Shown one piece after another: positions 1-64,000 of a stretch of DNA of 64,000 nucleotides. Source of the stretch: a virus; IMG/VR virus record IMGVR_UViG_3300028840_001508, positions 32,962 to 96,961 of that record. One strand, written 5' to 3'. The position numbers were made by a program, and so were the translations under genes. Numbering within the stretch: position 1 is the first letter of the stretch; every line of letters starts with the position of its first letter. The notes below the pieces were generated by a model. That model was not told the origin of the DNA, did not search any database, and worked only from the letters and a program-made list of their open reading frames with translations.

Positions 1-1524
1 CAGTGCGATGCTATACTGGAAACCATGCCTGACCAGGTGTTCATGGATGCAGACGTGACCGTAGTGAAAGCACACAGCAAGCGGATATGCAAAGACCTGT
101 TGGAACTGTACCAGAATGACCGTGAAGCCTGGCGCGAGGAGCTAGAGACACTGGCAGGCATACACGTCACTGATGCCGTCAAGCAGACTGGGGAAGCCGA
201 GATGAAGGAATTTGCAGCAGGCATATCGTTCAAGGTGACAAATCCGCGTGTAGAGAGGCAGATCCGTGAGCGGACAAACAAGATGAGCTTCACTGTATCA
301 GACGAAACCATGCGTAAGCTTCGGGCGACGTTGGCTGAGGGATCTGCTGCTGGTGAAGGCATACCCGATATACGCCGCAGGGTGCAGGACACCTTTGATG
401 ACATGAGCAAGTACCGTGCAGAGCGCATAGCCCGTACAGAGACGATTTGGGGGGCTAACGCAGGTGCAGAGGAGGCATGGATACAGAGCGGGGTCATAGA
501 GGGCAAGGAATGGCACGCTGCGGCTGATGCGTGTGCTTTCTGTGCTAATATGCACGGCACGACAATGGGCTTGGGACAGGCGTTTTTTGAGCATGGTGAC
601 AGGCTGAGTTTGGAAGATGGCGGGACGATGGTCTTTGATTATGAAGAGGTACAGCATCCGCCCCTTCATCCATTAGGTAGGTGTTCCCTACTGCCGATAG
701 TGAAGGAAGTGGCTGTGCAGAAGACGGCGGAGGAAGTCAGGCAGGAGGTTATAGCAACAGCGGAAGCTAATGAATCAGCGATAGCTGGTATTGAAAGAGA
801 ATTTGAAGCTATTCAGTTGAGGGCGGCAGAAGCATATAAGGCAGGAAATGAAAGTGCCTTTGATGACATAATGGATCACTTATTGGCACAGCAGGAAAAA
901 GCTGGACAAATGCGAAAGGAGTTAAAGGGGAAAATACATGAAATCTTACAGATTAATCGCGCCGGGGCTAAATCTGGAGTAGATTTCAATGTAAAGGTGA
1001 ATAGAATAGCTGCACTGAATAGGGGCGAAGACTGGAAAGAGGTTACTAAGTGGACAGAAAAAGAAGTGCGTGAGTTCAGTAGATATATTTCCGAGGGCGT
1101 TTGGCCCCAAGGTGGGACAGTGGAGCAGTATACTCTAAAGCCTGGAATCCGTGCTTGTTATGAGCAGCATGTAATATATGTGAGCCGTTCTTCTAAAAGC
1201 TCAACAGTAGCACATGAACTGGGACACTGGCTAGAAGAGAATAATCAGCAAGTTAGAGAGGCGGCACTTGAATTTCTCAAAGCCAGGACAAAGGGTGAGC
1301 GGGCCGTGAAGTTAGCGAATCTTAGCAATAGTTACCGTACCAGTGAACTCGCGAAAAAAGACAAGTTTCTTGACCCGTACATGGGGAAAATCTACGAGAA
1401 TGATAAGGCTACAGAGATTATCAGCTCAGGTATTCAATATATATACGAAAAGCCGCTAGATCTAGCTACAAAAGACCCCGAATACTTTAACTTCATGGTC
1501 GAGACTCTCTGGGGGCTAGAGTGA
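1..1524 (+). CDS. MuF/SPP1 gp7-like minor head protein with C-terminal zincin-like (HExxH) extension; 5' end probably upstream of the window
   Basis: RAERIARTET...KEW...C..C...HPPLHPLGRC MuF core; HELGH at 1213-1227 with a downstream E (ATEIIS); frame is open from position 1. Confidence 0.85.
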   Translation, partial: QCDAILETMPDQVFMDADVTVVKAHSKRICKDLLELYQNDREAWREELETLAGIHVTDAVKQTGEAEMKEFAAGISFKVTNPRVERQIRERTNKMSFTVSDETMRKLRATLAEGSAAGEGIPDIRRRVQDTFDDMSKYRAERIARTETIWGANAGAEEAWIQSGVIEGKEWHAAADACAFCANMHGTTMGLGQAFFEHGDRLSLEDGGTMVFDYEEVQHPPLHPLGRCSLLPIVKEVAVQKTAEEVRQEVIATAEANESAIAGIEREFEAIQLRAAEAYKAGNESAFDDIMDHLLAQQEKAGQMRKELKGKIHEILQINRAGAKSGVDFNVKVNRIAALNRGEDWKEVTKWTEKEVREFSRYISEGVWPQGGTVEQYTLKPGIRACYEQHVIYVSRSSKSSTVAHELGHWLEENNQQVREAALEFLKARTKGERAVKLANLSNSYRTSELAKKDKFLDPYMGKIYENDKATEIISSGIQYIYEKPLDLATKDPEYFNFMVETLWGLE

Positions 1525-1754
1525 TGGCAGTAACGATTTCGCTTGGTGAAGGGGAAGCAACTATACTGTTGAACCGATGGGTTGCTAGTGATAAAAGACT
1601 TCGCAGGCTTATTACACTTTTCTCTGATAGGCTTTTGGTTAATTACACCCCCTGGCCTGACTACACCCTTGCAGAAATGGCGTGCAAAGCACTGGGCGGC
1701 AAGATAATCAGCGCAACCGACCCGCCTGAGTATGTGGAGGGGAGGGTGTATTGA
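1521..1754 (+). CDS. Small protein overlapping the MuF stop; candidate immunity protein
   Basis: 77 aa, 4-bp overlap with the MuF stop; function inferred from position only. Confidence 0.5.
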   Translation: MMAVTISLGEGEATILLNRWVASDKRLRRLITLFSDRLLVNYTPWPDYTLAEMACKALGGKIISATDPPEYVEGRVY

Positions 1755-1755
1755 T

Positions 1756-4104
1756 ATGCAGAACACGATGACAGTTATAGGCGAGTTCGACGACAATCCT
1801 GATAGATATAGAAAGGATGGCTGTTTCTTTTGTTGTCATTTCATATCATACGCTGATTTATATGAGGATGCCCTGGAGCCAGGCGATGCCGGGCAATGTA
1901 CCAGAACTAAAGAGCATGTGAGTTATAGTGATAGCTGCGAACATCGTTTGCCCAAAGGCAGGGATTTTGAAAAGGAGAGAGATATGCCTGTAAAACAGAT
2001 CAAAGACGCAAAAGGACGCATTGCTATTGTGGATGCAGACTATAAGGTGCAAGAGAAGATAACTGAAGAACGATGTCTTGAAATAGGCGGGCATTGCTGG
2101 GAAACTAGACACGAACATTCATTGAAACTGAACTACCCCTATACAGCGAAAGATACTACATATAGGAAATGTAAGCATTGCGCGAAGTGCCAGAAAGGAA
2201 AGAGGCAGCCAGAGATAGTCTGGGAGGATGAAAAGGAGACGAATTATGACAGATAAGGAGATAAAGTTATTCAGCCTAGATCCAGAGGACATTCAGTCAC
2301 CATGTCTTTGGAGTCTGCCAGGAATAACCAACAGGGATAACGCAGGGGGCGAGGACGGTGCAGTGTTACAGATACGTGCAGATGATATACAAGCATTTCT
2401 GGATGCCCTCGCTGCTGCATGGCGAAAGCAAGCAGAAGAGGCACTATACGTTCCTATATCTTCTGCCAGATGGGGCGGCCCAGCAGATAGGTATGTCAAG
2501 GCATACATAGCCCCATTAGAGACGGGCGTGAGGACTGCTGAAAAGGAGAGGACATGACAGCTAAAGATTTGAAAGACATGGAACTGCCACGCGTATTTAC
2601 TCCCACTACGCTAAGTGAGATTCATAACGCATTATTGAAGATGGTTAGTCGTTGCAAATCGTGTGCTAACGATATACGCTTCGAGGATGTCTTGACAGCC
2701 CTGCGAGAGGCGTATTTGAAAGCTGAGAAGGTAAAGCCGAGGGTCACATGGAAACAGATAGAGGTATTGCGTAACCTTGTCTGGCACGAAAAAGAAAAAG
2801 CCAGTGATGAAGGAAGATGGCTAGTAGATGCACGTAAAGCGTGTGAGCTTATAGAAGAATGGTATAGTAATGGATGCGACTGTTGTCATGACTATGTAGT
2901 AACTATAAAGAGCGATGACCTTGATATAGCATATATCCGTGAATGTAAGCTGTGCAATCGAATACAATATGCCAAAGCTAAGGGGAAAACGGCATGGTTT
3001 GATAGTCTTGCAGAATTACATAGCGCAAAGGAGACGGCATGAGCATATTAGATGATATAATGAGACATGAACACACGTTTCACCTGGGTGAATTGACCGG
3101 ACGCCTAGCTACTGCGAAGTTCTGGGATGGAAAGGAAGTTACGGGCATTATAGACAAGATAGTCCATATCAGCAATGAATCAGGCGAATACAATCTTATG
3201 ATACTGTCAACAGGTGACTCTGTGGGTATGGTGGCGGGAAAATACATATTCGACCCTGCGGAAGCGGTGGTTCTGTGGATAGCAGATGAAAAGGAGATGC
3301 CATGAGCAGACTGGACGACTGCAAGGAGCACCAAAACTGGCTGGCGAAGGAAAAGGCACGCCTCACAGCTGACTTTGACCGCCTGTGGAACGAGCGACTT
3401 GATGGTGAATACCGTGGACGCATCAAACCAACAGGCACATCCTTCGGTGACTTGCGATCTCGTTGTTCACTATCTGTGGATACGAGCCAGCCAGGTGAGG
3501 TTGTGCGCCATACCATTACTGTAGTGGTGGACCTGGATGACATGGGCGAGGTACTGTCCGCTGAATATGCCACTAAGGACGAGGTGGATGCACTGAGGGG
3601 GAAGCAATTCCCGTACACCTTGAGTGTGAAGGATGGTAAGATAATAGCTACGAGGGTCAAGGATGGGTAAATACGAAAACATCTACAAGCAGCGCAGAAA
3701 GCCATGGGCGGAGATAGATGCTACGCTTCGGTTGCTGGCTATGGCATTGCAGGTAGCGCATCAACGGGGTCATACTGTAGCTGTGACGCGGGTAGATAGC
3801 TTTTGGCAGAGCTTGAATTGAAAGGGGAAGAGAGATGACCATAACCATGACAGATGAAGAGCGAGAGGTATTAGACATATTGGTACATATAGGGCTAATG
3901 TCGCTATTTCACTTGCTAATGGAAGCACAAAAATACTATGCGGGTAACTGGCAGATTGTCGGTGACCCGAATAATCTAAGCCCGAACCAGATATTTGAGC
4001 AGATTATGGGCGATAGGGATTTTTCTATACAGAATGAGAAGTTGATAGAATATGGAAAGAAGCTGAAAGCATACACTGAAAGGGATAACACAGAAGTCGG
4101 GTGA
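1756..4104 (+). other. Cluster of ~7 short, tightly coupled hypothetical ORFs between MuF and the prohead protease
   Basis: ORFs ~1756-2256, 2228-2557, 2554-3042, 3039-3305, 3302-3670, 3663-3821, 3835-4104 with overlapping start/stop codons and AAGGAG-type RBS; several are Cys-rich. Confidence 0.6.
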
Positions 4105-4110
4105 AGGTGA

Positions 4111-7062
4111 ATGAATGAAGTAAAACTTGACTCTTTTCTCAACGACCTGGCTGACTGTAATTCAGTCATATTACCAGTCGCAGAAAAGGTCATGGAACGA
4201 GCTAACAAGGAATATGGCGTCAAAAAAGAGGATGTGGGCTTTGAGTTAAAAGACTATACGCAGATTGATGCAGATGTGAAGCCCAAACGCGAGGCAGTTG
4301 TCACCATCAATACCATAGCAAAGGATAGGGATGGTGAGGCTGTACTGCCTGAAGGCGCTATATTAGATGACTATGAACTGCTGAAGGTCGTGCTATTCGG
4401 TCACAATTACGCTGGTTTGGGTGTAGGCAAGAACCTCTGGCTAAAGATAGACCCCCATCTCTTCAGTATCATAGCACGAACCAGGTATACTACAGCAAAG
4501 GCGAATCCGCTTGGCGAGCAGATATACAATTATCGCCTTGAGGAAATGCCCATAGGCGAGTCTATAGGCTTTGTACCCATAGAGTGGGTAGAGCCGCATG
4601 ACAAGACGTGGGGAAAACATTTTGACCAGTGGCTAGACAGGTACAAGCAATTCATGAAGCTTCACCAACGGGACGTGCCTGACGACGTGGAATTGGACAG
4701 GATATTCACCCTATGGATAATGCTGGAATACAGCGATGTGGTCATCCCCTCAAACCCGTTTGCCATCCAGAATGCGGTTGAAAAGGGTCTTATCTCTGAG
4801 AAAGACATGAACAGGTACATTGTCAAGACGCAGCCAGGAGTAATCACCAAGCCCGAAACCACCGAGAACTATCACCGTGTACCCGTTCCCGGTCGTGAAT
4901 GCAGGATAACGGCAACCATTACCATCAGCGCATCGCAGGGCATCAAGGCGCTGTACTGTGGCAAGGAAAAGAAGGTAGCGACGTATCTCTTTGACGTAAA
5001 TAAATGGACGATGGCAGAGGCTAAGAAATGGGTGGCAGAGCATGATAGCGGGAAACAAGCGACGTTATTTGCATCCAAAGATATAGATAGCCCCGAACGC
5101 TGGAATAAAGCCCTTCCTGTAGCCTTTGATGCCAAAGAGCCAGAGGAAATTCCGACCTCATTTGTAAACGGTATAATCAAATCCTATCTAGGATGCGATA
5201 TTAAAGACGTATTTCTTAATATATTTGCGATACCCAGTCCGCTCATAGGGTCATATTTATCAGCTTTCAAAACTATTCTTGCGGATTATAGGCAGACAGA
5301 CATCAGGAATTTTCAGGAAAACGGAACTGAAGCTCCACCCAGATATGGTGTAATACAGCTTAATTCGGAGATTAGCGACGACTTTCTAATAGAGGGCATG
5401 GTATTCTATGAAGGACTCTCGGAGAAATTTATCCTTGAATACTATCCTACTTGGAGCAGTTTGAATGTAAATATTATCACCACCCATGATCAGAAGAACT
5501 GGAATAAGGGCTTACTGGATACTATTCACGCATGGGTCAAGGAAAACAACTATCTCAAGAATGAGAAATTTGCCCTGAGCGGTGAGTTTCTAAATACAAC
5601 AGATGAGGCGTGGGATTCGTTAATAACCAAGGATAAAGAAAAGGTCAAGGTACAGCAAGTACAGTCAACTTTGGATAAGAAGAAAGCCGCAATGCCCAGT
5701 CGTGGGATGATATTCATGGGGCCGCCTGGTACTGGCAAGACAAAGACCGGGCGCATCCTTATGAATGATAGTAATACCACCTTCATCTGGGTATCCAGTA
5801 AGGATTTTGACAGGCACAGGCCGGAATATGTGCTTTCGCTTTCATTTGACATGGCGCGGGATCTTGCGCCTTCTATCCTGTTTATAGAGGATATAGATTC
5901 ATGGCTAGGCGGATATTGTACTGACTTACTCAAAACAGAGCTTGATGGGATACGGCAGAATAAAGGCCTACTGACAATTCTAACATCTAACTATCCTGAG
6001 AAGATGCCTGATGCCCTGTTGGATAGACCTGGCAGGTTTCACCATATCATAGATTTTGCATTACCGGATAGCGGCCAAAGGTCGCAATTACTAAAGCAGC
6101 TTTGCCCTGAACTAGATAATATAATGGTCAATGAAGTGGCTAAGAAAACAGACGGCTTATCCCATGCACATATCAAAGAGATTGTGGACTATGCTGCTAT
6201 CATAGCAGACGTACAAGGCATTACGCTAACAGAAGCTATAAGAATAAGCTTGAAGAATATATTTGAGCAGAGAGAACTGATTGAGTCTATAAGAGCAAGG
6301 GAAAAGGCTTTTAATTTAGATATTATAGCGAAAGCAGTCATCCCCTACCGCGACCTGGGCAAAGCCGATGAAAACGTATCATGGGACGGCCCTGCTGAGG
6401 TTGCCGCTGCTGAGGTGTCTGACCTGAAACTGATGTGCGCATGGGTGGATTCCGCTAATGCTGATGTAAAGAGCGCATATAAACTCCCGCACCACAAGGC
6501 ATCTGGACATGCTGCCGTATGGCGTGGCGTTGCCGCTGCTATGGCTGCGCTATTGGGAGCGCGGGGCGGAACGAAGATACCGCCTGGCGATAGGAAGAGT
6601 GTGTTTTCACATCTGAGTAGACACTACTCAGATTTTGGGAAAGAGTCGCCAGAGTTCAAGCAATATTCCGAGGCAGCAGTAAAGTGCATTAGCTGGTATA
6701 ATGGCAGTTATGATGACGTAGACGGCTTTTATGAAATTGAAGATGATAATGAGCTAGACTCCTGGCACGACACACTAAAGGCTTTAGAAAATATGAAAAA
6801 AGAAACCGACATAGCCGCTCTTCAGGCGCAGATAGCGGAGATGCAGGGGCAGATGAACGAGATACTTGCGAGGCTCACCCCTGCTGAAACGCCTGATGAA
6901 GAGGAAGAAGAGGAAGAGCCAGAGGAAGAGGAAATAGACCTGACCGAAATACTGGCAGAGGTATTCGGTGAAGATGCTGATGAAGAACTGGATGGCGAGC
7001 CGCATATACTGACCGCAGAAGAGCGGATAGCGAAGATGCAGGGCAAAGTCATCCAGAAGTAG
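4111..7062 (+). CDS. HK97-family prohead protease fused to an AAA+ ATPase, further head-associated domains and an acidic tail
   Basis: N-terminal DRDGE..P.G...VVLFGHNY...SIGF...EYSDVVIPSNP protease motifs; Walker A GPPGTGKT (5719-5742); Walker B ILFIEDID; SRH TSNYPEKMPDALLDRPGRF; upstream of the capsid gene. Confidence 0.85.
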   Translation: MNEVKLDSFLNDLADCNSVILPVAEKVMERANKEYGVKKEDVGFELKDYTQIDADVKPKREAVVTINTIAKDRDGEAVLPEGAILDDYELLKVVLFGHNYAGLGVGKNLWLKIDPHLFSIIARTRYTTAKANPLGEQIYNYRLEEMPIGESIGFVPIEWVEPHDKTWGKHFDQWLDRYKQFMKLHQRDVPDDVELDRIFTLWIMLEYSDVVIPSNPFAIQNAVEKGLISEKDMNRYIVKTQPGVITKPETTENYHRVPVPGRECRITATITISASQGIKALYCGKEKKVATYLFDVNKWTMAEAKKWVAEHDSGKQATLFASKDIDSPERWNKALPVAFDAKEPEEIPTSFVNGIIKSYLGCDIKDVFLNIFAIPSPLIGSYLSAFKTILADYRQTDIRNFQENGTEAPPRYGVIQLNSEISDDFLIEGMVFYEGLSEKFILEYYPTWSSLNVNIITTHDQKNWNKGLLDTIHAWVKENNYLKNEKFALSGEFLNTTDEAWDSLITKDKEKVKVQQVQSTLDKKKAAMPSRGMIFMGPPGTGKTKTGRILMNDSNTTFIWVSSKDFDRHRPEYVLSLSFDMARDLAPSILFIEDIDSWLGGYCTDLLKTELDGIRQNKGLLTILTSNYPEKMPDALLDRPGRFHHIIDFALPDSGQRSQLLKQLCPELDNIMVNEVAKKTDGLSHAHIKEIVDYAAIIADVQGITLTEAIRISLKNIFEQRELIESIRAREKAFNLDIIAKAVIPYRDLGKADENVSWDGPAEVAAAEVSDLKLMCAWVDSANADVKSAYKLPHHKASGHAAVWRGVAAAMAALLGARGGTKIPPGDRKSVFSHLSRHYSDFGKESPEFKQYSEAAVKCISWYNGSYDDVDGFYEIEDDNELDSWHDTLKALENMKKETDIAALQAQIAEMQGQMNEILARLTPAETPDEEEEEEEPEEEEIDLTEILAEVFGEDADEELDGEPHILTAEERIAKMQGKVIQK

Positions 7063-7083
7063 TAGCTTTATGAAAGGGGAAGT

Positions 7084-7419
7084 ATGATGAAACAGGATAA
7101 CATCAAGGAAAGATTCCGTCAACTAGATAACGACAGGAATAAGCTATATGATACCATAGCGAATAAGACGGAATCCGATAGAAAGCAGATAGAGGAAATA
7201 GAAAAAGCAATGGACGAGAAAACTGCCGAAGACCGAACTGCGATCAAGGAATTAAATGAGCAAATCATAGCTTTACGTTTGGAATGCAGTCATGTTTGGC
7301 AGGATCAGGATCCGGCAACAATAGATCTACTAGGTTTTCCATATCCTGTTTGTACTAAATGTGGTTTAGGTGAACTGACTTACCTGCTACATAGCCGTGG
7401 ATGGACAGAAAGCATTTGA
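7084..7419 (+). CDS. Hypothetical coiled-coil protein with C-terminal CxH...CxxC
   Basis: RBS GAAAGGGG; ORF track. Confidence 0.55.
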   Translation: MMKQDNIKERFRQLDNDRNKLYDTIANKTESDRKQIEEIEKAMDEKTAEDRTAIKELNEQIIALRLECSHVWQDQDPATIDLLGFPYPVCTKCGLGELTYLLHSRGWTESI

Positions 7420-7500
7420 GCATGGATTAACTGGATCTCGTTCAACCGGTTTTGGGGCAGGGCTTTCCGTAAAAAATGTCCTGCACAATAGAATATCCAC

Positions 7501-7630
7501 AAAAACGGGTCAGATGGCGAAGTTTGCGCTGACCCGTTTTTCTTTGCCATTTGACCCGTATCAAAGCAGAAATATCAGGCGCAAGCTGGAGATAGATTTG
7601 AGAGCTATCAGGCAACGGCGCTGGAGATAT
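7501..7630 (+). promoter_or_regulatory. Structured leader of the major capsid gene: terminator-like hairpin, an alternative pairing, and two similar internal-loop hairpins
   Basis: AAAAACGGGTCAG/CTGACCCGTTTTT; 7505-7522 is also complementary to 7542-7559; TATCAGGC...GCTGGAGATA occurs twice (7573-7594, 7606-7629). Confidence 0.6.
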
Positions 7631-7696
7631 TAGCAAACCGACGTAAGACACGGAAATGAAAGAGAGACAACTGATTCGCAGAGGTGAAAATGATAA

Positions 7697-9010
7697 ATGG
7701 CTTTAACTAAAGAAGAAATAGCGGCGCTGACTGCTGAGATACAGAAGAACCTGGATGCGCCGGCCAAGCCTCCCAAGGTAGACATAAAGCAGGAGCTTAC
7801 GAAGCAGCTTGCTGAAGTCAAGACTCAATGGGATAAAGAAAAGGATGAAGCAATCAAGGCTGCACTGGCAAAGCAGGCAGAGGAACACGAGAAAGCCCTT
7901 GATGAACTCAAACCGCAGCCGAAGGAGAAGAAGCTGCCCACCAAGGAAAATGACCCGACAGGCGGCTTTCCTACCATTTCTGAGTTTGGCGAAGCTGTAG
8001 CGAAGGCTGGCATGGGCAGAGGGCTTGATCCTCGTCTGAAGATGATCATGGAAAAAGCCGCAGGTGCAGGGATGGAAGAGGGCGTTGATTCTGAGGGCGG
8101 ATTCCTCGTTCCAGAGGAACACGCCACCAGGCTGCTTGAGAACGGCATCGGATCGTCTGATCTCCTGTCCCGCGTCACGGAGATACCCATGCAGAGCAAT
8201 AGTATCGCCATTCCCTGTGTCGTTGACACTACCAGGGCGAGCGGGCTGTTGTTCGGCGGCGTGATCGTCTACCGCAAAGCCGAAGAGGGTACTGGCACAT
8301 CATCCAAGCCGAAGATGGGTGAAGTAAGGCTGACGCTGCACAAGCTGTTTGGCCTGGCGTACTCATCTGACGAGCTGATAGAGGACAGTCCTGTAAGCAT
8401 CGGTGCTATGCTTGAGCGGATGTTTACCGATGCCTTTGCCGCGAAGCTGGAGTATGAAATTATCAACGGCACGGGCACAGGCGAGCTGGAAGGCCTATTC
8501 CAGGCTAACTGCAAGATACAGCAGGACAAAGAGGAAGGGCAGACAGCCGACACTATCGAGTATGACAACATTGTGAAGATGTACTCCCGTATGCCTGGCA
8601 GGAACAGGCGACGTGCGGTGTGGCTGATCAATGACGACTGTATTCCGCAACTGTTCACGCTCAACTTGGCTGTAGGTACTGGCGGCGTTCCAGTATTTAT
8701 GCCTGCCAATGGTGCATCTGCAACACCTTACGACACGCTGTTTGGCAGACCCATTATCAGTAACGAGAACTGCGCCACCATTGGTGATGCAGGCGACATC
8801 TGGTTCTGGGACCCCACCGAATACCTGCACGGCGTAAAGGCAGGAGCGGGCATCAAGTCCATGACTTCACTACATTTCAAGTTCGACACGGACGAGACGG
8901 CTTTCAGGTGGACGTTCAGGGATGATGGAATGTGCTGGTGGCCCGGTGCTTTGACGCCGCGTGTATCAAGCACCACGCTGAGTCCTGTAATCGACCTTCA
9001 AGCGAGATAG
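7697..9010 (+). CDS. Major capsid protein, HK97 fold
   Basis: N-terminal coiled-coil (delta-like) domain; EGGFLVPEE, SDELIEDS, INGTGTGELEG, TLFGRPI, F..DETAFR...R.DG. Confidence 0.95.
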   Translation: MALTKEEIAALTAEIQKNLDAPAKPPKVDIKQELTKQLAEVKTQWDKEKDEAIKAALAKQAEEHEKALDELKPQPKEKKLPTKENDPTGGFPTISEFGEAVAKAGMGRGLDPRLKMIMEKAAGAGMEEGVDSEGGFLVPEEHATRLLENGIGSSDLLSRVTEIPMQSNSIAIPCVVDTTRASGLLFGGVIVYRKAEEGTGTSSKPKMGEVRLTLHKLFGLAYSSDELIEDSPVSIGAMLERMFTDAFAAKLEYEIINGTGTGELEGLFQANCKIQQDKEEGQTADTIEYDNIVKMYSRMPGRNRRRAVWLINDDCIPQLFTLNLAVGTGGVPVFMPANGASATPYDTLFGRPIISNENCATIGDAGDIWFWDPTEYLHGVKAGAGIKSMTSLHFKFDTDETAFRWTFRDDGMCWWPGALTPRVSSTTLSPVIDLQAR

Positions 9011-9048
9011 CAGCGAAAGCTGATCAGATAAAGAGGTGAATTCGATAA

Positions 9049-9531
9049 ATGGCTACTTTTACTGAAAACAACAAGATAGTGCCAGGTATAGCTCCCATAG
9101 ACCTGAACGGCGGAGTCAGGAGCGGCGATTGGGTAAACATGGCACACTACAACCGCCTCACTATCATCTTTATGGGCGGGGCGCTCACTGGCGCGCCGAC
9201 ACTGACCATCAAGAAAGGCACAAGCGTAGCTGGCGCAGGCTCAGTGGCGATGGCGTTCAACTACAAGACGTGTACCAATCCAGCGTCAAGTGATTCGCTG
9301 TCTGCTACATTCACAGCCGCAACGTCTTCGGGCGTTAAGTTCTCTGCTTCTTCCACCAACCCGCTGATCGTGGTGGAAATAGAGGCAAGTGAACTGGCGA
9401 CGACTGCCACGGCTTATGACTGTGTAGCAGCGGTAGTGCCTGATCCGAGCAATGCTGCTCTTGGTGCTGTGCTGTATATCCTGAGTGAGCCGAGAATCGG
9501 CAGGGACGTGCCGCCAGCGGCTGTATCCTAG
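9049..9531 (+). CDS. Probable capsid decoration/head protein
   Basis: Directly after the capsid gene; beta-rich; GDWVNMAHY motif typical of post-capsid proteins; RBS GAGGTG. Confidence 0.6.
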   Translation: MATFTENNKIVPGIAPIDLNGGVRSGDWVNMAHYNRLTIIFMGGALTGAPTLTIKKGTSVAGAGSVAMAFNYKTCTNPASSDSLSATFTAATSSGVKFSASSTNPLIVVEIEASELATTATAYDCVAAVVPDPSNAALGAVLYILSEPRIGRDVPPAAVS

Positions 9532-9583
9532 CACTAACTTACTGAGGGGGCTTCTGCCCTCTCAGTTTACAGCAAAGGGGAAT

Positions 9584-9991
9584 ATGATGGGAACGACAAT
9601 AAGGCTTCTGAGGGAATGGATGGGCCATACTGGCGATGATACAGAGGGCGAGGGCCAGGGCGAAGAGCTTAATGTTACTGAACGCTTTGCCAAGCAGCTT
9701 ATAGACAGGGGTACGGCTGTCATGGTTAAGCAGCCTATGCCCGATGAAATACCTACCGTCAGGGTCAGGCTCATTGATGAGTGGATGACCAGACCAGGCG
9801 ACAAGCAACTGGGCGAGGGCAAAGGGCAGGAGTTGAACATGCCAAGACCGTTAGCGGAGAGGCTGATCAGGGAAAAGAAAGCCGTAGACCTGGATGCTAA
9901 GCCCAAGCGCAAGCGAACCCCCACGAAGAAGCGCGTAAGCAATCCGCCGAAAAACAAAGCAGTTCAGGCGGAGGATACAGAAAACAAATAG
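9584..9991 (+). CDS. Small head-associated protein with two tandem ~45-aa repeats and a basic tail
   Basis: IRLLREWM..GEGQGEELNV...A..LI..G.AV repeated as VRLIDEWM..GEGKGQELNM...A..LI...KAV; RBS AAAGGGG. Confidence 0.6.
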   Translation: MMGTTIRLLREWMGHTGDDTEGEGQGEELNVTERFAKQLIDRGTAVMVKQPMPDEIPTVRVRLIDEWMTRPGDKQLGEGKGQELNMPRPLAERLIREKKAVDLDAKPKRKRTPTKKRVSNPPKNKAVQAEDTENK

Positions 9992-10014
9992 CCAACAAAG
10001 AGAGGTGAATCTCT

Positions 10015-11319
10015 TTGGCTACAACAATACAAGATGATTTTGTTTCCGGCCTGTACTACATATACGAGAAGGCTATAGGCAGAAGCACCACAGGCGACGT
10101 GGCTAAGTTCGGCACGGCTGACGTGGTGATCGGAAACACATTAAATGATATAGATTTCTACGTCTACGGCGGCGAGACTAACTATCTCAAGTACGATTGC
10201 GGTAACAGGAAGCTATCACTGGTAGGCACAGCATCCTGTATGGACATAGCTGCATCAGGCGATAGTACGTGCAGCACCTTTACGGATAGCTTTAACGAGG
10301 TGCTGAACGTCTACAGCGGCGTTCCAAGTACAGGTGATGACCTGACCAGCGGCACGCCTTTTTGCGGCATACACAGCCGATCCGTATGGGTGAAAGCCCA
10401 GACCAACGACATATCCATCTATGCGATAGAGGGACATTTCCGACCGAAAGCCAACTGGACGCAGGGTGTCCATGCTGCTGTGCGCGGCTACGTGGAGGAA
10501 TCTGGAAGCACCACGCACGGCGGGCAGACATCGGCACTGTTAGCAAGTGTCGAGACCAGTTCAGGCTTCACCCTCTCAGCTAGCTCCTACCTTGAAGGCT
10601 TGCGGGTGGAGTCGCTGATGCACGATACGTGTACATTGACAGGTACGCTATCTGGAATATACATAGCAAAGGGTAGCGGGAAAGAGCAGTTTAAGTACGG
10701 CATCTATATAGATGATTCTGCTGAGGTGTCAATATATAGCAATACGACACCATCAGGAACATCTGCTATTAACGCATGGGAATGCACTGTTACAGACGCC
10801 TGTACCACGTCCAGCGGCTATGCTTACGGAATCCACGTTACAGCTAACAACACAGGTGCCAAGTCAGGAGGCTGTTCTAACACGCAGTTCAATCCCATCG
10901 GTGTAGATTTCACACTTACGGCGGGCGGTTCGGCTGGATTCTATGCGCTTTACGCCTATATCATGAAGAGCGGAAGCCCAACACTTTCCAGCGCGGCGGT
11001 AGCAGGTGTCAACGTGGAACTTACGGAGCTTGGGGCAATAGACTATTATGCAGGCTTGTGGGTGAACAAATACAACACAACCAAGGCGACAGGGCCAGAT
11101 GCATTCTGCTTATTCAGTAACCAGGGATCAGGCGTAACCAGGACATGTTTCTATGTCCAGGGTGATAAGCCCGATTACTTGATACAGACTGCTAACTATG
11201 CCACAGATAACATGATGGTGGTAGGTTCGGGAACATACTCTACAGCAGATGGATATTTCAAATGCTACCTGGGAACGACAGAGGTACGTATACCATTTTA
11301 CACGGGCGTAGACGCATAA
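10015..11319 (+). CDS. Fibre-like virion protein, paralog 1 (TTG start)
   Basis: Shares the N-terminal YEKA.GRSTTGD motif with 11382 and 13786; C-terminal half near-identical to that of 11382. Confidence 0.65.
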   Translation: MATTIQDDFVSGLYYIYEKAIGRSTTGDVAKFGTADVVIGNTLNDIDFYVYGGETNYLKYDCGNRKLSLVGTASCMDIAASGDSTCSTFTDSFNEVLNVYSGVPSTGDDLTSGTPFCGIHSRSVWVKAQTNDISIYAIEGHFRPKANWTQGVHAAVRGYVEESGSTTHGGQTSALLASVETSSGFTLSASSYLEGLRVESLMHDTCTLTGTLSGIYIAKGSGKEQFKYGIYIDDSAEVSIYSNTTPSGTSAINAWECTVTDACTTSSGYAYGIHVTANNTGAKSGGCSNTQFNPIGVDFTLTAGGSAGFYALYAYIMKSGSPTLSSAAVAGVNVELTELGAIDYYAGLWVNKYNTTKATGPDAFCLFSNQGSGVTRTCFYVQGDKPDYLIQTANYATDNMMVVGSGTYSTADGYFKCYLGTTEVRIPFYTGVDA

Positions 11320-11381
11320 TATTAGTGAAAGAGAGCGTTTGCCAGGCCGAAAGCCCTGGCACAGGGAGTTGAAAAACATAA

Positions 11382-13526
11382 ATGCCTAGAGCAACAGGCA
11401 ACTGGAAAATAGAAACAGACTGGGCATCAGGTGAAATATACTGGTATGAGAAAGCGGTCGGACGTAGCACTACAGGCGACCTGGTGAAAATAGGAACATC
11501 TGAGGTCGCTATCGGGAACACAGGACAGGATGTTGACCTGAAGGTATATATCGGTGAATCCGGCAATACCTACATGCAGACCGACGCAGGGAACGGCAAG
11601 GTCTACTTCTACAAGACTACTACAAGCACGTCTCCTGGCAGGTTTCTGTATATACAGGCGCTCGGTTCGCTAATGGCGTCTGGTCAGAACCTCCAGGGAA
11701 TGCAGATCCGCTCCCGCGCAACGGGAACGGGGACGATAGCAGGAGGTACTGACGGAGCGGAAATCAAAGCCGGTCTAAACAGCAATAGCGACACAGGTAC
11801 AATAGCGGGCGCGAGGGCTATCATAGCCAATATAGACGCCAAAAAAGGAACTATTACCACGGGAACCTGCCTTGAAGCGCAGGTAGACCTGGGCGCTGGC
11901 GGGGAAATCACTACGCTCTACGGTGTACGCGCTGCGCTGAATAACTCTGGTACAGTTACCAACGGCTACGCGTATCACGTCGATGCTGTGGCAGGCTATC
12001 CGTGGACGTATGGTCTATATATCAAGAGCCAGATGGCGACTACGGGCATCTATATTGGTACATCAACCACGGGCATAACATTCGCAGGTACTCTGACTAC
12101 CGGGATCAGCTTCGGGTCCGCTACGGTGACGACTGACATCACCAAAGCCGGGGATATGACTATCAGTACAACCGGCACGACAAAGAACCTGACATTAAGT
12201 ACCACAGGGGATATTGCGCTAAATCCTGCTGGTGCTGATATAACTATCGGAGGGGTTAGTGGCAGTGCGGGCAAGCTAACGGCACATGCTACGAAGCTAA
12301 CCGTATACGGCGGTGACACTACAGGCGATGATCTGGTGTTGATGGCTAATAGCGCAGACAATGAAGCCATTACCCTGAACGGTGCAGGCGCTATAGCTTT
12401 TACCAATGCGAATAATGTGACGTTCAGCGGGCCTGTAGTCGAAGGGGAAAGCGGCGATACTACATGCGTCGCTCTGTCAAACACATCCAGGAACGGCATG
12501 GTAGTTTATTCGGGAACGCCCACCAGCGGCGGGACAGATTTTACCACTGGCAACCCGATTTCTGGCATACGCTCAAGACTTCTGGTAGGAACAGCCCAGA
12601 CTAATGATACGTCATGGTATGGCGTATTCGGGCAGTTACGTATCAAGGCTAACAGGTCGCAAGGCATCGGCGCTGCCGTGCGCGGATACGTGGAAGAATC
12701 CGGCGATACTACTATGGCGGCTGGGCAGACTTCTGCACTTCTGGCATCAGTAGAAGTTAGTTCAGGCTTTTCGCTTTCTGCTGGTAATCTAGAAGGCTTG
12801 AGAGTCGAGTCATTGGCTGATGCTTCAGCAACTATGACAGGTGCTTTCAACGGTATTTATGTGGCAAAAGGCAGCGGAAAGTTGGAATTTGATTATGGCA
12901 TCTATATAGACGATGCTGCAACGCGATCCATTTACTCCAACACAACGCCAGCAGGTTCCAGCGCGGTCAATGCGTGGGAATGTACGGTTACAGATGCCTG
13001 CACTACATCTAGCGGCTATGCCCACGGTATCCATGTCTCGGCTAATAATACGGGGGTTAAGACTGGCGGATGCTCTGCGACACAGTTCAACCCTATCGGT
13101 GTAGATTTGACTTTAACCGCAGCGGGAAGCGGAGCGTCAGGAGCAGGTTTTTATGCACTATACGCTTATATAATGAAGAGCGGATCGCCGGATTGCTCCC
13201 ATTGTTCCGTGGCAGGCGTGAACGTGGAACTGACAGAGCTTGGCGCAATAGACTATTATGCAGGGCTGTGGGTGAACAAGTATAATACGACTTTGGCAAG
13301 TGGCCCTGATGCCTTCTGCTTATTTAGCAATCAGGCAACTGGGGTTACTCGCGCGGGTTTCTATTTCCAGGGCGATAAACCCAGTTATCTTATTCAGTGT
13401 GCTAATAATGCTACTGATAATATGCAGGTAGTTAGTTCGGGAACATACTCTACAGCAGACGGATATTTCAAGATATATCTGGCAAGTACAGAATATCGCA
13501 TTCCATTTTATGCTGGCGTAGACTGA
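11382..13526 (+). CDS. Fibre-like virion protein, paralog 2
   Basis: Gly/Thr/Ser-rich beta repeats; shared N- and C-terminal modules. Confidence 0.65.
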   Translation: MPRATGNWKIETDWASGEIYWYEKAVGRSTTGDLVKIGTSEVAIGNTGQDVDLKVYIGESGNTYMQTDAGNGKVYFYKTTTSTSPGRFLYIQALGSLMASGQNLQGMQIRSRATGTGTIAGGTDGAEIKAGLNSNSDTGTIAGARAIIANIDAKKGTITTGTCLEAQVDLGAGGEITTLYGVRAALNNSGTVTNGYAYHVDAVAGYPWTYGLYIKSQMATTGIYIGTSTTGITFAGTLTTGISFGSATVTTDITKAGDMTISTTGTTKNLTLSTTGDIALNPAGADITIGGVSGSAGKLTAHATKLTVYGGDTTGDDLVLMANSADNEAITLNGAGAIAFTNANNVTFSGPVVEGESGDTTCVALSNTSRNGMVVYSGTPTSGGTDFTTGNPISGIRSRLLVGTAQTNDTSWYGVFGQLRIKANRSQGIGAAVRGYVEESGDTTMAAGQTSALLASVEVSSGFSLSAGNLEGLRVESLADASATMTGAFNGIYVAKGSGKLEFDYGIYIDDAATRSIYSNTTPAGSSAVNAWECTVTDACTTSSGYAHGIHVSANNTGVKTGGCSATQFNPIGVDLTLTAAGSGASGAGFYALYAYIMKSGSPDCSHCSVAGVNVELTELGAIDYYAGLWVNKYNTTLASGPDAFCLFSNQATGVTRAGFYFQGDKPSYLIQCANNATDNMQVVSSGTYSTADGYFKIYLASTEYRIPFYAGVD

Positions 13527-13587
13527 GTTCTATATGCGGCATGAGGATCATATATGAAAAGAAGCGATGCCACAATCATGAGGATTG

Positions 13588-13740
13588 ATGGAATTGGAAT
13601 TAGAAAAGATAGAGCTGGATCAGACAAAGCTAACAGGCAAAGATATTCTATCTCTTACAGCGGAAACACAGATACAGATCCGCACCAGGGAGCAGGGACA
13701 GGACGTGGTTCTGGTACTCAATGAATCTGTGCCAGCTTAA
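13588..13740 (+). CDS. Small 50-aa ORF, below the track cutoff
   Basis: MELELEKIELDQTKLTG...SVPA, preceded by GAGG. Confidence 0.35.
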   Translation: MELELEKIELDQTKLTGKDILSLTAETQIQIRTREQGQDVVLVLNESVPA

Positions 13741-13785
13741 CGGCTATGAACATGACGCATAAAAACACATCGGAGGTGAAAATGA

Positions 13786-14625
13786 ATGCCTAAATCGACA
13801 GGAGTAACAAATATAGGCCAGGACTGGTCTTCAGGCAACATGGTGTACTTTGAGGAAGCAGTAGGCAGAAGCACGTCCGGTGATGTGCTGAGTATTGGAA
13901 CGACTGCTGTGGCTGTAGGGAATACAGGAAATGACATAGACTTCACAGTCTACACAGGCGCATCCGCTACCTTTAAGGTGGATTGCGGCAATGCCGCTGT
14001 TGAACTGACAGCGACGCGGATAGACTGTAAGTCCGTCACAGCTAATACGGATGGTGCTTTTATCAAGGCGGGAACATCGAGTTCACCTATCGTCAAGGAT
14101 ACTAGCAATCTAAAGTTCGTCAGCCTATATTTCGATAACGGCGCGACAGGCGGTGACAATCGCGGGATATACAACAGGCTGTATCTTACAGGTGCAGGCG
14201 GCGGCGGAGAATCGCTGCGATCCTTTACGACGGTAAGCAACGTAGCAGGCAGTACGGCTCACGGCGCGCACCTCAGTCTGAGTTTCGGGACAAGTGGCAG
14301 TATAACAGGACTCGGTGTAGCAACAAGAGCGACGCTTCACGTTCCCAACGTAGTCATGTCGGGTGGTACTTATGCCGCAGGTCAGTCTGAAGTATATTTT
14401 GATGGCACAACAGCCCGGATAGCAGGTACTACTGTAAGCAGTATCCACAGGTTCGTTGCGGATGGGGTTTCGGGATATACAAATGACCTGCCCTACGTTT
14501 TCGAGTTTGTAGGGCTTAACTCCACGCAGTGGGAGACGACATTTTCAGATACGCCGGATCGCGGGCTGAAGATTCGCGTAAATGGCACAGCATACTGGAT
14601 CGCCTGCACTCAGGCGACAACATAA
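13786..14625 (+). CDS. Fibre-like virion protein, paralog 3
   Basis: Same N-terminal motif; C-terminal LKIRVNGTAYWIA; RBS GGAGGTG. Confidence 0.65.
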   Translation: MPKSTGVTNIGQDWSSGNMVYFEEAVGRSTSGDVLSIGTTAVAVGNTGNDIDFTVYTGASATFKVDCGNAAVELTATRIDCKSVTANTDGAFIKAGTSSSPIVKDTSNLKFVSLYFDNGATGGDNRGIYNRLYLTGAGGGGESLRSFTTVSNVAGSTAHGAHLSLSFGTSGSITGLGVATRATLHVPNVVMSGGTYAAGQSEVYFDGTTARIAGTTVSSIHRFVADGVSGYTNDLPYVFEFVGLNSTQWETTFSDTPDRGLKIRVNGTAYWIACTQATT

Positions 14626-14675
14626 ATATGGCGGCTGCTGCGTATGTAGCAGCCGTAACGCAAAGGAGCAAATGA

Positions 14676-15143
14676 ATGAAACCAATTCAATTTGAAGCGA
14701 GAATGCTAATAGGACTGAACAGGGCTCTGGGCGAACTGGCAGAGCAGAAAACCATCCCCAACAAGCTTTCATACTGGCTTATGCGTATCAGCAGGGAAGT
14801 AGTCAAGGAGATTGAAACCTTCGAGCAGGCACGCATGAAAATCATAGACAAGTATGCAGATAAGGATGAGGATGGGCAGTATAGAACGGAAAATGACCAG
14901 TACGTGATCCCCGACCAGGCTGGCTATGCCGCTGAATTCGAGGAGATTGCCGCTAATCCTATCGAAATCCGGTTCAACAAGGTCAAGGTGAACCTGGATG
15001 AGTTGGATAAGCGGGGCGTGGAAATCAGCCCTGAATCATATTTCTACCTTGACCTTATCTTCGATATAGAAGAAGAGACGGAAGCAGCAGAGGAAGCAGA
15101 AGAGGACAGCCCTGTTCAGATCCTTGAGATGAAAAAGGACTGA
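14676..15143 (+). CDS. DUF1617-like phage protein, possible fibre assembly chaperone
   Basis: KLSYWL.R.......E...FEQAR.KII.KYA.KDEDG pattern; follows the fibre genes. Confidence 0.55.
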   Translation: MKPIQFEARMLIGLNRALGELAEQKTIPNKLSYWLMRISREVVKEIETFEQARMKIIDKYADKDEDGQYRTENDQYVIPDQAGYAAEFEEIAANPIEIRFNKVKVNLDELDKRGVEISPESYFYLDLIFDIEEETEAAEEAEEDSPVQILEMKKD

Positions 15144-15148
15144 TGTGA

Positions 15149-15904
15149 ATGGCAACAGGAACAGTAACAGAAACTTATGAAAAGCTATACCCGGTAAAGA
15201 AGGTGACGCTTGACTGGACGAGTTCGGCTGGGGGCACTATCAGTGGCACAGCCTCCAGCCACCTGAGCGGCATAATAGAGCGGGTCTGCCTTGTGCCATC
15301 CAGCGCCACCGCCCCCACTGCCTTGTATGATGTGACTATACTTGACGACAATTCCCTGGACATCCTACAGGGGCTTGGGCTGAACCTATCAGCCAGCGTG
15401 AGCAAGCAGTTCGGGATAGGCGAAGAGGTATGGATAGAGGACAGCGCGGATACGGAGCTATACAAAACCAAGTCCTATTCCGGCTCTGACGCAACTGTAT
15501 CAGCAACTATCCTCTACACCTCCGACATCATGCAGGACAGGGACACTGACACGGTAATTGACATAAAGTTCGACGCAAGCGGGACGACTGATAACCTTCT
15601 CGTGTACCTCTACAGGCGGCGTGACGCTACGTGGGATAACGACGAGATAGCAAGAACCAGTGTGGAGATCACCAGCGACGGCTCTGAGGACATCTATAGC
15701 ATGGATCTGGATAGCTACGGGCCGGGGCATTACCGCCTGGGCATAGCATCCGCTGGCAGCACAGATGACTACGGAGTGGACATTGAGATGCGGCAGTATC
15801 ATAGAGTCACCTTCCGTGGAATAGCAGTAAACAGCCCGCTCACGCTGGGCATAACCAACGCTGGCAACGCCAAGTGCGGCGATGTCATACTCTATCTGAG
15901 GTGA
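15149..15904 (+). CDS. Virion structural protein with an apparent internal insertion
   Basis: LDWTS..G...PT.LYDVT..D...D.L.G.G.N core resumes at the C-terminus (LTL.ITNAGNAK.G). Confidence 0.5.
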   Translation: MATGTVTETYEKLYPVKKVTLDWTSSAGGTISGTASSHLSGIIERVCLVPSSATAPTALYDVTILDDNSLDILQGLGLNLSASVSKQFGIGEEVWIEDSADTELYKTKSYSGSDATVSATILYTSDIMQDRDTDTVIDIKFDASGTTDNLLVYLYRRRDATWDNDEIARTSVEITSDGSEDIYSMDLDSYGPGHYRLGIASAGSTDDYGVDIEMRQYHRVTFRGIAVNSPLTLGITNAGNAKCGDVILYLR

Positions 15905-15908
15905 GGAC

Positions 15909-16436
15909 ATGGGAGATATTTCAGGGACATTTACGTGGGAGCCAAACCTTCAGGTAGCTGGCGTGACTGTGACTTTTACGGCAGACGCACAAAGCGAAAC
16001 AGCGGGCGGCACTGTAGTCGCTATCACAAAGTACGAGTGGCAGTTCGGGGAAGGCGCGCCACTCGTAAATGGCGAGGATAGCGATGAATATGCGCATGTA
16101 TTTGTAGACCCTGGCACTTATGATGTGGGATGCAGGGTGACTGATGCTGACGGAGCAAAGGCGACTCAGCGGAAGGACGTTGAAATAACCAAGAGGTACA
16201 GGGCAACGGGCAGATGGGATCAGAAGCCCATCCGGGCGACGGTGATACTAACTGAGTATGCAGCGGGAAATGCAGCAACGGGTAATAGCTGGCGACTGCC
16301 GTTTGATACGCTCAACCGGGACTATACAGAAATAGCGCAGAGATTCAAGCCGCTGATAGAAAACCCGGACGTACCGCCCACGCGAGCTATACTGGACGAG
16401 ATAGAAGATCAGGTTAACGAGGCGATGAAGGAGTAG
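15909..16436 (+). CDS. PKD/Ig-like domain protein
   Basis: YEWQFGEG...HVFVDPGTYDV...VTD.DG. Confidence 0.75.
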   Translation: MGDISGTFTWEPNLQVAGVTVTFTADAQSETAGGTVVAITKYEWQFGEGAPLVNGEDSDEYAHVFVDPGTYDVGCRVTDADGAKATQRKDVEITKRYRATGRWDQKPIRATVILTEYAAGNAATGNSWRLPFDTLNRDYTEIAQRFKPLIENPDVPPTRAILDEIEDQVNEAMKE

Positions 16437-16438
16437 AA

Positions 16439-19327
16439 ATGCGAAAGCTGATATTTGCGCTGGTAATAGTCATGATATTCGCTGGCTGCGCGAAGCAGGC
16501 GCAGCCACCGCCTGTTGATGGATTTGGCATAGCTGGTTGGCGCAAGCCGTCATATACTGCTACGCTGAATCACATCCATCCAATGGCGAGGGGACTACAG
16601 CTCATGTGGCTGATAAATGAGAGTCCCGCCGCCAGCCTGTTCGACCTGACGCGTAATGGCTACACAGGGACTATAACCGGCCCTACGTGGACACACGGCG
16701 ACCGTGGGCCGGTGCTTTCCTTCGACGGCACAGACGACTACCTGCAAGCCACGCGCATAAGCGGTATGAGCGACTGGTCTGCCTATATCCGGTACTGTCC
16801 GATTGATGTTAGCAATGCCTATGCCCTGCTAGACCAGGGTGATATACTCATCACGCAGAACAGCGATGATATAGTCTGGGGATTCACAGACAGCGGGAAT
16901 GTAGACAATACATCAACAGCCAGTACAGTCCTATCAAGCGGAACGTGGGTTAGCCTTCTTGCTACCAAGTCAGGAAGCAGCCACGTCCTGTACGTCAACG
17001 GTATATCTACTGATACACTCAGCGACGCCAGTACACCACTTACCAGCGAGACATATCTATCGGCAGGCAAGCGCACAGGGACGGGTATAGCTTACGTCGC
17101 ATTGACGCCATCGAATCTTACCTCTGAGCAGGCAGTCAGCGGGTTACTTGAATACTCCCGCGGATCTGCCGATATGTCCGGGACGCTGTACGAAAATGCA
17201 CCCGCGCCGAGACAGGGAACTATCGAATTCTGGACTAAGCCATATTTCGCTTCTACCGATACCAATACACGCTACCTGCTTGACGCTTCATGTGTCGTGC
17301 TTTACTGGAACGGTTCAGCGACGCAGTGGAAAGCTACTGTCAACGGCGTGAGCATCACCGCAAGCGATACCTTTTCTGCGAACACATGGATACACGTTGT
17401 ATTGAGATGGGAGACCGAAGGGACTGATTCTCTCGACCTTGCCATTGACGGCACAGATGCAAGCACAGTGACGACCTCCCAGACGGTAGGAACGCCGTCG
17501 AGTACGCTCTACGTTCATAAAGACAACGCAGGGTCAAACACATATTCAGGTGCATCGGCTTTTAGATGGCTGAATAGGAAGATAGCTGATGCTGATATAG
17601 ATACGCTATATGCAAGTGGAAATGGAAATCTGGACAGCTTTGACGTGACGCAGGATGTTGCGGCATGTTCAAATTTCACCGACAGCGCCACCTCCATCCG
17701 GGCGCAGCATAGGGGCAAGACAGTCTCGGCTATAACAGATGGCGCTACAGAGGACACACTGACCGTGGCAAGCGGAGCGGATAATTCATTCGCTGATAAT
17801 GATGAGGTAGCTGTATATGATGCATCTGCAAATATTGTCTTCGCCAGTGTTGATGGCGATCCATCATCTACGAGTATGGCGATAGACGATGGCGCAGGCG
17901 GCGATCCTAATGCTGATGAAACGGTAAGTAACACAGCTTTTGTGACGAAAAACCTATTCTCTGATCCAGGGTTTGAAAGTAATTCAACGAGCTATATAAC
18001 TGACGGTTCAGTTGATGCGGATTTTACACTCAGCATTGATAGCACATTGGCCTCATTTGATAGGTATTCCCAGAAAATTGTCATAGCAGGTGCAGATGAT
18101 AGCGACGAGGTGCAACTGAGAAACCCCAACCTATCCAACGGCGGCGACTACGCGACACGGTTCTTCTCACAAATAGCAGACTTCGACTTCTATCCCGACC
18201 TGCCTGTTCGATGCTATATGGATATTGATGGCTCTGCAAATGTTGTAACGCAAGAACTATTTGCATCAATGCAGTTAAGAGATAAACACAGGGAATTCCA
18301 GGGATATGGCTATTCCGTCTGGGGCGATGGTACATATATCTATCTTGCTAATTATGGCGGACTCCACGCCTACTCGTTCAATGGAAGTGCATTCACCCAT
18401 TTAGATCACATCGACGACGGCGGAAATGGCTGGGGCGTGTGGGGCGATGGGACGTACATATACCTGGCGAACCACTCCGATGGTCTGCGCGCCTACACCT
18501 TCAACGGCACGACGTTTACCAACGTGGGTCACATCGACGACGGCGGGTTTGGCTGGGGCGTCTGGGGCGATGGGACGTACATATACCTGGCAGATAATTA
18601 TGATGGTATATACGCTTCAACCCCATACTTCGAGAATGGTTGGCAAGAGAGTACCATCTGCTTCACTGCCGATCAGGACGGCGCGCATAACTATAACGTG
18701 CGGGTGACTGGCGCGGGGGCTGGTGAGAATGATGCCACTATCTATCTTGACCAGTTTGAGTTGAGGCAGAACGCCGTCGCAGGCGGCGATTGCGAAGCCG
18801 CAGATGGAAACGGCTTGCCATCTGGCTGGTCAGACACAGGCAGCCCGGATGCGGATGAAACACAGACTGATACAGCAGATTATCACAGCGACACGTCCAG
18901 CATCTACCTCGCCAGCGCAGAGGAAAACGAGGGTGTTACTCAGAACATCACCGTAGAGGACGCAAGCTACTATACAATCACATTCTTCTCAAAGAATGAC
19001 AACCAGGATGTTGACGTGACTCTAGGCACAGCAGCTACGGCGACTATTGACGCAACGACATCGACAAACACGTGGACTAAATTCAGTTATACTTTTCTTA
19101 CTACCGACACGACATTGGTGCTTTCAGCCGTATCAGGCGCGGCTTCACAGAGCGGGTGGTTTGACGACTTCAGCCTGGTGAAGCTGGACACGGCGGACGC
19201 TACCAGCGCAGCAAGAACACTGGACTACCTGGACGGCAAGATTGACGATATACGGATATGGGACAGGGCATTGACGCCAGAAGAGGCGCACTGGCTACAG
19301 AGAGAACCTTATGCGCCCATCAAATAG
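16439..19327 (+). CDS. Large adhesin-like protein with LamG/ConA domains, CBM-like domains and LVIVD-like repeats; N-terminal lipoprotein signal
   Basis: MRKLIFALVIVMIFAG-C lipobox; LSFDGTDDY; GTIEFW.KP..WIHVV; C-terminal DGKIDDIRIWDRALT. Confidence 0.75.
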   Translation: MRKLIFALVIVMIFAGCAKQAQPPPVDGFGIAGWRKPSYTATLNHIHPMARGLQLMWLINESPAASLFDLTRNGYTGTITGPTWTHGDRGPVLSFDGTDDYLQATRISGMSDWSAYIRYCPIDVSNAYALLDQGDILITQNSDDIVWGFTDSGNVDNTSTASTVLSSGTWVSLLATKSGSSHVLYVNGISTDTLSDASTPLTSETYLSAGKRTGTGIAYVALTPSNLTSEQAVSGLLEYSRGSADMSGTLYENAPAPRQGTIEFWTKPYFASTDTNTRYLLDASCVVLYWNGSATQWKATVNGVSITASDTFSANTWIHVVLRWETEGTDSLDLAIDGTDASTVTTSQTVGTPSSTLYVHKDNAGSNTYSGASAFRWLNRKIADADIDTLYASGNGNLDSFDVTQDVAACSNFTDSATSIRAQHRGKTVSAITDGATEDTLTVASGADNSFADNDEVAVYDASANIVFASVDGDPSSTSMAIDDGAGGDPNADETVSNTAFVTKNLFSDPGFESNSTSYITDGSVDADFTLSIDSTLASFDRYSQKIVIAGADDSDEVQLRNPNLSNGGDYATRFFSQIADFDFYPDLPVRCYMDIDGSANVVTQELFASMQLRDKHREFQGYGYSVWGDGTYIYLANYGGLHAYSFNGSAFTHLDHIDDGGNGWGVWGDGTYIYLANHSDGLRAYTFNGTTFTNVGHIDDGGFGWGVWGDGTYIYLADNYDGIYASTPYFENGWQESTICFTADQDGAHNYNVRVTGAGAGENDATIYLDQFELRQNAVAGGDCEAADGNGLPSGWSDTGSPDADETQTDTADYHSDTSSIYLASAEENEGVTQNITVEDASYYTITFFSKNDNQDVDVTLGTAATATIDATTSTNTWTKFSYTFLTTDTTLVLSAVSGAASQSGWFDDFSLVKLDTADATSAARTLDYLDGKIDDIRIWDRALTPEEAHWLQREPYAPIK
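18308..18610 (+). repeat. Three tandem ~120-bp coding repeats (VWGDGTYIYLA...)
   Basis: TGGGGCGATGG.AC.TA.AT.TA.CT occurs three times at ~120-bp spacing. Confidence 0.85.
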
Positions 19328-19442
19328 ATTACTACGCGCACAATGCGCATACAGACGTGCCGGTGATGGTCACTGGCACAACGGGGGCGGGGCTTTCTCT
19401 CCTTTCACTCGCCCCCCGCACTCATATATAGGATGATGTGAA

Positions 19443-20666
19443 TTGGCAGATATTGTAGATCTGGGAAAAGTATTGGAATTCGTATTCGGCAGGTTCAGCA
19501 TAGCATCTGGAAACGACGTGCTGGTACTGACTAGCAGTATAGGAGGGCCGGAGAGCATAGACGTGCCTGACGGTGACTACTCGGCAAGCGAACTAGCGAC
19601 GGCACTCCAGACAGCCATGACAGCGAACGGCACGATCAGCGGTTCAACTATCACGTGGTCAGTCAGCTACAGCGACAGCACAGCAAAGTTCACCATCGAC
19701 GCAGGATCAGGAAACACCGTGGCGCTAACCAATTCTGGCTCCGACGCCGCTGATACCTTTGGCTTCAACAAAGACCATACAGCGGCTCAGACTATTACCT
19801 CTGATCAGATAGTGCCTGGCGCTCCCGATAGTCTGGATATACCCAACTTGCATGACGGGGCTGAGAAGTGGATACAGAACAGGACGGAGCGCACCTTCAC
19901 CAGCACCACATATTACAAGCTCTACGATGGTGATGGCGATACATGCCTGCTGCTTGACGATTATCCCATTACGCAGGTGCAGAGGGTAACGAAGGACGTG
20001 GAGGAAGGCATTAAGATAAAGAACACCAGCACAGATGCCAGCAACGCATACGCCGCTGTTGTGTTCGAGGATGACACGCCGTCTTACCTCAAGTTGGTTG
20101 TTGATGATGGCGATAACGTAAGTACAAGTTCGCTTTCCTTCAGCACCTACACCACGCTATCAACGCTGGTAGCTGCCTTCACCAGCAACGCCACCATATC
20201 AGGCGATGGCTGGGCGGCGGCTGTATATGACACGGACTACAACAACTACAGTACCATGCTGTTGATGGAGAACTTCTACGAGCTTGCCAACGAGTTCGGC
20301 GGGGGTACGGCTGATTATGAATACCTCTACATCGGCGGCGAGCCGCTACAGGGCATCAAGGTATATAAAGACAGGGGAGAGATATACCACGCGGGCGGAT
20401 TTACGCGTGGACATAACAACATCTACGTCAAGTACACCGCCGGATATAGTATAGCACCAGCGGATCTCCGGCTTGCCGTATGTATTCTTGTGAAGACGTG
20501 GTATGACAAGAAAGATAACGCCGCCTACGGCATAGAGGAATACAGCTTAGGACACGTCCGGGTGCGCTATGCCAGCGGGACGCAGAGCGCCAGCGGGAAT
20601 GTGGACAGGACGATCCCGCCGGAAGTGCTTAACATCGTGGATAGGTATGTGAATATAACGCTATGA
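19443..20666 (+). CDS. Head-tail adaptor (HK97 gp6/SPP1 gp15-like) with inserted domains
   Basis: AEKWIQNRTERTF...LLLDDYPI...YTAGY..APADLRLA...W; PPEV..IVDRY. Confidence 0.75.
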   Translation: MADIVDLGKVLEFVFGRFSIASGNDVLVLTSSIGGPESIDVPDGDYSASELATALQTAMTANGTISGSTITWSVSYSDSTAKFTIDAGSGNTVALTNSGSDAADTFGFNKDHTAAQTITSDQIVPGAPDSLDIPNLHDGAEKWIQNRTERTFTSTTYYKLYDGDGDTCLLLDDYPITQVQRVTKDVEEGIKIKNTSTDASNAYAAVVFEDDTPSYLKLVVDDGDNVSTSSLSFSTYTTLSTLVAAFTSNATISGDGWAAAVYDTDYNNYSTMLLMENFYELANEFGGGTADYEYLYIGGEPLQGIKVYKDRGEIYHAGGFTRGHNNIYVKYTAGYSIAPADLRLAVCILVKTWYDKKDNAAYGIEEYSLGHVRVRYASGTQSASGNVDRTIPPEVLNIVDRYVNITL

Positions 20667-21010
20667 TCCCAGGAAAGAAAGTATCATACACACTCAAATC
20701 AGTTACAGAGACGCAGGATGCGGGCGGGTCTGCTACATTGACCATAGCCACTGTCTGCACATTCAAGGGGTCTACTATGGCTCCCTTGACGCTGTACGAG
20801 AATAGCCTGTTCGAGAAGCAGACTACGGTAGGCAGGTACAGGATAATAGCGGACTATGACCAGTTCGGGGCAGCGTACTATGCCAGTATAGAGGAAAGCG
20901 AAGAAAATATCATCACATACAACTCTACCAACTACGACATTATCCGCGTCAACGAGTTTGAGGGCATACCTGGACACCACTACGAGATATACGTGGAGAA
21001 GAAGCGATAA
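20663..21010 (+). CDS. Head closure/stopper protein
   Basis: Position and size; TQDAGG...YDIIRV.......HHYEI. Confidence 0.7.
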   Translation: MIPGKKVSYTLKSVTETQDAGGSATLTIATVCTFKGSTMAPLTLYENSLFEKQTTVGRYRIIADYDQFGAAYYASIEESEENIITYNSTNYDIIRVNEFEGIPGHHYEIYVEKKR

Positions 21011-21381
21011 TGTGTAAATGGGGTACAGATAAGCAAGTATTAGTTAAAATACCGACAGATCTATCATCTACAGGCGCAGTAGAATGGAAATACAAAAAGA
21101 TAGATTTCTGCATAGCCGATATAGTACAGGCATTACAACGAGCAGGAATAGATATGCGGGGAAGCTGCTGTGGACATGGTAAAACATACGGACATATTCA
21201 CTGCCAGGACGGGCGTATCTTGCTATTACTTCAGGGGAAAAATGCAGATGATTACTATACCCATAGAACTCGACTATTTTTATCTCTCTTTGTCAGGCAG
21301 TTGAGTTGGGTCTCCTTGAGATATCCATATCGCTTGATAAAGGACTTACTGCATTATCTGAGGAATACAAATGACATCTGA
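21010..21381 (+). CDS. Hypothetical phage protein
   Basis: ID.CIADIVQAL..AGI...GSCCGHGK motif. Confidence 0.55.
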   Translation: MCKWGTDKQVLVKIPTDLSSTGAVEWKYKKIDFCIADIVQALQRAGIDMRGSCCGHGKTYGHIHCQDGRILLLLQGKNADDYYTHRTRLFLSLFVRQLSWVSLRYPYRLIKDLLHYLRNTNDI

Positions 21382-22003
21382 ATATATAGCACAAATAGTC
21401 AACAAATGTGACCATTATCTTCGCCCTGAAGAAGCCCGGATACTCTACCAGACGGCAACAGACATCGGCGCAAAGAGGCTGCTGGAAATAGGTGGCGGGG
21501 CTGCGTGTTCATCGGCTATTCTGGCGACTGTAGCTATGGAGAACAACGGTTTGCTGCTTACAGTGGAGATAAGCCCGCGAAGTGACTGGAAGGCGAACCT
21601 GGCTGATTTAGGGCTGGCTGAATATGCGAAGCTGGTAGAAGCCGAATCGCCGTGGGTGAATATCGACGCCAGGATGGTGAGTCTGGACTATCTATTCGTA
21701 GACGGCAATGGGCGCATGAGGTGGGTGCTTGCTGACTACCATTTCTTCAGCAAGTTTGTCAGGGTAGGCGGGAGGATCGCTTTCCACGACTGGTGTGGCG
21801 GGCGGCATTCACCAGATGGTGTAAAGCGGGCGGTAGGGGCGATACTTGAAACCGATGACCTGAAGGAGGTGGCGATCAGTGAGGCAGAGAAGCAGGGGCT
21901 TATCGTGTTTGAGAAGATGAGCGATAGGCTGGATTTGCCGGACGAGAACGGGGTGTATGCAGCAAGGCCGGTGAGGGCAGTAGGAAGCTGGTTGGGTAAC
22001 TGA
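21371..22003 (+). CDS. Class I SAM-dependent methyltransferase (Methyltransf_24-like), copy 1
   Basis: LLEIGGG.A.S; DYLFVDG; VRVGGRIAFHD. Confidence 0.85.
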   Translation: MTSEYIAQIVNKCDHYLRPEEARILYQTATDIGAKRLLEIGGGAACSSAILATVAMENNGLLLTVEISPRSDWKANLADLGLAEYAKLVEAESPWVNIDARMVSLDYLFVDGNGRMRWVLADYHFFSKFVRVGGRIAFHDWCGGRHSPDGVKRAVGAILETDDLKEVAISEAEKQGLIVFEKMSDRLDLPDENGVYAARPVRAVGSWLGN

Positions 22004-22015
22004 AAAGGAGAAGCC

Positions 22016-22657
22016 ATGACAGATGCAGAAATACAGGACATCCGGATCCACTGTAACAAATCCATGAGGCTGGAAGAGGGGCGCATACTCTATGACACAG
22101 CAAGCGAGATAAAGGCGAAGTGCATATTGGAGATAGGCGGCGGGGCTGGTACGTCCACGTCGCTTCTGGGAACGGTAGCTAAAGAGAATGATGGCAGATT
22201 GATTACTGTGGAACCTAACCCCCGCCAGTCGTGGTTTGATAACCTGAAACGGCTTGGCATAGAAGAGTACGTGGAGTGCGTCCAGGCAGAGTCACCGTGG
22301 CTACGTGCAGGCATAGAGCCTATCGACTATCTGTGCATCGACGGTTCTGGCATCATGCGATGGGTGTTGGTGGACTACCACTACTTCGCCCCGTTTGTGC
22401 GCGTAGGTGGGCGGATAGCGTTTCACGATTGGTGTGGTGGGGTAATGTACCCACATGGCGTCAGGCGAGCCGTAGCGGTGATAATGGAGACTGACAGCAA
22501 GATACTGAAGGAGATAGCAAGGAATGAAGATTCGCCGAGACAGGGGATCGTCGTATTTGAGAAGGTGAGAGAATGCCCGTTCGTTGGTATGGAGCAAATG
22601 TTGAAGCAGCAACGCAAGCAGTTACAGTCGGAAACCTGCACAGAGCAGGGGCATTGA
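22016..22657 (+). CDS. Class I SAM-dependent methyltransferase (Methyltransf_24-like), copy 2
   Basis: ILEIGGGAGTS; DYLCIDG; VRVGGRIAFHD; tandem paralog of copy 1. Confidence 0.85.
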   Translation: MTDAEIQDIRIHCNKSMRLEEGRILYDTASEIKAKCILEIGGGAGTSTSLLGTVAKENDGRLITVEPNPRQSWFDNLKRLGIEEYVECVQAESPWLRAGIEPIDYLCIDGSGIMRWVLVDYHYFAPFVRVGGRIAFHDWCGGVMYPHGVRRAVAVIMETDSKILKEIARNEDSPRQGIVVFEKVRECPFVGMEQMLKQQRKQLQSETCTEQGH

Positions 22658-22953
22658 TACAGGGAACGGCAAAAGAGTTATGCCCTGTAAAGACAGGCAA
22701 TCTCAAAAGCAAGATAACTTATGAGGTTGATGAGGTAGAACTGAAGATGCGGGAAGGCAGTAATGTCATCTATGACCCCTTTGTCGAATTGGGGAGTAGC
22801 CGCAGTCCCGCACAGCCGCATCATGTACCAGCTTTAGAAGCCAACTTTCCGGCGATAAAAGAGATGTTCCATAATATCAAGCTGGACACAGCAAAGGCGC
22901 ATGAAATACGCAGGGCTACACTTGGCGCATACATTGAAAGACTGGCAGGATAA
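22573..22953 (+). CDS. HK97 gp10-like neck protein
   Basis: AKELCPVKTGNLKS.I...Y..FVELGSSR.PAQP...PA. Confidence 0.85.
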   Translation: MPVRWYGANVEAATQAVTVGNLHRAGALIQGTAKELCPVKTGNLKSKITYEVDEVELKMREGSNVIYDPFVELGSSRSPAQPHHVPALEANFPAIKEMFHNIKLDTAKAHEIRRATLGAYIERLAG

Positions 22954-23348
22954 TGGACGCACTATTCGACGCTATACAGGCAAAATACACGGCAAACAGC
23001 ACTCTGTCAAGCGCGCTATCAGGCGGCCTGCACAGGATAGAAGCCAAGCAGGATGCAAGCTACCCATTCGCCGTCTATTCCATGCCTTCTGACGTGACGG
23101 AATACACGTTTGACACCGAATGGGAGAACATGCTGATACAGTTCAGCATCTATCACGATGGACGTTCTGATGCTACTGTCCAGGACTGCTACACCAAGCT
23201 GAAGACAGTGTATGATTTGTGTACGCTATCCATCAGCGGTTATACGCAGGTTGTCATGGCGAGAGAATGGCAGAATTTAATACGGGAAGAAGATGTCTGG
23301 CAGTATAGCGTTAGATACAGGGTGAGGTTCTACAAGGCGAGGTCATGA
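22953..23348 (+). CDS. Tail terminator/completion protein
   Basis: Position; A.Q...YPFAVY...QFSIY pattern. Confidence 0.7.
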   Translation: MDALFDAIQAKYTANSTLSSALSGGLHRIEAKQDASYPFAVYSMPSDVTEYTFDTEWENMLIQFSIYHDGRSDATVQDCYTKLKTVYDLCTLSISGYTQVVMAREWQNLIREEDVWQYSVRYRVRFYKARS

Positions 23349-23451
23349 TAGAGACATACTTTCTATATTTTGTTTTCCTATTAGCTGCTTTTGTCTGTGG
23401 CATGAGGGTACAGCGATTTTTTGATAAGAGGAAATGAAAAGGAGAGAAAGC

Positions 23452-23781
23452 ATGATAAACTTGCTGGATGAAACGGTAGATGCGCTGATGGAGCATGGCA
23501 AACATCCCTCTGAAGTTCTATGGGTAGGGAATAGCGAATGGCATACAACGTGGGATGCCTTTACTAAAGTAGCGAACAGGCGGTATGATGACGGACTCGG
23601 TAGGGAAGAAGTCAACGGAGATCTAATGATAGTCGGACAGGACTGGTGGCTAGAGCGCAAAATCTATGATGGTCAAGAGGAATGGGCATTCAAAACGCAG
23701 CCCAAACTTCAGGGCAAGAAATCTACAGGGCCGCCTTTAGTCAATTGGCTTATATGGAAGGAGAGCAGGGACAGCGAATGA
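23452..23781 (+). CDS. Hypothetical phage protein
   Basis: NLL.ET...L......V.W...YD.G.G..E...DL.IVG.DWWLER..YDG.E.W. Confidence 0.55.
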   Translation: MINLLDETVDALMEHGKHPSEVLWVGNSEWHTTWDAFTKVANRRYDDGLGREEVNGDLMIVGQDWWLERKIYDGQEEWAFKTQPKLQGKKSTGPPLVNWLIWKESRDSE

Positions 23782-24131
23782 AAACAGTTCTCTGCATAGG
23801 ACGCTGGCAGCCGCTTCACAAGGGACATATCAAGCTTCTGACCGACGTGATAAGGGAGGGGAATTTTCTCGTAGTCGGGATCAGGGACACGCGGGCGGGA
23901 GATCCCCGTGAGAATCCATACACAGTCAAGCAACGTAGGCGGATGATAAAGAACGCACTGGGCAAGTACAAAGACAGGTACGCTATAGCTGTTATCCCCG
24001 ACTACTGGTGTGACCTGGAAGTGAGGATAGGGCGCAAGGTCGGGTATAAGGTACAGCGGTATGACGTGGATGTTGAGGATATATCAGGTACGAAGACGCG
24101 GGAAGTGTTGAGAAGAAAGGGGAAGCTGTGA
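23778..24131 (+). CDS. HIGH-motif nucleotidyltransferase (cytidyltransferase-like; candidate sulfate adenylyltransferase)
   Basis: IGRWQPLHKGH, NPY, IGRKVGY, ISGTKTR. Confidence 0.8.
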   Translation: MKTVLCIGRWQPLHKGHIKLLTDVIREGNFLVVGIRDTRAGDPRENPYTVKQRRRMIKNALGKYKDRYAIAVIPDYWCDLEVRIGRKVGYKVQRYDVDVEDISGTKTREVLRRKGKL

Positions 24132-24721
24132 AAATCGAGACGAAGGACGGATTGGCGCTATCTGATAATATAATAGAATCACGACGCAGACTGGCATATA
24201 TGCTAATTACTTTCGATGCCCTGTGTGAATTGTTCAAGGATAGAGAAATACACGTAAAGGTCGAAAGTAGTTTGCCTGCTGATGCCAAGTTAATTCATAT
24301 CGCTTGGGATACGGATCGGGCGATGGTTAGGCTGTATTTTGAGAGTAAAGATTTCCCTGTAGTTGAGCCGTATGAGATTGTAACTCATCACATAAAGCCA
24401 TTATTCCACTATATAGATATTGACTAGAGACACTTATAGAAAGGGGAAGTTATGAAGCTTGAGGAATGTAAACAGCAACTAGGCAAAATAATGAGGGTTC
24501 TTTCTCTACGCCCCAATCCTTGCTTGCAGTGTCCACTGGCTATCAAGGATGCTGATGGAGGTGTCTATACTCCTATTGTCGGGGATGGTATGTGTGGAAT
24601 ATGTAACAGAGGTACATGGGAGATAGGTGATCGCAGTATAGAGGTAGAGGGCGAAACTATACCGATGTGTCGTGAATGCGAAGTAATGCTCAAAGAATTG
24701 ATAGTGAAAGGTGGGTTATGA
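24128..24721 (+). other. Two short hypothetical ORFs (24128-24427, 24452-24721)
   Basis: ORF track; RBS present. Confidence 0.5.
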
Positions 24722-25149
24722 TAATCTGGCTAACAGCTAACAGTGGCGCAGGCAAGACCACCATCGGCAAGCAACTGGCATACCGTAACAACGGTATATT
24801 GCTTGACGGTGATGACATGCGCGCAAGCATCTCACTCGGAGCGGGCTTCAGTAAGGAAGAGCGGGAGGAACACAACCTGCGAGTAGCGAGGCTGGCGAAG
24901 GTCATGGAAGCGCAGGGCAAGCTTGTCATAGTGTCGGTGATAGCACCATTCAAGGACACGCGATCGAAGATAGATAAGATGATATGTCCCGTGTGGATAT
25001 ATCTCGTATCAGCCATCCGAAGCCAACCGACGAAGGAGCGACCGTATCAAATACCCGGCAACGCATCACTGGTAATAGATACAGATATGATGAAGCCGCT
25101 TGATGCGGTGTGTATGATAGAGTCGCAGATATTGAGGAAGTATTGGTAA
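24718..25149 (+). CDS. cysC: Adenylyl-sulfate (APS) kinase
   Basis: IIWLT..SGAGKTT, LLDGDDMR, GFSKEER..HNLRVA..AK, VIVSVIAPF...R. Confidence 0.9.
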   Translation: MIIWLTANSGAGKTTIGKQLAYRNNGILLDGDDMRASISLGAGFSKEEREEHNLRVARLAKVMEAQGKLVIVSVIAPFKDTRSKIDKMICPVWIYLVSAIRSQPTKERPYQIPGNASLVIDTDMMKPLDAVCMIESQILRKYW

Positions 25150-25856
25150 TGCCACACGCATTCTTTATAACAGGTACAGGCAGGTCAGGAACAACCACTC
25201 TTGCAGCCTTGCTCAATACCGACCCACAAGCTGCCGTCTACCATGAACCACACGGCAACGAGGGCCAGGCATGTATACAGGCATACTGCTCAGAGATGGC
25301 AGCTACGGCGTATATTGAGAAGCGCAGGGAGTGGATAGCCACGCATCTGAACACTGGCCTGAACTACGGCGAAGTCAACGGCTATCTGCGCTTTCATGCC
25401 GATGCACTCAGGCAAGCGGGCTACCCCGTCTACCAGATAATCCGTGACGGCAGGGACGTGGTACGGTCGGGCTATTCCCGTAATACATATAAGTTCGGAC
25501 ACATGACCTGTATGATAGAGCCGAAACCTGGCGATCTGTGTTTCTACGACTGGCTGTCTATGACACGGTTTGAGAGAATATGCTGGCACTGGCAGATGGT
25601 GAATGAGTATCTGGCAGACAGGGTGGAGGATGTGCTGAAGTTTGAGGATATGATCGGCAACTGGGAGGCGGTCTATTGGTTCACACGGCAGATCGGGGTA
25701 GACGTAGATAAAGAGACGTGGAAAAAGAAGCCCGTCAGGAATGCCACTATCAAACATAGCTTGCCTGTGTATGACAAGTGGGACATGCATCTGAAGGATA
25801 GCTTCTGGCGGATATGTGGCGACACTATGGCGAAGTTTGGGTATGAAAGGAGATAG
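25149..25856 (+). CDS. Sulfotransferase-family protein 1
   Basis: FFITGTGRSGTT (5'-PSB loop), HEP, IRDGRDVVRS (3'-PB), KFED. Confidence 0.85.
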   Translation: MPHAFFITGTGRSGTTTLAALLNTDPQAAVYHEPHGNEGQACIQAYCSEMAATAYIEKRREWIATHLNTGLNYGEVNGYLRFHADALRQAGYPVYQIIRDGRDVVRSGYSRNTYKFGHMTCMIEPKPGDLCFYDWLSMTRFERICWHWQMVNEYLADRVEDVLKFEDMIGNWEAVYWFTRQIGVDVDKETWKKKPVRNATIKHSLPVYDKWDMHLKDSFWRICGDTMAKFGYERR

Positions 25857-25858
25857 GG

Positions 25859-26320
25859 ATGGAAGATATAGAACGATATAGTAACAGTTCACAACGCAAC
25901 TTGGAAGATTACCCCATAGACTTTGATGGTAAACCCTATCAGAGCAATATAGAGGTGCTACTAAACTACGATGACTTAGCACAACTACTCCATCTAGCAG
26001 AGGAATATAGAATTCTAAGGATAGCTATAGAGCCAAAGGTTGATCAGATCGCTATTGTCATAGAAGGCCCTGATCTGTATCAAAGAACAGCAGGTAGCCA
26101 AAGAGTGCGAGATCATGAGGCTATAGCGAGACTACTATTAGGCAGAAGCCGTACATTCCGGCCAGACACAGATGTTCGCCATCGAGTAGTAGATCAGCGA
26201 TGGCTCTGGCTTCTGGATTTTCTGGAAGACCCGCTAATCAAAGCTAACTGGAAGCGATTTGTTGAAATGAAGAAAGGAGATAGGGATGTCCCTGACACTC
26301 ATAATCGGCGCATCATTTAG
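25859..26320 (+). CDS. Hypothetical protein
   Basis: ORF track; RBS. Confidence 0.5.
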   Translation: MEDIERYSNSSQRNLEDYPIDFDGKPYQSNIEVLLNYDDLAQLLHLAEEYRILRIAIEPKVDQIAIVIEGPDLYQRTAGSQRVRDHEAIARLLLGRSRTFRPDTDVRHRVVDQRWLWLLDFLEDPLIKANWKRFVEMKKGDRDVPDTHNRRII

Positions 26321-26894
26321 CGGCACATCCATGATTGCCCACGTATGCCATGCTAATGGCGCATGGATGGGTGAGATACTGACAGAGCCGCCAGAGGAAT
26401 ACAGGGAGTCACAACACTATGATTTGTATGAGAACATCACGTTCCGTAGCTTATGCCGCAATGCACTAAACATCGACACCGAGATAGACAAGAAATCACT
26501 AGACAAGCTATTCAAGGCGTTCTTCGTGTCACTACCGACTGACAGTGAATGTGTGGTTCTGAAGTACCCCAAGGCATTCTATCTGCTGCCTGCGCTGCGT
26601 GATAAGTTGCAGGTAGAGCCGAAGCTAGTCAATGTCATACGCAATCCCTTCAGGCGGGCATTTAGCTACGTTCAGCGGACGCAGGTATTCAATGTCCCGT
26701 ATGCGCTGATGGAGTGGGATCAGGCATACATGCAGGCGGCAGAAGCCACAGACGGGCTGGATATGTATACGATTCTGTATGAGCGGTTCCTGAAAGAGCC
26801 AGAGATGGAAGCAAAACAACTGTTTGACTTCATTGGCTTGAAGCCTGAGAAGGTGGACGTGAGCATGGTAGATACGGGGAAGAGGCACTTTTGA
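26286..26894 (+). CDS. Sulfotransferase-family protein 2
   Basis: IIGASFSGTS, LKYP, IRNP...A.S, YE.FL..P...A..L..F.GL. Confidence 0.8.
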   Translation: MSLTLIIGASFSGTSMIAHVCHANGAWMGEILTEPPEEYRESQHYDLYENITFRSLCRNALNIDTEIDKKSLDKLFKAFFVSLPTDSECVVLKYPKAFYLLPALRDKLQVEPKLVNVIRNPFRRAFSYVQRTQVFNVPYALMEWDQAYMQAAEATDGLDMYTILYERFLKEPEMEAKQLFDFIGLKPEKVDVSMVDTGKRHF

Positions 26895-27152
26895 AAAGGA
26901 GAAGTCATGCTGATACGAAAGAAGAGACTAGATGAGCTAGAGAAGCGGGTAGGTGTATTGGAGAACACCATAGATGAACTCTGGAAACGCATGGATAGAG
27001 ACAGATTGGAATGCAACCTACCGCATTTGAGTAAAGAAAGCGTAGAAGGAATAGTAAGACAGCATATAATACCAGTTATAAGAGACATGGAAAACAAGAA
27101 GTAGTATAACAGTCCCGTTTATAAGAACGGCAAGCGTATAGATAACGTAGAT

Positions 27153-27227
27153 TGGGCAGTCGCCAAACGGTAAGGCATCGGCCTGTTAAGCCGACAAATG
27201 CAGGTTCGATTCCTGCCTGCCCAGCCA
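27153..27227 (+). tRNA. tRNA-Asn(GTT), CCA encoded
   Basis: Acceptor TGGGCAG/CTGCCCA, G73, CCA; anticodon arm TCGGC-CTGTTAA-GCCGA; T arm GCAGG-TTCGATT-CCTGC. Confidence 0.95.
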
Positions 27228-27243
27228 GATAAAGGAGAACAAT

Positions 27244-27603
27244 ATGTCAAGCGTAGATGTGGAAATCAAACCAGGTTGCGAAGAACTATTCGACCGAGTT
27301 GCTAATATGCTAAACGCTGCAAGTGCAAAAGCCAAGCGAATCCAATCTCTACCGCCGAAGAATTTGCAACAGATAGAGGTAGACACTTTTTATATCGAGA
27401 AAGTAGCCGAATTTGAAAATGGAATGCCTTTTAGCCCTGTTATCGGTTATCACTGGGAATGCAGTATTCCTGGCGTTCTAATAAAGGATGTAGCTGTATG
27501 GGATCATAAGGTATATGTTGAACTAAGTGAGGACTCCCTACGCCCTGTCATTTCTGAATTTTCTAAGGGGAAAATAGGCAGTGGTGACTGGATTTTCGTA
27601 TAG
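27244..27603 (+). CDS. Hypothetical protein
   Basis: RBS AAAGGAG. Confidence 0.5.
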   Translation: MSSVDVEIKPGCEELFDRVANMLNAASAKAKRIQSLPPKNLQQIEVDTFYIEKVAEFENGMPFSPVIGYHWECSIPGVLIKDVAVWDHKVYVELSEDSLRPVISEFSKGKIGSGDWIFV

Positions 27604-27687
27604 ATAGCATCTAACACAACTTCATATCAACACAAAAACGGGTCAGGAGAAGCAGACTGCACTCGTTTTTTTTGTTTCCCTGACCGC

Positions 27688-29847
27688 TTGAAAGGGCATA
27701 CAGTGGATATTCTCGTAGTAATGACAGAAGGCATAGGCAACATGGTCATGATGACGCCTGCGCTACAGGCAATGAAGCAGGCGCGTCCAGAGTGCAATAT
27801 CACCGTCCTGTGCAAAGAGCCAGCGGCAAGCGTGATCAGGGGATGGGATGTGATAGAGCGCGCCATATCAAGGCTAGGACAACGCAGGTACGATATAGGC
27901 TTTCTCTCCATCTGGTCTGGCAAGTACAAGACAGAATACCGTGACAGGCTGGGAAGCAAGTGCAATGAGGTAATAGAGATAGACTACGAGGATATAGAAA
28001 AGCACGAGGCAGAATATCACCTGGACATGGCATGCTATCTGGAATACGAGGGGGATCTACCCGACACTTTCTGCATGTCTGAGGATGTCCATATCAAGCA
28101 TGATAAGCCCCTGGCGGCGTTGTCCGACACCTGCCTGCCGCTTCAAGCCTGGCAACGTAAGCGATGGCCGTATTACCCCGCTCTGGCAAAGATGCTGATA
28201 GCGAAGGGCTTTGACGTATGTTTGATAGGCGGGAAGTCCGAGGCAGAAGCATTCAATCCAGGCGACTGGCCGGATGGGGTAATCAACTGCCTGGGGAAGT
28301 ACACCATCCCCCAGACAGCGGGCTTGCTGGGGCAGTGCAACGTCTTTGTAGGGAACGACTCAGGGCCAGCACACATTGCCGCCGCTATGGGATGCAATAC
28401 ATTTGTATTGTTCGGCCCTACGCTGGTAAAGAAGAACAAGCAACTGGGCAGGAATGTGGTATTACTGACACGACAACTGGAATGTTCACCGTGTCAATAT
28501 ACCGCCCGCTGGCAATACTGCCATCAGTTTGACTGTATGCTTGCCATATCGCCTACGGACGTAATGCAGGCGATAGATGCAAATACGCATGAGGGCGGTG
28601 CTACGGCGGAGCGGCTAAAGCTTTCTGTCTGCATGATAGTGAAGAATGAAGAGGCCATGCTTGCGGGGTGTCTTGATAGTGTTAAGGACATAGCGGATGA
28701 GATTATCGTAGTAGATACGGGCAGCACTGACAGGACAATGGAGATCGCTCAGGGATATGAAAAGGTCAAGCTATTTGAGCATCCCTGGGAGGACTCGTTC
28801 AGCGTCGCACGTAACCAGGCCATCAGTCACGCAACAGGCGACTGGATATTGCAGATAGACGCTGATGAGAAGCTGGAAAAAGATGATATACCCGTACTCA
28901 TGACCACCATCCAGAAGGCGCAGAGAGCACAGATAGGTGCAGTCAGATGTCCCCATTGCAGTAGAAAAATTGTAGACGAAAAATGGGTTCATGCCTTCAA
29001 GCTGGAGTTCCTGAACTACCTGGCAGATGGCGTTTCCTGGCACGCTTCGGAGAGACTGTTCAGGAACGGACATATAGAGTTCAAATGCCGCGTCCACAAT
29101 CAGCCACATTACGACGGCATAGTAGCCCCGTCCATCCCCGTGAAGCTGCATCACTATGGCTATAACCTTGATAAAGCCACCATGCAGAAGAAGTACGAGC
29201 GCACAGAGCGGCTTCTGAAAATCTCCATCGAAGAAACACCCATAGGAGATAAGCAACTGGGCTTCTTCTACCAGAACCTCTTGCGCAACTTCCGGGCGCA
29301 GTATAAATGGGATGAGCTGGTAGAGACGGCAGATAGGATGTTTGCCATGATGGAAGCAGGAGAGATCACGCCATCCAGCCAGACCGAGCAGTTGTCGATG
29401 ATAGACTACGTGTTCGGACTGGTGAAGCAGGAGAAGCCGATGGAGGCACTCATGGCTGTTGACTTGCTTGTAACGAAGCACCCGCTCATGATAGACGGCT
29501 GGTATCACAAGGCGCTGATACATTCGGCACTGGGACATCACGGCGAGGCTATAGCTGCATACGACTCATATTTGAAGTACAAACGGCAACTGGAAGCCAT
29601 GCCGCAGAAGCCCGTGCTGATCCTAGATACCTGGGGCGGGGAAGCTACGGCATATAACAATATGGGCTGCGCGTACTTCTACGTCAACGACCCCGGCAAT
29701 GCACTTTTACACTTCGGGATAGCGGCGAAGATGGACCCGGATAATGAAGGATTCAAGAATAACGTAAACCAGGTACTAGGTGCGATACTGGAGAACTTCA
29801 ATAAACAACAGCGAAAGGAGCCAACGACTGAGGAGTTGAAATACTAA
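27688..29847 (+). CDS. GT9 (heptosyltransferase-like) + GT2 + TPR fusion glycosyltransferase; start may be GTG at 27703
   Basis: GIGNMVM.TP...KRWP...GNDSGPAHIAAA...LFGPT (GT9); LSVCMIVKNEE...VDTGSTD.T...W..DFS.ARN...DADE (GT2); helical TPR-like C-terminus. Confidence 0.9.
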   Translation: MKGHTVDILVVMTEGIGNMVMMTPALQAMKQARPECNITVLCKEPAASVIRGWDVIERAISRLGQRRYDIGFLSIWSGKYKTEYRDRLGSKCNEVIEIDYEDIEKHEAEYHLDMACYLEYEGDLPDTFCMSEDVHIKHDKPLAALSDTCLPLQAWQRKRWPYYPALAKMLIAKGFDVCLIGGKSEAEAFNPGDWPDGVINCLGKYTIPQTAGLLGQCNVFVGNDSGPAHIAAAMGCNTFVLFGPTLVKKNKQLGRNVVLLTRQLECSPCQYTARWQYCHQFDCMLAISPTDVMQAIDANTHEGGATAERLKLSVCMIVKNEEAMLAGCLDSVKDIADEIIVVDTGSTDRTMEIAQGYEKVKLFEHPWEDSFSVARNQAISHATGDWILQIDADEKLEKDDIPVLMTTIQKAQRAQIGAVRCPHCSRKIVDEKWVHAFKLEFLNYLADGVSWHASERLFRNGHIEFKCRVHNQPHYDGIVAPSIPVKLHHYGYNLDKATMQKKYERTERLLKISIEETPIGDKQLGFFYQNLLRNFRAQYKWDELVETADRMFAMMEAGEITPSSQTEQLSMIDYVFGLVKQEKPMEALMAVDLLVTKHPLMIDGWYHKALIHSALGHHGEAIAAYDSYLKYKRQLEAMPQKPVLILDTWGGEATAYNNMGCAYFYVNDPGNALLHFGIAAKMDPDNEGFKNNVNQVLGAILENFNKQQRKEPTTEELKY

Positions 29848-30209
29848 TGGCTCACGTATCAGGCAAGACTGGAGGCGTTACCGCCACTAACTTTGCCACA
29901 GGAGCATATAACTGGTCTCTTGACTGGACTGCTGACGCTTTGGAGACGACCGACTATGGCAGCTCAGGGCAGAGGGAATATATTGCAGGACTCACAGGCG
30001 GCAGCGGAACGTTTGTCGTCCGTGGCGACGCGGCAAGCAATACCGCATCAGTAGGAACTACAGTGGCGTTGACGCTTACCATCTCGTCAGGTAAGGCTTA
30101 TACCATGACAGCCCTGATCACAGGCAAAGGCGAAACAGTGCCCGTGGACGGGCTTCACGAAACCACAGTCAGCTTCGTGGCAACTGGTTCTATAACAAAG
30201 CCGGCATAA
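29847..30209 (+). CDS. Tail tube protein 1
   Basis: WSLD...D.LETTD......EYIAGL..GSG...VPVDG.....SF..TG. Confidence 0.8.
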   Translation: MAHVSGKTGGVTATNFATGAYNWSLDWTADALETTDYGSSGQREYIAGLTGGSGTFVVRGDAASNTASVGTTVALTLTISSGKAYTMTALITGKGETVPVDGLHETTVSFVATGSITKPA

Positions 30210-30222
30210 GGGGTGATCGCTA

Positions 30223-30897
30223 ATGGCACACGTCGCAGGAATGACAGGAGCGGTATACGCCCGTAAGTTTTACACGAAGGCGGCGACTATCTCCTTTGCC
30301 GATACAAACCCGGACACGATCCTTGACAGCGCAGCGGGCTTTAGCGGTGCTGAGGCTGGCGACTATGTGACTGTCTCAGGCGCAGCGCAGGCGGGTAATA
30401 ACGATACGTTCCTCATAGGGACAGCATTACCCGCCACGCTGACGCTGGATGCAGGGGAAACGCTGACTGCTGAAGCGGCGGGGGCGACTGTAACCGTCTC
30501 CCAAGCACTGCCCTATGAGCAGCTTCTGGGCTTCAACGGCATAGACCTGAATCTGGAAGCCGTGGAGCTTGAGACGACGGACTTTACCGACGTAGGCGCA
30601 TCAACACCCGGCAGGCATTATATAGCAGGTCTGACCAGCTTCAATGCCACCTGTACACACTGGTGGGCATCCACTGACCTGCTGGGGTCATGGACTGGCG
30701 CAAAGAAGTACGTCGCCTTTTTCGTGAAGTATAACAGTGCGCCGGCAACAACCACCTGCTATTACTATCATGGCTACGTGATTACGACAGGGCTGGATAC
30801 CAGCGCACCTGTTGACACAGTAGTAGCACAACCGTTGACGCTTCAAGGAACGGGAACCATAACATCGGCAACGGCGACAACCGCCTGGCCGACATAA
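30223..30897 (+). CDS. Tail tube protein 2 with an inserted ~80-aa domain
   Basis: Same MAHV.G.TG start and LETTD...YIAGL motif; extra A/T-rich segment. Confidence 0.75.
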   Translation: MAHVAGMTGAVYARKFYTKAATISFADTNPDTILDSAAGFSGAEAGDYVTVSGAAQAGNNDTFLIGTALPATLTLDAGETLTAEAAGATVTVSQALPYEQLLGFNGIDLNLEAVELETTDFTDVGASTPGRHYIAGLTSFNATCTHWWASTDLLGSWTGAKKYVAFFVKYNSAPATTTCYYYHGYVITTGLDTSAPVDTVVAQPLTLQGTGTITSATATTAWPT

Positions 30898-30913
30898 GAT
30901 AGGGGAAAGGAGC

Positions 30914-31324
30914 ATGAATATGCCAAAAACAGATAACCTGGGCGATGCTGTGGGAATGCCCAAGACCATTACCATCAAGGGCAAGGAATATACCTTCAGC
31001 CCGCTTACAGTGAATGACTACGCCGAGTTAGAGGAGTTCATCAAATCGCACAGACAAGAGCAGATCAGGAAGCTCAAGCTGCCTGCGGAGAAGGAAGCTG
31101 AGGCTCTGCTGGCTACGCTTGACGCAGATATAGACGAGATTGGCGATAAGCTACAGGTGGCGAGGTATACCTGGTGGCTTGCGCTACGCAGGAACCACAA
31201 GAACCTGAAACTCAAGGACATGGGCGATCTGATAGATGAATCCGTTATCGAGCAGATTAATGAGGTTACGGGGGTAGCTGAAGCCGGCCCCCCGGACGCA
31301 GAAGGGGTGGCAAGCGCAAAGTAA
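30914..31324 (+). CDS. Tail assembly chaperone (lambda G-like)
   Basis: ITIKGKEY..SPLT..D; lies between tube and tape measure. Confidence 0.8.
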   Translation: MNMPKTDNLGDAVGMPKTITIKGKEYTFSPLTVNDYAELEEFIKSHRQEQIRKLKLPAEKEAEALLATLDADIDEIGDKLQVARYTWWLALRRNHKNLKLKDMGDLIDESVIEQINEVTGVAEAGPPDAEGVASAK

Positions 31325-31590
31325 ACTGGAGGCTTGTCTTTCCCCTCCTGACCAAGTATTACGGGTTTATGCCCCAACAGATAGGGGCGTTGACCCTGTA
31401 CCAGTATGATATGTACGTTGCTGGCATCGCTAAAGTAGAGCGGATTCTGAACCCGCAGGCAGGCGGGAAGGAAGAGTACGAGTACGGTGTGGATTCAGCA
31501 GACGAAGGCGACAGGGAAATGGATCGTATAGTCAAGACTGCTGAGACATTCGGCATCAAGCCGCCCAAGTACCAGCCGGATAGGTGGTGA
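31282..31590 (+). CDS. Tail chaperone T segment, probably expressed by -1 frameshift
   Basis: -1 frame is open from 31282; C-CCC-CCG heptamer at 31288-31294; YYGF.PQQIG.LTL.Q motif. Confidence 0.65.
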   Translation, partial: SRPPGRRRGGKRKVNWRLVFPLLTKYYGFMPQQIGALTLYQYDMYVAGIAKVERILNPQAGGKEEYEYGVDSADEGDREMDRIVKTAETFGIKPPKYQPDRW

Positions 31591-31595
31591 TATAG

Positions 31596-31904
31596 ATGAC
31601 ACCTTTTTACAGGCCAACTGAGACTAAGGATTTTTCTTATATACGCTATCAAGGTAGTGGTGACTATAACAGCACATCTGAGCCGTATATAACCGCAGAC
31701 GACCATACATGCCGCTTATCTGTAGATATAACGCCACTCATGAAACAGCTTATAGGTGGCAGTATCGAGGAATTCACCGCCGATATAAAAGGCTTAGAAG
31801 AGAAGATTTGCGCCATGTATGAAGCTATAGAAGAGTTCAACGAGAAATATAAGATACAGATAGAATTGTCCATCGAGGCAGATATGAAGATGGATAAAGA
31901 CTGA
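31596..31904 (+). CDS. Hypothetical protein
   Basis: ORF track. Confidence 0.45.
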   Translation: MTPFYRPTETKDFSYIRYQGSGDYNSTSEPYITADDHTCRLSVDITPLMKQLIGGSIEEFTADIKGLEEKICAMYEAIEEFNEKYKIQIELSIEADMKMDKD

Positions 31905-31986
31905 AATCACGGGACGGGTGCGGTTCAAGTCTCCTCTTTTCCGTGCCTGTCCTGTGATTCAGGTGTTCTTTGATAATTGAATATGA

Positions 31987-32015
31987 TTGACTTTTGACCT
32001 CTTTTGTGTTATAAT
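31987..32015 (+). promoter_or_regulatory. Sigma70-type promoter of the HTH/HNH moron
   Basis: TTGACT-17bp-TATAAT with extended TG. Confidence 0.8.
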
Positions 32016-32079
32016 TGTTTATAATTATTTATAATTGATATTATCTAGTTATTTTCAATTATAATGCAAGGAGGTTAAG

Positions 32080-32259
32080 ATGGCACAGAACGGGAAAATT
32101 CTGACATTAGTACAAGCAGCAGAATTCCTTCAAGTGAGTAAACCGACACTTTATAAGTGGCTTGCGCTCAATAAGATTCCAGCTTATAAAGTTGAAGGAC
32201 ATTGGCGGTTCTTTGAGGATGAATTGAGACAGTGGATACAAGCGCACAAGAGGGATTAA
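32080..32259 (+). CDS. Excisionase-family HTH DNA-binding protein (59 aa, missed by the track)
   Basis: MAQNGKILTLVQAAEFLQVSKPTLYKWLALNKIPAYKVEGHWRFFEDELRQWI; RBS AAGGAGG. Confidence 0.85.
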   Translation: MAQNGKILTLVQAAEFLQVSKPTLYKWLALNKIPAYKVEGHWRFFEDELRQWIQAHKRD

Positions 32260-32263
32260 GCAG

Positions 32264-33292
32264 ATGCCACACAGGAAAATAGAAAAAGCCATAGATAAAG
32301 TGTTATTGCAGGAATTATATGTAGATGAGTGCTTGACTATAGCACAATGTGCCCAAAAGCTTAGGCGATCTGCGAGTGGAATAAGATATTACTTAGATAA
32401 ATATAGCATTGAACGGAGAGCATCGAAACTGCCCAAGAAAATGATTCCCCGCGAATTGCTAGAAAAATTGTATATTCAGCAGAAGTGTACATTGCGTGAA
32501 TGCGGTAAATATTTCAAGGTTGATCCTGTCACGATCAGAACTAGGCTACAAGAGTATAGCATTCCTGTAAGAAGCTACAGTCAGGCCAGAAAACTCTGGT
32601 GTGCTAAACCTGAAGTCAGGCAGAAACTCAGCAAATGGGCCAAAAAGGGCATGGCTAAACCTCAACAGAGGGAAAATATAAGAAGAGTAAATATAGGACA
32701 TGTGCCTGCAAATAAAGGTATAAAATCAGCAGTCAGGGGTTCTAATCATCCACAGTGGCAAGGCGGTAAAACTAGCCTTACTAATAGCATTCGTGCTAGT
32801 GTCCTATATGCAGAATGGCGCGTGAATGTTTTCGAGAAGGACGATTTTACATGTCAGTGCTGTCATAAGCGCGGCGGCTATTTGGAGGCACACCATAAAG
32901 TCAAGCTGGCTAAGATTTTGAAGGAACTTCATATTACGACTATAGATCAAGCACTCGTTTGTCAAGCTTTATGGGATGTTGGGAATGGAATCACGTTCTG
33001 TTTGGATTGTCACGCTAAAAAAGATAAGACTAGGCTTCAGTTTCTTAAGAGAGATCACCAATTCCTTTTGCCTGGCTTTGATCCAACTCCAGTAGACATG
33101 GAAATGCCAGTTACTATTAGTTACATTGCTGAATATGTTGACATCAGCACCTCTACTATAAGGAAATGGGCGGACAAAGGAATACTGAGGACAAAGAGGA
33201 ATGAGCGTGGCCATAGAATATTTCCTCAACCTCAAGTAACGATCACGAAAATACAGGATATTCTTAACGGCAATAATAGTGCTGATTTCTAG
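32264..33292 (+). CDS. HNH endonuclease with N-terminal HTH repeats and a C-terminal MerR-like HTH
   Basis: L.ELY...T...A..L twice; WR..VFEKDDFTCQCC...LEAHH...NGITFC..CH; IAEYVDISTSTIRKWADKG.L...RNERGHR. Confidence 0.85.
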   Translation: MPHRKIEKAIDKVLLQELYVDECLTIAQCAQKLRRSASGIRYYLDKYSIERRASKLPKKMIPRELLEKLYIQQKCTLRECGKYFKVDPVTIRTRLQEYSIPVRSYSQARKLWCAKPEVRQKLSKWAKKGMAKPQQRENIRRVNIGHVPANKGIKSAVRGSNHPQWQGGKTSLTNSIRASVLYAEWRVNVFEKDDFTCQCCHKRGGYLEAHHKVKLAKILKELHITTIDQALVCQALWDVGNGITFCLDCHAKKDKTRLQFLKRDHQFLLPGFDPTPVDMEMPVTISYIAEYVDISTSTIRKWADKGILRTKRNERGHRIFPQPQVTITKIQDILNGNNSADF

Positions 33293-33336
33293 TCAATCAT
33301 ATTCAATAACATTTAGGTAAAATATAATAGTTTGTA

Positions 33337-33382
33337 AAAGAGGAGACATGCAGTATACCTGCTGTCTCCTCTTTTTTATTTT
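33337..33382 (+). terminator. Intrinsic terminator after the HNH moron
   Basis: AAAAGAGGAGACA...TGTCTCCTCTTTT followed by TTATTTT. Confidence 0.7.
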
Positions 33383-33389
33383 CAAGTAG

Positions 33390-36300
33390 GTGGTCAAGAT
33401 TCTTTTAGCTGAAGCATTTGTCGAGGTATCAGCTTCAACATCTAAACTCAAAACGGGCTTACAGTCTGCCCGTAGGCAAACGGAAACCGCCATCGGCAAG
33501 ATGGAACAGACAGTTAAGGGCTTCAGTAGTCAACTCCGCGTTGCCGGCATAGCGGCTACGGCAATGGGGGGGGCTATCACTGGTGCCCTTGCCCTCAGTA
33601 TCAAGACCGCGGCCGGTTTTGAGCAGCAAATGGCAAATACGAGTTCAGTCCTTGGCGGAACTACTGACCAAATATCCAAGCAACAGAAACAACTTGGCAA
33701 CTATGCCCGTGAGATGGCACGTCAGACTGTATTCTCTGCGCGTGAAGCTGCCGGTGCGATGTACCACCTTGCTTCCGCAGGTATGGCTACCGAAGAGATT
33801 ATGAAGTCACTGAAGGGAACGTTGGATTTAGCTGCCGCTACTGCATCGGGCCTAGATGAAGCTACAGCTACAGTTGCCTCAACACTTAAACAGTATGCCC
33901 TTGATGCTTCAGAGGCAGAACGCGTAAGCAACATATTCAGTGCGACCATCAGTTCAAGTATGGCAACGATGGACAAGTTGACTGCCAGTATGTCCTACGT
34001 CGGCCCGGTCGCTAAGTCCGTGGGAATGACGCTGGAAGAAACAGCCGCTATACTTGGGAAAATCTACGATGCAGGTATACCCGCTTCTATGGCTGGAACC
34101 TCCCTCCGCATGGCGATGGCTAAGCTGAGCAAGCCCACCAAAGACGTGAAGAACGCCCTGAAAGAGATGCAGCTAACTGTCACTGATGCGAGTGGTAATC
34201 TGCGCCCGTTCATTGAGATTATTCGCGACCTGGGCGACGCTAATATGACCACGGCGCAGGCAATGGCTTTATTTGGCACACGAGCAGGGCCGTCAATGTT
34301 AGCTCTTGTCTCGCAGGGTGCAGCTTCTATAGATGTTCTGCGGGAGAAGATAACGGGAACCAGCAAAGCCACGGAAATGGCAGAGCGGCAGGTCAGTACC
34401 TTCCAGGGACAGTTGACTATCCTACGTTCAGCCTTCGAGGAACTTCAAATCACAGTAGGAACACACTTCCTGCCACTTCTGACGGATCTGGTCAAGCGGG
34501 TCAAGTCTATCGTAGATGCGATGGCGAACTGGGCGAAGGCGCATCCGACGCTAACCAACGCGCTGATGAAGATGGCGGCTGTGCTGGGTCCTATGCTGGC
34601 AGCGGGCGGCGTACTGATGATAATGGCTCCTACGCTTCTGAGCGTAGCCAAAGCAGCGAGCGTTCTCGCTGTCGGTCTTTCTTCTACGCTAGTGCCTGCC
34701 ATCAAAGCCGCAGGTGCAGCACTGATCTGGCTATCAGCACATCCCGTAGTTGCAGCGGCCGGTGCGCTGACCATATTGGGTACAGCATTAGCACTCTATG
34801 TTAGCAAAGGCGAAGATGCCAAAAGAGTCACGCAGGAGTTAGTTGATACATATAGCAATCTGCAAAACCTGTCAGAGATAGAGATAGACGTAAAGATAGA
34901 TAAAGCAGAAAAATCCCTGGCACGGCTATCAAAAAAGATATGGGATCTTCACGAGAGATACACAAAAGTTATGGAGGTCTACGCTAAAGCCGATGGTGGA
35001 ATCTTCGGCATCAGCAAGAGCGAGGCCGGGTCAGTAGTCGCTTTTGTGGAAAAGGATCTCAGGAAAGTACAAGCGGAATATGACGAGCTTGCGGCTGCAC
35101 TGGGAAAACTCAAAACAGCCCAGGAGGACTATACCTATGCCATAGTCAGGGCATCTGACGTATCTATAGCCGCAACTGAAAAGGACATGCGGGCAATAGG
35201 CGAGAAGATATGGAAGCTGAGGGAGACTGAAGCGCACTATAAGCGCATGGCAGAAACAGCCGTCGGGCAGAAGATGACCAAGCACTGGGAAACAGGGCTG
35301 GAAAGTGTCAGGAGCAAACTGGAGGCCGCCTTAGCCGAGTATGCTGCTGCCGATAAAAAGTACCAGGGTATGATAGCCAGCATTAATACATATAACGCTG
35401 CGCTTGCTGGCACTGCTGAATCCACAAAAGATATAAAGCCCCCTACTGAAGCTGTTACAGGTTCGCTATCCGACCTTCAGGATATTCTGACCGCCGCCAA
35501 CCTCTCATTTGCCGATCTGGGCGTGAAGCTTGAAACCGATACAGGCGCAATGCGGACGTTTGGCGAAGTCGTGGTTGATACTTCAGCCGCGTTGAAGAGT
35601 CTACTCAAAGAGGGCATAGCACCACCGCCGCCAACTATAGCGGGCATTTCTGCCATGATGAAGGGTTTTGCTGAAACGCGTCCTGAAGAGGCGGCAAAGA
35701 AGCAGGCCGAGGCTGTAGGCAAGATAGCGGAAGGCTTGCAAAAGGAACTAGCTACTTTCAAATGGGGCGCTTTCGTCAAAGGGCCTGAAGGCGAACTGCG
35801 CTTTGTAGATACCCGCCAGATGGCTAAGGATAAGGCAGAGGCAGAAAAACTCTTTGCCGATATAGACAAAGCCTTCGCTAAACGCCAAGATACTTTCAAA
35901 GACGCGATGATACTCAGGGGCAAACTCTTCGAGTATGTGAAAGAAGTTGCAGCAAAGAATACCAAAGCCAGTTATGAAGCATGGCAGGACATGTCTGACG
36001 CTATAGGCAAGCTCATAGACGCTACGGCAAAGAAGAAAGAGAAAGCAGATGCAGATGAACTGAAACGGCTGAAATCACTGCAAGAAAAGATACAAGAAGC
36101 CATATCAGACGCTAAAAAAGCTGAAGTCGATGCTACTGAGAAAGCGAAGCAAGTCAATATCAAGGCATGGGAAGAACAGTATGATTACGTGCGAAATGAG
36201 CTTCGCAGCGTGCAGTACGCCTTTGAGGATATGCTGACGGGCTTGATGTCAGGCATGGACAGTTTCAGAGATACGTGGAAGGCGTTTTGGGCAGACCTGA

Positions 36301-37343
36301 AGGACATAGCGCGACGGAAGTTAGCTGAGTTGATAGCTGACAAAGCTTTCGATGCGCTTGCTGCTGTATTTGTAGGAAAAGGCACTACTACAACAACCAG
36401 TACCGATGAGCTAGGGCGGATCATGGGCTATGCGGCGAAAGAGGAAGCGGCGGCAGCAAAGGCCACAAAGAAAGCAGCGAAGGATCTGAGTTTGGCATCA
36501 GGTAATTTCCTGACCAGCATTAGCCAGATGGGGGTCATACTCGGATCGCTTGAGGTTATCGGCGGCCTTGCAAGTGCGGTCGCTGGCGGCGGCCCAAGGC
36601 ATTATGCGCAAGTGACACCTGCAAGTGTGAAGATTACCGAGGAATCCAGAGAGATGCTGCGGTTCATGGGCAAGTCTGAAGCGGCTATTGATAATCTTGA
36701 GAGGACTTTGACTGAGCAGTATGCTAATGACATAGCATCGCTAAGAGATCAGATAATATTTTTCAGCAAGCACATGGCGACTACCCAGGGCGGCATCAAG
36801 GCGGGCATAGACGAGCTAAACGCCAGCACAGAAGAGATGTGTAACGTCTTCATCGGCGGCCAGGCGCAGCAGATGACCAAGACCGAGCTTGCGTCTGTGC
36901 TGGAGTCATTGACAGGCGGCATTCCGAGGGAATTGGGCAAGTACGGCAGGATGGACTTCAACATCCCGCCACTTCCACCAGCCATGCCCGTATCAACTAT
37001 TCCAGATGAACTAAAAGCGGCAGCGGCAGCGGTGCAATCCTCATTTGCATCCGGTATAGGCGTGCCGTCCAGCGTCCTGAAGTTCAAGGACACGGCGATG
37101 AACCTGGCATTTCCTGAGCCATCAGTTCCGACTATCACATACGCACCAGGCGCAGCCCCCCCCGGTTCAGTGCAAGCCCCCGCGCGACAGACAGTGGTGG
37201 ACAACATGAAAGTGGAGATAGTCTTTCCCAACGCCGACATAATGCACATGAGCAGGGGTGACGTGGAAACGGTGGTCAGAACAAAGATACTGCCCGCCTT
37301 GCGTGATGTAGAACGCTCAGGGCATAGCAGCAGGATATACTGA
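33390..37343 (+). CDS. Tail tape measure protein (TP901-like core)
   Basis: FEQQM...T.FSA.EAA.AM..LA.AG...LDLAAA...YVGPVA...G..LEETAA..G...AGTSLR; 1317 aa, helical. Confidence 0.95.
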   Translation: MVKILLAEAFVEVSASTSKLKTGLQSARRQTETAIGKMEQTVKGFSSQLRVAGIAATAMGGAITGALALSIKTAAGFEQQMANTSSVLGGTTDQISKQQKQLGNYAREMARQTVFSAREAAGAMYHLASAGMATEEIMKSLKGTLDLAAATASGLDEATATVASTLKQYALDASEAERVSNIFSATISSSMATMDKLTASMSYVGPVAKSVGMTLEETAAILGKIYDAGIPASMAGTSLRMAMAKLSKPTKDVKNALKEMQLTVTDASGNLRPFIEIIRDLGDANMTTAQAMALFGTRAGPSMLALVSQGAASIDVLREKITGTSKATEMAERQVSTFQGQLTILRSAFEELQITVGTHFLPLLTDLVKRVKSIVDAMANWAKAHPTLTNALMKMAAVLGPMLAAGGVLMIMAPTLLSVAKAASVLAVGLSSTLVPAIKAAGAALIWLSAHPVVAAAGALTILGTALALYVSKGEDAKRVTQELVDTYSNLQNLSEIEIDVKIDKAEKSLARLSKKIWDLHERYTKVMEVYAKADGGIFGISKSEAGSVVAFVEKDLRKVQAEYDELAAALGKLKTAQEDYTYAIVRASDVSIAATEKDMRAIGEKIWKLRETEAHYKRMAETAVGQKMTKHWETGLESVRSKLEAALAEYAAADKKYQGMIASINTYNAALAGTAESTKDIKPPTEAVTGSLSDLQDILTAANLSFADLGVKLETDTGAMRTFGEVVVDTSAALKSLLKEGIAPPPPTIAGISAMMKGFAETRPEEAAKKQAEAVGKIAEGLQKELATFKWGAFVKGPEGELRFVDTRQMAKDKAEAEKLFADIDKAFAKRQDTFKDAMILRGKLFEYVKEVAAKNTKASYEAWQDMSDAIGKLIDATAKKKEKADADELKRLKSLQEKIQEAISDAKKAEVDATEKAKQVNIKAWEEQYDYVRNELRSVQYAFEDMLTGLMSGMDSFRDTWKAFWADLKDIARRKLAELIADKAFDALAAVFVGKGTTTTTSTDELGRIMGYAAKEEAAAAKATKKAAKDLSLASGNFLTSISQMGVILGSLEVIGGLASAVAGGGPRHYAQVTPASVKITEESREMLRFMGKSEAAIDNLERTLTEQYANDIASLRDQIIFFSKHMATTQGGIKAGIDELNASTEEMCNVFIGGQAQQMTKTELASVLESLTGGIPRELGKYGRMDFNIPPLPPAMPVSTIPDELKAAAAAVQSSFASGIGVPSSVLKFKDTAMNLAFPEPSVPTITYAPGAAPPGSVQAPARQTVVDNMKVEIVFPNADIMHMSRGDVETVVRTKILPALRDVERSGHSSRIY

Positions 37344-37355
37344 GGAATGATGTAA

Positions 37356-37751
37356 ATGGCAGACGTGATGAAGCTAAAGAAAGGGGCAACCGAGGTCAAT
37401 TTCTCCCCGCTTGCCAGGGAAGGTGCATACCTGGAGCCAGAGGACCAGGGAAGGGTAACGCATCTGACACTGGATAAGACTGTCTATCAATATGACTTTG
37501 CTGATAAGTACCTGAAAAGCGTCACGATCAACAATATGAGCCAGAATAACGCAGGCACGATCAAAAACTGGTTTAAGGCAGGAAGCACCATCAAATACTT
37601 TCCCGACATGATAAATGCGGCATCAACGAGCATCACCGTGAAGATCATGGGCGAGAGATTCCCGCTTCAGATCATGCCCGAAGGCGGCTGGCGCGAGAGC
37701 GAGTGGGCGACATGCAAGTATACGGGTACGCTGATACTGAGGGAGGCGTAG
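37356..37751 (+). CDS. Probable distal tail protein
   Basis: Position after the tape measure; C-terminal YTGTLILRE. Confidence 0.6.
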   Translation: MADVMKLKKGATEVNFSPLAREGAYLEPEDQGRVTHLTLDKTVYQYDFADKYLKSVTINNMSQNNAGTIKNWFKAGSTIKYFPDMINAASTSITVKIMGERFPLQIMPEGGWRESEWATCKYTGTLILREA

Positions 37752-38855
37752 ATGGCTGCCAGTGCAAGCTTCAAGGCATTAGCGGATGCGACATACGCAA
37801 AGCCCAGGGTGCGGTTCAAGTTTGACGACGTGAATTATAGTGACTATGTGCTAAAGATAGGGCAGATTAGCAGGGATACAGAGGTAACGGCGGGCAATGT
37901 CAATATTGATGTGGTAAATACCGATCAGACCTTTAACATCCTGTCATCTACACCGACGAAGCTAGGCAACTATGCACAGGTGGAACTGTATTTCCCCGGC
38001 TTGTCAGAATATGAATCGCTATTTAAGGGAACATTGGAAAAGGCGATATTCAATACAGATGGTACTGTTACACTGCAATGCAGGGACAGGATGGCGACTA
38101 TGCTGGAGAAGCCGATAGGCTACGGCACAGCGCCCGTGACATTTGCAGCAACCGGCCCTGCATCGCTAGTCTGGGATATATTGACTAATACTAATTATGG
38201 CGAATTGAACAGTGGCACTACCACAGGCAACCCGGATATAGACTACACTAGCTGGACTAACTGGCGTACTAGCATGAACAGCCAGTCGTTTAAGCTGGCG
38301 GCGCGATCGGCAGGGGCCAGCATCAGGGAGTTATTGCAGTTAATAGCTGACCTGACTAATTCTCTGATCTGGGTAAATGGCGATGGCAAGTTCGACTTCC
38401 AGTGGAGCTTCTACAGCAATGACAGGCTCTTCACCCGGTCAAACTGTCTGGCTATCAGTAGGGACATAGAAGAGGAATCACTGGCAAATACAGTGGGTGC
38501 TGGCTACGGATATGATACTGACACAGGCTTCTGGGCGGGACTGACTTCATCTTCCAGTGTATCCAGCCAGGACGACTACGGCAAGAAAGCCGTATACTTC
38601 GAGAATAAGACCGTGTGGCACGCCACGTCTACCAGCGCATCCAACTTCTGCACGGGCTACCTTGCATTGCATGATGCGCCTATAGAGCATATATATCTCA
38701 CTTCTACGCTATATGGCTATACAGCGTATATAGGCGGCGACGTGCGGGTTACGGATAGCTTGCTGGATATTAGCACAGCTAGTTTGAGGATAGAGGAGAT
38801 AGACGGTATAGATGTCAACAAGGGGCTTATCTACCTGAGCGGGAGACTGATATGA
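37752..38855 (+). CDS. Probable baseplate hub/Tal-like protein
   Basis: LFKGT......VTL.CRD; LLQ.IA.......WVNGDGKF.F; N.V...Y; SQ..YG. Confidence 0.7.
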   Translation: MAASASFKALADATYAKPRVRFKFDDVNYSDYVLKIGQISRDTEVTAGNVNIDVVNTDQTFNILSSTPTKLGNYAQVELYFPGLSEYESLFKGTLEKAIFNTDGTVTLQCRDRMATMLEKPIGYGTAPVTFAATGPASLVWDILTNTNYGELNSGTTTGNPDIDYTSWTNWRTSMNSQSFKLAARSAGASIRELLQLIADLTNSLIWVNGDGKFDFQWSFYSNDRLFTRSNCLAISRDIEEESLANTVGAGYGYDTDTGFWAGLTSSSSVSSQDDYGKKAVYFENKTVWHATSTSASNFCTGYLALHDAPIEHIYLTSTLYGYTAYIGGDVRVTDSLLDISTASLRIEEIDGIDVNKGLIYLSGRLI

Positions 38856-39283
38856 GGCGAAGATATCCAGAAGTAGGCAGGCGAGCGCACGAAGATGACC
38901 CTTATGCCCATCACGTTCAGAGCAAGATATATGCTATCAAGGTCTATGCTCATGATGGTGCTCTTTCCGCCGGCGACGGTGCTACTTATGAAGCCATACC
39001 TTCATACCTGAATGGGATGAAACTGGTATGTGCAGAGGCCCATGTATTTACAGCCTCCAGCAGCGGAACAGTAAGTGTGATGATACACAACTATACTGAT
39101 ACTGTGGACATGTTAAGCAGTACGATAGATATAGCTGCAAGCGCAAAGCATACAACAACAACGGCTGTAGATACAGATAATAATACTGTCGCTACGGGTG
39201 ACGAAATACGCGTGGATATAGATGGCGCTGGAACCGGATCAAAGGGTCTGATGCTATTTCTAACCTTCAAGCGGTATAGCTAG
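38852..39283 (+). CDS. Tail-associated structural protein
   Basis: V..GD.IRVDID.AGTG.KGL motif; position. Confidence 0.55.
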   Translation: MRRRYPEVGRRAHEDDPYAHHVQSKIYAIKVYAHDGALSAGDGATYEAIPSYLNGMKLVCAEAHVFTASSSGTVSVMIHNYTDTVDMLSSTIDIAASAKHTTTTAVDTDNNTVATGDEIRVDIDGAGTGSKGLMLFLTFKRYS

Positions 39284-39292
39284 GGGCAGACA

Positions 39293-40894
39293 ATGAAGGA
39301 GAGGAAGCTGGTACTGACTATTGCAGTCGGGGAGGCATATCAGAAGATAGCTGAGTATACGCATCCGACACTGAAGCGATACGCTGACCATATCGGCGCA
39401 GACTTCATAGTGATAGATGAATCTAATAGCAGTACACCACACTGGGAGAAGTTCCAGATATGCCAGTTATTGAACCAGTATGACCGCATCATCTATTTGG
39501 ACACAGATCTGATAGTGAGAGATGATTGCCCTGATCTGTTTGAGATAGTTCCGAAGTTCAAGCTAGGCATGTTTAACGAAGCGCAGTTTACGGGTGGACG
39601 AATGATAGCACTGCACGATATCTGCAATGAATACGGTGAAACGCTGCCTGACTGGAACGGGAAGTATTATAACAGCGGGGTCATGGTCATATCAGCGCGG
39701 CATAACAGGCTGTTCCGAAAGCCAGAAAAGGAAGTCTCCCACTTTCACGAGCAGAGTTATCTCAATATGATGATAGCTAAAGAGAAAATAGATATGTTTG
39801 ACCTGGAATATCAGTTCAATAGGATGTCGTGTATGGACAGGTTCACAGGCGAAGACCGCTTTGCTTCATATATCATCCATTACGCAGGGCTGGAAGGGCG
39901 TATGGGTATGCCATTCGTCCAGAACCTCATACCCCAGGATATAGCCAGATGGGAAATGGATTCACCCGAATATGAGTATCAGCATCACATACTGATTGAC
40001 GTTCAGGGTGGCTTAGGCGACCAGGTATGCGCCGAACCAGCAATACGCTTTATCAAAGAGAATATTTACACTGATGATGATATAAATGTAGTGACACACT
40101 TCCCGCGTATCTTCCAGCATCTTGGCTTACCTGTATTCAAACACGGTGAGTTCAGGCGGAAGCCCGACACGCCATACTATTCTATGCTTTCCCTGCCAGG
40201 GCCGGATAAGCCTATGTGGGCTTTTGTCTCGAACCTGCTCTGTCACACAATAGATTACTGCGCTATGGCTCTGATGCGTCAGACATTGCCAGTGAATGAC
40301 AAGCGCGTGCAGTTGACCTATTCCCTCGATGACGTATCAAGGGCGATAGAGGTGATAGGCATCCGCAACCTGAATGAGCTTGTGCTGGTACATCCTGGAA
40401 GGCACTGGCAGAGCAAGACGTTTCCCGCTGGTTGGTGGCAATCGCTGATCGACGGTTTACATAACGCTGGACTGCCTGTTTGCCTTATTGGTTTTGATGA
40501 GTGCGAGGTAGTGGGTCTGGCTGATATAGAGACAAGGGAAGGTATGATAGATACACGGGACAGGCTTGACCTGGGGGCGTTGATAGCCTTGATAGCGAAT
40601 GCAAAGATAGTTATTTCAAATGACAGCAGCCCGATTCACATAGCGGGCGCATTCGACAACTGGATCTTCCTGATCCCGACGTGCAAGCATCCCGACCATC
40701 TTCTCCCCTGGCGGCATGGTTCGCAGAACTACAAGACACGATGCTTCTACAAGAAGCTGGCATGTCAGGAATTTGACAGCAGACCGACTACAGTGCATGG
40801 GTCAAGCGGTGAATTCACCAAGTCCAGAATACTAGAATATTTGCCAGATATAAGCAATATTGTCAAAATAACTAAGAAAATTGTAGGAGCATAG
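39293..40894 (+). CDS. GT8-like + GT9-like fusion glycosyltransferase
   Basis: YDRIIYLDTD...YYNSGVMV...EQSYLN...IHYAG; GGLGDQV; ISNDSSPIHIAGA. Confidence 0.85.
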   Translation: MKERKLVLTIAVGEAYQKIAEYTHPTLKRYADHIGADFIVIDESNSSTPHWEKFQICQLLNQYDRIIYLDTDLIVRDDCPDLFEIVPKFKLGMFNEAQFTGGRMIALHDICNEYGETLPDWNGKYYNSGVMVISARHNRLFRKPEKEVSHFHEQSYLNMMIAKEKIDMFDLEYQFNRMSCMDRFTGEDRFASYIIHYAGLEGRMGMPFVQNLIPQDIARWEMDSPEYEYQHHILIDVQGGLGDQVCAEPAIRFIKENIYTDDDINVVTHFPRIFQHLGLPVFKHGEFRRKPDTPYYSMLSLPGPDKPMWAFVSNLLCHTIDYCAMALMRQTLPVNDKRVQLTYSLDDVSRAIEVIGIRNLNELVLVHPGRHWQSKTFPAGWWQSLIDGLHNAGLPVCLIGFDECEVVGLADIETREGMIDTRDRLDLGALIALIANAKIVISNDSSPIHIAGAFDNWIFLIPTCKHPDHLLPWRHGSQNYKTRCFYKKLACQEFDSRPTTVHGSSGEFTKSRILEYLPDISNIVKITKKIVGA

Positions 40895-40896
40895 AA

Positions 40897-42006
40897 GTGC
40901 CATTATCACAACATTCATTAGCCATAACAGATACCGATGCTGCATATTCATGGGGATTAAATGATGTTGGGCAATTGGGCGATAATACCAAGGACAATCG
41001 AAGCAGTCCGGTTGCAGTTGTTGGCGGCTTCCAATTTAGCAGATTAGCGATGGGTTTCGACCATACCCTTGGGGTAAGTATTAATGGCGATGGCTATGCG
41101 TGGGGGGATAATGGTTTCGGGAAATTGGGAGATGGCACTACTACGCAACGTAGTAGCCCTGTTGCAGTTGTTGGCGGCTTCCAATATATTCAAATAATGG
41201 GAGGATTAGATCACTCATTAGGTATTACAACAAATAATTATGGCTACGCATGGGGTCTTAATAGCTATGGACAATTAGGCGATAACACCAAGGACAATCG
41301 AACCAGTCCGGTTTCTATAGTAGGAGATTTCAACTTTGCACAAATAGCCGCAGGGTATGTCCATTCAGTAGGTGTAACATCGGATAATGTAGCTTATGCT
41401 TGGGGCCGGAATTATTATGGACAGTTAGGTACTAATAATACTACAGATTACAGCAGCCCGGTTGCAGTAGTTGGCGGATTCCAATTTGCCCAAATAGTAG
41501 GTGGACACAGCCATACCTTAGCATTAACGCCTGATGGTGCTCCTTACGCTTGGGGAAACAACGGTTCAGGTCGATTAGGTGACAATACTACTACGAACCG
41601 AAGCTCTCCTAGTCTAGTTTTAGGTGATCATGAATTTGTTCAAGTAGCTGCCGGATATAGTCACAGCATGGGGCTAACATCAGACAATAAGGTATATGCC
41701 TGGGGGGATAATACATACGGTCAATTGGGAGATAATAGCCTGACTTCCAGAAGCACACCCGTAGAAATAGCGGGTGGTATTAGTTTTAGTCAAATAGCCG
41801 CTGGGTATATCCACTCACTTGGATTGTCTGTTGATGGTGATATATATGCCTGGGGTAGAAATACATACGGCCAACTAGGTGATAATACTGTTACGCATCG
41901 GAGCAGTCCTGTATTGGTAGTGGGTGATCTTAATTTTGAAATCCTCGTTGATTGGGTAGGTACTCTGTCTTTATCAGCCTGGATTCCCCGTATTTTCATA
42001 ATGTGA
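40897..42006 (+). CDS. RCC1-repeat beta-propeller protein
   Basis: Seven AY.WG.N..GQLGD.T...RSSPV repeats. Confidence 0.9.
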   Translation: MPLSQHSLAITDTDAAYSWGLNDVGQLGDNTKDNRSSPVAVVGGFQFSRLAMGFDHTLGVSINGDGYAWGDNGFGKLGDGTTTQRSSPVAVVGGFQYIQIMGGLDHSLGITTNNYGYAWGLNSYGQLGDNTKDNRTSPVSIVGDFNFAQIAAGYVHSVGVTSDNVAYAWGRNYYGQLGTNNTTDYSSPVAVVGGFQFAQIVGGHSHTLALTPDGAPYAWGNNGSGRLGDNTTTNRSSPSLVLGDHEFVQVAAGYSHSMGLTSDNKVYAWGDNTYGQLGDNSLTSRSTPVEIAGGISFSQIAAGYIHSLGLSVDGDIYAWGRNTYGQLGDNTVTHRSSPVLVVGDLNFEILVDWVGTLSLSAWIPRIFIM

Positions 42007-42016
42007 GGTAATAAAG

Positions 42017-42253
42017 ATGTTTCAAATGTTACTCAGACCGATAAAAGATAAAGATATAGCAGTTGCAACCAAGCGCGCGTTGGAATGGCAACTCAAGTTC
42101 ATGCAGGATCAGCTTGTGAGGGCGCAGGGTATGACGTGCGATAACGTAACGCTCAACGATGGAGCGACAATGGTAAGAGTAGACTGGATAGCTATAGCAG
42201 AAGCCGAGATAGCGGCACATCAGGCAGCTATAGAAGAATTGGATAAAATCTAG
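42017..42253 (+). CDS. Hypothetical protein
   Basis: RBS GAGGT. Confidence 0.5.
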   Translation: MFQMLLRPIKDKDIAVATKRALEWQLKFMQDQLVRAQGMTCDNVTLNDGATMVRVDWIAIAEAEIAAHQAAIEELDKI

Positions 42254-42275
42254 CGGCTAGGAAAGTGGCGATTGA

Positions 42276-42515
42276 ATGGCTGAGGATTTGAATGGCAAAT
42301 ACGTGAGACAGGATGTGTTTGACCAGATAATGAAGCGAATGGACGATAAATTTGACAGCATAAATGGGAAGCTGGATGATATTCAGGTTGCCTTAAAAAA
42401 GAATGGCAACGGCAAACTCAATATGAAATTTTACGTGATATTGGCTGTGATCATGGTAGGAAGTACAAGTGCTGGCGCAGGCATTATCCCGAAGCTGCTA
42501 GAACTTCTGAAATAG
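42276..42515 (+). CDS. Coiled-coil plus single transmembrane protein (holin/XhlA-like candidate)
   Basis: Coiled coil followed by FYVILAVIMVG; lysis-module position. Confidence 0.5.
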   Translation: MAEDLNGKYVRQDVFDQIMKRMDDKFDSINGKLDDIQVALKKNGNGKLNMKFYVILAVIMVGSTSAGAGIIPKLLELLK

Positions 42516-42526
42516 CGAAAGGAAAC

Positions 42527-43582
42527 GTGATGAGCAAATGGTCAGATGAAGTAATAGCACAATGCATCGAAGGTAGAGACAGCGGCATGTCCGACCAGAA
42601 GATAGCGGATATGCTGAATAATCTACAAAATGAATATCACTATACAAATAGTAGCATCTGGGGGCAATTGAAGCACAGGAAGCCGCAGAAACAGGTAATG
42701 CAGCAGGAGACGACACGACTCACCAAGGAAGAGATAGACCGCTACCTTCACCTGGTCGCAGAGCAACAGCCCATCCTCCAGAAAGCTATCGGCATCAATC
42801 GCCGCCCTACCATACCCATAGACGAGTCTGGCTGGTTCGGGATCGTATTCTGGTCAGACCAGCACATCGGTAATATCTGGACCCAGACTCTCACCATCCT
42901 CAAAGAGGCAGAGATAATAGAGACAACGCCCGGTCTATACTGCGCTCATGGCGGTGACATGACAGACGGCGCTATTCCTGCATCACCACACAGCGGCATC
43001 AAGTCTGAGCAAATAGTCCCGCCTTTTATGCAGCGGGAATGCGCTATAAGGGTAGCGAAACAGATAGCTAACAAGCTCATTCTAGTTATTCAGGGCTGTC
43101 ATGAGCGATGGACAAACGACGCTGCAGACTATGACTTCATGGCGCAGGCGGCGAAGGAGACTGACACAGTTTATGCAGGCGGCGGCACGAAGTTCTACCT
43201 GGAATGCACAGGCGGGGCTAAGTATTGCGGTGTGTACCATCACAAGGCGACCGGGTATAGCCAGTTCAATGGGTGTCATCCATGCGTAAGGCGCGCGCTT
43301 TTCCATGAGCAGGAAGCTGACATAATAGCTGTAGCACATGAGCATATAACAGCACAAAGCATCGAGGTAATAGGTGAGCGGTTGCGCTATATGATGCGAA
43401 CTGGCGCAAGAAAGAACTTTGACAAGTTTGCCAGCACGTTAGGAAACGATGCCAAGAGGGATAATCTGGAAGTGCCTGTGGTGTTGGTTCACGGCTCTGA
43501 CCAGACGAAGCAGGGACAGATTATACTGGGGATAGAGATGGCAGCACAGGTGTTGGGTGCGTTGAGAGAAAAAGCAGGATGA
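42527..43582 (+). CDS. Calcineurin-like metallophosphoesterase with N-terminal HTH
   Basis: SDQHIG, GGDMTD, GCHE (GNHE variant), H, AHEH. Confidence 0.8.
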   Translation: MMSKWSDEVIAQCIEGRDSGMSDQKIADMLNNLQNEYHYTNSSIWGQLKHRKPQKQVMQQETTRLTKEEIDRYLHLVAEQQPILQKAIGINRRPTIPIDESGWFGIVFWSDQHIGNIWTQTLTILKEAEIIETTPGLYCAHGGDMTDGAIPASPHSGIKSEQIVPPFMQRECAIRVAKQIANKLILVIQGCHERWTNDAADYDFMAQAAKETDTVYAGGGTKFYLECTGGAKYCGVYHHKATGYSQFNGCHPCVRRALFHEQEADIIAVAHEHITAQSIEVIGERLRYMMRTGARKNFDKFASTLGNDAKRDNLEVPVVLVHGSDQTKQGQIILGIEMAAQVLGALREKAG

Positions 43583-43592
43583 ACTACTATGT

Positions 43593-44351
43593 TTGAAGGA
43601 GACTGATATGATATGGAAACCAAACCCAAAACAAGCAGGCAGCCGACTTTGTGACTGCGTACCACTCCCCGGCCCCTGCCCTAACAACTGCCCTGATTGC
43701 TACTACAACCGTCCTGGCGCATTCTACATGCCGCTAGACCAGCCAGTATTCCCGCCTATAGAATACGCTAAAGGTAAAGTCGTCAGGGTCAACAGTGGTG
43801 GCGATAGCAACCACCACCGCAACTACGTCATAAAGTCAACAGAATGCTATGACCATCGCTTCTTCAACACATCCCGCCCGGATCTCTACCTGGACTTCCC
43901 CGAACCAGTTGTCGTCACGGTGAATCCACGCAACTTCACCGACTGGTTCTATGCCATATCCGCAGTGGATAATCTCATGTTTGTGCGAGTGAAGATAACA
44001 AGTTGGAATGAGGATTTGCTGCTTGACACAGTGAATCACTATAGCATGTTAGGTGTGCCTGTTGTGCTTACTGATATGCGCTTTTACACTGAGTCACTGG
44101 TGCTGGAGCCTGATGCCTACGAGTACCGCTACCACGTCAAAAACCCCTATTGGTGTCTGAAGCATGACATCTGGCGGGCTATCTGGAAGGAATACGAGAG
44201 CAGCCCCTACGTCCTTAGTTGCGGATCACCAGTAAGCCCGTATTGTCGGGACTGTGAGAATTGTTGGGAACTGTACTGGTACAAGAAGGATGGGGATGAT
44301 AGAAGGCTGGAGAAGCTGAAGAGACGACAGATACAGAATTTTGAGGGTTAG
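43593..44351 (+). CDS. Radical-SAM-like protein
   Basis: CPNNCPDCY (CxxxCxxC); second Cys cluster C...C..C..C at the C-terminus. Confidence 0.6.
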   Translation: MKETDMIWKPNPKQAGSRLCDCVPLPGPCPNNCPDCYYNRPGAFYMPLDQPVFPPIEYAKGKVVRVNSGGDSNHHRNYVIKSTECYDHRFFNTSRPDLYLDFPEPVVVTVNPRNFTDWFYAISAVDNLMFVRVKITSWNEDLLLDTVNHYSMLGVPVVLTDMRFYTESLVLEPDAYEYRYHVKNPYWCLKHDIWRAIWKEYESSPYVLSCGSPVSPYCRDCENCWELYWYKKDGDDRRLEKLKRRQIQNFEG

Positions 44352-44353
44352 AT

Positions 44354-44716
44354 ATGTTCAAACAAATAGGCATCATTAAAATAATGGGTCATGACGTTGC
44401 GGTATATATCACAGATGAAGAAGACAGGCTGACGACACTGGATGGCTTTGTTGCTCTGGGACTCTGCAATGTAGGGCGTTCTCATATAATTCTGGATATA
44501 GACCTGTCAATATCGCAGCTTCAATCATTGCTATTCCATGAGTTGTGCGAATTCGTGAAGATTAACTGCGGCGCTAACTATGCCGATGAGCATGATTACT
44601 TTGCTGCATATAACAACGTACTTTGGGGGGAAGTAAAGAATAACCAGGACTGGCTATTTGGGTCGGCTTTGAAGAAAGCAATAACGGCTGTAAAGGCAAA
44701 GGGAAAAGCCAAATGA
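44354..44716 (+). CDS. Small zincin-like phage protein
   Basis: LG.C......I.......Q..SLLFHELCE (HExxE variant). Confidence 0.45.
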   Translation: MFKQIGIIKIMGHDVAVYITDEEDRLTTLDGFVALGLCNVGRSHIILDIDLSISQLQSLLFHELCEFVKINCGANYADEHDYFAAYNNVLWGEVKNNQDWLFGSALKKAITAVKAKGKAK

Positions 44717-44956
44717 AATACATCATAGCATACATAATGGACAAGGACTGGCGCGTTGACTTCGCATATCAGGATTTCCAGCGTGATGCATTGTGCCAGC
44801 GGCTTCGGGAGCTTGGTCTGCCGTACTATGTAGGAGAACTGGAACGACATTGCAGGCAGGCGAAGAGCAGGCCGCCGCGTGAGGGTGAGATACCGTTGAA
44901 GATGGATACCATGCGGGCAGAGAAGTCGTGTACCGTGAAGATGCGGAGGTATATGA

Positions 44957-46681
44957 GTGGATTGGCTTGACGAGCATATAGATACCGTTATCAACGCAGA
45001 TTGCCTTGATATGATGCGGGATATGCCTGATGAATCGGTTGACCTTTTATTGACAGACCCACCTTATGGCATCGCCTTCATGGGCAAGGACTGGGATAAG
45101 GCTGTTCCTTCTGTTGACATCTGGCGTGAATGCCTGCGCGTCCTGAAGCCCGGTGCATTTGCCTTCATCATGTGTATATCCCGTCAAGACTGCCAGGCAA
45201 GGATGATAGTCAACCTGCAAGAGGCCGGGTTTGAGGTGTCGTTCTCGCCGTTGTACCATACGTTTGCTCAGGGCTTTCCGAAAGCGGCTAATATGAGTAA
45301 AATGGTGGATCGTAGATTGGGAATGGAGAGGGAGGTTATAGGATTTAAGCAAACAGTATATCCGGATAATCCTGATTCCGGATCACCATTTTATAAATAT
45401 AGCCAAGCAGCTCAATTTGGTAATTCACAAGGTAAAGAGGCATACTTGACCACCCCCGCCTCCCCCGAAGCCAAAACCCTCGATGGCAGTTATGCCAATT
45501 TCGAGCCTAAGCCTGCAGTTGAGGTTATCCTGGTCTGCCGCAAGCCCTTCATCACCAAGCACAAGCGCAGCGATGTATACCGCATCCTCGGCGGCAGGTA
45601 CGACTATTGGTATACGCAGCGCACTGAGGTCAGAGAACCATATGAGAACAGCAAGGGCAACATCGGCAAGCTGACCCGCAAGTGGGCGAAGGAACTGGCA
45701 GTAGCAGGCTATACGCTGAAGGATGGTGACGTGATAGAGCGCAGGTTGGCGTTGCATCCTGAGTTGCGGGATGAAGTGACTGTCAACAGGGACGTGGTGC
45801 TGTGGTCAAGGGCATTTAAGGATAGTGACGTGACAAGCTCGATTACTCATGCGCTGGATAGTGGGAAGGGGATCTCGTGGTTGGAGGATGTGAGGATACC
45901 AATAAGCAATGCCGATCAACAAATGTATCAAAGAAAATATACAGATAAAGCTGGCAAGCCCTACAAGATAAAAGCCAGTGATATATATGGTCAATGTCAG
46001 GAAGGTGTATTTCAACCGGGATATAACGGCCGCTTCCCCTCCCACCTCCTCATATCAGACGACGTGCTGAATGATGGGGTGGAGAGGACATGCGGCAAAT
46101 CTAATAAACGTACCCAAGGTAGCGCATGGGAAGAAACAGGGATGGGCGGGACTAAGACTGACAGAACATACATAGGCGACTCCGGCTCCTTCTCCCGATA
46201 CTTCAGCCTGGACAAATGGGCAGAAGAACATCTCCCAGAATCAGTGCTGAAGACGTTCCCTTTTCTGCTTGTGCCGAAGGCGAGCAAGAAAGAGAAGAAT
46301 GCGGGTCTGGATACGTTGCCCGATAGGGAAATGTATTATAAAGACGGTCGGGGAAATTCACTGGAAATTCACCAGAATCCAGAACATCGAGCCAAAACGG
46401 GACGGCACATTTCGTTTCCCCGCAAGAATACCCATCCCACCGTAAAACCAGTCAAGCTCATGTCCTACCTCATCACAATGGGCAGCAGACCCGGCGACGT
46501 GGTGCTAGACCCGTTCCTTGGCTCTGGCACAACAGCAGTATCAGCAGTGCTACTGGGGCGACACTTCATAGGATGTGACATTGACCCGGAGTCAGTAACA
46601 ACAGCAGAACTACATGTAAAATACGCAAAAGAGACAGCAAAAGATACGCAACCAGATATGTTCGCAGAAGCAGCAAACTAG
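44957..46681 (+). CDS. DNA N4/N6 methyltransferase (beta class) with large insertions
   Basis: TDPPY near the N-terminus; HPTVKP..LM.YL; VLDPFLGSGTT near the C-terminus. Confidence 0.92.
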   Translation: MDWLDEHIDTVINADCLDMMRDMPDESVDLLLTDPPYGIAFMGKDWDKAVPSVDIWRECLRVLKPGAFAFIMCISRQDCQARMIVNLQEAGFEVSFSPLYHTFAQGFPKAANMSKMVDRRLGMEREVIGFKQTVYPDNPDSGSPFYKYSQAAQFGNSQGKEAYLTTPASPEAKTLDGSYANFEPKPAVEVILVCRKPFITKHKRSDVYRILGGRYDYWYTQRTEVREPYENSKGNIGKLTRKWAKELAVAGYTLKDGDVIERRLALHPELRDEVTVNRDVVLWSRAFKDSDVTSSITHALDSGKGISWLEDVRIPISNADQQMYQRKYTDKAGKPYKIKASDIYGQCQEGVFQPGYNGRFPSHLLISDDVLNDGVERTCGKSNKRTQGSAWEETGMGGTKTDRTYIGDSGSFSRYFSLDKWAEEHLPESVLKTFPFLLVPKASKKEKNAGLDTLPDREMYYKDGRGNSLEIHQNPEHRAKTGRHISFPRKNTHPTVKPVKLMSYLITMGSRPGDVVLDPFLGSGTTAVSAVLLGRHFIGCDIDPESVTTAELHVKYAKETAKDTQPDMFAEAAN

Positions 46682-46689
46682 GAGATACC

Positions 46690-47628
46690 ATGAAACTCAT
46701 TACGATAATAGTAATACTTTTTTCAATATCATCTATCAGTCTAGCATCCCTCGACAAAGTAGAGAAAGCCATCAAGCAAAAGGGTGCTAAGTGGCGTGCA
46801 GGTGAAACATCCATCTCCCGCCTTTCTGAACATGAACAGCGGCAACTTTGCAGCGTCATCATAGACCACGTAGACACAGCCAACGCCGCACCAGGCAAGA
46901 AGCCCAAACTGCCGCAACGGTGGGACTGGCGGGACGTGGAGGGTCAGAGCTGGGTAACGCCAGTAAAGAGCCAGGGAGGGTGTGGGTCCTGCTGGGCGTT
47001 TGGATGCGTCGCACAACTGGAGTCAGTGAAGATGATCAGCGAAGGTATACCTGATCCCGACCTCGACTTATCCGAGCAGTACCAGGTGTCCTGCGATCCC
47101 AACAACTTCGGATGCAGCGGCGGCTATATGTATCCAGCCTATAACTTCATAAGAGATGTCGGTGTGCCACCTGAAGATTGCTTTCCGTATGCGGGAAGGG
47201 ATCTGCCATGTGAAGAAGCCTGTCTTGATCCTGAGTTGGTATCGGTAGATAGCTGGAGTAGGATTTCATACAGCGTCACATGGCTGAAGGAAAGGACATA
47301 CGAACATCCTGTCACCTGCGCCTTCTATGTCTACCAGGACTTTTTCTACTACACTGGCGGCATATATAAGTACGTATGGGGTGATCTGCGTGGTGGTCAT
47401 GCCGTGTGCATAGTAGGATGGGATAATCGGGGATTCATAGTCAAGAATAGTTGGGGTGATGGATGGGGCGAGGATGGATATTTTCGTATAGCCTTCTCTG
47501 AATCCAGCAGCAAAAGCGAGGTGTGTTTTGGGATGCAAGCGGGGCGGTTCTTCATAGATAGTTCCCAAGCACCGGGCAGGAATGGCACTGTCATCTCCGT
47601 ATGGGCGGGGATGAAAGCGCAGTTATGA
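46690..47628 (+). CDS. Secreted papain-family (C1A) cysteine protease
   Basis: Signal peptide; WDWR; QGGCGSCWAF; LSEQ; GC.GG; GHAV.IVGW; KNSWG..WGEDGY. Confidence 0.92.
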   Translation: MKLITIIVILFSISSISLASLDKVEKAIKQKGAKWRAGETSISRLSEHEQRQLCSVIIDHVDTANAAPGKKPKLPQRWDWRDVEGQSWVTPVKSQGGCGSCWAFGCVAQLESVKMISEGIPDPDLDLSEQYQVSCDPNNFGCSGGYMYPAYNFIRDVGVPPEDCFPYAGRDLPCEEACLDPELVSVDSWSRISYSVTWLKERTYEHPVTCAFYVYQDFFYYTGGIYKYVWGDLRGGHAVCIVGWDNRGFIVKNSWGDGWGEDGYFRIAFSESSSKSEVCFGMQAGRFFIDSSQAPGRNGTVISVWAGMKAQL

Positions 47629-47637
47629 TATATCCAA

Positions 47638-48448
47638 ATGGAGGCAGAAATGGCTAAACTTACTGTAGAAATTCCAGAAGCATATCTAATGCAGATCGCT
47701 GTATATGGGAAGATGGGAACCGGCGAACTTGCTGATATAATCCAAACATGGGCACAAAATGAACTCCGTAAAGCTGGATTGGGTGAGAAATTCAAAGAGA
47801 AGCAAATCAAGCACCTGAACCAACTTCATCAATCTCTGCGCAATGTTCTTGGTGATGAGATAGTATTACAAATGGACAGTAAGATCGCGAAGGCGGCAGT
47901 TCTTATAAAGCAGGCAAAACTGTGAAAGGATGGAGTGGGTAGGATATGAATTATACCGTCAAATGTATAAGAATTTACTGGTGGAACTTGCTTCAATGGC
48001 TAAATAGACACCTGTTAATTACATATCCGCTCATTGAGGATTGTGCTAGATGTAGAGACTGCGGAAGAAACGTCCACGATTTCCATGTGCCTGATAATTT
48101 ATGGTTATTAGTTATACCTAATTCTGATGGTGTTTGGTGCTATGATTGCTTTTGCGATAGAGCAGATAGGATGATGGGGCAGAAATGGAGATTGGAGTTA
48201 ACTGAAGTTTGGTATTGCCAGAAAATCTCTGGTGACTATGAGGTAATATGAAACTCTCAATGTCACACTGGACTTTCTTCATATATCAGGATAGCGATGT
48301 AATACGAGGATACCCCAACCACAACACGCACCGCATCTCAGACGTTCAGTTTGACGAGATGTGGCAGGTGTGGCATGATAGCTATAGCGGGTATAAGCTG
48401 CGGATGGTGAGGGTAGATGGGCATTGGGAGGTTGAGTTTGCTCCATAG
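47638..48448 (+). other. Three short hypothetical ORFs ending the + arm (47638-47925, 47946-48251, 48248-48448)
   Basis: ORF track; converge with the - arm at ~48450. Confidence 0.5.
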
Positions 48449-48489
48449 GCTTGCTTTATCATTCACCTCCTGCTATCTCTTTTCCTTGA

Positions 48490-48562
48490 AGCTGGCGGCA
48501 GGAATCGAACCTGCTACCCGCTGATCACAAATCAGCCGCTCTACCAGTTGAGCTACGCCAGC
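48490..48562 (-). tRNA. tRNA-Thr(TGT) with G37; CCA not encoded (followed by TCA)
   Basis: GCTGGCG/CGCCAGC acceptor; GCTC-AACTGGTA-GAGC D arm; GCTGA-TTTGTGA-TCAGC; GCAGG-TTCGATT-CCTGC. Confidence 0.9.
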
Positions 48563-48814
48563 GAAATATATGGACGTTCCAGAAAGACACCATGTCGTAT
48601 AAAGAAGCCCAACCTTGCTATCTGTAAAAAAGAGACAGGGAATGTTGATGTCATAGTCACGCCTTCAAGTGCTTGCCCTGATAGACTGGAAGCAAGTAAT
48701 TTGCCTACAGCTTCAACCGTTCCTGTCTGACCAGCAAGGTCTATACTATACGAAAAACCGTTTACGTTGTCTAAGACCAGACACAGATTGGACTTTACCA
48801 TTCATTTACCCCCC

Positions 48815-49231
48815 CTAAAAATCAAACCACACTACCAGACGCACATTACTCCCCCCGTAAACGTCTGCCAGTGCTGACATTGAATCAAACAAGAACTTCC
48901 ATGACCAGTCTATACCAAGACCGTCGCTATCAAGCCAGTTATTGCGTTCTATTTCTTGCACAAAATTACTCAGTTCACTTTGTAGTATCCAGGTCAGATA
49001 GCATGTGGTTTTATTATCTAATACGGCTAATCTGTATTTGTTTATCGTCTCTAGTGCAGCTTCGTCTGGCATCCCTCTATTAAACGCCAGGGCATGTTCC
49101 TTACCCCTGCCCTTGACGCCGAATATGTCGCCGAACAGGGAATATTCCCTCGCTAGAAAGAATAAATCCATCAGCTTAATGAATCCTTTGCCATGACTGA
49201 CTTCCAGAGAGCCGCTTATATCCCAGCCCAT
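48815..49231 (-). CDS. Conserved hypothetical phage protein
   Basis: MG.DI...R.Y.LF....GV...RG.P.....VRLV.WFD; RBS AGGAGGT. Confidence 0.6.
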   Translation of the reverse strand: MGWDISGSLEVSHGKGFIKLMDLFFLAREYSLFGDIFGVKGRGKEHALAFNRGMPDEAALETINKYRLAVLDNKTTCYLTWILQSELSNFVQEIERNNWLDSDGLGIDWSWKFLFDSMSALADVYGGSNVRLVVWFDF

Positions 49232-49236
49232 ATCAT

Positions 49237-49617
49237 TTACCTCCTGTCTTCTTGCTTCCATTGCGTCCATGCCCAGCATTCACTACCCGAACATCGAGGG
49301 AGCATGTTATTTTCCCCAACCGCTATTTGCTTACAGTATCCCTCTGTGTACAGTTTTTGGTTGTTCTTGATAGCATCCTTCACATAGTTGCTAGTTACTT
49401 CTATTGCACCTAATTCCACCGCCCGCTTTCGCTTCCTTGGCGACAGGTCATAGTGTGGGAGACGTGGATCATCCTGGAACCAACTGCGCTTCAGTCCTAG
49501 TTTTGCGGCAAATAGATGTAAGGTTTCTTCTGGGCTATCCATCGAGAATAGATGGCAACTTCTCTTGTAGCGCCAACGTGACGGCTTTAGATCATCGACA
49601 CAGATCATATCATTCAC
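49237..49617 (-). CDS. DUF4031-family protein
   Basis: VDD.....W.....CHL......LH.FA..LGLKRSWFQ......HYDL....R..AV.LGA. Confidence 0.8.
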   Translation of the reverse strand: MNDMICVDDLKPSRWRYKRSCHLFSMDSPEETLHLFAAKLGLKRSWFQDDPRLPHYDLSPRKRKRAVELGAIEVTSNYVKDAIKNNQKLYTEGYCKQIAVGENNMLPRCSGSECWAWTQWKQEDRR

Positions 49618-52019
49618 CTCCTGCCAGATACAGGGCTTTCGCCCTCAATGTAAGTATAGCTACCCGACTGCCAAAAACTACATTTCGCAGACCTAACTCT
49701 GGAACTTGCACAGCATATTTATCAGCTAGAGTATAGACGGCAATGCCAAAATATCTATAGCAGCAGGGCATAATATATGGTTTATCGTCTTGTGGTTCGT
49801 CAAGATATTCTTTCAATTTCTCCCAGACCGTTGTAGACATAAGGCAAGCTTCATGAAGTTGTTTTTCCATATCATTCACCTCCTCCTTACCCCCACTACC
49901 TTCCCGTCCACTATCCTCAAAACAGATGCCTTCCCCGGATGTAGCAGCATCTCTTTGAGGATGTGGTATATCAGTATTAGATTTGCTCTGAGACCGGTCA
50001 TTTCAATGTCCATCCTTCGACCTCCCCAGGTTCGGCTTTCCCCGCCATTTGGCATACTTATCTGCCGCCCAGAAACCAGCATCAGGATCGGCAGAAATAC
50101 CTCCGTTGATGGCGAATATTATGTCATACAGCAAGAGATCCAGTTTGTGTATTAGTTGGCTGCGTAGTGGCTCATTTAACCTGAATAGCATATTATATCC
50201 CCCTAGCCTCTAAATCTTCTATCAATTCATCTAACCTGTTCATTCCCACTCCTTTCATCATTGCTAAATATCACTAACACCTTTATCTATATCTATGCTG
50301 CTATCATGTATAACTCCCTCTGTAGCTTGCATCCCAATTAAGATACTCTCTTGTGTGTGGCTGCGCCCCATTAGCACGATTTTTGCTCCTTGGACTTGAA
50401 TAGTGCATTCTGTTACATCGCCGGCCAAGCAATTCAATATGCCACCAATTAGCTCATGTGCTTGACTCACCGATACTTCATAACCCTTCATCCCCTACTC
50501 CTTTTATCCGCTGCTTACTCTACATTGACATAATCAGGCAATCCCTCGCCATTGACAAATTTCAAGCCAAAAATCTCTCTAGTCAATGTCAATTTCTCTG
50601 CATAATCAGAAAATGGTATATGCCTGGAACAAACGGCAATGCCACTATTGCTTGCCCTGATCATAAATGGATAATGTCGATTCCCTAGCACGTCTAGCGG
50701 CATATAGTAGTTTCCCTCATCAGATGGAATATAAGTACACTCAAAAAGCTTACCCCCAGATACCCGCCAGAAACCCATTGCTCCATATAAGCAACTAATG
50801 ACACTCAACGGCCCCCAGCCTTCTCTACGCTTTGCCGCTTCGCCTACAACATACTCGGTGGCTAATCGTGGCGGCAAACTGTATGATAGCAGCTTACCAT
50901 CCACACAGCGCACTATTTTATAGCCTGTGTATTCTATCATCCTCACCATTCCTTTCATTCAGGCAAGGTATCACCCACCACTCCTGATGATAGTAAGTAT
51001 TCGTCCTGCTGATGTCACGTTCCTTCCCTGCCAATGTAAACCCGATAGCACCCATATTGATCAGGCGCACATCAAAAAGCTCTAATACAGTTCTACCGTC
51101 TTGTATCAAAACGCACTTCATGTCGCTTGCCATATCCAAGCCCCCTACATGCTTGGGTGGCTTTTCTATACGAAGACCTGTGCTATATTGAGGATAAACT
51201 GTAACAATCACAAACATCCCCCCCAAAGTTCGGCGTATCAACCCCAGTCTGTCACTCTAACAGAAATACCCGCATAAACTCGCTGTGTTCTGGTAGTTCT
51301 GCCTCACTATAGTAAATATTATCGTCTTTATCCACGAAAATCACTTGTGCATATCTGATATAGTATATTTTGCCTTGTATATCTGGATGATTTGTTACAA
51401 TAGGTAGGAGTTCATCTATTTCGTCTTCGGTCAGTATGTTTCTCAATGAACCTACTCTTTGCATCTTCACCGCTCCTTTCATCCGCTCATTTAGCCTCAA
51501 GTGCTTGCCAAGCATTTTCAGAAGCCTTGATACTTCTGCACACCTGAACGGCTGCCTCCAACTCTTGAATTGTCATAGCATCCCCTATTTTGTGCTTTGA
51601 TGGGCCACCATCGGGAAGCAAGCGGTAGGTAGTTCTATATTTGTCAACTGACTCAGGTTCAACGCAATACAGATAATACAATGTCCGCCCACTTCTTCGT
51701 GCATTATGCCATGTACTAAAACCAAATTCCATATAGTCAAAAGCATCGTTCAGTTTCCTTAATGCTTCATTTGCCCTATACTCAGACGTTCCTTTACCTT
51801 GCATCTTCACCGCTCCTTTCATCCGCTGCTATCTTAAATATCTGGTGGGTCATCCAAGTAACACCAATCAGGAACCCCCTTTTTCCTGTATTCCCTGATG
51901 TTCTTCCCTAGTGTCATGTGGTATCCGCATATTGTATGCGATCTGTATGGACAATCATCACACGATGTTACCCACACTACTGCAACTTTTACGACTTCTT
52001 TACCGCCTACCTGTTCCAT
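49610..52019 (-). other. Array of ~8 short hypothetical early genes
   Basis: Tightly packed - strand ORFs with strong RBS. Confidence 0.55.
51459..51827. repeat. 29-bp direct repeat (RBS + start) at 51459-51487 and 51799-51827
   Basis: TTGCATCTTCACCGCTCCTTTCATCCGCT, identical in both copies. Confidence 0.9.
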
Positions 52020-52049
52020 ATAATCACCTCCCGAAGTTGGGCATCAGTC

Positions 52050-52829
52050 CTATCCTGCTGCTATGTATAATCCGTGTGCTTCTTTGACTGTAGAAGGGAT
52101 CTTGATAACTTCTCGTTTTCTTGACTTTATACCTTGATTGGTATAATGCTCAATCAATTCTGCGTAATCATTTTTCAACCAGTAATCCAACAATACTTTA
52201 TCTGGTAACACTCCATATTCTTTCTGTAACTTAACAGCTTTTTCCCTGCCATTCTGCTCATATCGCTGGAAATTTCTCAATGGCGTTTGCTTGGTTTCTT
52301 CTTCTACTTGCGAAGCAACAAATCTTTCTTGTATTGTTTTTTCTTCAGAACTTTCTTGTTCGTCTAAATATCGCGCAACCTTTTTGGACGAGGTTGTGTT
52401 ATATTCGCGCCAGGGTTGCGCGATATTCATACGACCCTTGAATACTTTGTTGTATAAAAATTGCACAACCTCATCAGCCATTCTCAAACTATAGGCTTTA
52501 CTTGGATATTCAGCATGTAAACAATAAGGACACGGTTTTTGAAACCCTATCTTATACCGACATTCACTACAGAAATAGACGACTTCTATCCATCCTTCTG
52601 CTTCCAGCAACTTCAGGGAACTTACTACAGTAGAGCGTGACATACCCAAATCCTTGCAATATTGCGAACTGGCTATTTCATCCCATAGCTTTTGATAACC
52701 TAGCGTTTTCCGCGCTATATAAGTCAGAATAACTTTGGCAGATGGTGATTTGATTTCCTTATACGCTGTTTTGAAAATATCATCAGGAATAGGTGAGGTA
52801 TGACATTCTATGATCTTGCAGTCTTGCAT
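52050..52829 (-). CDS. Phage replication initiator, lambda O-like N-terminal wHTH
   Basis: IP..I.......S..KV...YI.RKT.GYQK..D.I..SQ.....G.SRSTV..SLK.LE..G.I; start ATG after AGGAGG. Confidence 0.75.
   Translation of the reverse strand: MQDCKIIECHTSPIPDDIFKTAYKEIKSPSAKVILTYIARKTLGYQKLWDEIASSQYCKDLGMSRSTVVSSLKLLEAEGWIEVVYFCSECRYKIGFQKPCPYCLHAEYPSKAYSLRMADEVVQFLYNKVFKGRMNIAQPWREYNTTSSKKVARYLDEQESSEEKTIQERFVASQVEEETKQTPLRNFQRYEQNGREKAVKLQKEYGVLPDKVLLDYWLKNDYAELIEHYTNQGIKSRKREVIKIPSTVKEAHGLYIAAG
52367..52471. repeat. Iteron-like cluster/putative origin inside the initiator gene
   Basis: 14-bp inverted repeat AATATCGCGCAACC/GGTTGCGCGATATT; four RCRCAACCY copies; AT-rich flank. Confidence 0.5.
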
Positions 52830-52999
52830 CTGTAACCTCCTAAGCACGAGTCAGGGCGGCAATGCGCTTAGGAGCATCACCGCCTTATCTGACTCAGGTT
52901 ATTGAAGCGGGTGCGAAGCAGCGGCCTACTGCTTGCATTCAATGTAGGTGCAGAGCTATCGCCCTGCATCATACATTATACCACATTCACGCCCCTTTG

Positions 53000-55215
53000 T
53001 CAAGATTCATCCTCTTTACCCTTGCTTCGTTCTGCCAGTTTCTTACCCTCCATGATGCTATCCCACCATGCCAACGTTTTGGGCGGACGGTCTATTATCT
53101 CTTCGCTTTTCGCATCTTTAAGCTGATGCCTATGCCGTCTGAAGAATAGACGCTTGATTATATTAGCCCACATGCCATTCTCCTTTCTGCCTTTGTCAAG
53201 ATTCATCTACTCTCTTACCCGTCTTGTTCTCTTACCCTTCTTGTATTCCTCCAATGCATCACAGTCGTCTACACAGGATAGCGTTCCATCTTCCAGCCGA
53301 TACCTGGCTGTGTTAGGGCATTCATGACAAGGATTACTATGCCATATCCCGTCATCCCCTTCCGCTCTCACACACGCAACCCTCGTTACCGTTTCGCTAT
53401 CCGAGTTTGTCCCGCTCAGTAATCGCAGGCAGGCGTTGTAAGCGTCTAGTTGTCCGTTTCCGAAGTATCTTTGCTCTCTTTTGGTAATAGTACCGATCTC
53501 CCGTATTCTCGCTTCTATCTCGTCTACTATTGCTGTGAGCCGTTCTTCAGTCATTTCCTCACCTCCTCAATCGCTATTCTCCGTCAGTATCAGCAGCTTC
53601 CACCGTCCTATTAGTCTATCCCGCCGTTACCCCCGTTTCTGCCAGTTTCTCGACATCTGTTTCCCCATTCTCTATCATGTATACCAGCATCCACGCCCTG
53701 TCATCCGCCTCAGTCTCATGCTTTTGATTCAAGCGCAAAGTGAACATCCTGTCATATAGTATCTGCAACTGTTCGTCATCTTTTGCAGTAGCCAACAGTA
53801 TCTCCCCCAGTTCAGCGACGGTGAAGGCAGAATAGAAATCGTTGCGCTCCAGCGGCAATAGACTTTTATCCCCGCCCGTATAGCTCAAATGATAGTTAGT
53901 TGTCATAGTGATAACCCAGTAGAATACGCTATCCTGCTTCACACCCAGTTCCTTCAGCTTCTTTGCCAGTTCCAGTAAGCAGACTTGATCTTCGAGTTTC
54001 ACCTTCATCCTCCTTGGGAACAGAAAAATAAATATAGGCATAGGTATTATCAAAGTCATCATCCTCATCACCCAGATAATTTGGATGATGCTTGAGAATA
54101 TCATAAATGTAATAGTAAGCCGTCCTATTTGCACCACCATTTCGAGTTGTGACACAGATAACACACTCACCCTTCCATTTCGATAAACAAATATCCCTAT
54201 ATCTGCCTGTTATCCAGACATGATTCACTATGCAATTCTGGATAAATGCTTGCTTCTCTGCATCCGTCAAGCATTCAAATCCCTGGTAGAAAGCGGGAGA
54301 CCATATACAAATCTCCCCTTCCTCGCACCGTAACGGATAGGGCGGCCACCAGCTATAAACTGAAAAATCAGCATCATCCAATAAACCAAGCATTTTCCGT
54401 AGTGTGTCAGCATTCGGATTCTCGCCAAAGAGCATGTTATAGAGACCCATATCTATTATCCCCTTTCTCCATGTATCTCTCTATCGCTGCCCGGATCCTG
54501 GCAGACCGGGCGTCGTCTATGGATGCCGCTGATTGCTTATACTCTACCTCTTCGGGCTTCTTCTTATCCTTCCGTTTCGCTTTCATCTTTGACCTCCTCG
54601 TAATTCGGCGGCTCCCATAATTTACATTTTCTATATAAACCAACAATTTTTTTTCTGGCTATGCACCAATATGTTCTACCTCGTCTTCTATAGTTTCCAC
54701 AGGTATCACAACAACCACATATATTGTTTTCTGAATTATTCATACCTCCACTTCCTCCCTCTCCAAAGCCTTCTTCACATCCTCTCCCCTGCGTTCCATC
54801 TGCGACAGTACTACGCCCTGGTTCAGCGTGGTTGTTGCACTGTCTACGCTTGCTTTTAGCAGATGGGGCAAGGCTGTTACCCTCGTCTCCTGCCTAACTG
54901 CGTCTATGATCCGTTCCAGTCTTCTGAGTGATATATGTAGATCTCCCATAGCCTTTTCTCCTTTCAGTTAGTATCCTTCTCATCCCAATTAGTCATATCT
55001 CTATGATAGGGATTCCCATGACACAGGCGACGTGCTTTTGCAAAAGGCGTTCTGTCATCCAAACTCCATGTCTGGTATTTTAGCATCCATCGTGAATCCC
55101 TGAAGCCCAAGGTGACGATAGGGATCAATGCGTCAGCTATTCCTATGAGGCACATCACCGGGCGTTCCAGCAGGTTTATGAAGCCGTTAAGCATTGTCAA
55201 GATGTGTTCTTTCAT
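53000..55215 (-). other. Cluster of short hypothetical early genes (53000-53206, 53207-53554, 53616-54008, 53929-54450, 54437-~54600, 54740-54949, 54964-55215)
   Basis: ORF track and RBS; 53616-54008 has a common phage V.LELAKKLKELG motif. Confidence 0.55.
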
Positions 55216-55637
55216 TTCTCTCCCTCCATATCCAGCTCATCCTCTGGCGGCGGTAGTTGCTTGCGCTTGAATAGCTTGCGCCAGAATGGTTGCTGATAAA
55301 GTGCCCGCAGCACTAACTCCATCTGCCGTTTAAGCCCACCGATTCCCTCCAGCATGAGTGTGTCATGCCGTTCACGCTCTGACACAAGCTGTCTATCTTT
55401 AGCTTTGATTGTTTCTTTTAGTGTATCTATCTCTGCTTTCAACTGCTCGTTCTCCGCCTGCAATTGCTTTCGGCTCATAGCCGGCATAATCTCTCCCGCT
55501 TCCTCTACCAGCCGAAACAGCTTGATCCCGCCTTCATCCTTCACTTCAAGCTTCCCCTCTTCAACCCAGCGATAGACGGTACGCGCCGACTTCCCTATCT
55601 CTGCTGCCATATCATCTAATGTTAGCCATTCATCCAT
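55212..55637 (-). CDS. N-terminal HTH + coiled coil + C-terminal amphipathic FWRKLF protein
   Basis: WLTLDDMAAEIGKSARTVYRWVEEGKL; heptad region; QPFWRKLF. Confidence 0.75.
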   Translation of the reverse strand: MDEWLTLDDMAAEIGKSARTVYRWVEEGKLEVKDEGGIKLFRLVEEAGEIMPAMSRKQLQAENEQLKAEIDTLKETIKAKDRQLVSERERHDTLMLEGIGGLKRQMELVLRALYQQPFWRKLFKRKQLPPPEDELDMEGEK

Positions 55638-55681
55638 AATATACCTCTGACATAGTGACGACATTTAGTGCCATTTGTCTG

Positions 55682-55861
55682 TCATTTGTCATTATCACAT
55701 TTTTCTGGTATCCTCTTCCTCAACGTTGTTGCCACAGCCAATAAGTGCTGATTCTTTGCAAATTGTATCTTCTTGCTGTGTTTGGGACACCAAGCACTTG
55801 TATCACTGCCAGCATCCCGAATAAGCAAGGGACAGTTAGCGCAGTATTTACTAGCTTTCAT
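55682..55861 (-). CDS. Small CxxC protein coupled to the Ro60 stop (59 aa)
   Basis: ATGA overlap; MKASKYCANCPLL...WCPKH. Confidence 0.45.
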   Translation of the reverse strand: MKASKYCANCPLLIRDAGSDTSAWCPKHSKKIQFAKNQHLLAVATTLRKRIPEKCDNDK

Positions 55862-57465
55862 ATCGCACCTGCTATAAACTGGCTTATCATTTGCGGCGAT
55901 GCGGTGCTGAAACCTACTACATCCAACATTCCAGCGTCACGAGGATCGGCTATGCTAAACTGGTTCCCTGTCATCGCAACAACTATCAGCTTCGCATCTA
56001 AGTTAAACTGCTGCCTGTATTTGTCCAGTGCTTGCTTGGGATGAATGTCACCGAACCACGTCTCACTGTCAGTGTAGATGATAAAGGCATCGAATTCCAA
56101 CTTATGCACTAATGCCCCTACTATTGGCAAGGCACAATCAGTTCCACCCATAGGCAACCTTACTGTATGTGTAACCAGGTCGTCTAGTCGCTGATGTCTT
56201 AACATATTGATAGGAACGAACCTGTCACAGAATGCCATTACAGCAACTTTCGGCTCAATCTTATACGTCACCATCGACATGGCGCAGGCTCCCACGCGTG
56301 GGGTTAGGGAAGGGATGCCGTTGATACTCCCATAAGACATAGAGCCGCTTATATCTAATCCTATACATATCCGCTTTCCCGATGCTTCCACATTCTCAAA
56401 GGCATCATAGAAAGCACCGTCCAGCGCGTCTATCACATCACCGACAGGATTCCACGACCCGCTTCCCCTGAAGCCGTGTCCCTGGGCGTAGGTACTCTGT
56501 GCGGCAAGGATAGACAGCGGATGCACTCTTGCCTTGTGTATCCGTTCTTTCGTGAGGGCTGACGTGACTTTCTCTATAGTATCAAGCTTACTCTCTATAA
56601 GCAAACCGACCTTGCTCATATTGCCCAGGTTGCGGATCATGGCTGTGAGTGGCATATTCTGAAGCAAGGCGTTCCAGACATCGGGATCAGTGAGCCATTG
56701 GGTTGGGATCATCTCGCGGGTAAGCCTGTATTTGTCTATCATAGTCAGAATAGTATGCTTATCGCTGCAAGCTTTGACTGTATCATATACCTGCAACAGT
56801 TTGGCGGGACAATCATCACCCAACTCGTAATCAAATGTTGTTTTTCCCACAGCCCATGAGAAGATAGTATCTCGTTCCTGCGTCTTCGGCACAGGCTTCG
56901 CCAACCGCAGCATATCCCTGTGAGACCAGCCATCCCGTTGCTGGTACTTCACTACCTGATACGCAAGCCTGTCTATATCCATATCATTATACCACTTCGC
57001 AACAGCAGTCCGAAGCCCGCGCCCCCAGCCACGAAACTGCTCGACAAACTGGGCGAAGTGGAACAGGTGCGTTCCGATACGGCAGACTTTAAGCAATGCT
57101 TTTAGTGCTGCCTTTCGCGTCGCCAAGTCGTCAGCGGCGGAACACATAGCGAGGGCAAAGATAGCATAGTCGTTGTTTGCTGCCCGCCCCTTGTCGCTGA
57201 TCTCGACTATCTCATTGACAGCGCGCAGGCCATCTTGCTCAATACAGCGCATGGTGGCTTCGCAGGCGTCTTTAGCCAGCTTGCGCTCTGATACATAGTA
57301 TGTGCCGCCCTCTGTGCCTAATGTGAGAAAGCGGCGGAACATCTGCCAGTCGTCTATCTCCCAGGCATATCCACCAGCATTGTTTTCGCTCATATCGGTG
57401 CGTCCAGGAATTGGTTCAGTTTGCGGCGTTTGGCGTGTAGAAAAAGAGGAAAGATGCGATTTCAT
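55858..57465 (-). CDS. rsr: Ro60/Rsr (TROVE + vWA) RNA-binding protein
   Basis: NNAGGY...RRFL.LGTEGGTYY; GWGRGLR; KYQQRDGWSHRD; MPLTAMIRNLG; vWA MIDAS DISGSM; GGTDCALP; YTDSETW; true start after GAAAGGAG. Confidence 0.96.
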   Translation of the reverse strand: MKSHLSSFSTRQTPQTEPIPGRTDMSENNAGGYAWEIDDWQMFRRFLTLGTEGGTYYVSERKLAKDACEATMRCIEQDGLRAVNEIVEISDKGRAANNDYAIFALAMCSAADDLATRKAALKALLKVCRIGTHLFHFAQFVEQFRGWGRGLRTAVAKWYNDMDIDRLAYQVVKYQQRDGWSHRDMLRLAKPVPKTQERDTIFSWAVGKTTFDYELGDDCPAKLLQVYDTVKACSDKHTILTMIDKYRLTREMIPTQWLTDPDVWNALLQNMPLTAMIRNLGNMSKVGLLIESKLDTIEKVTSALTKERIHKARVHPLSILAAQSTYAQGHGFRGSGSWNPVGDVIDALDGAFYDAFENVEASGKRICIGLDISGSMSYGSINGIPSLTPRVGACAMSMVTYKIEPKVAVMAFCDRFVPINMLRHQRLDDLVTHTVRLPMGGTDCALPIVGALVHKLEFDAFIIYTDSETWFGDIHPKQALDKYRQQFNLDAKLIVVAMTGNQFSIADPRDAGMLDVVGFSTASPQMISQFIAGAI

Positions 57466-57490
57466 GATGTCTCCTTTCTGGAATGAAAAA

Positions 57491-57556
57491 AGCGGGCAAG
57501 TAATTGAAATGGGAAGATTCAATTCACAGTTGATAACCCATCTCATCCTGCCCGCT
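57491..57556 (-). ncRNA. Short Y-RNA-like element lacking the tRNA-like domain
   Basis: AGCGGGCAGGA...GGGTTATCA...CCCAT...TACTTGCCCGCT; same terminal stem as the two elements upstream. Confidence 0.7.
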
Positions 57557-57564
57557 GACTTGAA

Positions 57565-57680
57565 CCGGGCAAGTCTAAAGAAGTCGATATGCTTTACCAT
57601 TAAGCTACCACCCCGAAGGGTGGGCGGGATTTGAACGCCGCAATCATTTATGCAATGATAACCGACCTCATCCGGCCCAG
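57565..57680 (-). ncRNA. YrlA-like Y RNA with circularly permuted tRNA domain
   Basis: GGGCCGGA/ACTTGCCC stem; T arm with GTTCAAATC; acceptor-like CCACCC-TTCG-GGGTGG; D arm TAGCTTAATGGTAAAGC. Confidence 0.88.
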
Positions 57681-57689
57681 TAGAATTAA

Positions 57690-57813
57690 GTCGGGCGAGT
57701 ATTTGCTATGGATGTTTACGTGCTCTACCAATTGAGCTACGCCCCGAAGGACGACGGGACTTGAACCCGCAACAACGTCATTCAAAATGATAACCCATAA
57801 CTTCCGGCCCGAC
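57690..57813 (-). ncRNA. YrlA-like Y RNA with circularly permuted tRNA domain
   Basis: GTCGGGCCGGA/ACTCGCCCGAC stem; T arm GCGGG-TTCAAGT-CCCGT; CGTCC-TTCG-GGGCG; D arm TAGCTCAATTGGTAGAGC. Confidence 0.9.
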
Positions 57814-57840
57814 AAACCATATTCAATTTTCACATTATGA

Positions 57841-57869
57841 ATTATATCACACCGCTACTATTTTGTCAA
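57841..57869 (-). promoter_or_regulatory. Consensus sigma70 promoter for the Y RNA-Ro60 operon
   Basis: TTGACA-17bp-TATAAT with extended TG on the - strand. Confidence 0.9.
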
Positions 57870-58070
57870 GTATGTCTGTCAAAGTGTCATAAACCCTCAT
57901 AGTTACTGACATCTATGCCATTTTTATTTCAGTATAGTGCGACATTGTGACGGCGTTTGACGAAATAAAAATGTCACTAATGTCACAGCATATACCGCAA
58001 ACCCTTACTATCATTGACTTTGTGGCATAGGCTTCGCCGTCATGTTTATGTCACTTTTTTTGAAAAAGCC

Positions 58071-58099
58071 TTGACAATCGTAAAGAGTTGTGATATACT
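58071..58099 (+). promoter_or_regulatory. Divergent sigma70 promoter
   Basis: TTGACA-17bp-TATACT with extended TG, preceded by A/T tracts. Confidence 0.88.
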
Positions 58100-58159
58100 T
58101 ATGTATAGAAGGCAAGAGAAAGAAGTTAATTGAAAACAGAAATGAAAGAGAAGCAAACA

Positions 58160-58510
58160 GGGTTACTTGAAATCCTGAGCCATGACCGATAGCAGTTCTG
58201 AATGGCAGACGAAAGAGCGAAAGCAGCTATACTAAGGTCAACGCTAAACAGGCTTAAACCTGAGATTCAAGCGATACTGATATGAGACATACTGGTGAAC
58301 AGAAGGGCAATAAAGCTCAGTTCTATGTCTCACGCATAAAGCGACATATCTTACACACATAGCAAGTATCACGGAGCGAGAGCAGACCGATGCTATGACA
58401 CAGCTTGAGCCGAGCGGTAGCGACGCGATGATGGCTTGAGCAACCGGCAGACGTTACTACTGGTGGAGCCGGTAAGCGCGAACAGATGTTCGGGCAGGTA
58501 GTAACAGGAA
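58160..58510 (+). ncRNA. Putative large structured ncRNA/leader
   Basis: No convincing + strand ORF for ~420 nt after a strong promoter; many nested complementary segments (see findings). Confidence 0.55.
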
Positions 58511-58522
58511 AGGAGATAGAGG

Positions 58523-60863
58523 ATGAAAGCCAAAACTGAATTCAAGACATTTGTGCCGAAATGCAGTAGACAGGAAGGAGATAGGGAAATGCAGGGATTT
58601 GAACGATATGAAATAAGGGAGACGGGGCGAAAACTGGAACGTGGGGAGCATGTACCCATGTCAGTGTTGTGCCGTCAGAATATGGCGGTAAACAGGAAAT
58701 CGGTAACAGAGGGAGAATGGTACGATATTAAAGGCGTTGTAGAGCATACAGAATACGAAGAAATGGTTTTACAGCTCTTCGCCCCATACACCCTCCGCAA
58801 GTGGGAAGCGGCGGGGAGACTATGGGAGAAAGCGGAGGCAGGGGAAATCCCAGAGGGTGTGGCGTCAGAGGTAGTCAAGCAACTAAGTTAGAGCGGCTCA
58901 CAAGCCGCAAGCTGACCGACTTCACGCGATAGTCCAGTATGCAGAGGTCAGTTGACGCTGGACAGAAAGGGGATAGGGAAATGAAAAAGGTAGAATGTGC
59001 AATATGTGAGAAAAAAATTGAAGAAGGTACATACTGTGATGCGTGTGCAGAGGAACTTGACAGCTTCTTTGAGCAAGCCACACACATTTCGGGACGCAAC
59101 TATGACAAGGAGCGTCAGGATCCTGATACTGCTTTTGAGTTTCAGGATGACCTTCAGGCCGCGTTTCGGCGCGGTGCGGTTGTGTTCGATGGCAAGTATC
59201 TGAAGTCGATAGGCACATTTGAGACACATTACAAGATTCTATAGCCCGAGGCCCCCGCGAGGGGGCTGAGCCGGTGCGCAATGTGCAAAGCCGGTAACAA
59301 CAAACGCCGCCTGCTAGGGTGCGGGCGGCAATAGGCGGCAGGAGCCGCGATGGAGGTATGGAAATGTTGATATACTGGATGGGCAGTGGAGGCGGAAAGT
59401 ATTGTGCTTATATTCCACCCCCAGGGGAAGAAATTGAAACTGAATACCTGGGGGAATTCAGCGATTCCCAGTGGTGTGACCAATGGGGTACTCTTCCTTG
59501 GTCATGCCTGGATGAAATGTTAAAGGATCGCGGAGTACCACTGGATGAAGTGGTATACAATCGCGGCCCTTGGGCAAACCTATCGGATGCAGAAGCCACC
59601 GAAAGGTGGCATCATGTTCATATACCGGAAAAATTTCAAGATGATGTCGAAGTGTGGGTCTGGGACACTGCGCCAGAAGCAACCACCCTTTTGCTGAGGC
59701 GCCTAGGCAAACTGAGTAAATACCCACCACTTATGCTACTTATGCGCGGCGGTCAGCTTGACGCGGCCACAAGCGGTAGAAGCCGCAAGGAGGAATGAGA
59801 TGGGGTTTGGAAATTTTGGAAACGTTGCAGGAGCCTGGTCGTGTTCGGAATATTCCGAACACAACACCAGGGGAATCTTAAAGGTAGGGCAAGCAGGGAG
59901 AACAGAGCAGGCGAAAAAGGCCTGTGCTGCCTGCAATTTCAAAGCCGATGACCCGCAGTGGAGGCAAGCTGCGGGTGATGGAGAGGACAGAATTTACATG
60001 GAATTTGAGAGTCGGGCGGCTTTAACAAAAAGATAGGCTAAGCCGCCTGGGAGGAAAGGAAAGGATCATGATACTCAAGATAACAACCAGGCGGCAACTC
60101 TTGGATGAATTGGCAGCCATCAAGAGTTGCCACCTGGTCAAGCTCAGTAAATGTACCACCAAGCGGGATGCCCTCTATCACGAGGGCATTCTAAATATCA
60201 TAACATATTCTATATTCGCTGTCAACCGTAAACGCCTGAAGTCAGTAGTCTTTGGCGTTTATCACGTCTTCACGGGCTGGAAGCAGCTTCGTCGTGAGTT
60301 GGAAGCCAGGGAGATGCGGGCGAATGGACAGCGGGCATGGTGTGTAGGGCATGGATACTGGACGCTGGCGGAGGAACACGCTGGCGAAGCATTGGCGTGT
60401 GAGACGCTGGTGAGGATGATAGGAGGGTGAAAGGATGCCAGAATATAGGGTAATTAAGTCATTCAATAAATGGATAGTAAAGTGTCCATACTACGGCAAT
60501 GTACGCATATTGGAATGCCACAACTGTACATATCATGGTTATGAGACGTTCTACACTGAACCAGAAGAAGGCAAAGTGCTATGTACGAGGGGTATTAAAA
60601 GGAGGTAAAATATGCCACACGAAGCAGAGGAACTATACAAGCAAATATCAAGCTTTGTGAATAGTCGCCGCTGTTTGGGCAAGCATGTGGGAGCAGAGAT
60701 GATAAGGGATCATCCGCTCCTGCAAGCCTACGTCGTCAGCTTGATGCTGGATATGATCAAGGCGATGGCAGAGAATGACTATATTACGCCACAGAATGAA
60801 GCGGCTGTGGAATTATGCAGGAAGATAATGGATGCTGTTGGTGAGTCTCCCAGGTATTTGTAA
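58523..60863 (+). other. Rightward early genes: short hypothetical ORFs separated by structured spacers
   Basis: 58523/58589-58891, 58981-59244, 59358-59798, ~59800-60036, 60068-60430, 60612-60863; repeated RBS GATAGGGAAATG. Confidence 0.55.
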
Positions 60864-60892
60864 GAGGTGTATTATGACTGAAGGAGGTAATC

Positions 60893-61168
60893 ATGGAATG
60901 GATAACGATGAGTGCTGCTTGCAGACTGACTGGCAAACAGCGCCAGTCTATAGCGAACCCCCGCGAACGCGGGGAAATACCGAGCAAACGGAATGGCGGG
61001 CATCATTGGCTGGTGGGGAAAGAGGCATTGTTAGACTACTTCCGTAACAAAGCTCGTGTACAGATCCTCGATGGCGTTGCCGACTTCTGTAAGTGTGCGA
61101 CGCTTGAACAGGTCGAGGCGCTGTTGCGGGAGGTGGAGAGGGCAGTAAGGGAAGGGTGTGAGGGGTGA
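60893..61168 (+). CDS. Excisionase-like HTH DNA-binding protein
   Basis: WITMSAACRLTG..RQSI.....RGEIP........W.V...AL. Confidence 0.65.
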   Translation: MEWITMSAACRLTGKQRQSIANPRERGEIPSKRNGGHHWLVGKEALLDYFRNKARVQILDGVADFCKCATLEQVEALLREVERAVREGCEG

Positions 61169-62474
61169 TGCGCTTAAATAGAATCGGCAACGTAGAAAGA
61201 TTTATAGAAGCCCTCCGCAATGTAGACCATTACGAATTAAAGAGCCTTAATACATACCAAGGCTTCGGTAATGCTCTTGATGAATATGTTGCGGCTGAAG
61301 GCAAACCGGGCAAGGCATATACCTGGACAAATCTGCTAACCTCTATTGCTGATATGATAGAGGAAGCGATGGAAAGGGGGTAATGAGTGATGAAAGTCTT
61401 TTTAGCGACGCAACAGGGACAAGGACAACGACCAAATGACTTCTGCCATGCCTGGGAACGTGAGCTTGTCCGCTTCGGCATGGATTGTGACTGGGAGGCC
61501 GTTGATGGCCTATGTGGTTGTCGTCGGAGTATGGTAGGTTTCAGGAGTTCCAAGTCTACCACCACATTCAAAGTCGTCGAAGTAGATATGAGCCTTGACG
61601 ACTTTCTGGAGTGCTACCGAACCAGCCTGAAGGTGGATGGATATGGCTTCATATCTGAGGACAATATGACCAAGTACGGCGTGGAATTGACACAACTCGC
61701 AGCAACCTTTCCTGTGAACGTCGTGCTTGAGAGGAGAGAGCAGATACAGGTTAGGAATATCAGGAAAGGAGGGATGAATGATGCTAACAAAAGCGGATGT
61801 CAGGGCAGCATTGGAAGTGCAATATAAAGCTGAAGATGTGAATGCGTTTATGGCATACCTTGATAAACTGCTGGAAGCAAAGAACCCCTCGACTGTCATT
61901 CATAGTCGCATCAAACTAACACAATCACAGCTAGTCAATCGTATCAATAGCACAGCATTGATGCTGGAACAGGCTGCAAACAATGTGAACGACATGCAAT
62001 TGGACGCACTTAAGCCTGTCCTAGATGATTTCAGGGCTATAGAGGCGATGGTAAGCCAGTTGAAGGCCCAGCTTGTACTGTTTAACCAGGTTCAGAGTTT
62101 GGATGACGGGGAATAGCGGCTGATGCCGTGGAAGGAGAAGGGAAATGCTTAATAGTGATAGAGTAAACGAAGTCTTTATGGATTGCTTGTTTCGGGATGG
62201 AGAAAAAACTGATAACCATGTCTTAGTGAAGGCTGTTATGGCAAGCTATGGCTTTCACCCGAAACGCTTAGAGCAGCATAGGCAGGATGTTAGAGAGATG
62301 TTAGCAGAACTTCCAGATCAATTCAAGCAATCCAAGGGAAAGGGGTGGTCTTTTCTTAATGCCTGTGAAGATAAACACGGCCATTTATGGTCGGGTCTTC
62401 ATGCAGTGGTAGACCAGTTATTTGCATTGGGAATGGCATTGAAGCTGGTTAGTAAAATCAGTTTGCTGACGTAA
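61165..62474 (+). other. Four hypothetical phage ORFs (61165-61383, 61387-61827, 61778-62116, 62145-62474)
   Basis: ORF track; RBS. Confidence 0.55.
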
Positions 62475-62531
62475 TGCCCTACTTCTGCATATTAGATGAG
62501 GAAACCCCGCATGAAGCGGAAGGAGAGGAAA

Positions 62532-63389
62532 ATGTCACATTTCAATGTTCTAGTCATCGGTGAAAACCAAAACAGATATGATATAGTTTTAGGTGAGGAT
62601 AGTGTTAAAGCACAACTAGATCCTTTTTGGGAGCTTGACTTGTATCCTGAAGAGATGGCAGAAGATCCCAGAGCCGAATTCAGGATCGAGATTCCCCATG
62701 ATAATATACCTGTCAAGGCTAAAGAGATAGCCGAAGACTATATCGCTTGGCAAAGAGAGCGGAGTAATCCAGATATGGATAAGATACAGAAATATACCGC
62801 ATATCTGGAACATGAATGCTGGATAGCCATTCTTGATGATTATCAAGGAGGTGGTCAGGATATTCACGGCAACTGGGGATACTGGCATAATCCCAGGGCA
62901 AAATGGGACTGGTATCAAATAGGCGGTAGGTGGCGAGGATACTTCAAGCTCAAGCCGTATACAATAGCCCTTGCTCTTGGCGATCCTTCATGGTGTAACG
63001 AAAATCAGCCAGTAGATACGGACAGGGCTGATCAGGCGTTCAAGGGTGATATAGACTGGAAAGCAATGAAAGCTCAAGGCAGGGCTGAAGGTGAAAGTCA
63101 ATGGACAGAACATTTGAAGAAGCTTGAGAGCGGCGATGAAACATATAGCCCATATTTTGATTATCGCATAAGGCAAGGTGAAACAAGGGAAACCTTCATC
63201 GCTAGAGCGGAATCAGTAGCGACATTTGCCGTAGTCAAGGATGGTGAATGGTATGAACGGGGCGAAATGGGATGGTGGGCTTGCATATCAAATGAGAAGC
63301 CCCAAGATCAGTGGGATGAAGAGTTTGACAAGCTGGTAATGGGCTTGCCCGATCATACGCTGTTGACACTGGTTGATTGTCACATATAG
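62532..63389 (+). CDS. Conserved hypothetical phage protein
   Basis: MSHF.VLVIG...NP.AKWDWY.IGGRW...DGEW.E.G.MGWW...LTLVDCHI. Confidence 0.7.
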   Translation: MSHFNVLVIGENQNRYDIVLGEDSVKAQLDPFWELDLYPEEMAEDPRAEFRIEIPHDNIPVKAKEIAEDYIAWQRERSNPDMDKIQKYTAYLEHECWIAILDDYQGGGQDIHGNWGYWHNPRAKWDWYQIGGRWRGYFKLKPYTIALALGDPSWCNENQPVDTDRADQAFKGDIDWKAMKAQGRAEGESQWTEHLKKLESGDETYSPYFDYRIRQGETRETFIARAESVATFAVVKDGEWYERGEMGWWACISNEKPQDQWDEEFDKLVMGLPDHTLLTLVDCHI

Positions 63390-63459
63390 CTTGATGCAAG
63401 CAGGAAACCCCGCCCCACGAAGCGATACGCTGAGGATCAGGACGGGGTTCCTGCAAAAG

Positions 63460-63498
63460 AAAAGCCGCCAGGCGGGTAACCTGGCGGCTTTTTACTTT
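63460..63498. terminator. Bidirectional intrinsic terminator
   Basis: AAAAGCCGCCAGG/CCTGGCGGCTTTT between convergent genes. Confidence 0.85.
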
Positions 63499-63594
63499 AC
63501 GGCTATGTAGTATATACATTGCGCCAGTGAAAGATTATCCAGATTACGTCTATCACTTTCCTTATAGCATTCCTGATGTGCTTCACGATACACC

Positions 63595-63999
63595 TCATTG
63601 CGCTAATGCCACAAGTGCAACTATCCAAGTTGCCCAGCCCAACACGGCGTAGGTAGCATTCTCACGCTTGGCCTTGGCTTTGTATGCCTGCACGTACCCG
63701 GCCGCGTATTCAGGCGATTTGTTCATGTACTTGTACGGCGGCGGCTCAGGCACAACAAACATCGCCAGCCCCACCCCGAAGATGCCACAGCCGACACCAG
63801 CCAGAACCCAGGCGGGATTCGGCGTGTAGTCGCGTGTACCGTCTATGTGACCCTGACTGTAGTCGTCGAGGGTAGTGGGTGGCGGTGCGGTGAATTGGGT
63901 ATGGGTGCAGGATGATAGACAGATTAAGATTGCTATGCCGCACAGGTTTTTCATTATTTGAACCTCGCTAAACAGTTCCGACCTTCCTCTGAATCCCAA
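63595..63999 (-). CDS. Membrane lipoprotein (likely start ~63954)
   Basis: MKNLCGIAILICLSS-C lipobox; two hydrophobic segments; PPP...KSPEY..GY..AYK. Confidence 0.6.
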   Translation of the reverse strand: MGFRGRSELFSEVQIMKNLCGIAILICLSSCTHTQFTAPPPTTLDDYSQGHIDGTRDYTPNPAWVLAGVGCGIFGVGLAMFVVPEPPPYKYMNKSPEYAAGYVQAYKAKAKRENATYAVLGWATWIVALVALAQ

Positions 64000-64000
64000 T

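Follow-up and report, generated by a model that had tools for sequence, protein, structure and literature searches.

A candidate late-gene cassette for sulfated, methylated glycosylation of virion proteins in an uncultured siphophage

In mycobacteriophages of clusters O and F, phage-encoded soluble glycosyltransferases and an O-methyltransferase modify capsid and tail-tube proteins at the C-termini of the subunits, according to the parts of PMC11600133 and PMC12619734 that cite this work (Freeman et al. 2023). The late genes described here resemble that system in their enzyme content. They differ in that they lie inside the neck and tail module, in that their lead enzyme, a GT2-TPR protein like GmaR and SunS, is fused to a GT9 domain, and in the addition of two sulfotransferases and a pair of enzymes for PAPS supply; moreover, the host of the present phage is not shown to be an actinobacterium.

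The lead enzyme has its own relatives outside phages. GmaR of Listeria monocytogenes is a flagellar anti-repressor and glycosyltransferase in which the glycosyltransferase domain is followed by TPRs (PMC3150276), and it acts in the cytoplasm on the subunit of a helical polymer. It is the best solved relative of the GT2 part of the phage protein (PDB 22ao, E 1.3e-27) and shares the order GT2 then TPRs, although the phage protein carries an extra N-terminal GT9 domain and has no anti-repressor domain for binding MogR. The peptide S-glycosyltransferases SunS and ThuS (TIGR04195; PDB 7msp, 7msk) likewise combine GT2, with a DxD motif, and helical repeats; in the phage, unlike the SunS system, no gene for a precursor peptide of the sublancin type was recognised.

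For the PAPS-supply pair, the models are the bifunctional PAPS synthases and the Sat-CysC pairs or fusions, in which APS kinase has a HIGH-superfamily nucleotidyltransferase (NT) as its coupled or fused partner. In the family of the phage NT, both domain orders occur and the genes adjoin PAPS users. Here, however, the NT is only about 110 aa long and NadM-like, whereas the Sat domain PF01747 is a 212-position model. With NadM (M. jannaschii MJ0541, PDB 1f9a; M. thermautotrophicum, PDB 1ej2) it shares the motifs GR(F/W)QP(F/L)HxGH, NP(F/Y)T and IS(G/A)TxxR and 27-30% identity over 81 aligned columns. It differs from NadM in the family-specific invariants R36, G85-R86 and G89, and in that its genomic partners, rather than being NAD genes, are APS kinase and sulfotransferases.

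The window analysed here is a 64,000-nt stretch of an uncultured 97-kb tailed phage. It carries eight such enzymes, as a sequence-only reading had noted; they lie on a single strand at the coordinates given, and the identities proposed in that reading hold by Pfam, NCBIfam and the protein atlas. The features, in window positions, are as follows.

19443..20666, +, head-tail adaptor, upstream border of the block (phrog_442, E 7e-23)
20663..21381, +, two small ORFs (115 aa; 123 aa, Cys/His-rich), no Pfam/PHROG match
21371..22003, +, SAM methyltransferase 1 (MT1), Methyltransf_24 (Pfam E 1.7e-10)
22016..22657, +, SAM methyltransferase 2 (MT2), Methyltransf_24, tandem paralog (Pfam E 1.4e-14)
22654..22953, +, Neck1/tail-completion protein (phrog_5, E 2.2e-9)
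22953..23348, +, tail terminator (phrog_176, E 2.3e-8)
23452..23781, +, phrog_3972 protein (E 1.3e-18), ATGA overlap with NT
23778..24131, +, 117-aa HIGH nucleotidyltransferase, NT (PF01467, CTP_transf_like)
24128..24721, +, two small ORFs (99 aa; 89 aa, Cys-rich), no Pfam or PHROG match
24718..25149, +, compact APS kinase, 143 aa (PF01583, E 3e-20)
25149..25856, +, sulfotransferase 1 (ST1), 235 aa (PF13469, weak)
25859..26320, +, 153-aa ORF overlapping the ST2 start by 35 nt, no family match
26286..26894, +, sulfotransferase 2 (ST2), 202 aa (PF13469, Sulfotransfer_3, E 2.6e-8)
27153..27227, +, tRNA-Asn (GTT) within the block (ARAGORN), flanked by small ORFs at 26907-27104 and 27244-27603
27721..29847, +, GT9 + GT2 + TPR fusion (Pfam), alternative start GTG at 27703
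29847..30209, +, 120-aa tail-tube-like protein (tube120), weakly paralogous to the 224-aa tail protein
30223..30897, +, major tail (tube) protein, 224 aa (phrog_1407, E 7.5e-4)
33390-37343, tape measure (PHROGs)
39293..40894, +, GT8 + GT9 fusion, 3' of the distal tail genes (Pfam)
40897..42006, +, RCC1 propeller protein, seven blades (RCC1, E 2e-70, 7 repeats)

We read this late operon as a putative cytoplasmic kit that makes PAPS and adds sulfated, methylated sugars to the phage's own virion proteins, a reading that we put at roughly even odds (about 0.5) from the sequence evidence. We know of no phage for which this combination, phage-made PAPS and sulfated, methylated sugars on the phage's own particle proteins, has been shown, and no published description of such a kit was found in the literature searched.

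The enzymes are closely knit into the late genes. The proposed coupling through overlapping start and stop codons was borne out for most of the enzymes, with overlaps of 1, 4 or 11 nt. They occur from the adaptor through the 115-aa and 123-aa ORFs to MT1 (-4, -1 and -11 nt), at MT2/Neck1/terminator, and from the phrog_3972 protein through NT to the 99-aa ORF. They are also found at the 89-aa ORF/APS kinase/ST1 junctions (the 99-aa and 89-aa ORFs are coupled through GTGA and ATGA overlaps) and between the GT9-GT2-TPR gene and tube120 (TAATG). Within 19000-38900, terminator-like sites were not in excess of shuffled sequence (15 vs 14.7). No membrane segment was found in any of the eight enzymes, no 19-residue hydrophobic window exceeds 1.53 in any protein of the cassette, and the cassette contains no flippase, polymerase or lipid-carrier enzyme. 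For the proteins that follow the tape measure, called the tail tip in the sequence-only reading, synteny is the sole basis of the placing, and neither PHROGs nor Pfam gave a match.

Part of this arrangement is conserved. In related metagenomic phages a core block of tail terminator, sulfotransferase, methyltransferase, GT9-GT2-TPR and two tail-tube paralogs occupies the same slot at 33-50% protein identity. The phage L136 has the complete core in the order tail terminator (37% identical, immediately 5' of ST2), ST2 (49.5%), methyltransferase (44-47%; 44% for the MT1 homologue, which lies beside ST2 and the glycosyltransferase), GT9-GT2-TPR (38%), tube120 and the 224-aa tube gene, with an adaptor homologue at the matching relative position. 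Partial versions occur in L139, L149, L135 and L137, so the co-occurrence within structural modules of relatives, proposed as a check in the sequence-only reading, was found for a core set. ST2 homologues (42-50% identity) lie immediately 5' of the glycosyltransferase or methyltransferase gene in L136, L139 and L149, directly before the former in L139 and L149. Full-length GT9-GT2-TPR homologues stand immediately 5' of tail-tube genes in L127/L135, L136, L137 and L139, and are followed by two tube genes in L135/L127 and L137. The L136 block lacks NT, APS kinase and ST1, and we therefore regard these three as accessory, which counts against the proposed kit. A 76-aa zinc-ribbon ORF precedes the glycosyltransferase gene in L136.

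The GT2 domain of the fusion (PF00535, 96 bits) contains a DxD motif (D-A-D-E, invariant in A4) and is followed by repeats that match TPR_1, TPR_2 and TPR_8. As anticipated for GT2-TPR proteins, the closest relatives of this half are protein or peptide glycosyltransferases; in the PDB, GmaR is followed by SunS and a ThuS-like entry (2e-18). The SunS family model matches at E 3.5e-25, but its cut-off is 350 bits and the phage protein reaches 88.7, so that it is not a SunS equivalog. GT9 domains are well above the Pfam cut-off of 22 bits (74.9 and 52.8 bits) but below the equivalog cut-offs of their nearest NCBIfam models, heptosyltransferases I-III; the fusion also matches RfaF in the PDB (1.8e-8). 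Downstream of the glycosyltransferase, the major tail protein is a candidate acceptor by virtue of a conserved Ser/Thr-bearing C-terminal tail, the pattern G-T-G...(S/T)-T-(A/P)-W-P being common to relatives, and tube120 is kept after the glycosyltransferase in relatives. With 22-28% Ser/Thr, the tube proteins do not stand out from other structural proteins, which counts against decoration of the virion. The RCC1 propeller is a second candidate acceptor. Its gene starts 2 nt past the GT8-GT9 gene, and in the unrelated 210-kb phage contig L152 an RCC1 homologue (42% identical) lies 4.3 kb from a GT8-GT9 homologue (48% identical).

The tailoring enzymes are a pair of methyltransferases, rightly called paralogs in the sequence-only reading (55% identical), and two sulfotransferases between which no relationship was detectable. 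Among solved proteins, MT2 is best matched by 6g7d and by entries of O-methyltransferase family 3. Against a Sulfotransfer_3 (PF13469) cut-off of 27 bits, ST2 scores 34.8 and ST1 26.5. Comparison of ST1 with sulfotransferase clusters in the protein atlas (features 0.97; structure TM 0.94 over 235 residues) confirms its predicted assignment as a sulfotransferase despite the weak Pfam score, and it has a 5'-PSB-like TGTGRSGTT and a 3'-PB-like RDGRDVVRS motif.

The APS kinase scores 73.2 bits against a gathering cut-off of 21.1 and has the P-loop, DGDxxR and S-V-I-A-P-F motifs in its translation. It falls short of the TIGR00455 equivalog cut-off (76.5 vs 138.7 bits), and its match covers only model positions 3-96 of 152 in PF01583. 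The lid region is truncated, which counts against PAPS synthesis; cellular APS-kinase partners of the NT family match over the full length, with up to 236 bits. A homologue 50% identical to the phage kinase adjoins an NT homologue in L084.

On its sequence, profile matches and fold, NT is a trimmed NadM-type NMN adenylyltransferase. It has the motifs GRWQPLHKGH (with HKGH) and ISGTKTR, and H14, H17, S103, T105 and R108 are invariant in its family. NadM-type NMNATs are its best matches in NCBIfam, the PDB and the fold search (Foldseek against the PDB gave NMNAT first and PPAT next, with no ATP sulfurylase among the fold matches listed), and hhalign of 67 NT sequences against four haloarchaeal NadM proteins gave a probability of 99.2. 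The Sat catalytic domain PF01747 found no match in NT or elsewhere in the phage genome, and among fused relatives of NT a weak match (1.6e-4) was seen in only 3 of 64; a Sat-type ATP sulfurylase was therefore rejected. This leaves part of the earlier proposal of a minimal ATP sulfurylase standing: membership of the Sat family fell away, while gene context, fusions and phyletic pattern lend strong backing to a role in APS supply. Of 80 viral loci, 77 have an APS-kinase homologue no more than 4 kb from NT (72 via direct tblastn), an APS_kinase domain is present in 49 of the 64 fused family members (best E 9.5e-69), and one protein fuses Sulfotransfer_4 to NT (L066). Sulfotransferases of families 1, 3, 4 and 5 adjoin NT in about 30 viral loci and also in Marinimicrobia and Haladaptatus. 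Across viruses, bacteria and archaea, NT is tightly linked with both APS kinase and sulfotransferases. Neither Sat nor a true CysD was found in the phage genome, nor in five genomes of haloarchaea in which kinase and NT are fused. Because of this adjacency and fusion, and the presence of the family in haloarchaea without Sat or CysD, a minimal ATP sulfurylase is our best reading for NT, as a candidate function.

An NAD role has to be weighed against it, since the nearest characterised relatives of NT are NMNATs and the phage genome encodes a PncB-like NAPRTase. NT would then be an NMN or NaMN adenylyltransferase that completes NAD salvage with the PncB-like enzyme, and APS would come from the ATP sulfurylase of the host. 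We consider this improbable. The scores are far under the NMNAT cut-offs (41.1 vs 181.2 bits for TIGR01527; 46.8 vs 127 bits for NF002243), and NT is about 50 residues shorter than NadM, lacking the core segments after the third strand; the NadM-invariant N-R-N-S-V-W and S-N-N-P-L-V fall in gaps of the hhalign alignment. The tight association with APS kinase also argues against it, as does the presence of a separate housekeeping NadM-like gene in the same archaeal class as a strong NT-kinase fusion, and an isochorismatase-type nicotinamidase was not found in the phage genome.

The target of the cassette is a separate matter. Late in infection it might remodel a glycan of the host envelope (LPS core, capsule or S-layer glycan), masking receptors against loss of progeny on debris, for instance, or excluding other phages, in which case the location among tail genes would mean late expression only. 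The GT9 and GT8 families are classically those of LPS-core transferases, which agrees with the heptosyltransferase and RfaF matches. Cellular NT-kinase-sulfotransferase sets adjoin polysaccharide genes (Wzz, flippase), neighbours that fit glycan rather than protein targets, and the sulfation module of many other phages lies outside the structural genes, beside auxiliary-class glycosyltransferases. Nevertheless we think a host target rather unlikely: membrane proteins, a flippase, a polymerase and an initiating lipid-carrier transferase are all missing from the cassette, its GT2-TPR half is nearest to protein or peptide glycosyltransferases and not to polysaccharide synthases, the sulfotransferase-methyltransferase-glycosyltransferase block holds the exact terminator-to-tube slot at 35-50% identity, and masking of receptors would be of more use early than late. 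Also improbable, in our judgement, are the remaining targets, namely a diffusible small molecule, a glycopeptide of the SunS type, or proteins of phage or host that are not structural, or else PAPS that simply boosts host sulfur assimilation. SunS-family enzymes do glycosylate secreted peptides, and SPbeta yolJ was matched; the block contains small Cys-rich ORFs (24452-24721), as L136 contains its zinc-ribbon ORF; and in Salvo and DLP6, both of them cultured phages, the fusion of kinase and NT lies among early or DNA-metabolism genes with no sulfotransferase nearby. Against this, genes for a peptide precursor, a transporter or immunity were not seen, the presence of two sulfotransferases beside the PAPS genes points to sulfate transfer rather than assimilation, and the conserved adjacency to tube genes would be left unexplained.

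We infer, then, that the acceptor of the cassette enzymes is on the virion, and the steps may be envisaged as follows. Homology and conserved gene order suggest that the GmaR/SunS-like GT2-TPR enzyme would place the first sugar on a Ser, Thr or Cys residue in a subunit of the virion, most likely the two tail-tube paralogs encoded immediately 3' of it, and that further sugars would be added by the GT9 domain and by the GT8-GT9 protein encoded separately beside RCC1. ST1 and ST2 would sulfate, and MT1 and MT2 would O-methylate, that glycan. For the sulfate donor, comparative genomics points to the NadM-derived NT as the enzyme that would adenylylate sulfate (ATP + sulfate -> APS + PPi), and to the compact APS kinase as the one that would phosphorylate the 3'-OH of APS to give PAPS. 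With NT and APS kinase supplying PAPS, we propose, the phage would not depend on sulfate activation by its host.

All of the enzymes named in the sequence-only reading were found, and their identities are near certain. The window runs from base 32962 to base 96961 of an IMG/VR virus record that is complete at 96,961 bp and has direct terminal repeats. A long late operon on the plus strand comprises adaptor, neck, tail terminator, tail tube, chaperone, tape measure and distal tail genes, and the enzyme genes are interleaved with these as listed below.

Enzyme block and structural genes
Just upstream of the window, portal
7697-9010, HK97-type capsid protein
21371-22003 and 22016-22657, plus, MT1 and MT2, methyltransferases (Methyltransf_24 in Pfam), 55% identical to each other
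22654-22953, plus, Neck1, interleaved with the enzymes
22953-23348, plus, tail terminator, interleaved with the enzymes
23778-24131, plus, NT, cytidylyltransferase-like nucleotidyltransferase of 117 aa with HKGH and ISGTKTR motifs
24718-25149, plus, APS kinase (73 bits)
25149-25856, plus, ST1, sulfotransferase, marginal Pfam score, unambiguous in the protein atlas (TM 0.94, full length)
26286-26894, plus, ST2, sulfotransferase (Pfam)
27721-29847, plus, GT9-GT2-TPR fusion
29847-30209 and 30223-30897, plus, tube120 and tube224, tail-tube paralogs directly after the enzymes
39293-40894, plus, GT8-GT9 fusion

Coupling of the enzymes to the neighboring late genes, also claimed from the sequence, held up: most junctions overlap by 1, 4 or 11 nt. 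Terminator-like sites in the region of the block occurred at the frequency expected by chance. No plausible transmembrane segment was found in the block's enzymes, and a membrane-bound polysaccharide pathway was rejected for the lack of hydrophobic segments in the cassette proteins. A role in DNA modification was also rejected, as the glycosyltransferase, sulfotransferase and methyltransferase families are not DNA-modifying types and the phage DNA methylase is encoded elsewhere (44957-46681). The Pfam match of this N6/N4 DNA methylase spans residues 28-551, far more than the 221-position model, which indicates a large insertion. The end of the late region encodes a papain-family cysteine protease, unusual in a phage (46690-47628; Peptidase_C1, E 3.5e-50).

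Two tRNA genes were noted, one for Asn (GTT, 27153-27227) flanked by small ORFs within the enzyme block and one for Thr (TGT, 48490-48562) on the minus strand. A probable mobile insertion (31987-33390) separates the tail chaperone genes from the tape measure gene. A promoter close to consensus (TTGACT-17-TATAAT) is present there, as are a small HTH ORF, a gene for a MerR/HTH protein of 342 aa whose Cys/His motifs are HNH-like, and a strong hairpin with a T-run after it; in the related phages L135 and L127 the chaperone genes lead to the tape measure gene without it.

Among GenBank phages, megablast of the cassette revealed no close relative, and protein searches gave domain-level matches only. 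Viral-contig scans with the glycosyltransferase by itself or with the tail-tube protein returned nothing useful; the adaptor matched once, over a short N-terminal stretch and with no further genes in common, and the APS kinase gave one locus. Relatives were recovered only after the GT9-GT2-TPR protein had been aligned with two full-length homologues. The most complete of the loci described, a 37-kb contig (L136), encodes an adaptor, Neck1, a tail terminator, an ST2 homologue (49.5% identity), a Methyltransf_24 homologue (44-47%), a small zinc-ribbon ORF, a GT9-GT2-TPR protein (38%), homologues of tube120 and tube224, a chaperone and distal tail genes. A Cys-rich 89-aa ORF of our phage was compared with the zinc-ribbon ORF, and the two are unrelated. 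An ST2 homologue lies immediately upstream of the glycosyltransferase in L139 and L149, while the fragments L135/L127 and L137 begin at the glycosyltransferase and run on into two tube genes. Thus, a sulfotransferase-methyltransferase-glycosyltransferase core has held the slot between terminator and tube while its proteins diverged to 35-50% identity. Co-occurrence of the enzyme set within structural modules extends to this core, but the PAPS pair (NT and APS kinase), ST1 and several small ORFs are, within this block, particular to this phage, a pattern that fits a supply module added to an older decoration module.

GmaR (E 1.3e-27) is the nearest match of the GT2-TPR half, ahead of SunS and a ThuS-like entry, and likewise has its glycosyltransferase domain before the TPRs. 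PMC3150276 describes GmaR as a flagellar glycosyltransferase; its naming as an O-GlcNAc transferase comes from work cited therein. The tail-tube proteins of the relatives have in common a short C-terminal tail with Ser and Thr, and mycobacteriophage glycans, according to PMC12619734 and PMC11600133, are carried C-terminally on capsid and tube subunits. The resemblance is no more than suggestive. Ser/Thr content was uninformative as an acceptor signal and did not single out the tube proteins. A protein of 962 aa with three ConA-like lectin domains (Laminin_G_3) is encoded just before the adaptor (16439-19327), and two Ser/Thr-rich head-region proteins (10015-11319 and 11382-13526) have a nearly identical C-terminal motif; these could be fibres of the head or decoration proteins and, in that case, further candidate acceptors. 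A seven-blade RCC1 propeller starts 2 nt after the GT8-GT9 gene. An otherwise unrelated 210-kb phage contig, L152, encodes GT8-GT9 (48% identical) and RCC1 (42%) proteins 4.3 kb apart, so the two may travel as a pair, a recurrence checked at that one locus. The chance that a virion protein is the acceptor appears to us about even.

NT had been proposed as a minimal ATP sulfurylase. It is not a sulfurylase of the Sat type; sequence, profile and fold point to an NMN adenylyltransferase (NMNAT) of the NadM type. Archaeal NMN adenylyltransferase ranked first in NCBIfam, at a score far under the cut-off, and a sequence search of the PDB returned the NMNATs of M. jannaschii and M. thermautotrophicum. 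With 19 sequences as input, residues 77-102 were poorly modelled; a 67-sequence alignment was then used and yielded a confident model (pLDDT 87). The predicted fold was closest to the same two NMNATs, then to PPAT, with no sulfurylase among the matches listed. The 67-member profile aligned with haloarchaeal housekeeping NadM at a probability of 99.2, yet NT is about 50 residues shorter than that enzyme, is without two NadM-invariant segments and belongs to a family with invariant residues of its own (R36, G85-R86 and G89).

The gene partners of NT relate to sulfation. Of 80 viral loci with an NT relative, 77 carry an APS-kinase homologue within 4 kb on the same strand (72 by direct tblastn), usually immediately upstream of NT, and about 30 have a recognizable sulfotransferase (Pfam families 1, 3 or 4). 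NT is fused to a Sulfotransfer_4 domain in a single protein at L066:9329-10330. Many of these loci also encode a DUF2061 membrane protein, on which literature searches found nothing relevant, and a small phosphatase of the HAD type, similar to class B acid phosphatases and to the 3'-phosphatase domain of PNKP. In about 25 loci this HAD phosphatase has its own gene, placed between those for kinase and NT (L037:7422-7772, for example); at L068:2359-3114 it is fused to the APS kinase. Its activity might be that of a PAP 3'-phosphatase or of a pyrophosphatase. When 1.8 billion representatives were searched, the NT family numbered 1101 members at E < 1e-10; an APS_kinase domain was present in 49 of the 64 multidomain members, in both domain orders. 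Cultured phages carry APS-kinase-NT fusions as well, namely Xylella phage Salvo (gp32, L125:6578-7324) and Stenotrophomonas phage DLP6 (AAY80_227, L126:4602-5333), located among early genes and annotated just as 'kinase' or 'hypothetical protein'.

The pair is also found in cellular genomes, adjoining sulfotransferases or polysaccharide genes; in Marinimicrobia single-cell genomes and on a Haladaptatus pallidirubidus plasmid the kinase is a full-length CysC. Among 151 genomes of the haloarchaeal class, strong full-length NT matches lay within fusions in 5, and Sat and true CysD were absent from the five haloarchaeal genomes carrying the fusion. About 73 of the 151 had weak N-terminal matches only, in ORFs of 171-230 aa that we read as housekeeping NadM.

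Sat and CysD were sought across the phage genome and not found. Given this absence, the kinase and sulfotransferase partners and the kinship to NadM, the most economical reading is a NadM derivative that would have lost its nicotinamide-side elements and would now adenylylate sulfate, a role suggested by context. PAPS is probably made by NT together with the APS kinase. NT might instead be an adenylyltransferase serving the phage's own NAD salvage gene, an idea that retains some plausibility given how closely its sequence is related to NMN adenylyltransferases but leaves the gene partners unexplained. Upstream of the window, at genome positions 14628-15494 (L123:1629-2492), lies a PncB-like nicotinate phosphoribosyltransferase gene with both NAPRTase domains, followed by a PP2C phosphatase gene and, further on, an RNA ligase gene; an isochorismatase-type nicotinamidase was not detected in the phage genome.

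Several observations count against decoration of the virion. The GT9 and GT8 families are classically those of the LPS core, NT-kinase sets in cells adjoin polysaccharide export genes, and in many phages the sulfation module sits away from the structural genes, with no sulfotransferase near the fusions of Salvo and DLP6. The tube proteins, moreover, do not stand out in Ser/Thr content. Because of these points, we put the full mechanism, PAPS supply together with decoration of virion proteins, at a probability of about one half. More doubtful is the joint reading in which NT, at about 110 residues and derived from NadM, represents a third, unrecognized class of ATP sulfurylase that serves phages, marine bacteria and haloarchaea in which Sat and CysDN are missing, and in which the tail tube, perhaps with the RCC1 propeller, bears a sulfated, methylated O-glycan.

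Glycosylation of actinobacteriophage virions changes antibody recognition, and to our knowledge virion glycosylation has so far been documented solely in that group. The kit described here would work like that of the mycobacteriophages; it would add sulfation with a self-contained donor supply and, as lead enzyme, a GT2-TPR protein of the flagellin type joined to GT9. In our literature searches we met no account of a sulfated virion, of PAPS modules in phages or of a small sulfurylase resembling NadM. An ATP sulfurylase of 110 residues would close the sulfate-activation gap where APS kinase and sulfotransferases occur without Sat or CysDN, and would offer a component of very small size for making PAPS enzymatically. 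A sulfated tail-tube glycan would bring virion glycosylation to another phage group, with new chemistry, and would be the first known sulfated virion among prokaryotic viruses. Sulfated and methylated, it would give the particle a strong negative charge, affecting its adsorption, stability and aggregation as well as how immune or defence systems recognize it.

What the first reader, a model, noticed from the sequence alone, without database searches (positions are those of the whole stretch)
55858..57869. Phage Ro60 operon with a tandem array of three Y RNAs, two mimicking tRNA and one positioned as a possible attenuator
Seen: a perfect TTGACA-17-TATAAT promoter (- strand) is followed by three elements (57813-57690, 57680-57565, 57556-57491) and then rsr. 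All three share 5' GGGC(C/A)GGA...GGTTATCA and 3' ACT(T/C)GCCC. The second helix covaries between copies (TATGGG/TCCATA, GTCGG/TCGAC, GATGGG/CCCATT). Copies 1 and 2 contain a T arm, then a UUCG-closed acceptor stem, then a D arm, i.e. a circularly permuted tRNA without an anticodon. Established: this is the YrlA architecture; Ro60/Y RNPs work with PNPase and are linked to RNA damage/repair, and some phages carry them. Inference: three diversified copies at the start of an early operon suggest tRNA decoys or a salvage system against host tRNA-targeting defences. Copy 3 has lost the tRNA domain and is followed by U6 just before the rsr RBS, so it could be a Ro60-sensing terminator (autoregulation).
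Basis: partly seen in the sequence, partly recalled or inferred. Interest (0 to 1): 0.85.

Follow-up and report, generated by a model that had tools for sequence, protein, structure and literature searches.

The report
Phage Ro60 gene with three Y RNAs
An uncultivated 97-kb phage carries the RNA-surveillance protein Ro60 behind three of its partner "Y RNAs" (two with a built-in tRNA look-alike); this gene-plus-RNA arrangement is already known from bacteria and other phages and proves common in phage metagenomes, so it is a clean example, not a new system.

Summary
A perfect sigma-70 promoter (57869-57841, minus strand) is followed by three related structured elements (57813-57690, 57681-57564, 57556-57491) and a canonical Ro60/Rsr gene (57465-55858). 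Copies 1 and 2 are YrlA-type Y RNAs carrying a circularly permuted tRNA module. Copy 3 is a short stem-only Y RNA.

This is the published bacterial and phage Rsr/Y RNA architecture (M. smegmatis YrlA-YrlB-rsr; Thermus phage phiLo Yrl1-Yrl2-Ro60). At least 495 IMG/VR contigs encode relatives of this Ro60. A covariance model I built found 1-4 such elements per locus, always on the rsr strand, in 68 of 93 loci searched.

Attenuator idea: copy 3 plus U6 is the strongest hairpin/U-run combination in the window. Copy 3 alone has lost the family's bulged C, which gives an unbroken 10-bp GC-rich stem, so a leaky terminator is plausible (about 0.55). A U-run after the last Y element is not conserved (5 of 31 loci), and nothing supports Ro60 sensing. 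The anticodon-nuclease decoy idea lacks support: the modules have no anticodon loop or free acceptor end.

Side finding: the family keeps the metazoan/nematode Y RNA handle, including UUAYC at fixed spacing.

The scan has noted Ro60/Y RNA loci on much other DNA (1515 notes).

The parts
57841..57869 (-). Consensus sigma-70 promoter (TTGACA-17-TATAAT with extended -10 TG). The start site is expected near 57834.
   Evidence: 12/12 match. Sequence.
57690..57813 (-). Y RNA copy 1, YrlA type. Closing stem GUCGGGC/GCCCGAC with bulged C, helix 2, UUAUCA, V hairpin, and a tRNA-like module at 57770-57722 (T arm 57770-57754, UUCG-closed 5-bp acceptor stem 57753-57740, D arm 57737-57722).
   Evidence: RF02553 47.6 bits, model 1-114. 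(R1 41.3 bits, E 8e-8; not in the training set). (z -3.8)..
57564..57681 (-). Y RNA copy 2, YrlA type. Closing stem ACUGGGC/GCCCGGU, helix 2, UUAUCA, V hairpin, and a tRNA-like module at 57641-57591 (T arm with one bulge 57641-57624, UUCG-closed 6-bp acceptor stem 57623-57608, D arm 57605-57591).
   Evidence: RF02553 29.9 bits over the tRNA-like core. (z -3.6).. (partial R1 hit, 21.2 bits).
57491..57556 (-). Y RNA copy 3, a short stem-only form like YrlB or Yrn2. Same handle and UUAUCA, no tRNA module. The bulged C is replaced by A, giving an uninterrupted 10-bp basal helix.
   Evidence: R1 50.7 bits; in the training set. (RF01656 28.2 bits). (z -5.2). (bulge nucleotide C in the rest of the family).
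57486..57491 (-). U6 tract directly abutting the copy 3 stem. With that stem it forms a candidate leaky intrinsic terminator or 3'-end signal.
   Evidence: the most stable hairpin before any T>=5 run in the 64-kb window (-29.8 kcal/mol). The short-hairpin scanner does not call it.
57471..57477 (-). Shine-Dalgarno sequence AAAGGAG of rsr, 5 nt before the ATG at 57465.
   Evidence: M1 aligns across 9 homologues.
55858..57465 (-). rsr, a canonical Ro60 orthologue of 535 aa (TROVE HEAT-repeat ring plus vWA domain with a DxSxS MIDAS motif).
   Evidence: Pfam. (X. laevis Ro60 1yvp 411 bits end to end; human 9nen; D. radiodurans 2nvo). (invariant D371, S373, S375).
55682..55861 (-). 59-aa Cys-rich ORF overlapping the rsr stop (ATGA). 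Same operon, function unknown, not conserved next to rsr elsewhere.
   Evidence: no family; no tblastn hit in any other locus held at that point.

Best explanation
This is a phage-borne Ro60 (Rsr)/Y RNA ribonucleoprotein module of the known bacterial type.

Host RNA polymerase starts at the consensus promoter and makes one precursor carrying three Y RNAs followed by the rsr message. Host RNases cut the Y RNAs out, as shown for M. smegmatis YrlA/YrlB. Rsr binds their shared closing helix (GGGC-C-GGA paired with ACUYGCCC).

Copies 1 and 2 present an L-shaped tRNA-like effector module (T arm, loop-closed acceptor stem, D arm). By analogy with Deinococcus, Salmonella and Thermus phage phiLo, this module tethers Rsr to host PNPase or to a factor that binds the tRNA elbow. 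That would re-direct host RNA decay during early infection.

Copy 3 is the short hairpin form. It keeps the handle but has lost the bulged C, and with its U6 tail it most likely also works as a leaky intrinsic terminator. That would give more Y RNA than rsr mRNA.

Shown here: the anatomy, family membership, covariation, and recurrence next to rsr. Inferred: processing, Rsr binding, the PNPase link and termination (about 0.55 for that step alone).
For: - Protein: TROVE plus vWA_Ro60. It aligns end to end with solved Ro60 structures at E 1e-116 to 1e-122.
- Rfam: YrlA hits for copies 1 and 2 and an sbRNA-model hit for copy 3.
- Covariance model R1, built from 20 short elements beside other phage rsr genes, finds only these three sites in the window.
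- R1 gives 119 hits in 68 of 93 viral and metagenome rsr loci, all on the rsr strand, 1-4 per locus. It gives 24 hits, all on the rsr strand, in 20 bacterial MAG loci.
- Covariation: 90.5% of cells paired against 63.5% in shuffles, and 16 of 18 pairs show double changes. Helix 2 was not used to pick the training elements and still shows double changes at 7 of 8 pairs.
- Literature: YrlA and YrlB lie upstream of rsr, come from one precursor and are Rsr-bound (PMC4201824). The YrlA tRNA-like fold is solved (10.1101/312249). Phage phiLo Ro60 binds two upstream Yrl RNAs and host PNPase (PMC12135203).
- Terminator part: the strongest hairpin-plus-U-run in the window. U-runs follow 16% of family members against a 1.9% background. 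Copy 3 alone has A at the bulge position.
Against: - There are no transcript, processing or binding data. The host is unknown and the phage uncultivated.
- Both YrlA hits fall below Rfam's gathering score (47.6 and 29.9 against 69).
- No relative closer than about 55% Rsr identity was found, so orthologous conservation of the three copies cannot be tested.
- The hairpin before the U6 is 66 nt, far larger than typical terminators, and the terminator scanner did not call it.
- If termination were efficient, rsr and the small genes between it and the next strong promoter (53003-52975) would be starved of transcripts.
- Loss of the bulged C may mean copy 3 no longer binds Rsr at all.
Confidence: 0.78

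Rival explanations
1. Copy 3 is an Rsr-sensing attenuator. Rsr occupancy of the Y array would decide whether the copy 3 stem forms and stops transcription before rsr, giving negative autoregulation. A kinetically workable version: Rsr locks the already-made copy 2 stem. That would prevent an inter-copy hairpin between the copy 2 3' strand and the copy 3 5' strand, which would otherwise delay terminator formation.
For: - The stem plus U6 is terminator-like.
- Prefix folds show an inter-copy hairpin (CUUGCCCG with CGGGCAGG, -13.9 kcal/mol) in the minimum-energy structure while only the copy 3 5' strand is out. Native folds return once the 3' strand emerges.
- In 31 related loci the last Y element ends 8-80 nt before rsr.
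Against: - The evidence is thermodynamic prediction only.
- Cross-pairing is an automatic property of any tandem repeat with the same stems.
- A U-run after the rsr-proximal element is present in only 5 of 31 loci, no more often than after other Y elements.
- One of the closest relatives by Rsr identity (53%) has A6 there.
- Copy 3 lacks the bulged C of the Ro60 site.
- Rsr needs the formed helix, which exists only once the termination decision is already being made.
Confidence: 0.1
2. Copy 3 is simply a third Y RNA and the U-run is a spacer, processing site or 3' tail with no termination role. The whole array and rsr are then one fully read-through transcript.
For: - 26 of 31 rsr-proximal Y elements in related loci have no U-run, so co-transcription without termination is the norm.
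- M. smegmatis YrlA, YrlB and rsr come from one precursor (PMC4201824).
- rsr has no promoter of its own.
- The hairpin is much longer than usual terminators.
Against: - Six contiguous U directly abut a 6-bp G/C stem base.
- This is the best such combination in 64 kb, with the same A-stem-U form as the phage's other candidate terminators at 33372, 63489 and 7505/7537.
- The unique C-to-A change makes the stem continuous.
Confidence: 0.35
3. The two tRNA-like copies are decoys or salvage substrates that protect the phage from host tRNA-cleaving defence nucleases.
For: - Close tRNA mimicry of the elbow: T loop UUCAAGU / UUCAAAU, D loop with GG, U8-A9 linker.
- The Salmonella rsr-yrlBA-rtcBA operon responds to damaged tRNA (PMC7790460).
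- The module sits behind a strong consensus promoter, which suggests early expression (inferred).
Against: - The modules have no anticodon stem-loop; that position leads into the Ro60 handle.
- The acceptor stem is closed by UUCG, so the sites cut by anticodon or acceptor-end nucleases are absent.
- The phage genome has no RtcB ligase and no CCA-adding enzyme.
- The same modules occur in free-living bacteria (PMC4201824).
Confidence: 0.06
4. The elements are not stable RNAs. They would be a structured 5' UTR, or decayed tRNA gene remnants, upstream of rsr.
For: No expression data exist. tRNA genes lie beside Y arrays in some relatives, for example L006 2453-2523.
Against: - The handle, with covariation, is conserved across more than 100 distinct elements from diverse viral and bacterial contigs, always on the rsr strand.
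- Arrays also lie downstream of rsr in several loci, which a 5' UTR role cannot explain.
- Homologous RNAs are Rsr-bound in three bacteria and one phage (PMC4201824, PMC12135203).
Confidence: 0.04

Closest known systems
Bacterial Rsr with YrlA/YrlB, especially the M. smegmatis locus (Chen et al. 2014, PMC4201824; Rfam RF02553; YrlA structure, 10.1101/312249)
   Same: - Ro60 orthologue preceded on the same strand by a tRNA-like Y RNA and a short hairpin Y RNA lying between it and rsr, made from one precursor.
- Permuted T arm, loop-closed acceptor stem and D arm.
- A V hairpin, and conserved T and D stems.
   Different: - Two tRNA-like copies here instead of one.
- The handle is CCGGA(A/U)G rather than an exact GNCGAAN0-1G.
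- Both strands of the Ro60 helix are conserved, whereas the literature says only the 5' strand is conserved among bacterial YrlA.
- Scores fall below the Rfam gathering threshold.
- Acceptor stems of 5-6 bp make RNase P cleavage unlikely, unlike the 7-bp M. smegmatis stem.
Thermus phage phiLo Ro60 with Yrl1 and Yrl2 (PMC12135203; PDB 9KOP, 9L5Y)
   Same: A phage-encoded Ro60 with Y-like RNAs directly upstream. Binding, and a ternary complex with host PNPase, were shown experimentally for phiLo.
   Different: The proteins are barely alignable (E 0.007), while the protein here is a canonical Ro60 (411 bits to Xenopus Ro60). The cited paper mentions no tRNA-like module for the phiLo Yrls.
D. radiodurans Rsr with Yrn1/Yrn2 and PNPase (the RYPER complex)
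   Same: Several Y RNAs beside rsr: one with a T-arm or tRNA-like part and one long hairpin, with a metazoan-like Ro60-binding helix. The functional model has the Y RNA acting as tether and gate.
   Different: A cellular, stress-induced locus. No PNPase link is shown for this phage.
Metazoan Y RNAs and nematode stem-bulge RNAs (Rfam RF01656; Kowalski and Krude 2015, PMC4726728)
   Same: - Lower stem GG(U/G)CCGRA paired with CUUG(A/C)CC, with a bulged C.
- An upper stem, then UUAUC at the same spacing: 17 nt from the first G of GGUC/GGGC in the RF01656 consensus printed.
- A 3' U-run.
- Copy 3 scores 28.2 bits on RF01656, and two relatives pass its gathering score.
   Different: - Made by bacterial RNA polymerase from a polycistronic array, not from single Pol III genes.
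- Copy 3 lacks the bulged C.
- No link to DNA replication is known here.

Membership tests
Ro60 / Rsr protein | TROVE HEAT-repeat ring domain followed by the Ro60-type vWA domain | tested here: met
   Pfam TROVE 4.5e-41 and vWA_Ro60 8e-60.
Ro60 / Rsr protein | Full-length similarity to structurally solved Ro60 proteins | tested here: met
   1yvp 411 bits over residues 15-531. 9nen 401 bits. 2nvo 391 bits.
Ro60 / Rsr protein | MIDAS motif DxSxS in the vWA domain | tested here: met
   D371, S373 and S375 are invariant in the 9-sequence alignment. The motif D-I-S-G-S is visible.
Y RNA (general) | 5' and 3' ends pair into a long stem carrying the conserved Ro60-binding helix with a bulged C | tested here: met
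   Copies 1 and 2 meet it: GGGC-C-GGA with ACU(C/U)GCCC. Copy 3 keeps the sequences but has A in place of the bulged C, and the A pairs with U, so for copy 3 this feature is not met.
Y RNA (general) | Encoded next to, and on the same strand as, the Ro60 gene | tested here: met
   26-348 nt upstream of the rsr ATG. All 119 + 24 family hits elsewhere are on the rsr strand.
Y RNA (general) | Stable RNA bound by Ro60, whose accumulation depends on Ro60 | not testable with these tools
   Needs Northern or RNA-seq data and an Rsr pull-down or gel shift.
YrlA (Rfam RF02553) | Effector domain is a permuted tRNA: T arm, loop-closed acceptor stem, D arm, with the elbow nucleotides | tested here: met
   Met for copies 1 and 2 (alignments; coordinates listed under parts). 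Copy 3 has no such module.
YrlA (Rfam RF02553) | Score at or above the curated gathering threshold (69 bits) | tested here: not met
   47.6 bits (copy 1, full model) and 29.9 bits (copy 2, core only). Nothing was found at the gathering threshold.
YrlA (Rfam RF02553) | GNCGAAN0-1G motif near the 5' end (Chen et al. 2014) | tested here: not met
   The window has GCCGGAAG, GCCGGAUG and GCAGGAUG, with G where the first A should be. Across the family that position is A in 56 and G in 54 of 119 hits, so this is a CCGRA variant of the motif.
Nematode sbRNA (Rfam RF01656) | Score at or above the gathering threshold (38 bits) | tested here: not met
   Copy 3 scores 28.2 bits, E 1.4e-3. Relatives L051:1398-1461 (44.6 bits) and L048:1202-1275 (38.1 bits) do pass.
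Intrinsic (factor-independent) terminator | G+C-rich stem directly followed by a U tract | tested here: met
   GCGGGC/GCCCGC base followed by U6. The strongest such site in the window.
Intrinsic (factor-independent) terminator | Compact hairpin (short loop), as in typical terminators | tested here: not met
   A 66-nt hairpin with an internal loop. The consensus scanner did not report it.
Intrinsic (factor-independent) terminator | Transcripts actually end at the U tract | not testable with these tools
   Needs in vitro transcription or 3'-end mapping.

The most novel reading that the evidence does not exclude
The Y RNAs of this phage belong to a large, so far unnamed family of phage and bacterial Y RNAs. 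The family keeps the whole metazoan/nematode Y RNA handle: both strands of the bulged Ro60 helix, an 8-bp upper stem, and an almost invariant UUAYC exactly 17 nt after the first G of GGGC, as in the sbRNA consensus. If so, UUAUC, known in animals as the motif needed for the DNA-replication activity of sbRNAs, is an ancient feature tied to Ro60 itself. Prokaryotic and animal Y RNAs would then be true homologues rather than unrelated partners of a shared protein. Within that frame, copy 3 would be a family member converted into a terminator by loss of the bulged C.
Probability: 0.35. Interest if true: 0.55.

Novelty: new member of a known kind. Interest (0 to 1): 0.35.

Why it matters
As a locus it adds little. 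Ro60 with upstream Y RNAs, including tRNA mimics, is documented in bacteria, mycobacteriophages and Thermus phage phiLo, and this scan has flagged many such loci.

Its value is as a compact, cleanly bounded example: promoter, three Y RNAs, candidate terminator, RBS and rsr within about 400 nt plus the gene. It could be cloned to ask three questions:
- how tandem Y RNAs are processed;
- whether a Y RNA stem can double as a terminator that sets the RNA-to-protein ratio;
- what the tRNA-like module recruits during infection.

The family-level by-product may interest Y RNA specialists more. Hundreds of phage contigs carry arrays of 1-4 (or more) Y RNAs. The handle carries the animal-type UUAYC motif at fixed spacing and is detectable with a nematode sbRNA model. 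Published statements say that bacterial Y RNAs could not be found with metazoan queries and are not homologous to vertebrate Y RNAs.

Tried and rejected
- Rfam at gathering thresholds finds only two tRNAs in the window. The Y RNA evidence needed an E-value scan.
- Closer relatives were sought in IMG/VR, JGI metagenomes and GTDB genomes. Nothing exceeds about 55% Rsr identity, so orthologous covariation and conservation of the U6 could not be tested. INPHARED phages give only weak Ro hits in actinophages.
- A hairpin pairing the U-run with the rsr Shine-Dalgarno sequence is no better than shuffles (z -0.06). I dropped it.
- The 59-aa, 150-aa HTH and 83-aa ORFs downstream of rsr have no counterpart next to rsr in any other locus held at that point. 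I rejected them as conserved partners.
- RtcB and CCA-adding enzyme were searched in the whole phage genome and are absent.
- An alignment-based scan of genome contigs failed for lack of a conserved block. I used the single protein instead.
- My regex for permuted T-then-D modules is too strict: it misses copy 2 and can be fooled by adjacent tRNAs. I used it only to say that loci with two or more tRNA-like modules exist.
- The Annu Rev Microbiol 2020 review (PMC10870794) is not held. A search on RNA repair systems plus Y RNA/TROVE/RtcB terms did not surface Burroughs and Aravind 2016. Neither could be read, so prior mention of UUAUC in bacterial Y RNAs cannot be excluded.
Full report
WHAT IS THERE.
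The window is bases 32962-96961 of a 96,961-bp IMG/VR virus record with direct terminal repeats and 100% estimated completeness. On the minus strand, a 12/12 sigma-70 promoter with an extended -10 TG lies at 57869-57841. It faces an 11/12 promoter on the plus strand at 58071-58099.

Three structured elements follow the promoter. After them come U6 (57491-57486), a Shine-Dalgarno sequence (57477-57471) and an ATG at 57465 that opens a 535-aa ORF ending at 55858. The listed ORF runs further upstream, to an ATG at 57600. The real start is 57465: all nine homologues align from that methionine and it has the ribosome-binding site.

The protein has Pfam TROVE (4.5e-41) and vWA_Ro60 (8e-60) domains. 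It aligns end to end with solved Ro60 structures: X. laevis 411 bits, human 401 bits, D. radiodurans Rsr 391 bits. It is barely similar to Thermus phage phiLo Ro60 (E 0.007).

THE THREE ELEMENTS.
Each folds significantly better than shuffles: z = -3.8, -3.6 and -5.2.

- All three share GGGC(C/A)GGA, an 8-9-bp helix 2, then GGUUAUCA. On the 3' side they share ACU(C/U)GCCC.
- Read from the folds, helix 2 shows both-sided changes between the paralogues at four of eight positions. The outer stem does so at two of three.
- In an E-value scan, copy 1 matches Rfam YrlA over the whole model (47.6 bits, E 1.7e-9) and copy 2 over the tRNA-like core (29.9 bits). Both are below the gathering score of 69.
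- Copy 3 matches the nematode stem-bulge RNA model RF01656 (28.2 bits, E 1.4e-3).
- The tRNA-like modules are at 57770-57722 and 57641-57591. Each has a T arm with a UUCAAGU or UUCAAAU loop, an acceptor-like stem of 5 or 6 bp closed by UUCG, a UA linker, and a D arm with the GG of the elbow.
- ARAGORN and the tRNA model do not call them as tRNAs. That is expected for permuted mimics without an anticodon arm.

IS IT MORE THAN CHANCE, AND IS IT A FAMILY?
I aligned 20 short elements found beside rsr in other viral contigs and built covariance model R1 (65 positions, 18 pairs).

- In the window, both strands searched, R1 hits only the three copies. Copy 1 was not in the training set and scores 41.3 bits, E 8e-8. 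A lower-sensitivity first-look search of the whole 97-kb genome, which itself missed copy 1, found nothing outside this array.
- In 93 viral and metagenomic rsr loci R1 gives 119 hits, every one on the rsr strand. Hits number 1, 2, 3 or 4 per locus in 36, 18, 9 and 5 loci. Most are upstream of rsr and some downstream.
- In 20 bacterial MAG loci it gives 24 hits, again all on the rsr strand.
- On the model-fitted alignment, 90.5% of cells pair against 63.5% in shuffles and 31-55% when partners are slid. Sixteen of 18 pairs show double changes.
- The lower stem was used to pick the training set, so it is not an independent test. Helix 2 was not used, and it already showed double changes at 7 of 8 pairs in the raw MAFFT alignment.
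- At least 495 IMG/VR contigs encode relatives of this Rsr.

Relatives with the most similar Rsr also carry arrays. L002/L020 (53% identity) has about four elements between a promoter and rsr. L011 (55%) has four and L012 (54%) three. L005 and L006 each have three or four.

COMPARISON WITH WHAT IS KNOWN.
- Chen et al. 2014 (PMC4201824) reported YrlA-like RNAs next to Ro60 in 254 bacteria and 22 phages. They found at least two Y RNAs in every species studied, one tRNA-like and one a long hairpin. In M. smegmatis, YrlA and YrlB both lie upstream of rsr and are processed from a single precursor.
- The tRNA-like fold is solved. Most YrlAs are described as permuted tRNAs with closed acceptor stems (10.1101/312249).
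- Thermus phage phiLo has two Yrl RNAs upstream of its Ro60. They bind it and form a complex with host PNPase (PMC12135203).

The architecture here is therefore the known one. Two tRNA-like copies in one array is less common but not unique: my conservative regex found 13 loci with two or more permuted modules (with caveats).

THE ATTENUATOR IDEA.
Evidence for a terminator:
- Among all T>=5 runs in the 64-kb window, copy 3 plus U6 has the most stable preceding hairpin (-29.8 kcal/mol).
- Its A-stem-U form resembles the phage's other candidate terminators at 33372, 63489 and 7505/7537.
- Copy 3 has A where the family has a bulged C. The position is C in 19 of 20 training sequences (copy 3 is the exception), and C in 115 and U in 4 of the 119 model hits. 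A motif-free scan gave C in 103 of 119, and its few A cases are likely spurious.
- The A pairs with U, giving an unbroken 10-bp basal helix.

Evidence against a conserved, rsr-specific attenuator:
- U-runs follow 18 of 111 distinct family members, against a 1.9% background. The rate is the same for elements abutting rsr (5 of 31) as for others (13 of 80).
- L002/L020 has A6 at the equivalent place, while L011 has U5.
- The scanner for compact terminators does not call copy 3.

Evidence against direct Ro60 sensing:
- The review describes the vertebrate Ro60 site as including the bulged cytidine (PMC4726728), and copy 3 lacks it.
- Rsr needs the formed helix, by which time termination is already being decided.

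A possible indirect route: prefix folds show an inter-copy hairpin (copy 2 3' strand with copy 3 5' strand, -13.9 kcal/mol) in the minimum-energy structure until the copy 3 3' strand emerges. That could make termination depend on whether copy 2 is locked. It is thermodynamic prediction only, and it is an automatic property of tandem repeats.

A second perfect promoter at 53003-52975 precedes the replication-initiator-like gene. Only rsr and the run of small ORFs between it and that promoter would therefore depend on read-through.

My estimates: some termination at copy 3, about 0.55. Rsr-dependent attenuation, about 0.1.

THE DECOY OR SALVAGE IDEA.
The modules lack an anticodon stem-loop and a free acceptor end. 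They therefore cannot present the sites used by anticodon or CCA-end nucleases. The genome has no RtcB or CCA-adding enzyme and only three tRNAs. The same modules occur in free-living bacteria. The published suggestions are an effector that binds the tRNA elbow, or protection of the RNA from nucleases. I consider the decoy reading unlikely (about 0.06).

BY-PRODUCT: A METAZOAN-TYPE HANDLE.
- In elements detected without using the motif, UUAYC is present in 96 of 119. It sits exactly 17 nt after the first G of GGGC in 79 of them, and 16-18 nt after in 93. The opposite-strand control found 3 elements, none with the motif.
- The RF01656 consensus printed has the same spacing and a near-identical 5' strand.
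- RF01656 hits nine short elements in 14 other loci at E up to 0.1, and two pass its gathering score (44.6 and 38.1 bits).
- The literature describes UUAUC as conserved in sbRNAs and vertebrate Y RNAs and as needed for sbRNA replication activity. It also says bacterial Y RNAs are not homologous to vertebrate ones (PMC4726728), and that metazoan queries had not found bacterial Y RNAs.
- From memory only, human Y1 and Y4 carry GGUCCGA...G(A/G)GUUAUC with the same 17-nt spacing.
- I found no paper linking UUAUC to bacterial Y RNAs, but key reviews are not in the library.

VERDICT.
This is a new member of a known kind. Interest 0.35. The scan has already noted Ro60/Y RNA loci in many other genomes.

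Noticed in passing
window 57491-57813 (-); loci L002-L142: UUAYC follows helix 2 at a fixed 17 nt from the first G of GGGC in most rsr-linked Y elements. This matches the spacing in the nematode sbRNA consensus. Nine short elements elsewhere hit Rfam RF01656 at E up to 0.1, and two of them pass its gathering score.
   Followed up: partly
window 57547 (-), the A in GGGCAGG of copy 3: Copy 3 is the only one of about 140 family members with A instead of the bulged C. The A pairs with U and removes the bulge that is part of the Ro60 site in vertebrate Y RNAs.
   Followed up: partly
window 57540-57576 (-): The 3' strand of copy 2 and the 5' strand of copy 3 can form an 8-bp hairpin (-13.9 kcal/mol). 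It appears in minimum-energy folds of transcript prefixes ending between 57545 and 57510.
   Followed up: partly
window 52975-53003 (-): A second perfect TTGACA-17-TATAAT promoter with extended -10 TG lies just upstream of the replication-initiator-like gene 52050-52847 (PHROG replication initiation O-like, 5e-6).
   Followed up: no
window 57827-57833 and 57484-57490 (-): Leader GUGAAAA can pair with UUUUCAU after copy 3, bracketing the whole three-copy array in the minimum-energy fold of the precursor. It is short and A/U-rich and may be chance.
   Followed up: no
window 58100-58522 (+): Downstream of the divergent 11/12 promoter there is a stretch with no plus-strand ORF of 40 aa or more before 58523. 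Another reader of this scan flagged it as a possible structured RNA. Rfam at gathering thresholds finds nothing there.
   Followed up: no
L010:357-481 and 574-692; L012:1072-1197: tRNA-model hits spanning 119-126 nt lie next to phage rsr genes. They may be tRNAs with long insertions, or further tRNA-like Y RNAs read as tRNA.
   Followed up: no
L006:2453-2921: A tRNA gene is followed directly by two short Y elements, each ending in U-runs, then a tRNA-like Y RNA, then a minimal GGGCCGA...CTTGCCC stem, all before rsr. This suggests serial terminator-like Y elements in another phage.
   Followed up: no
window 55682-55861 (-): A 59-aa Cys-rich ORF overlaps the rsr stop codon (ATGA). It has no family match and no counterpart beside rsr in other loci.
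   Followed up: partly
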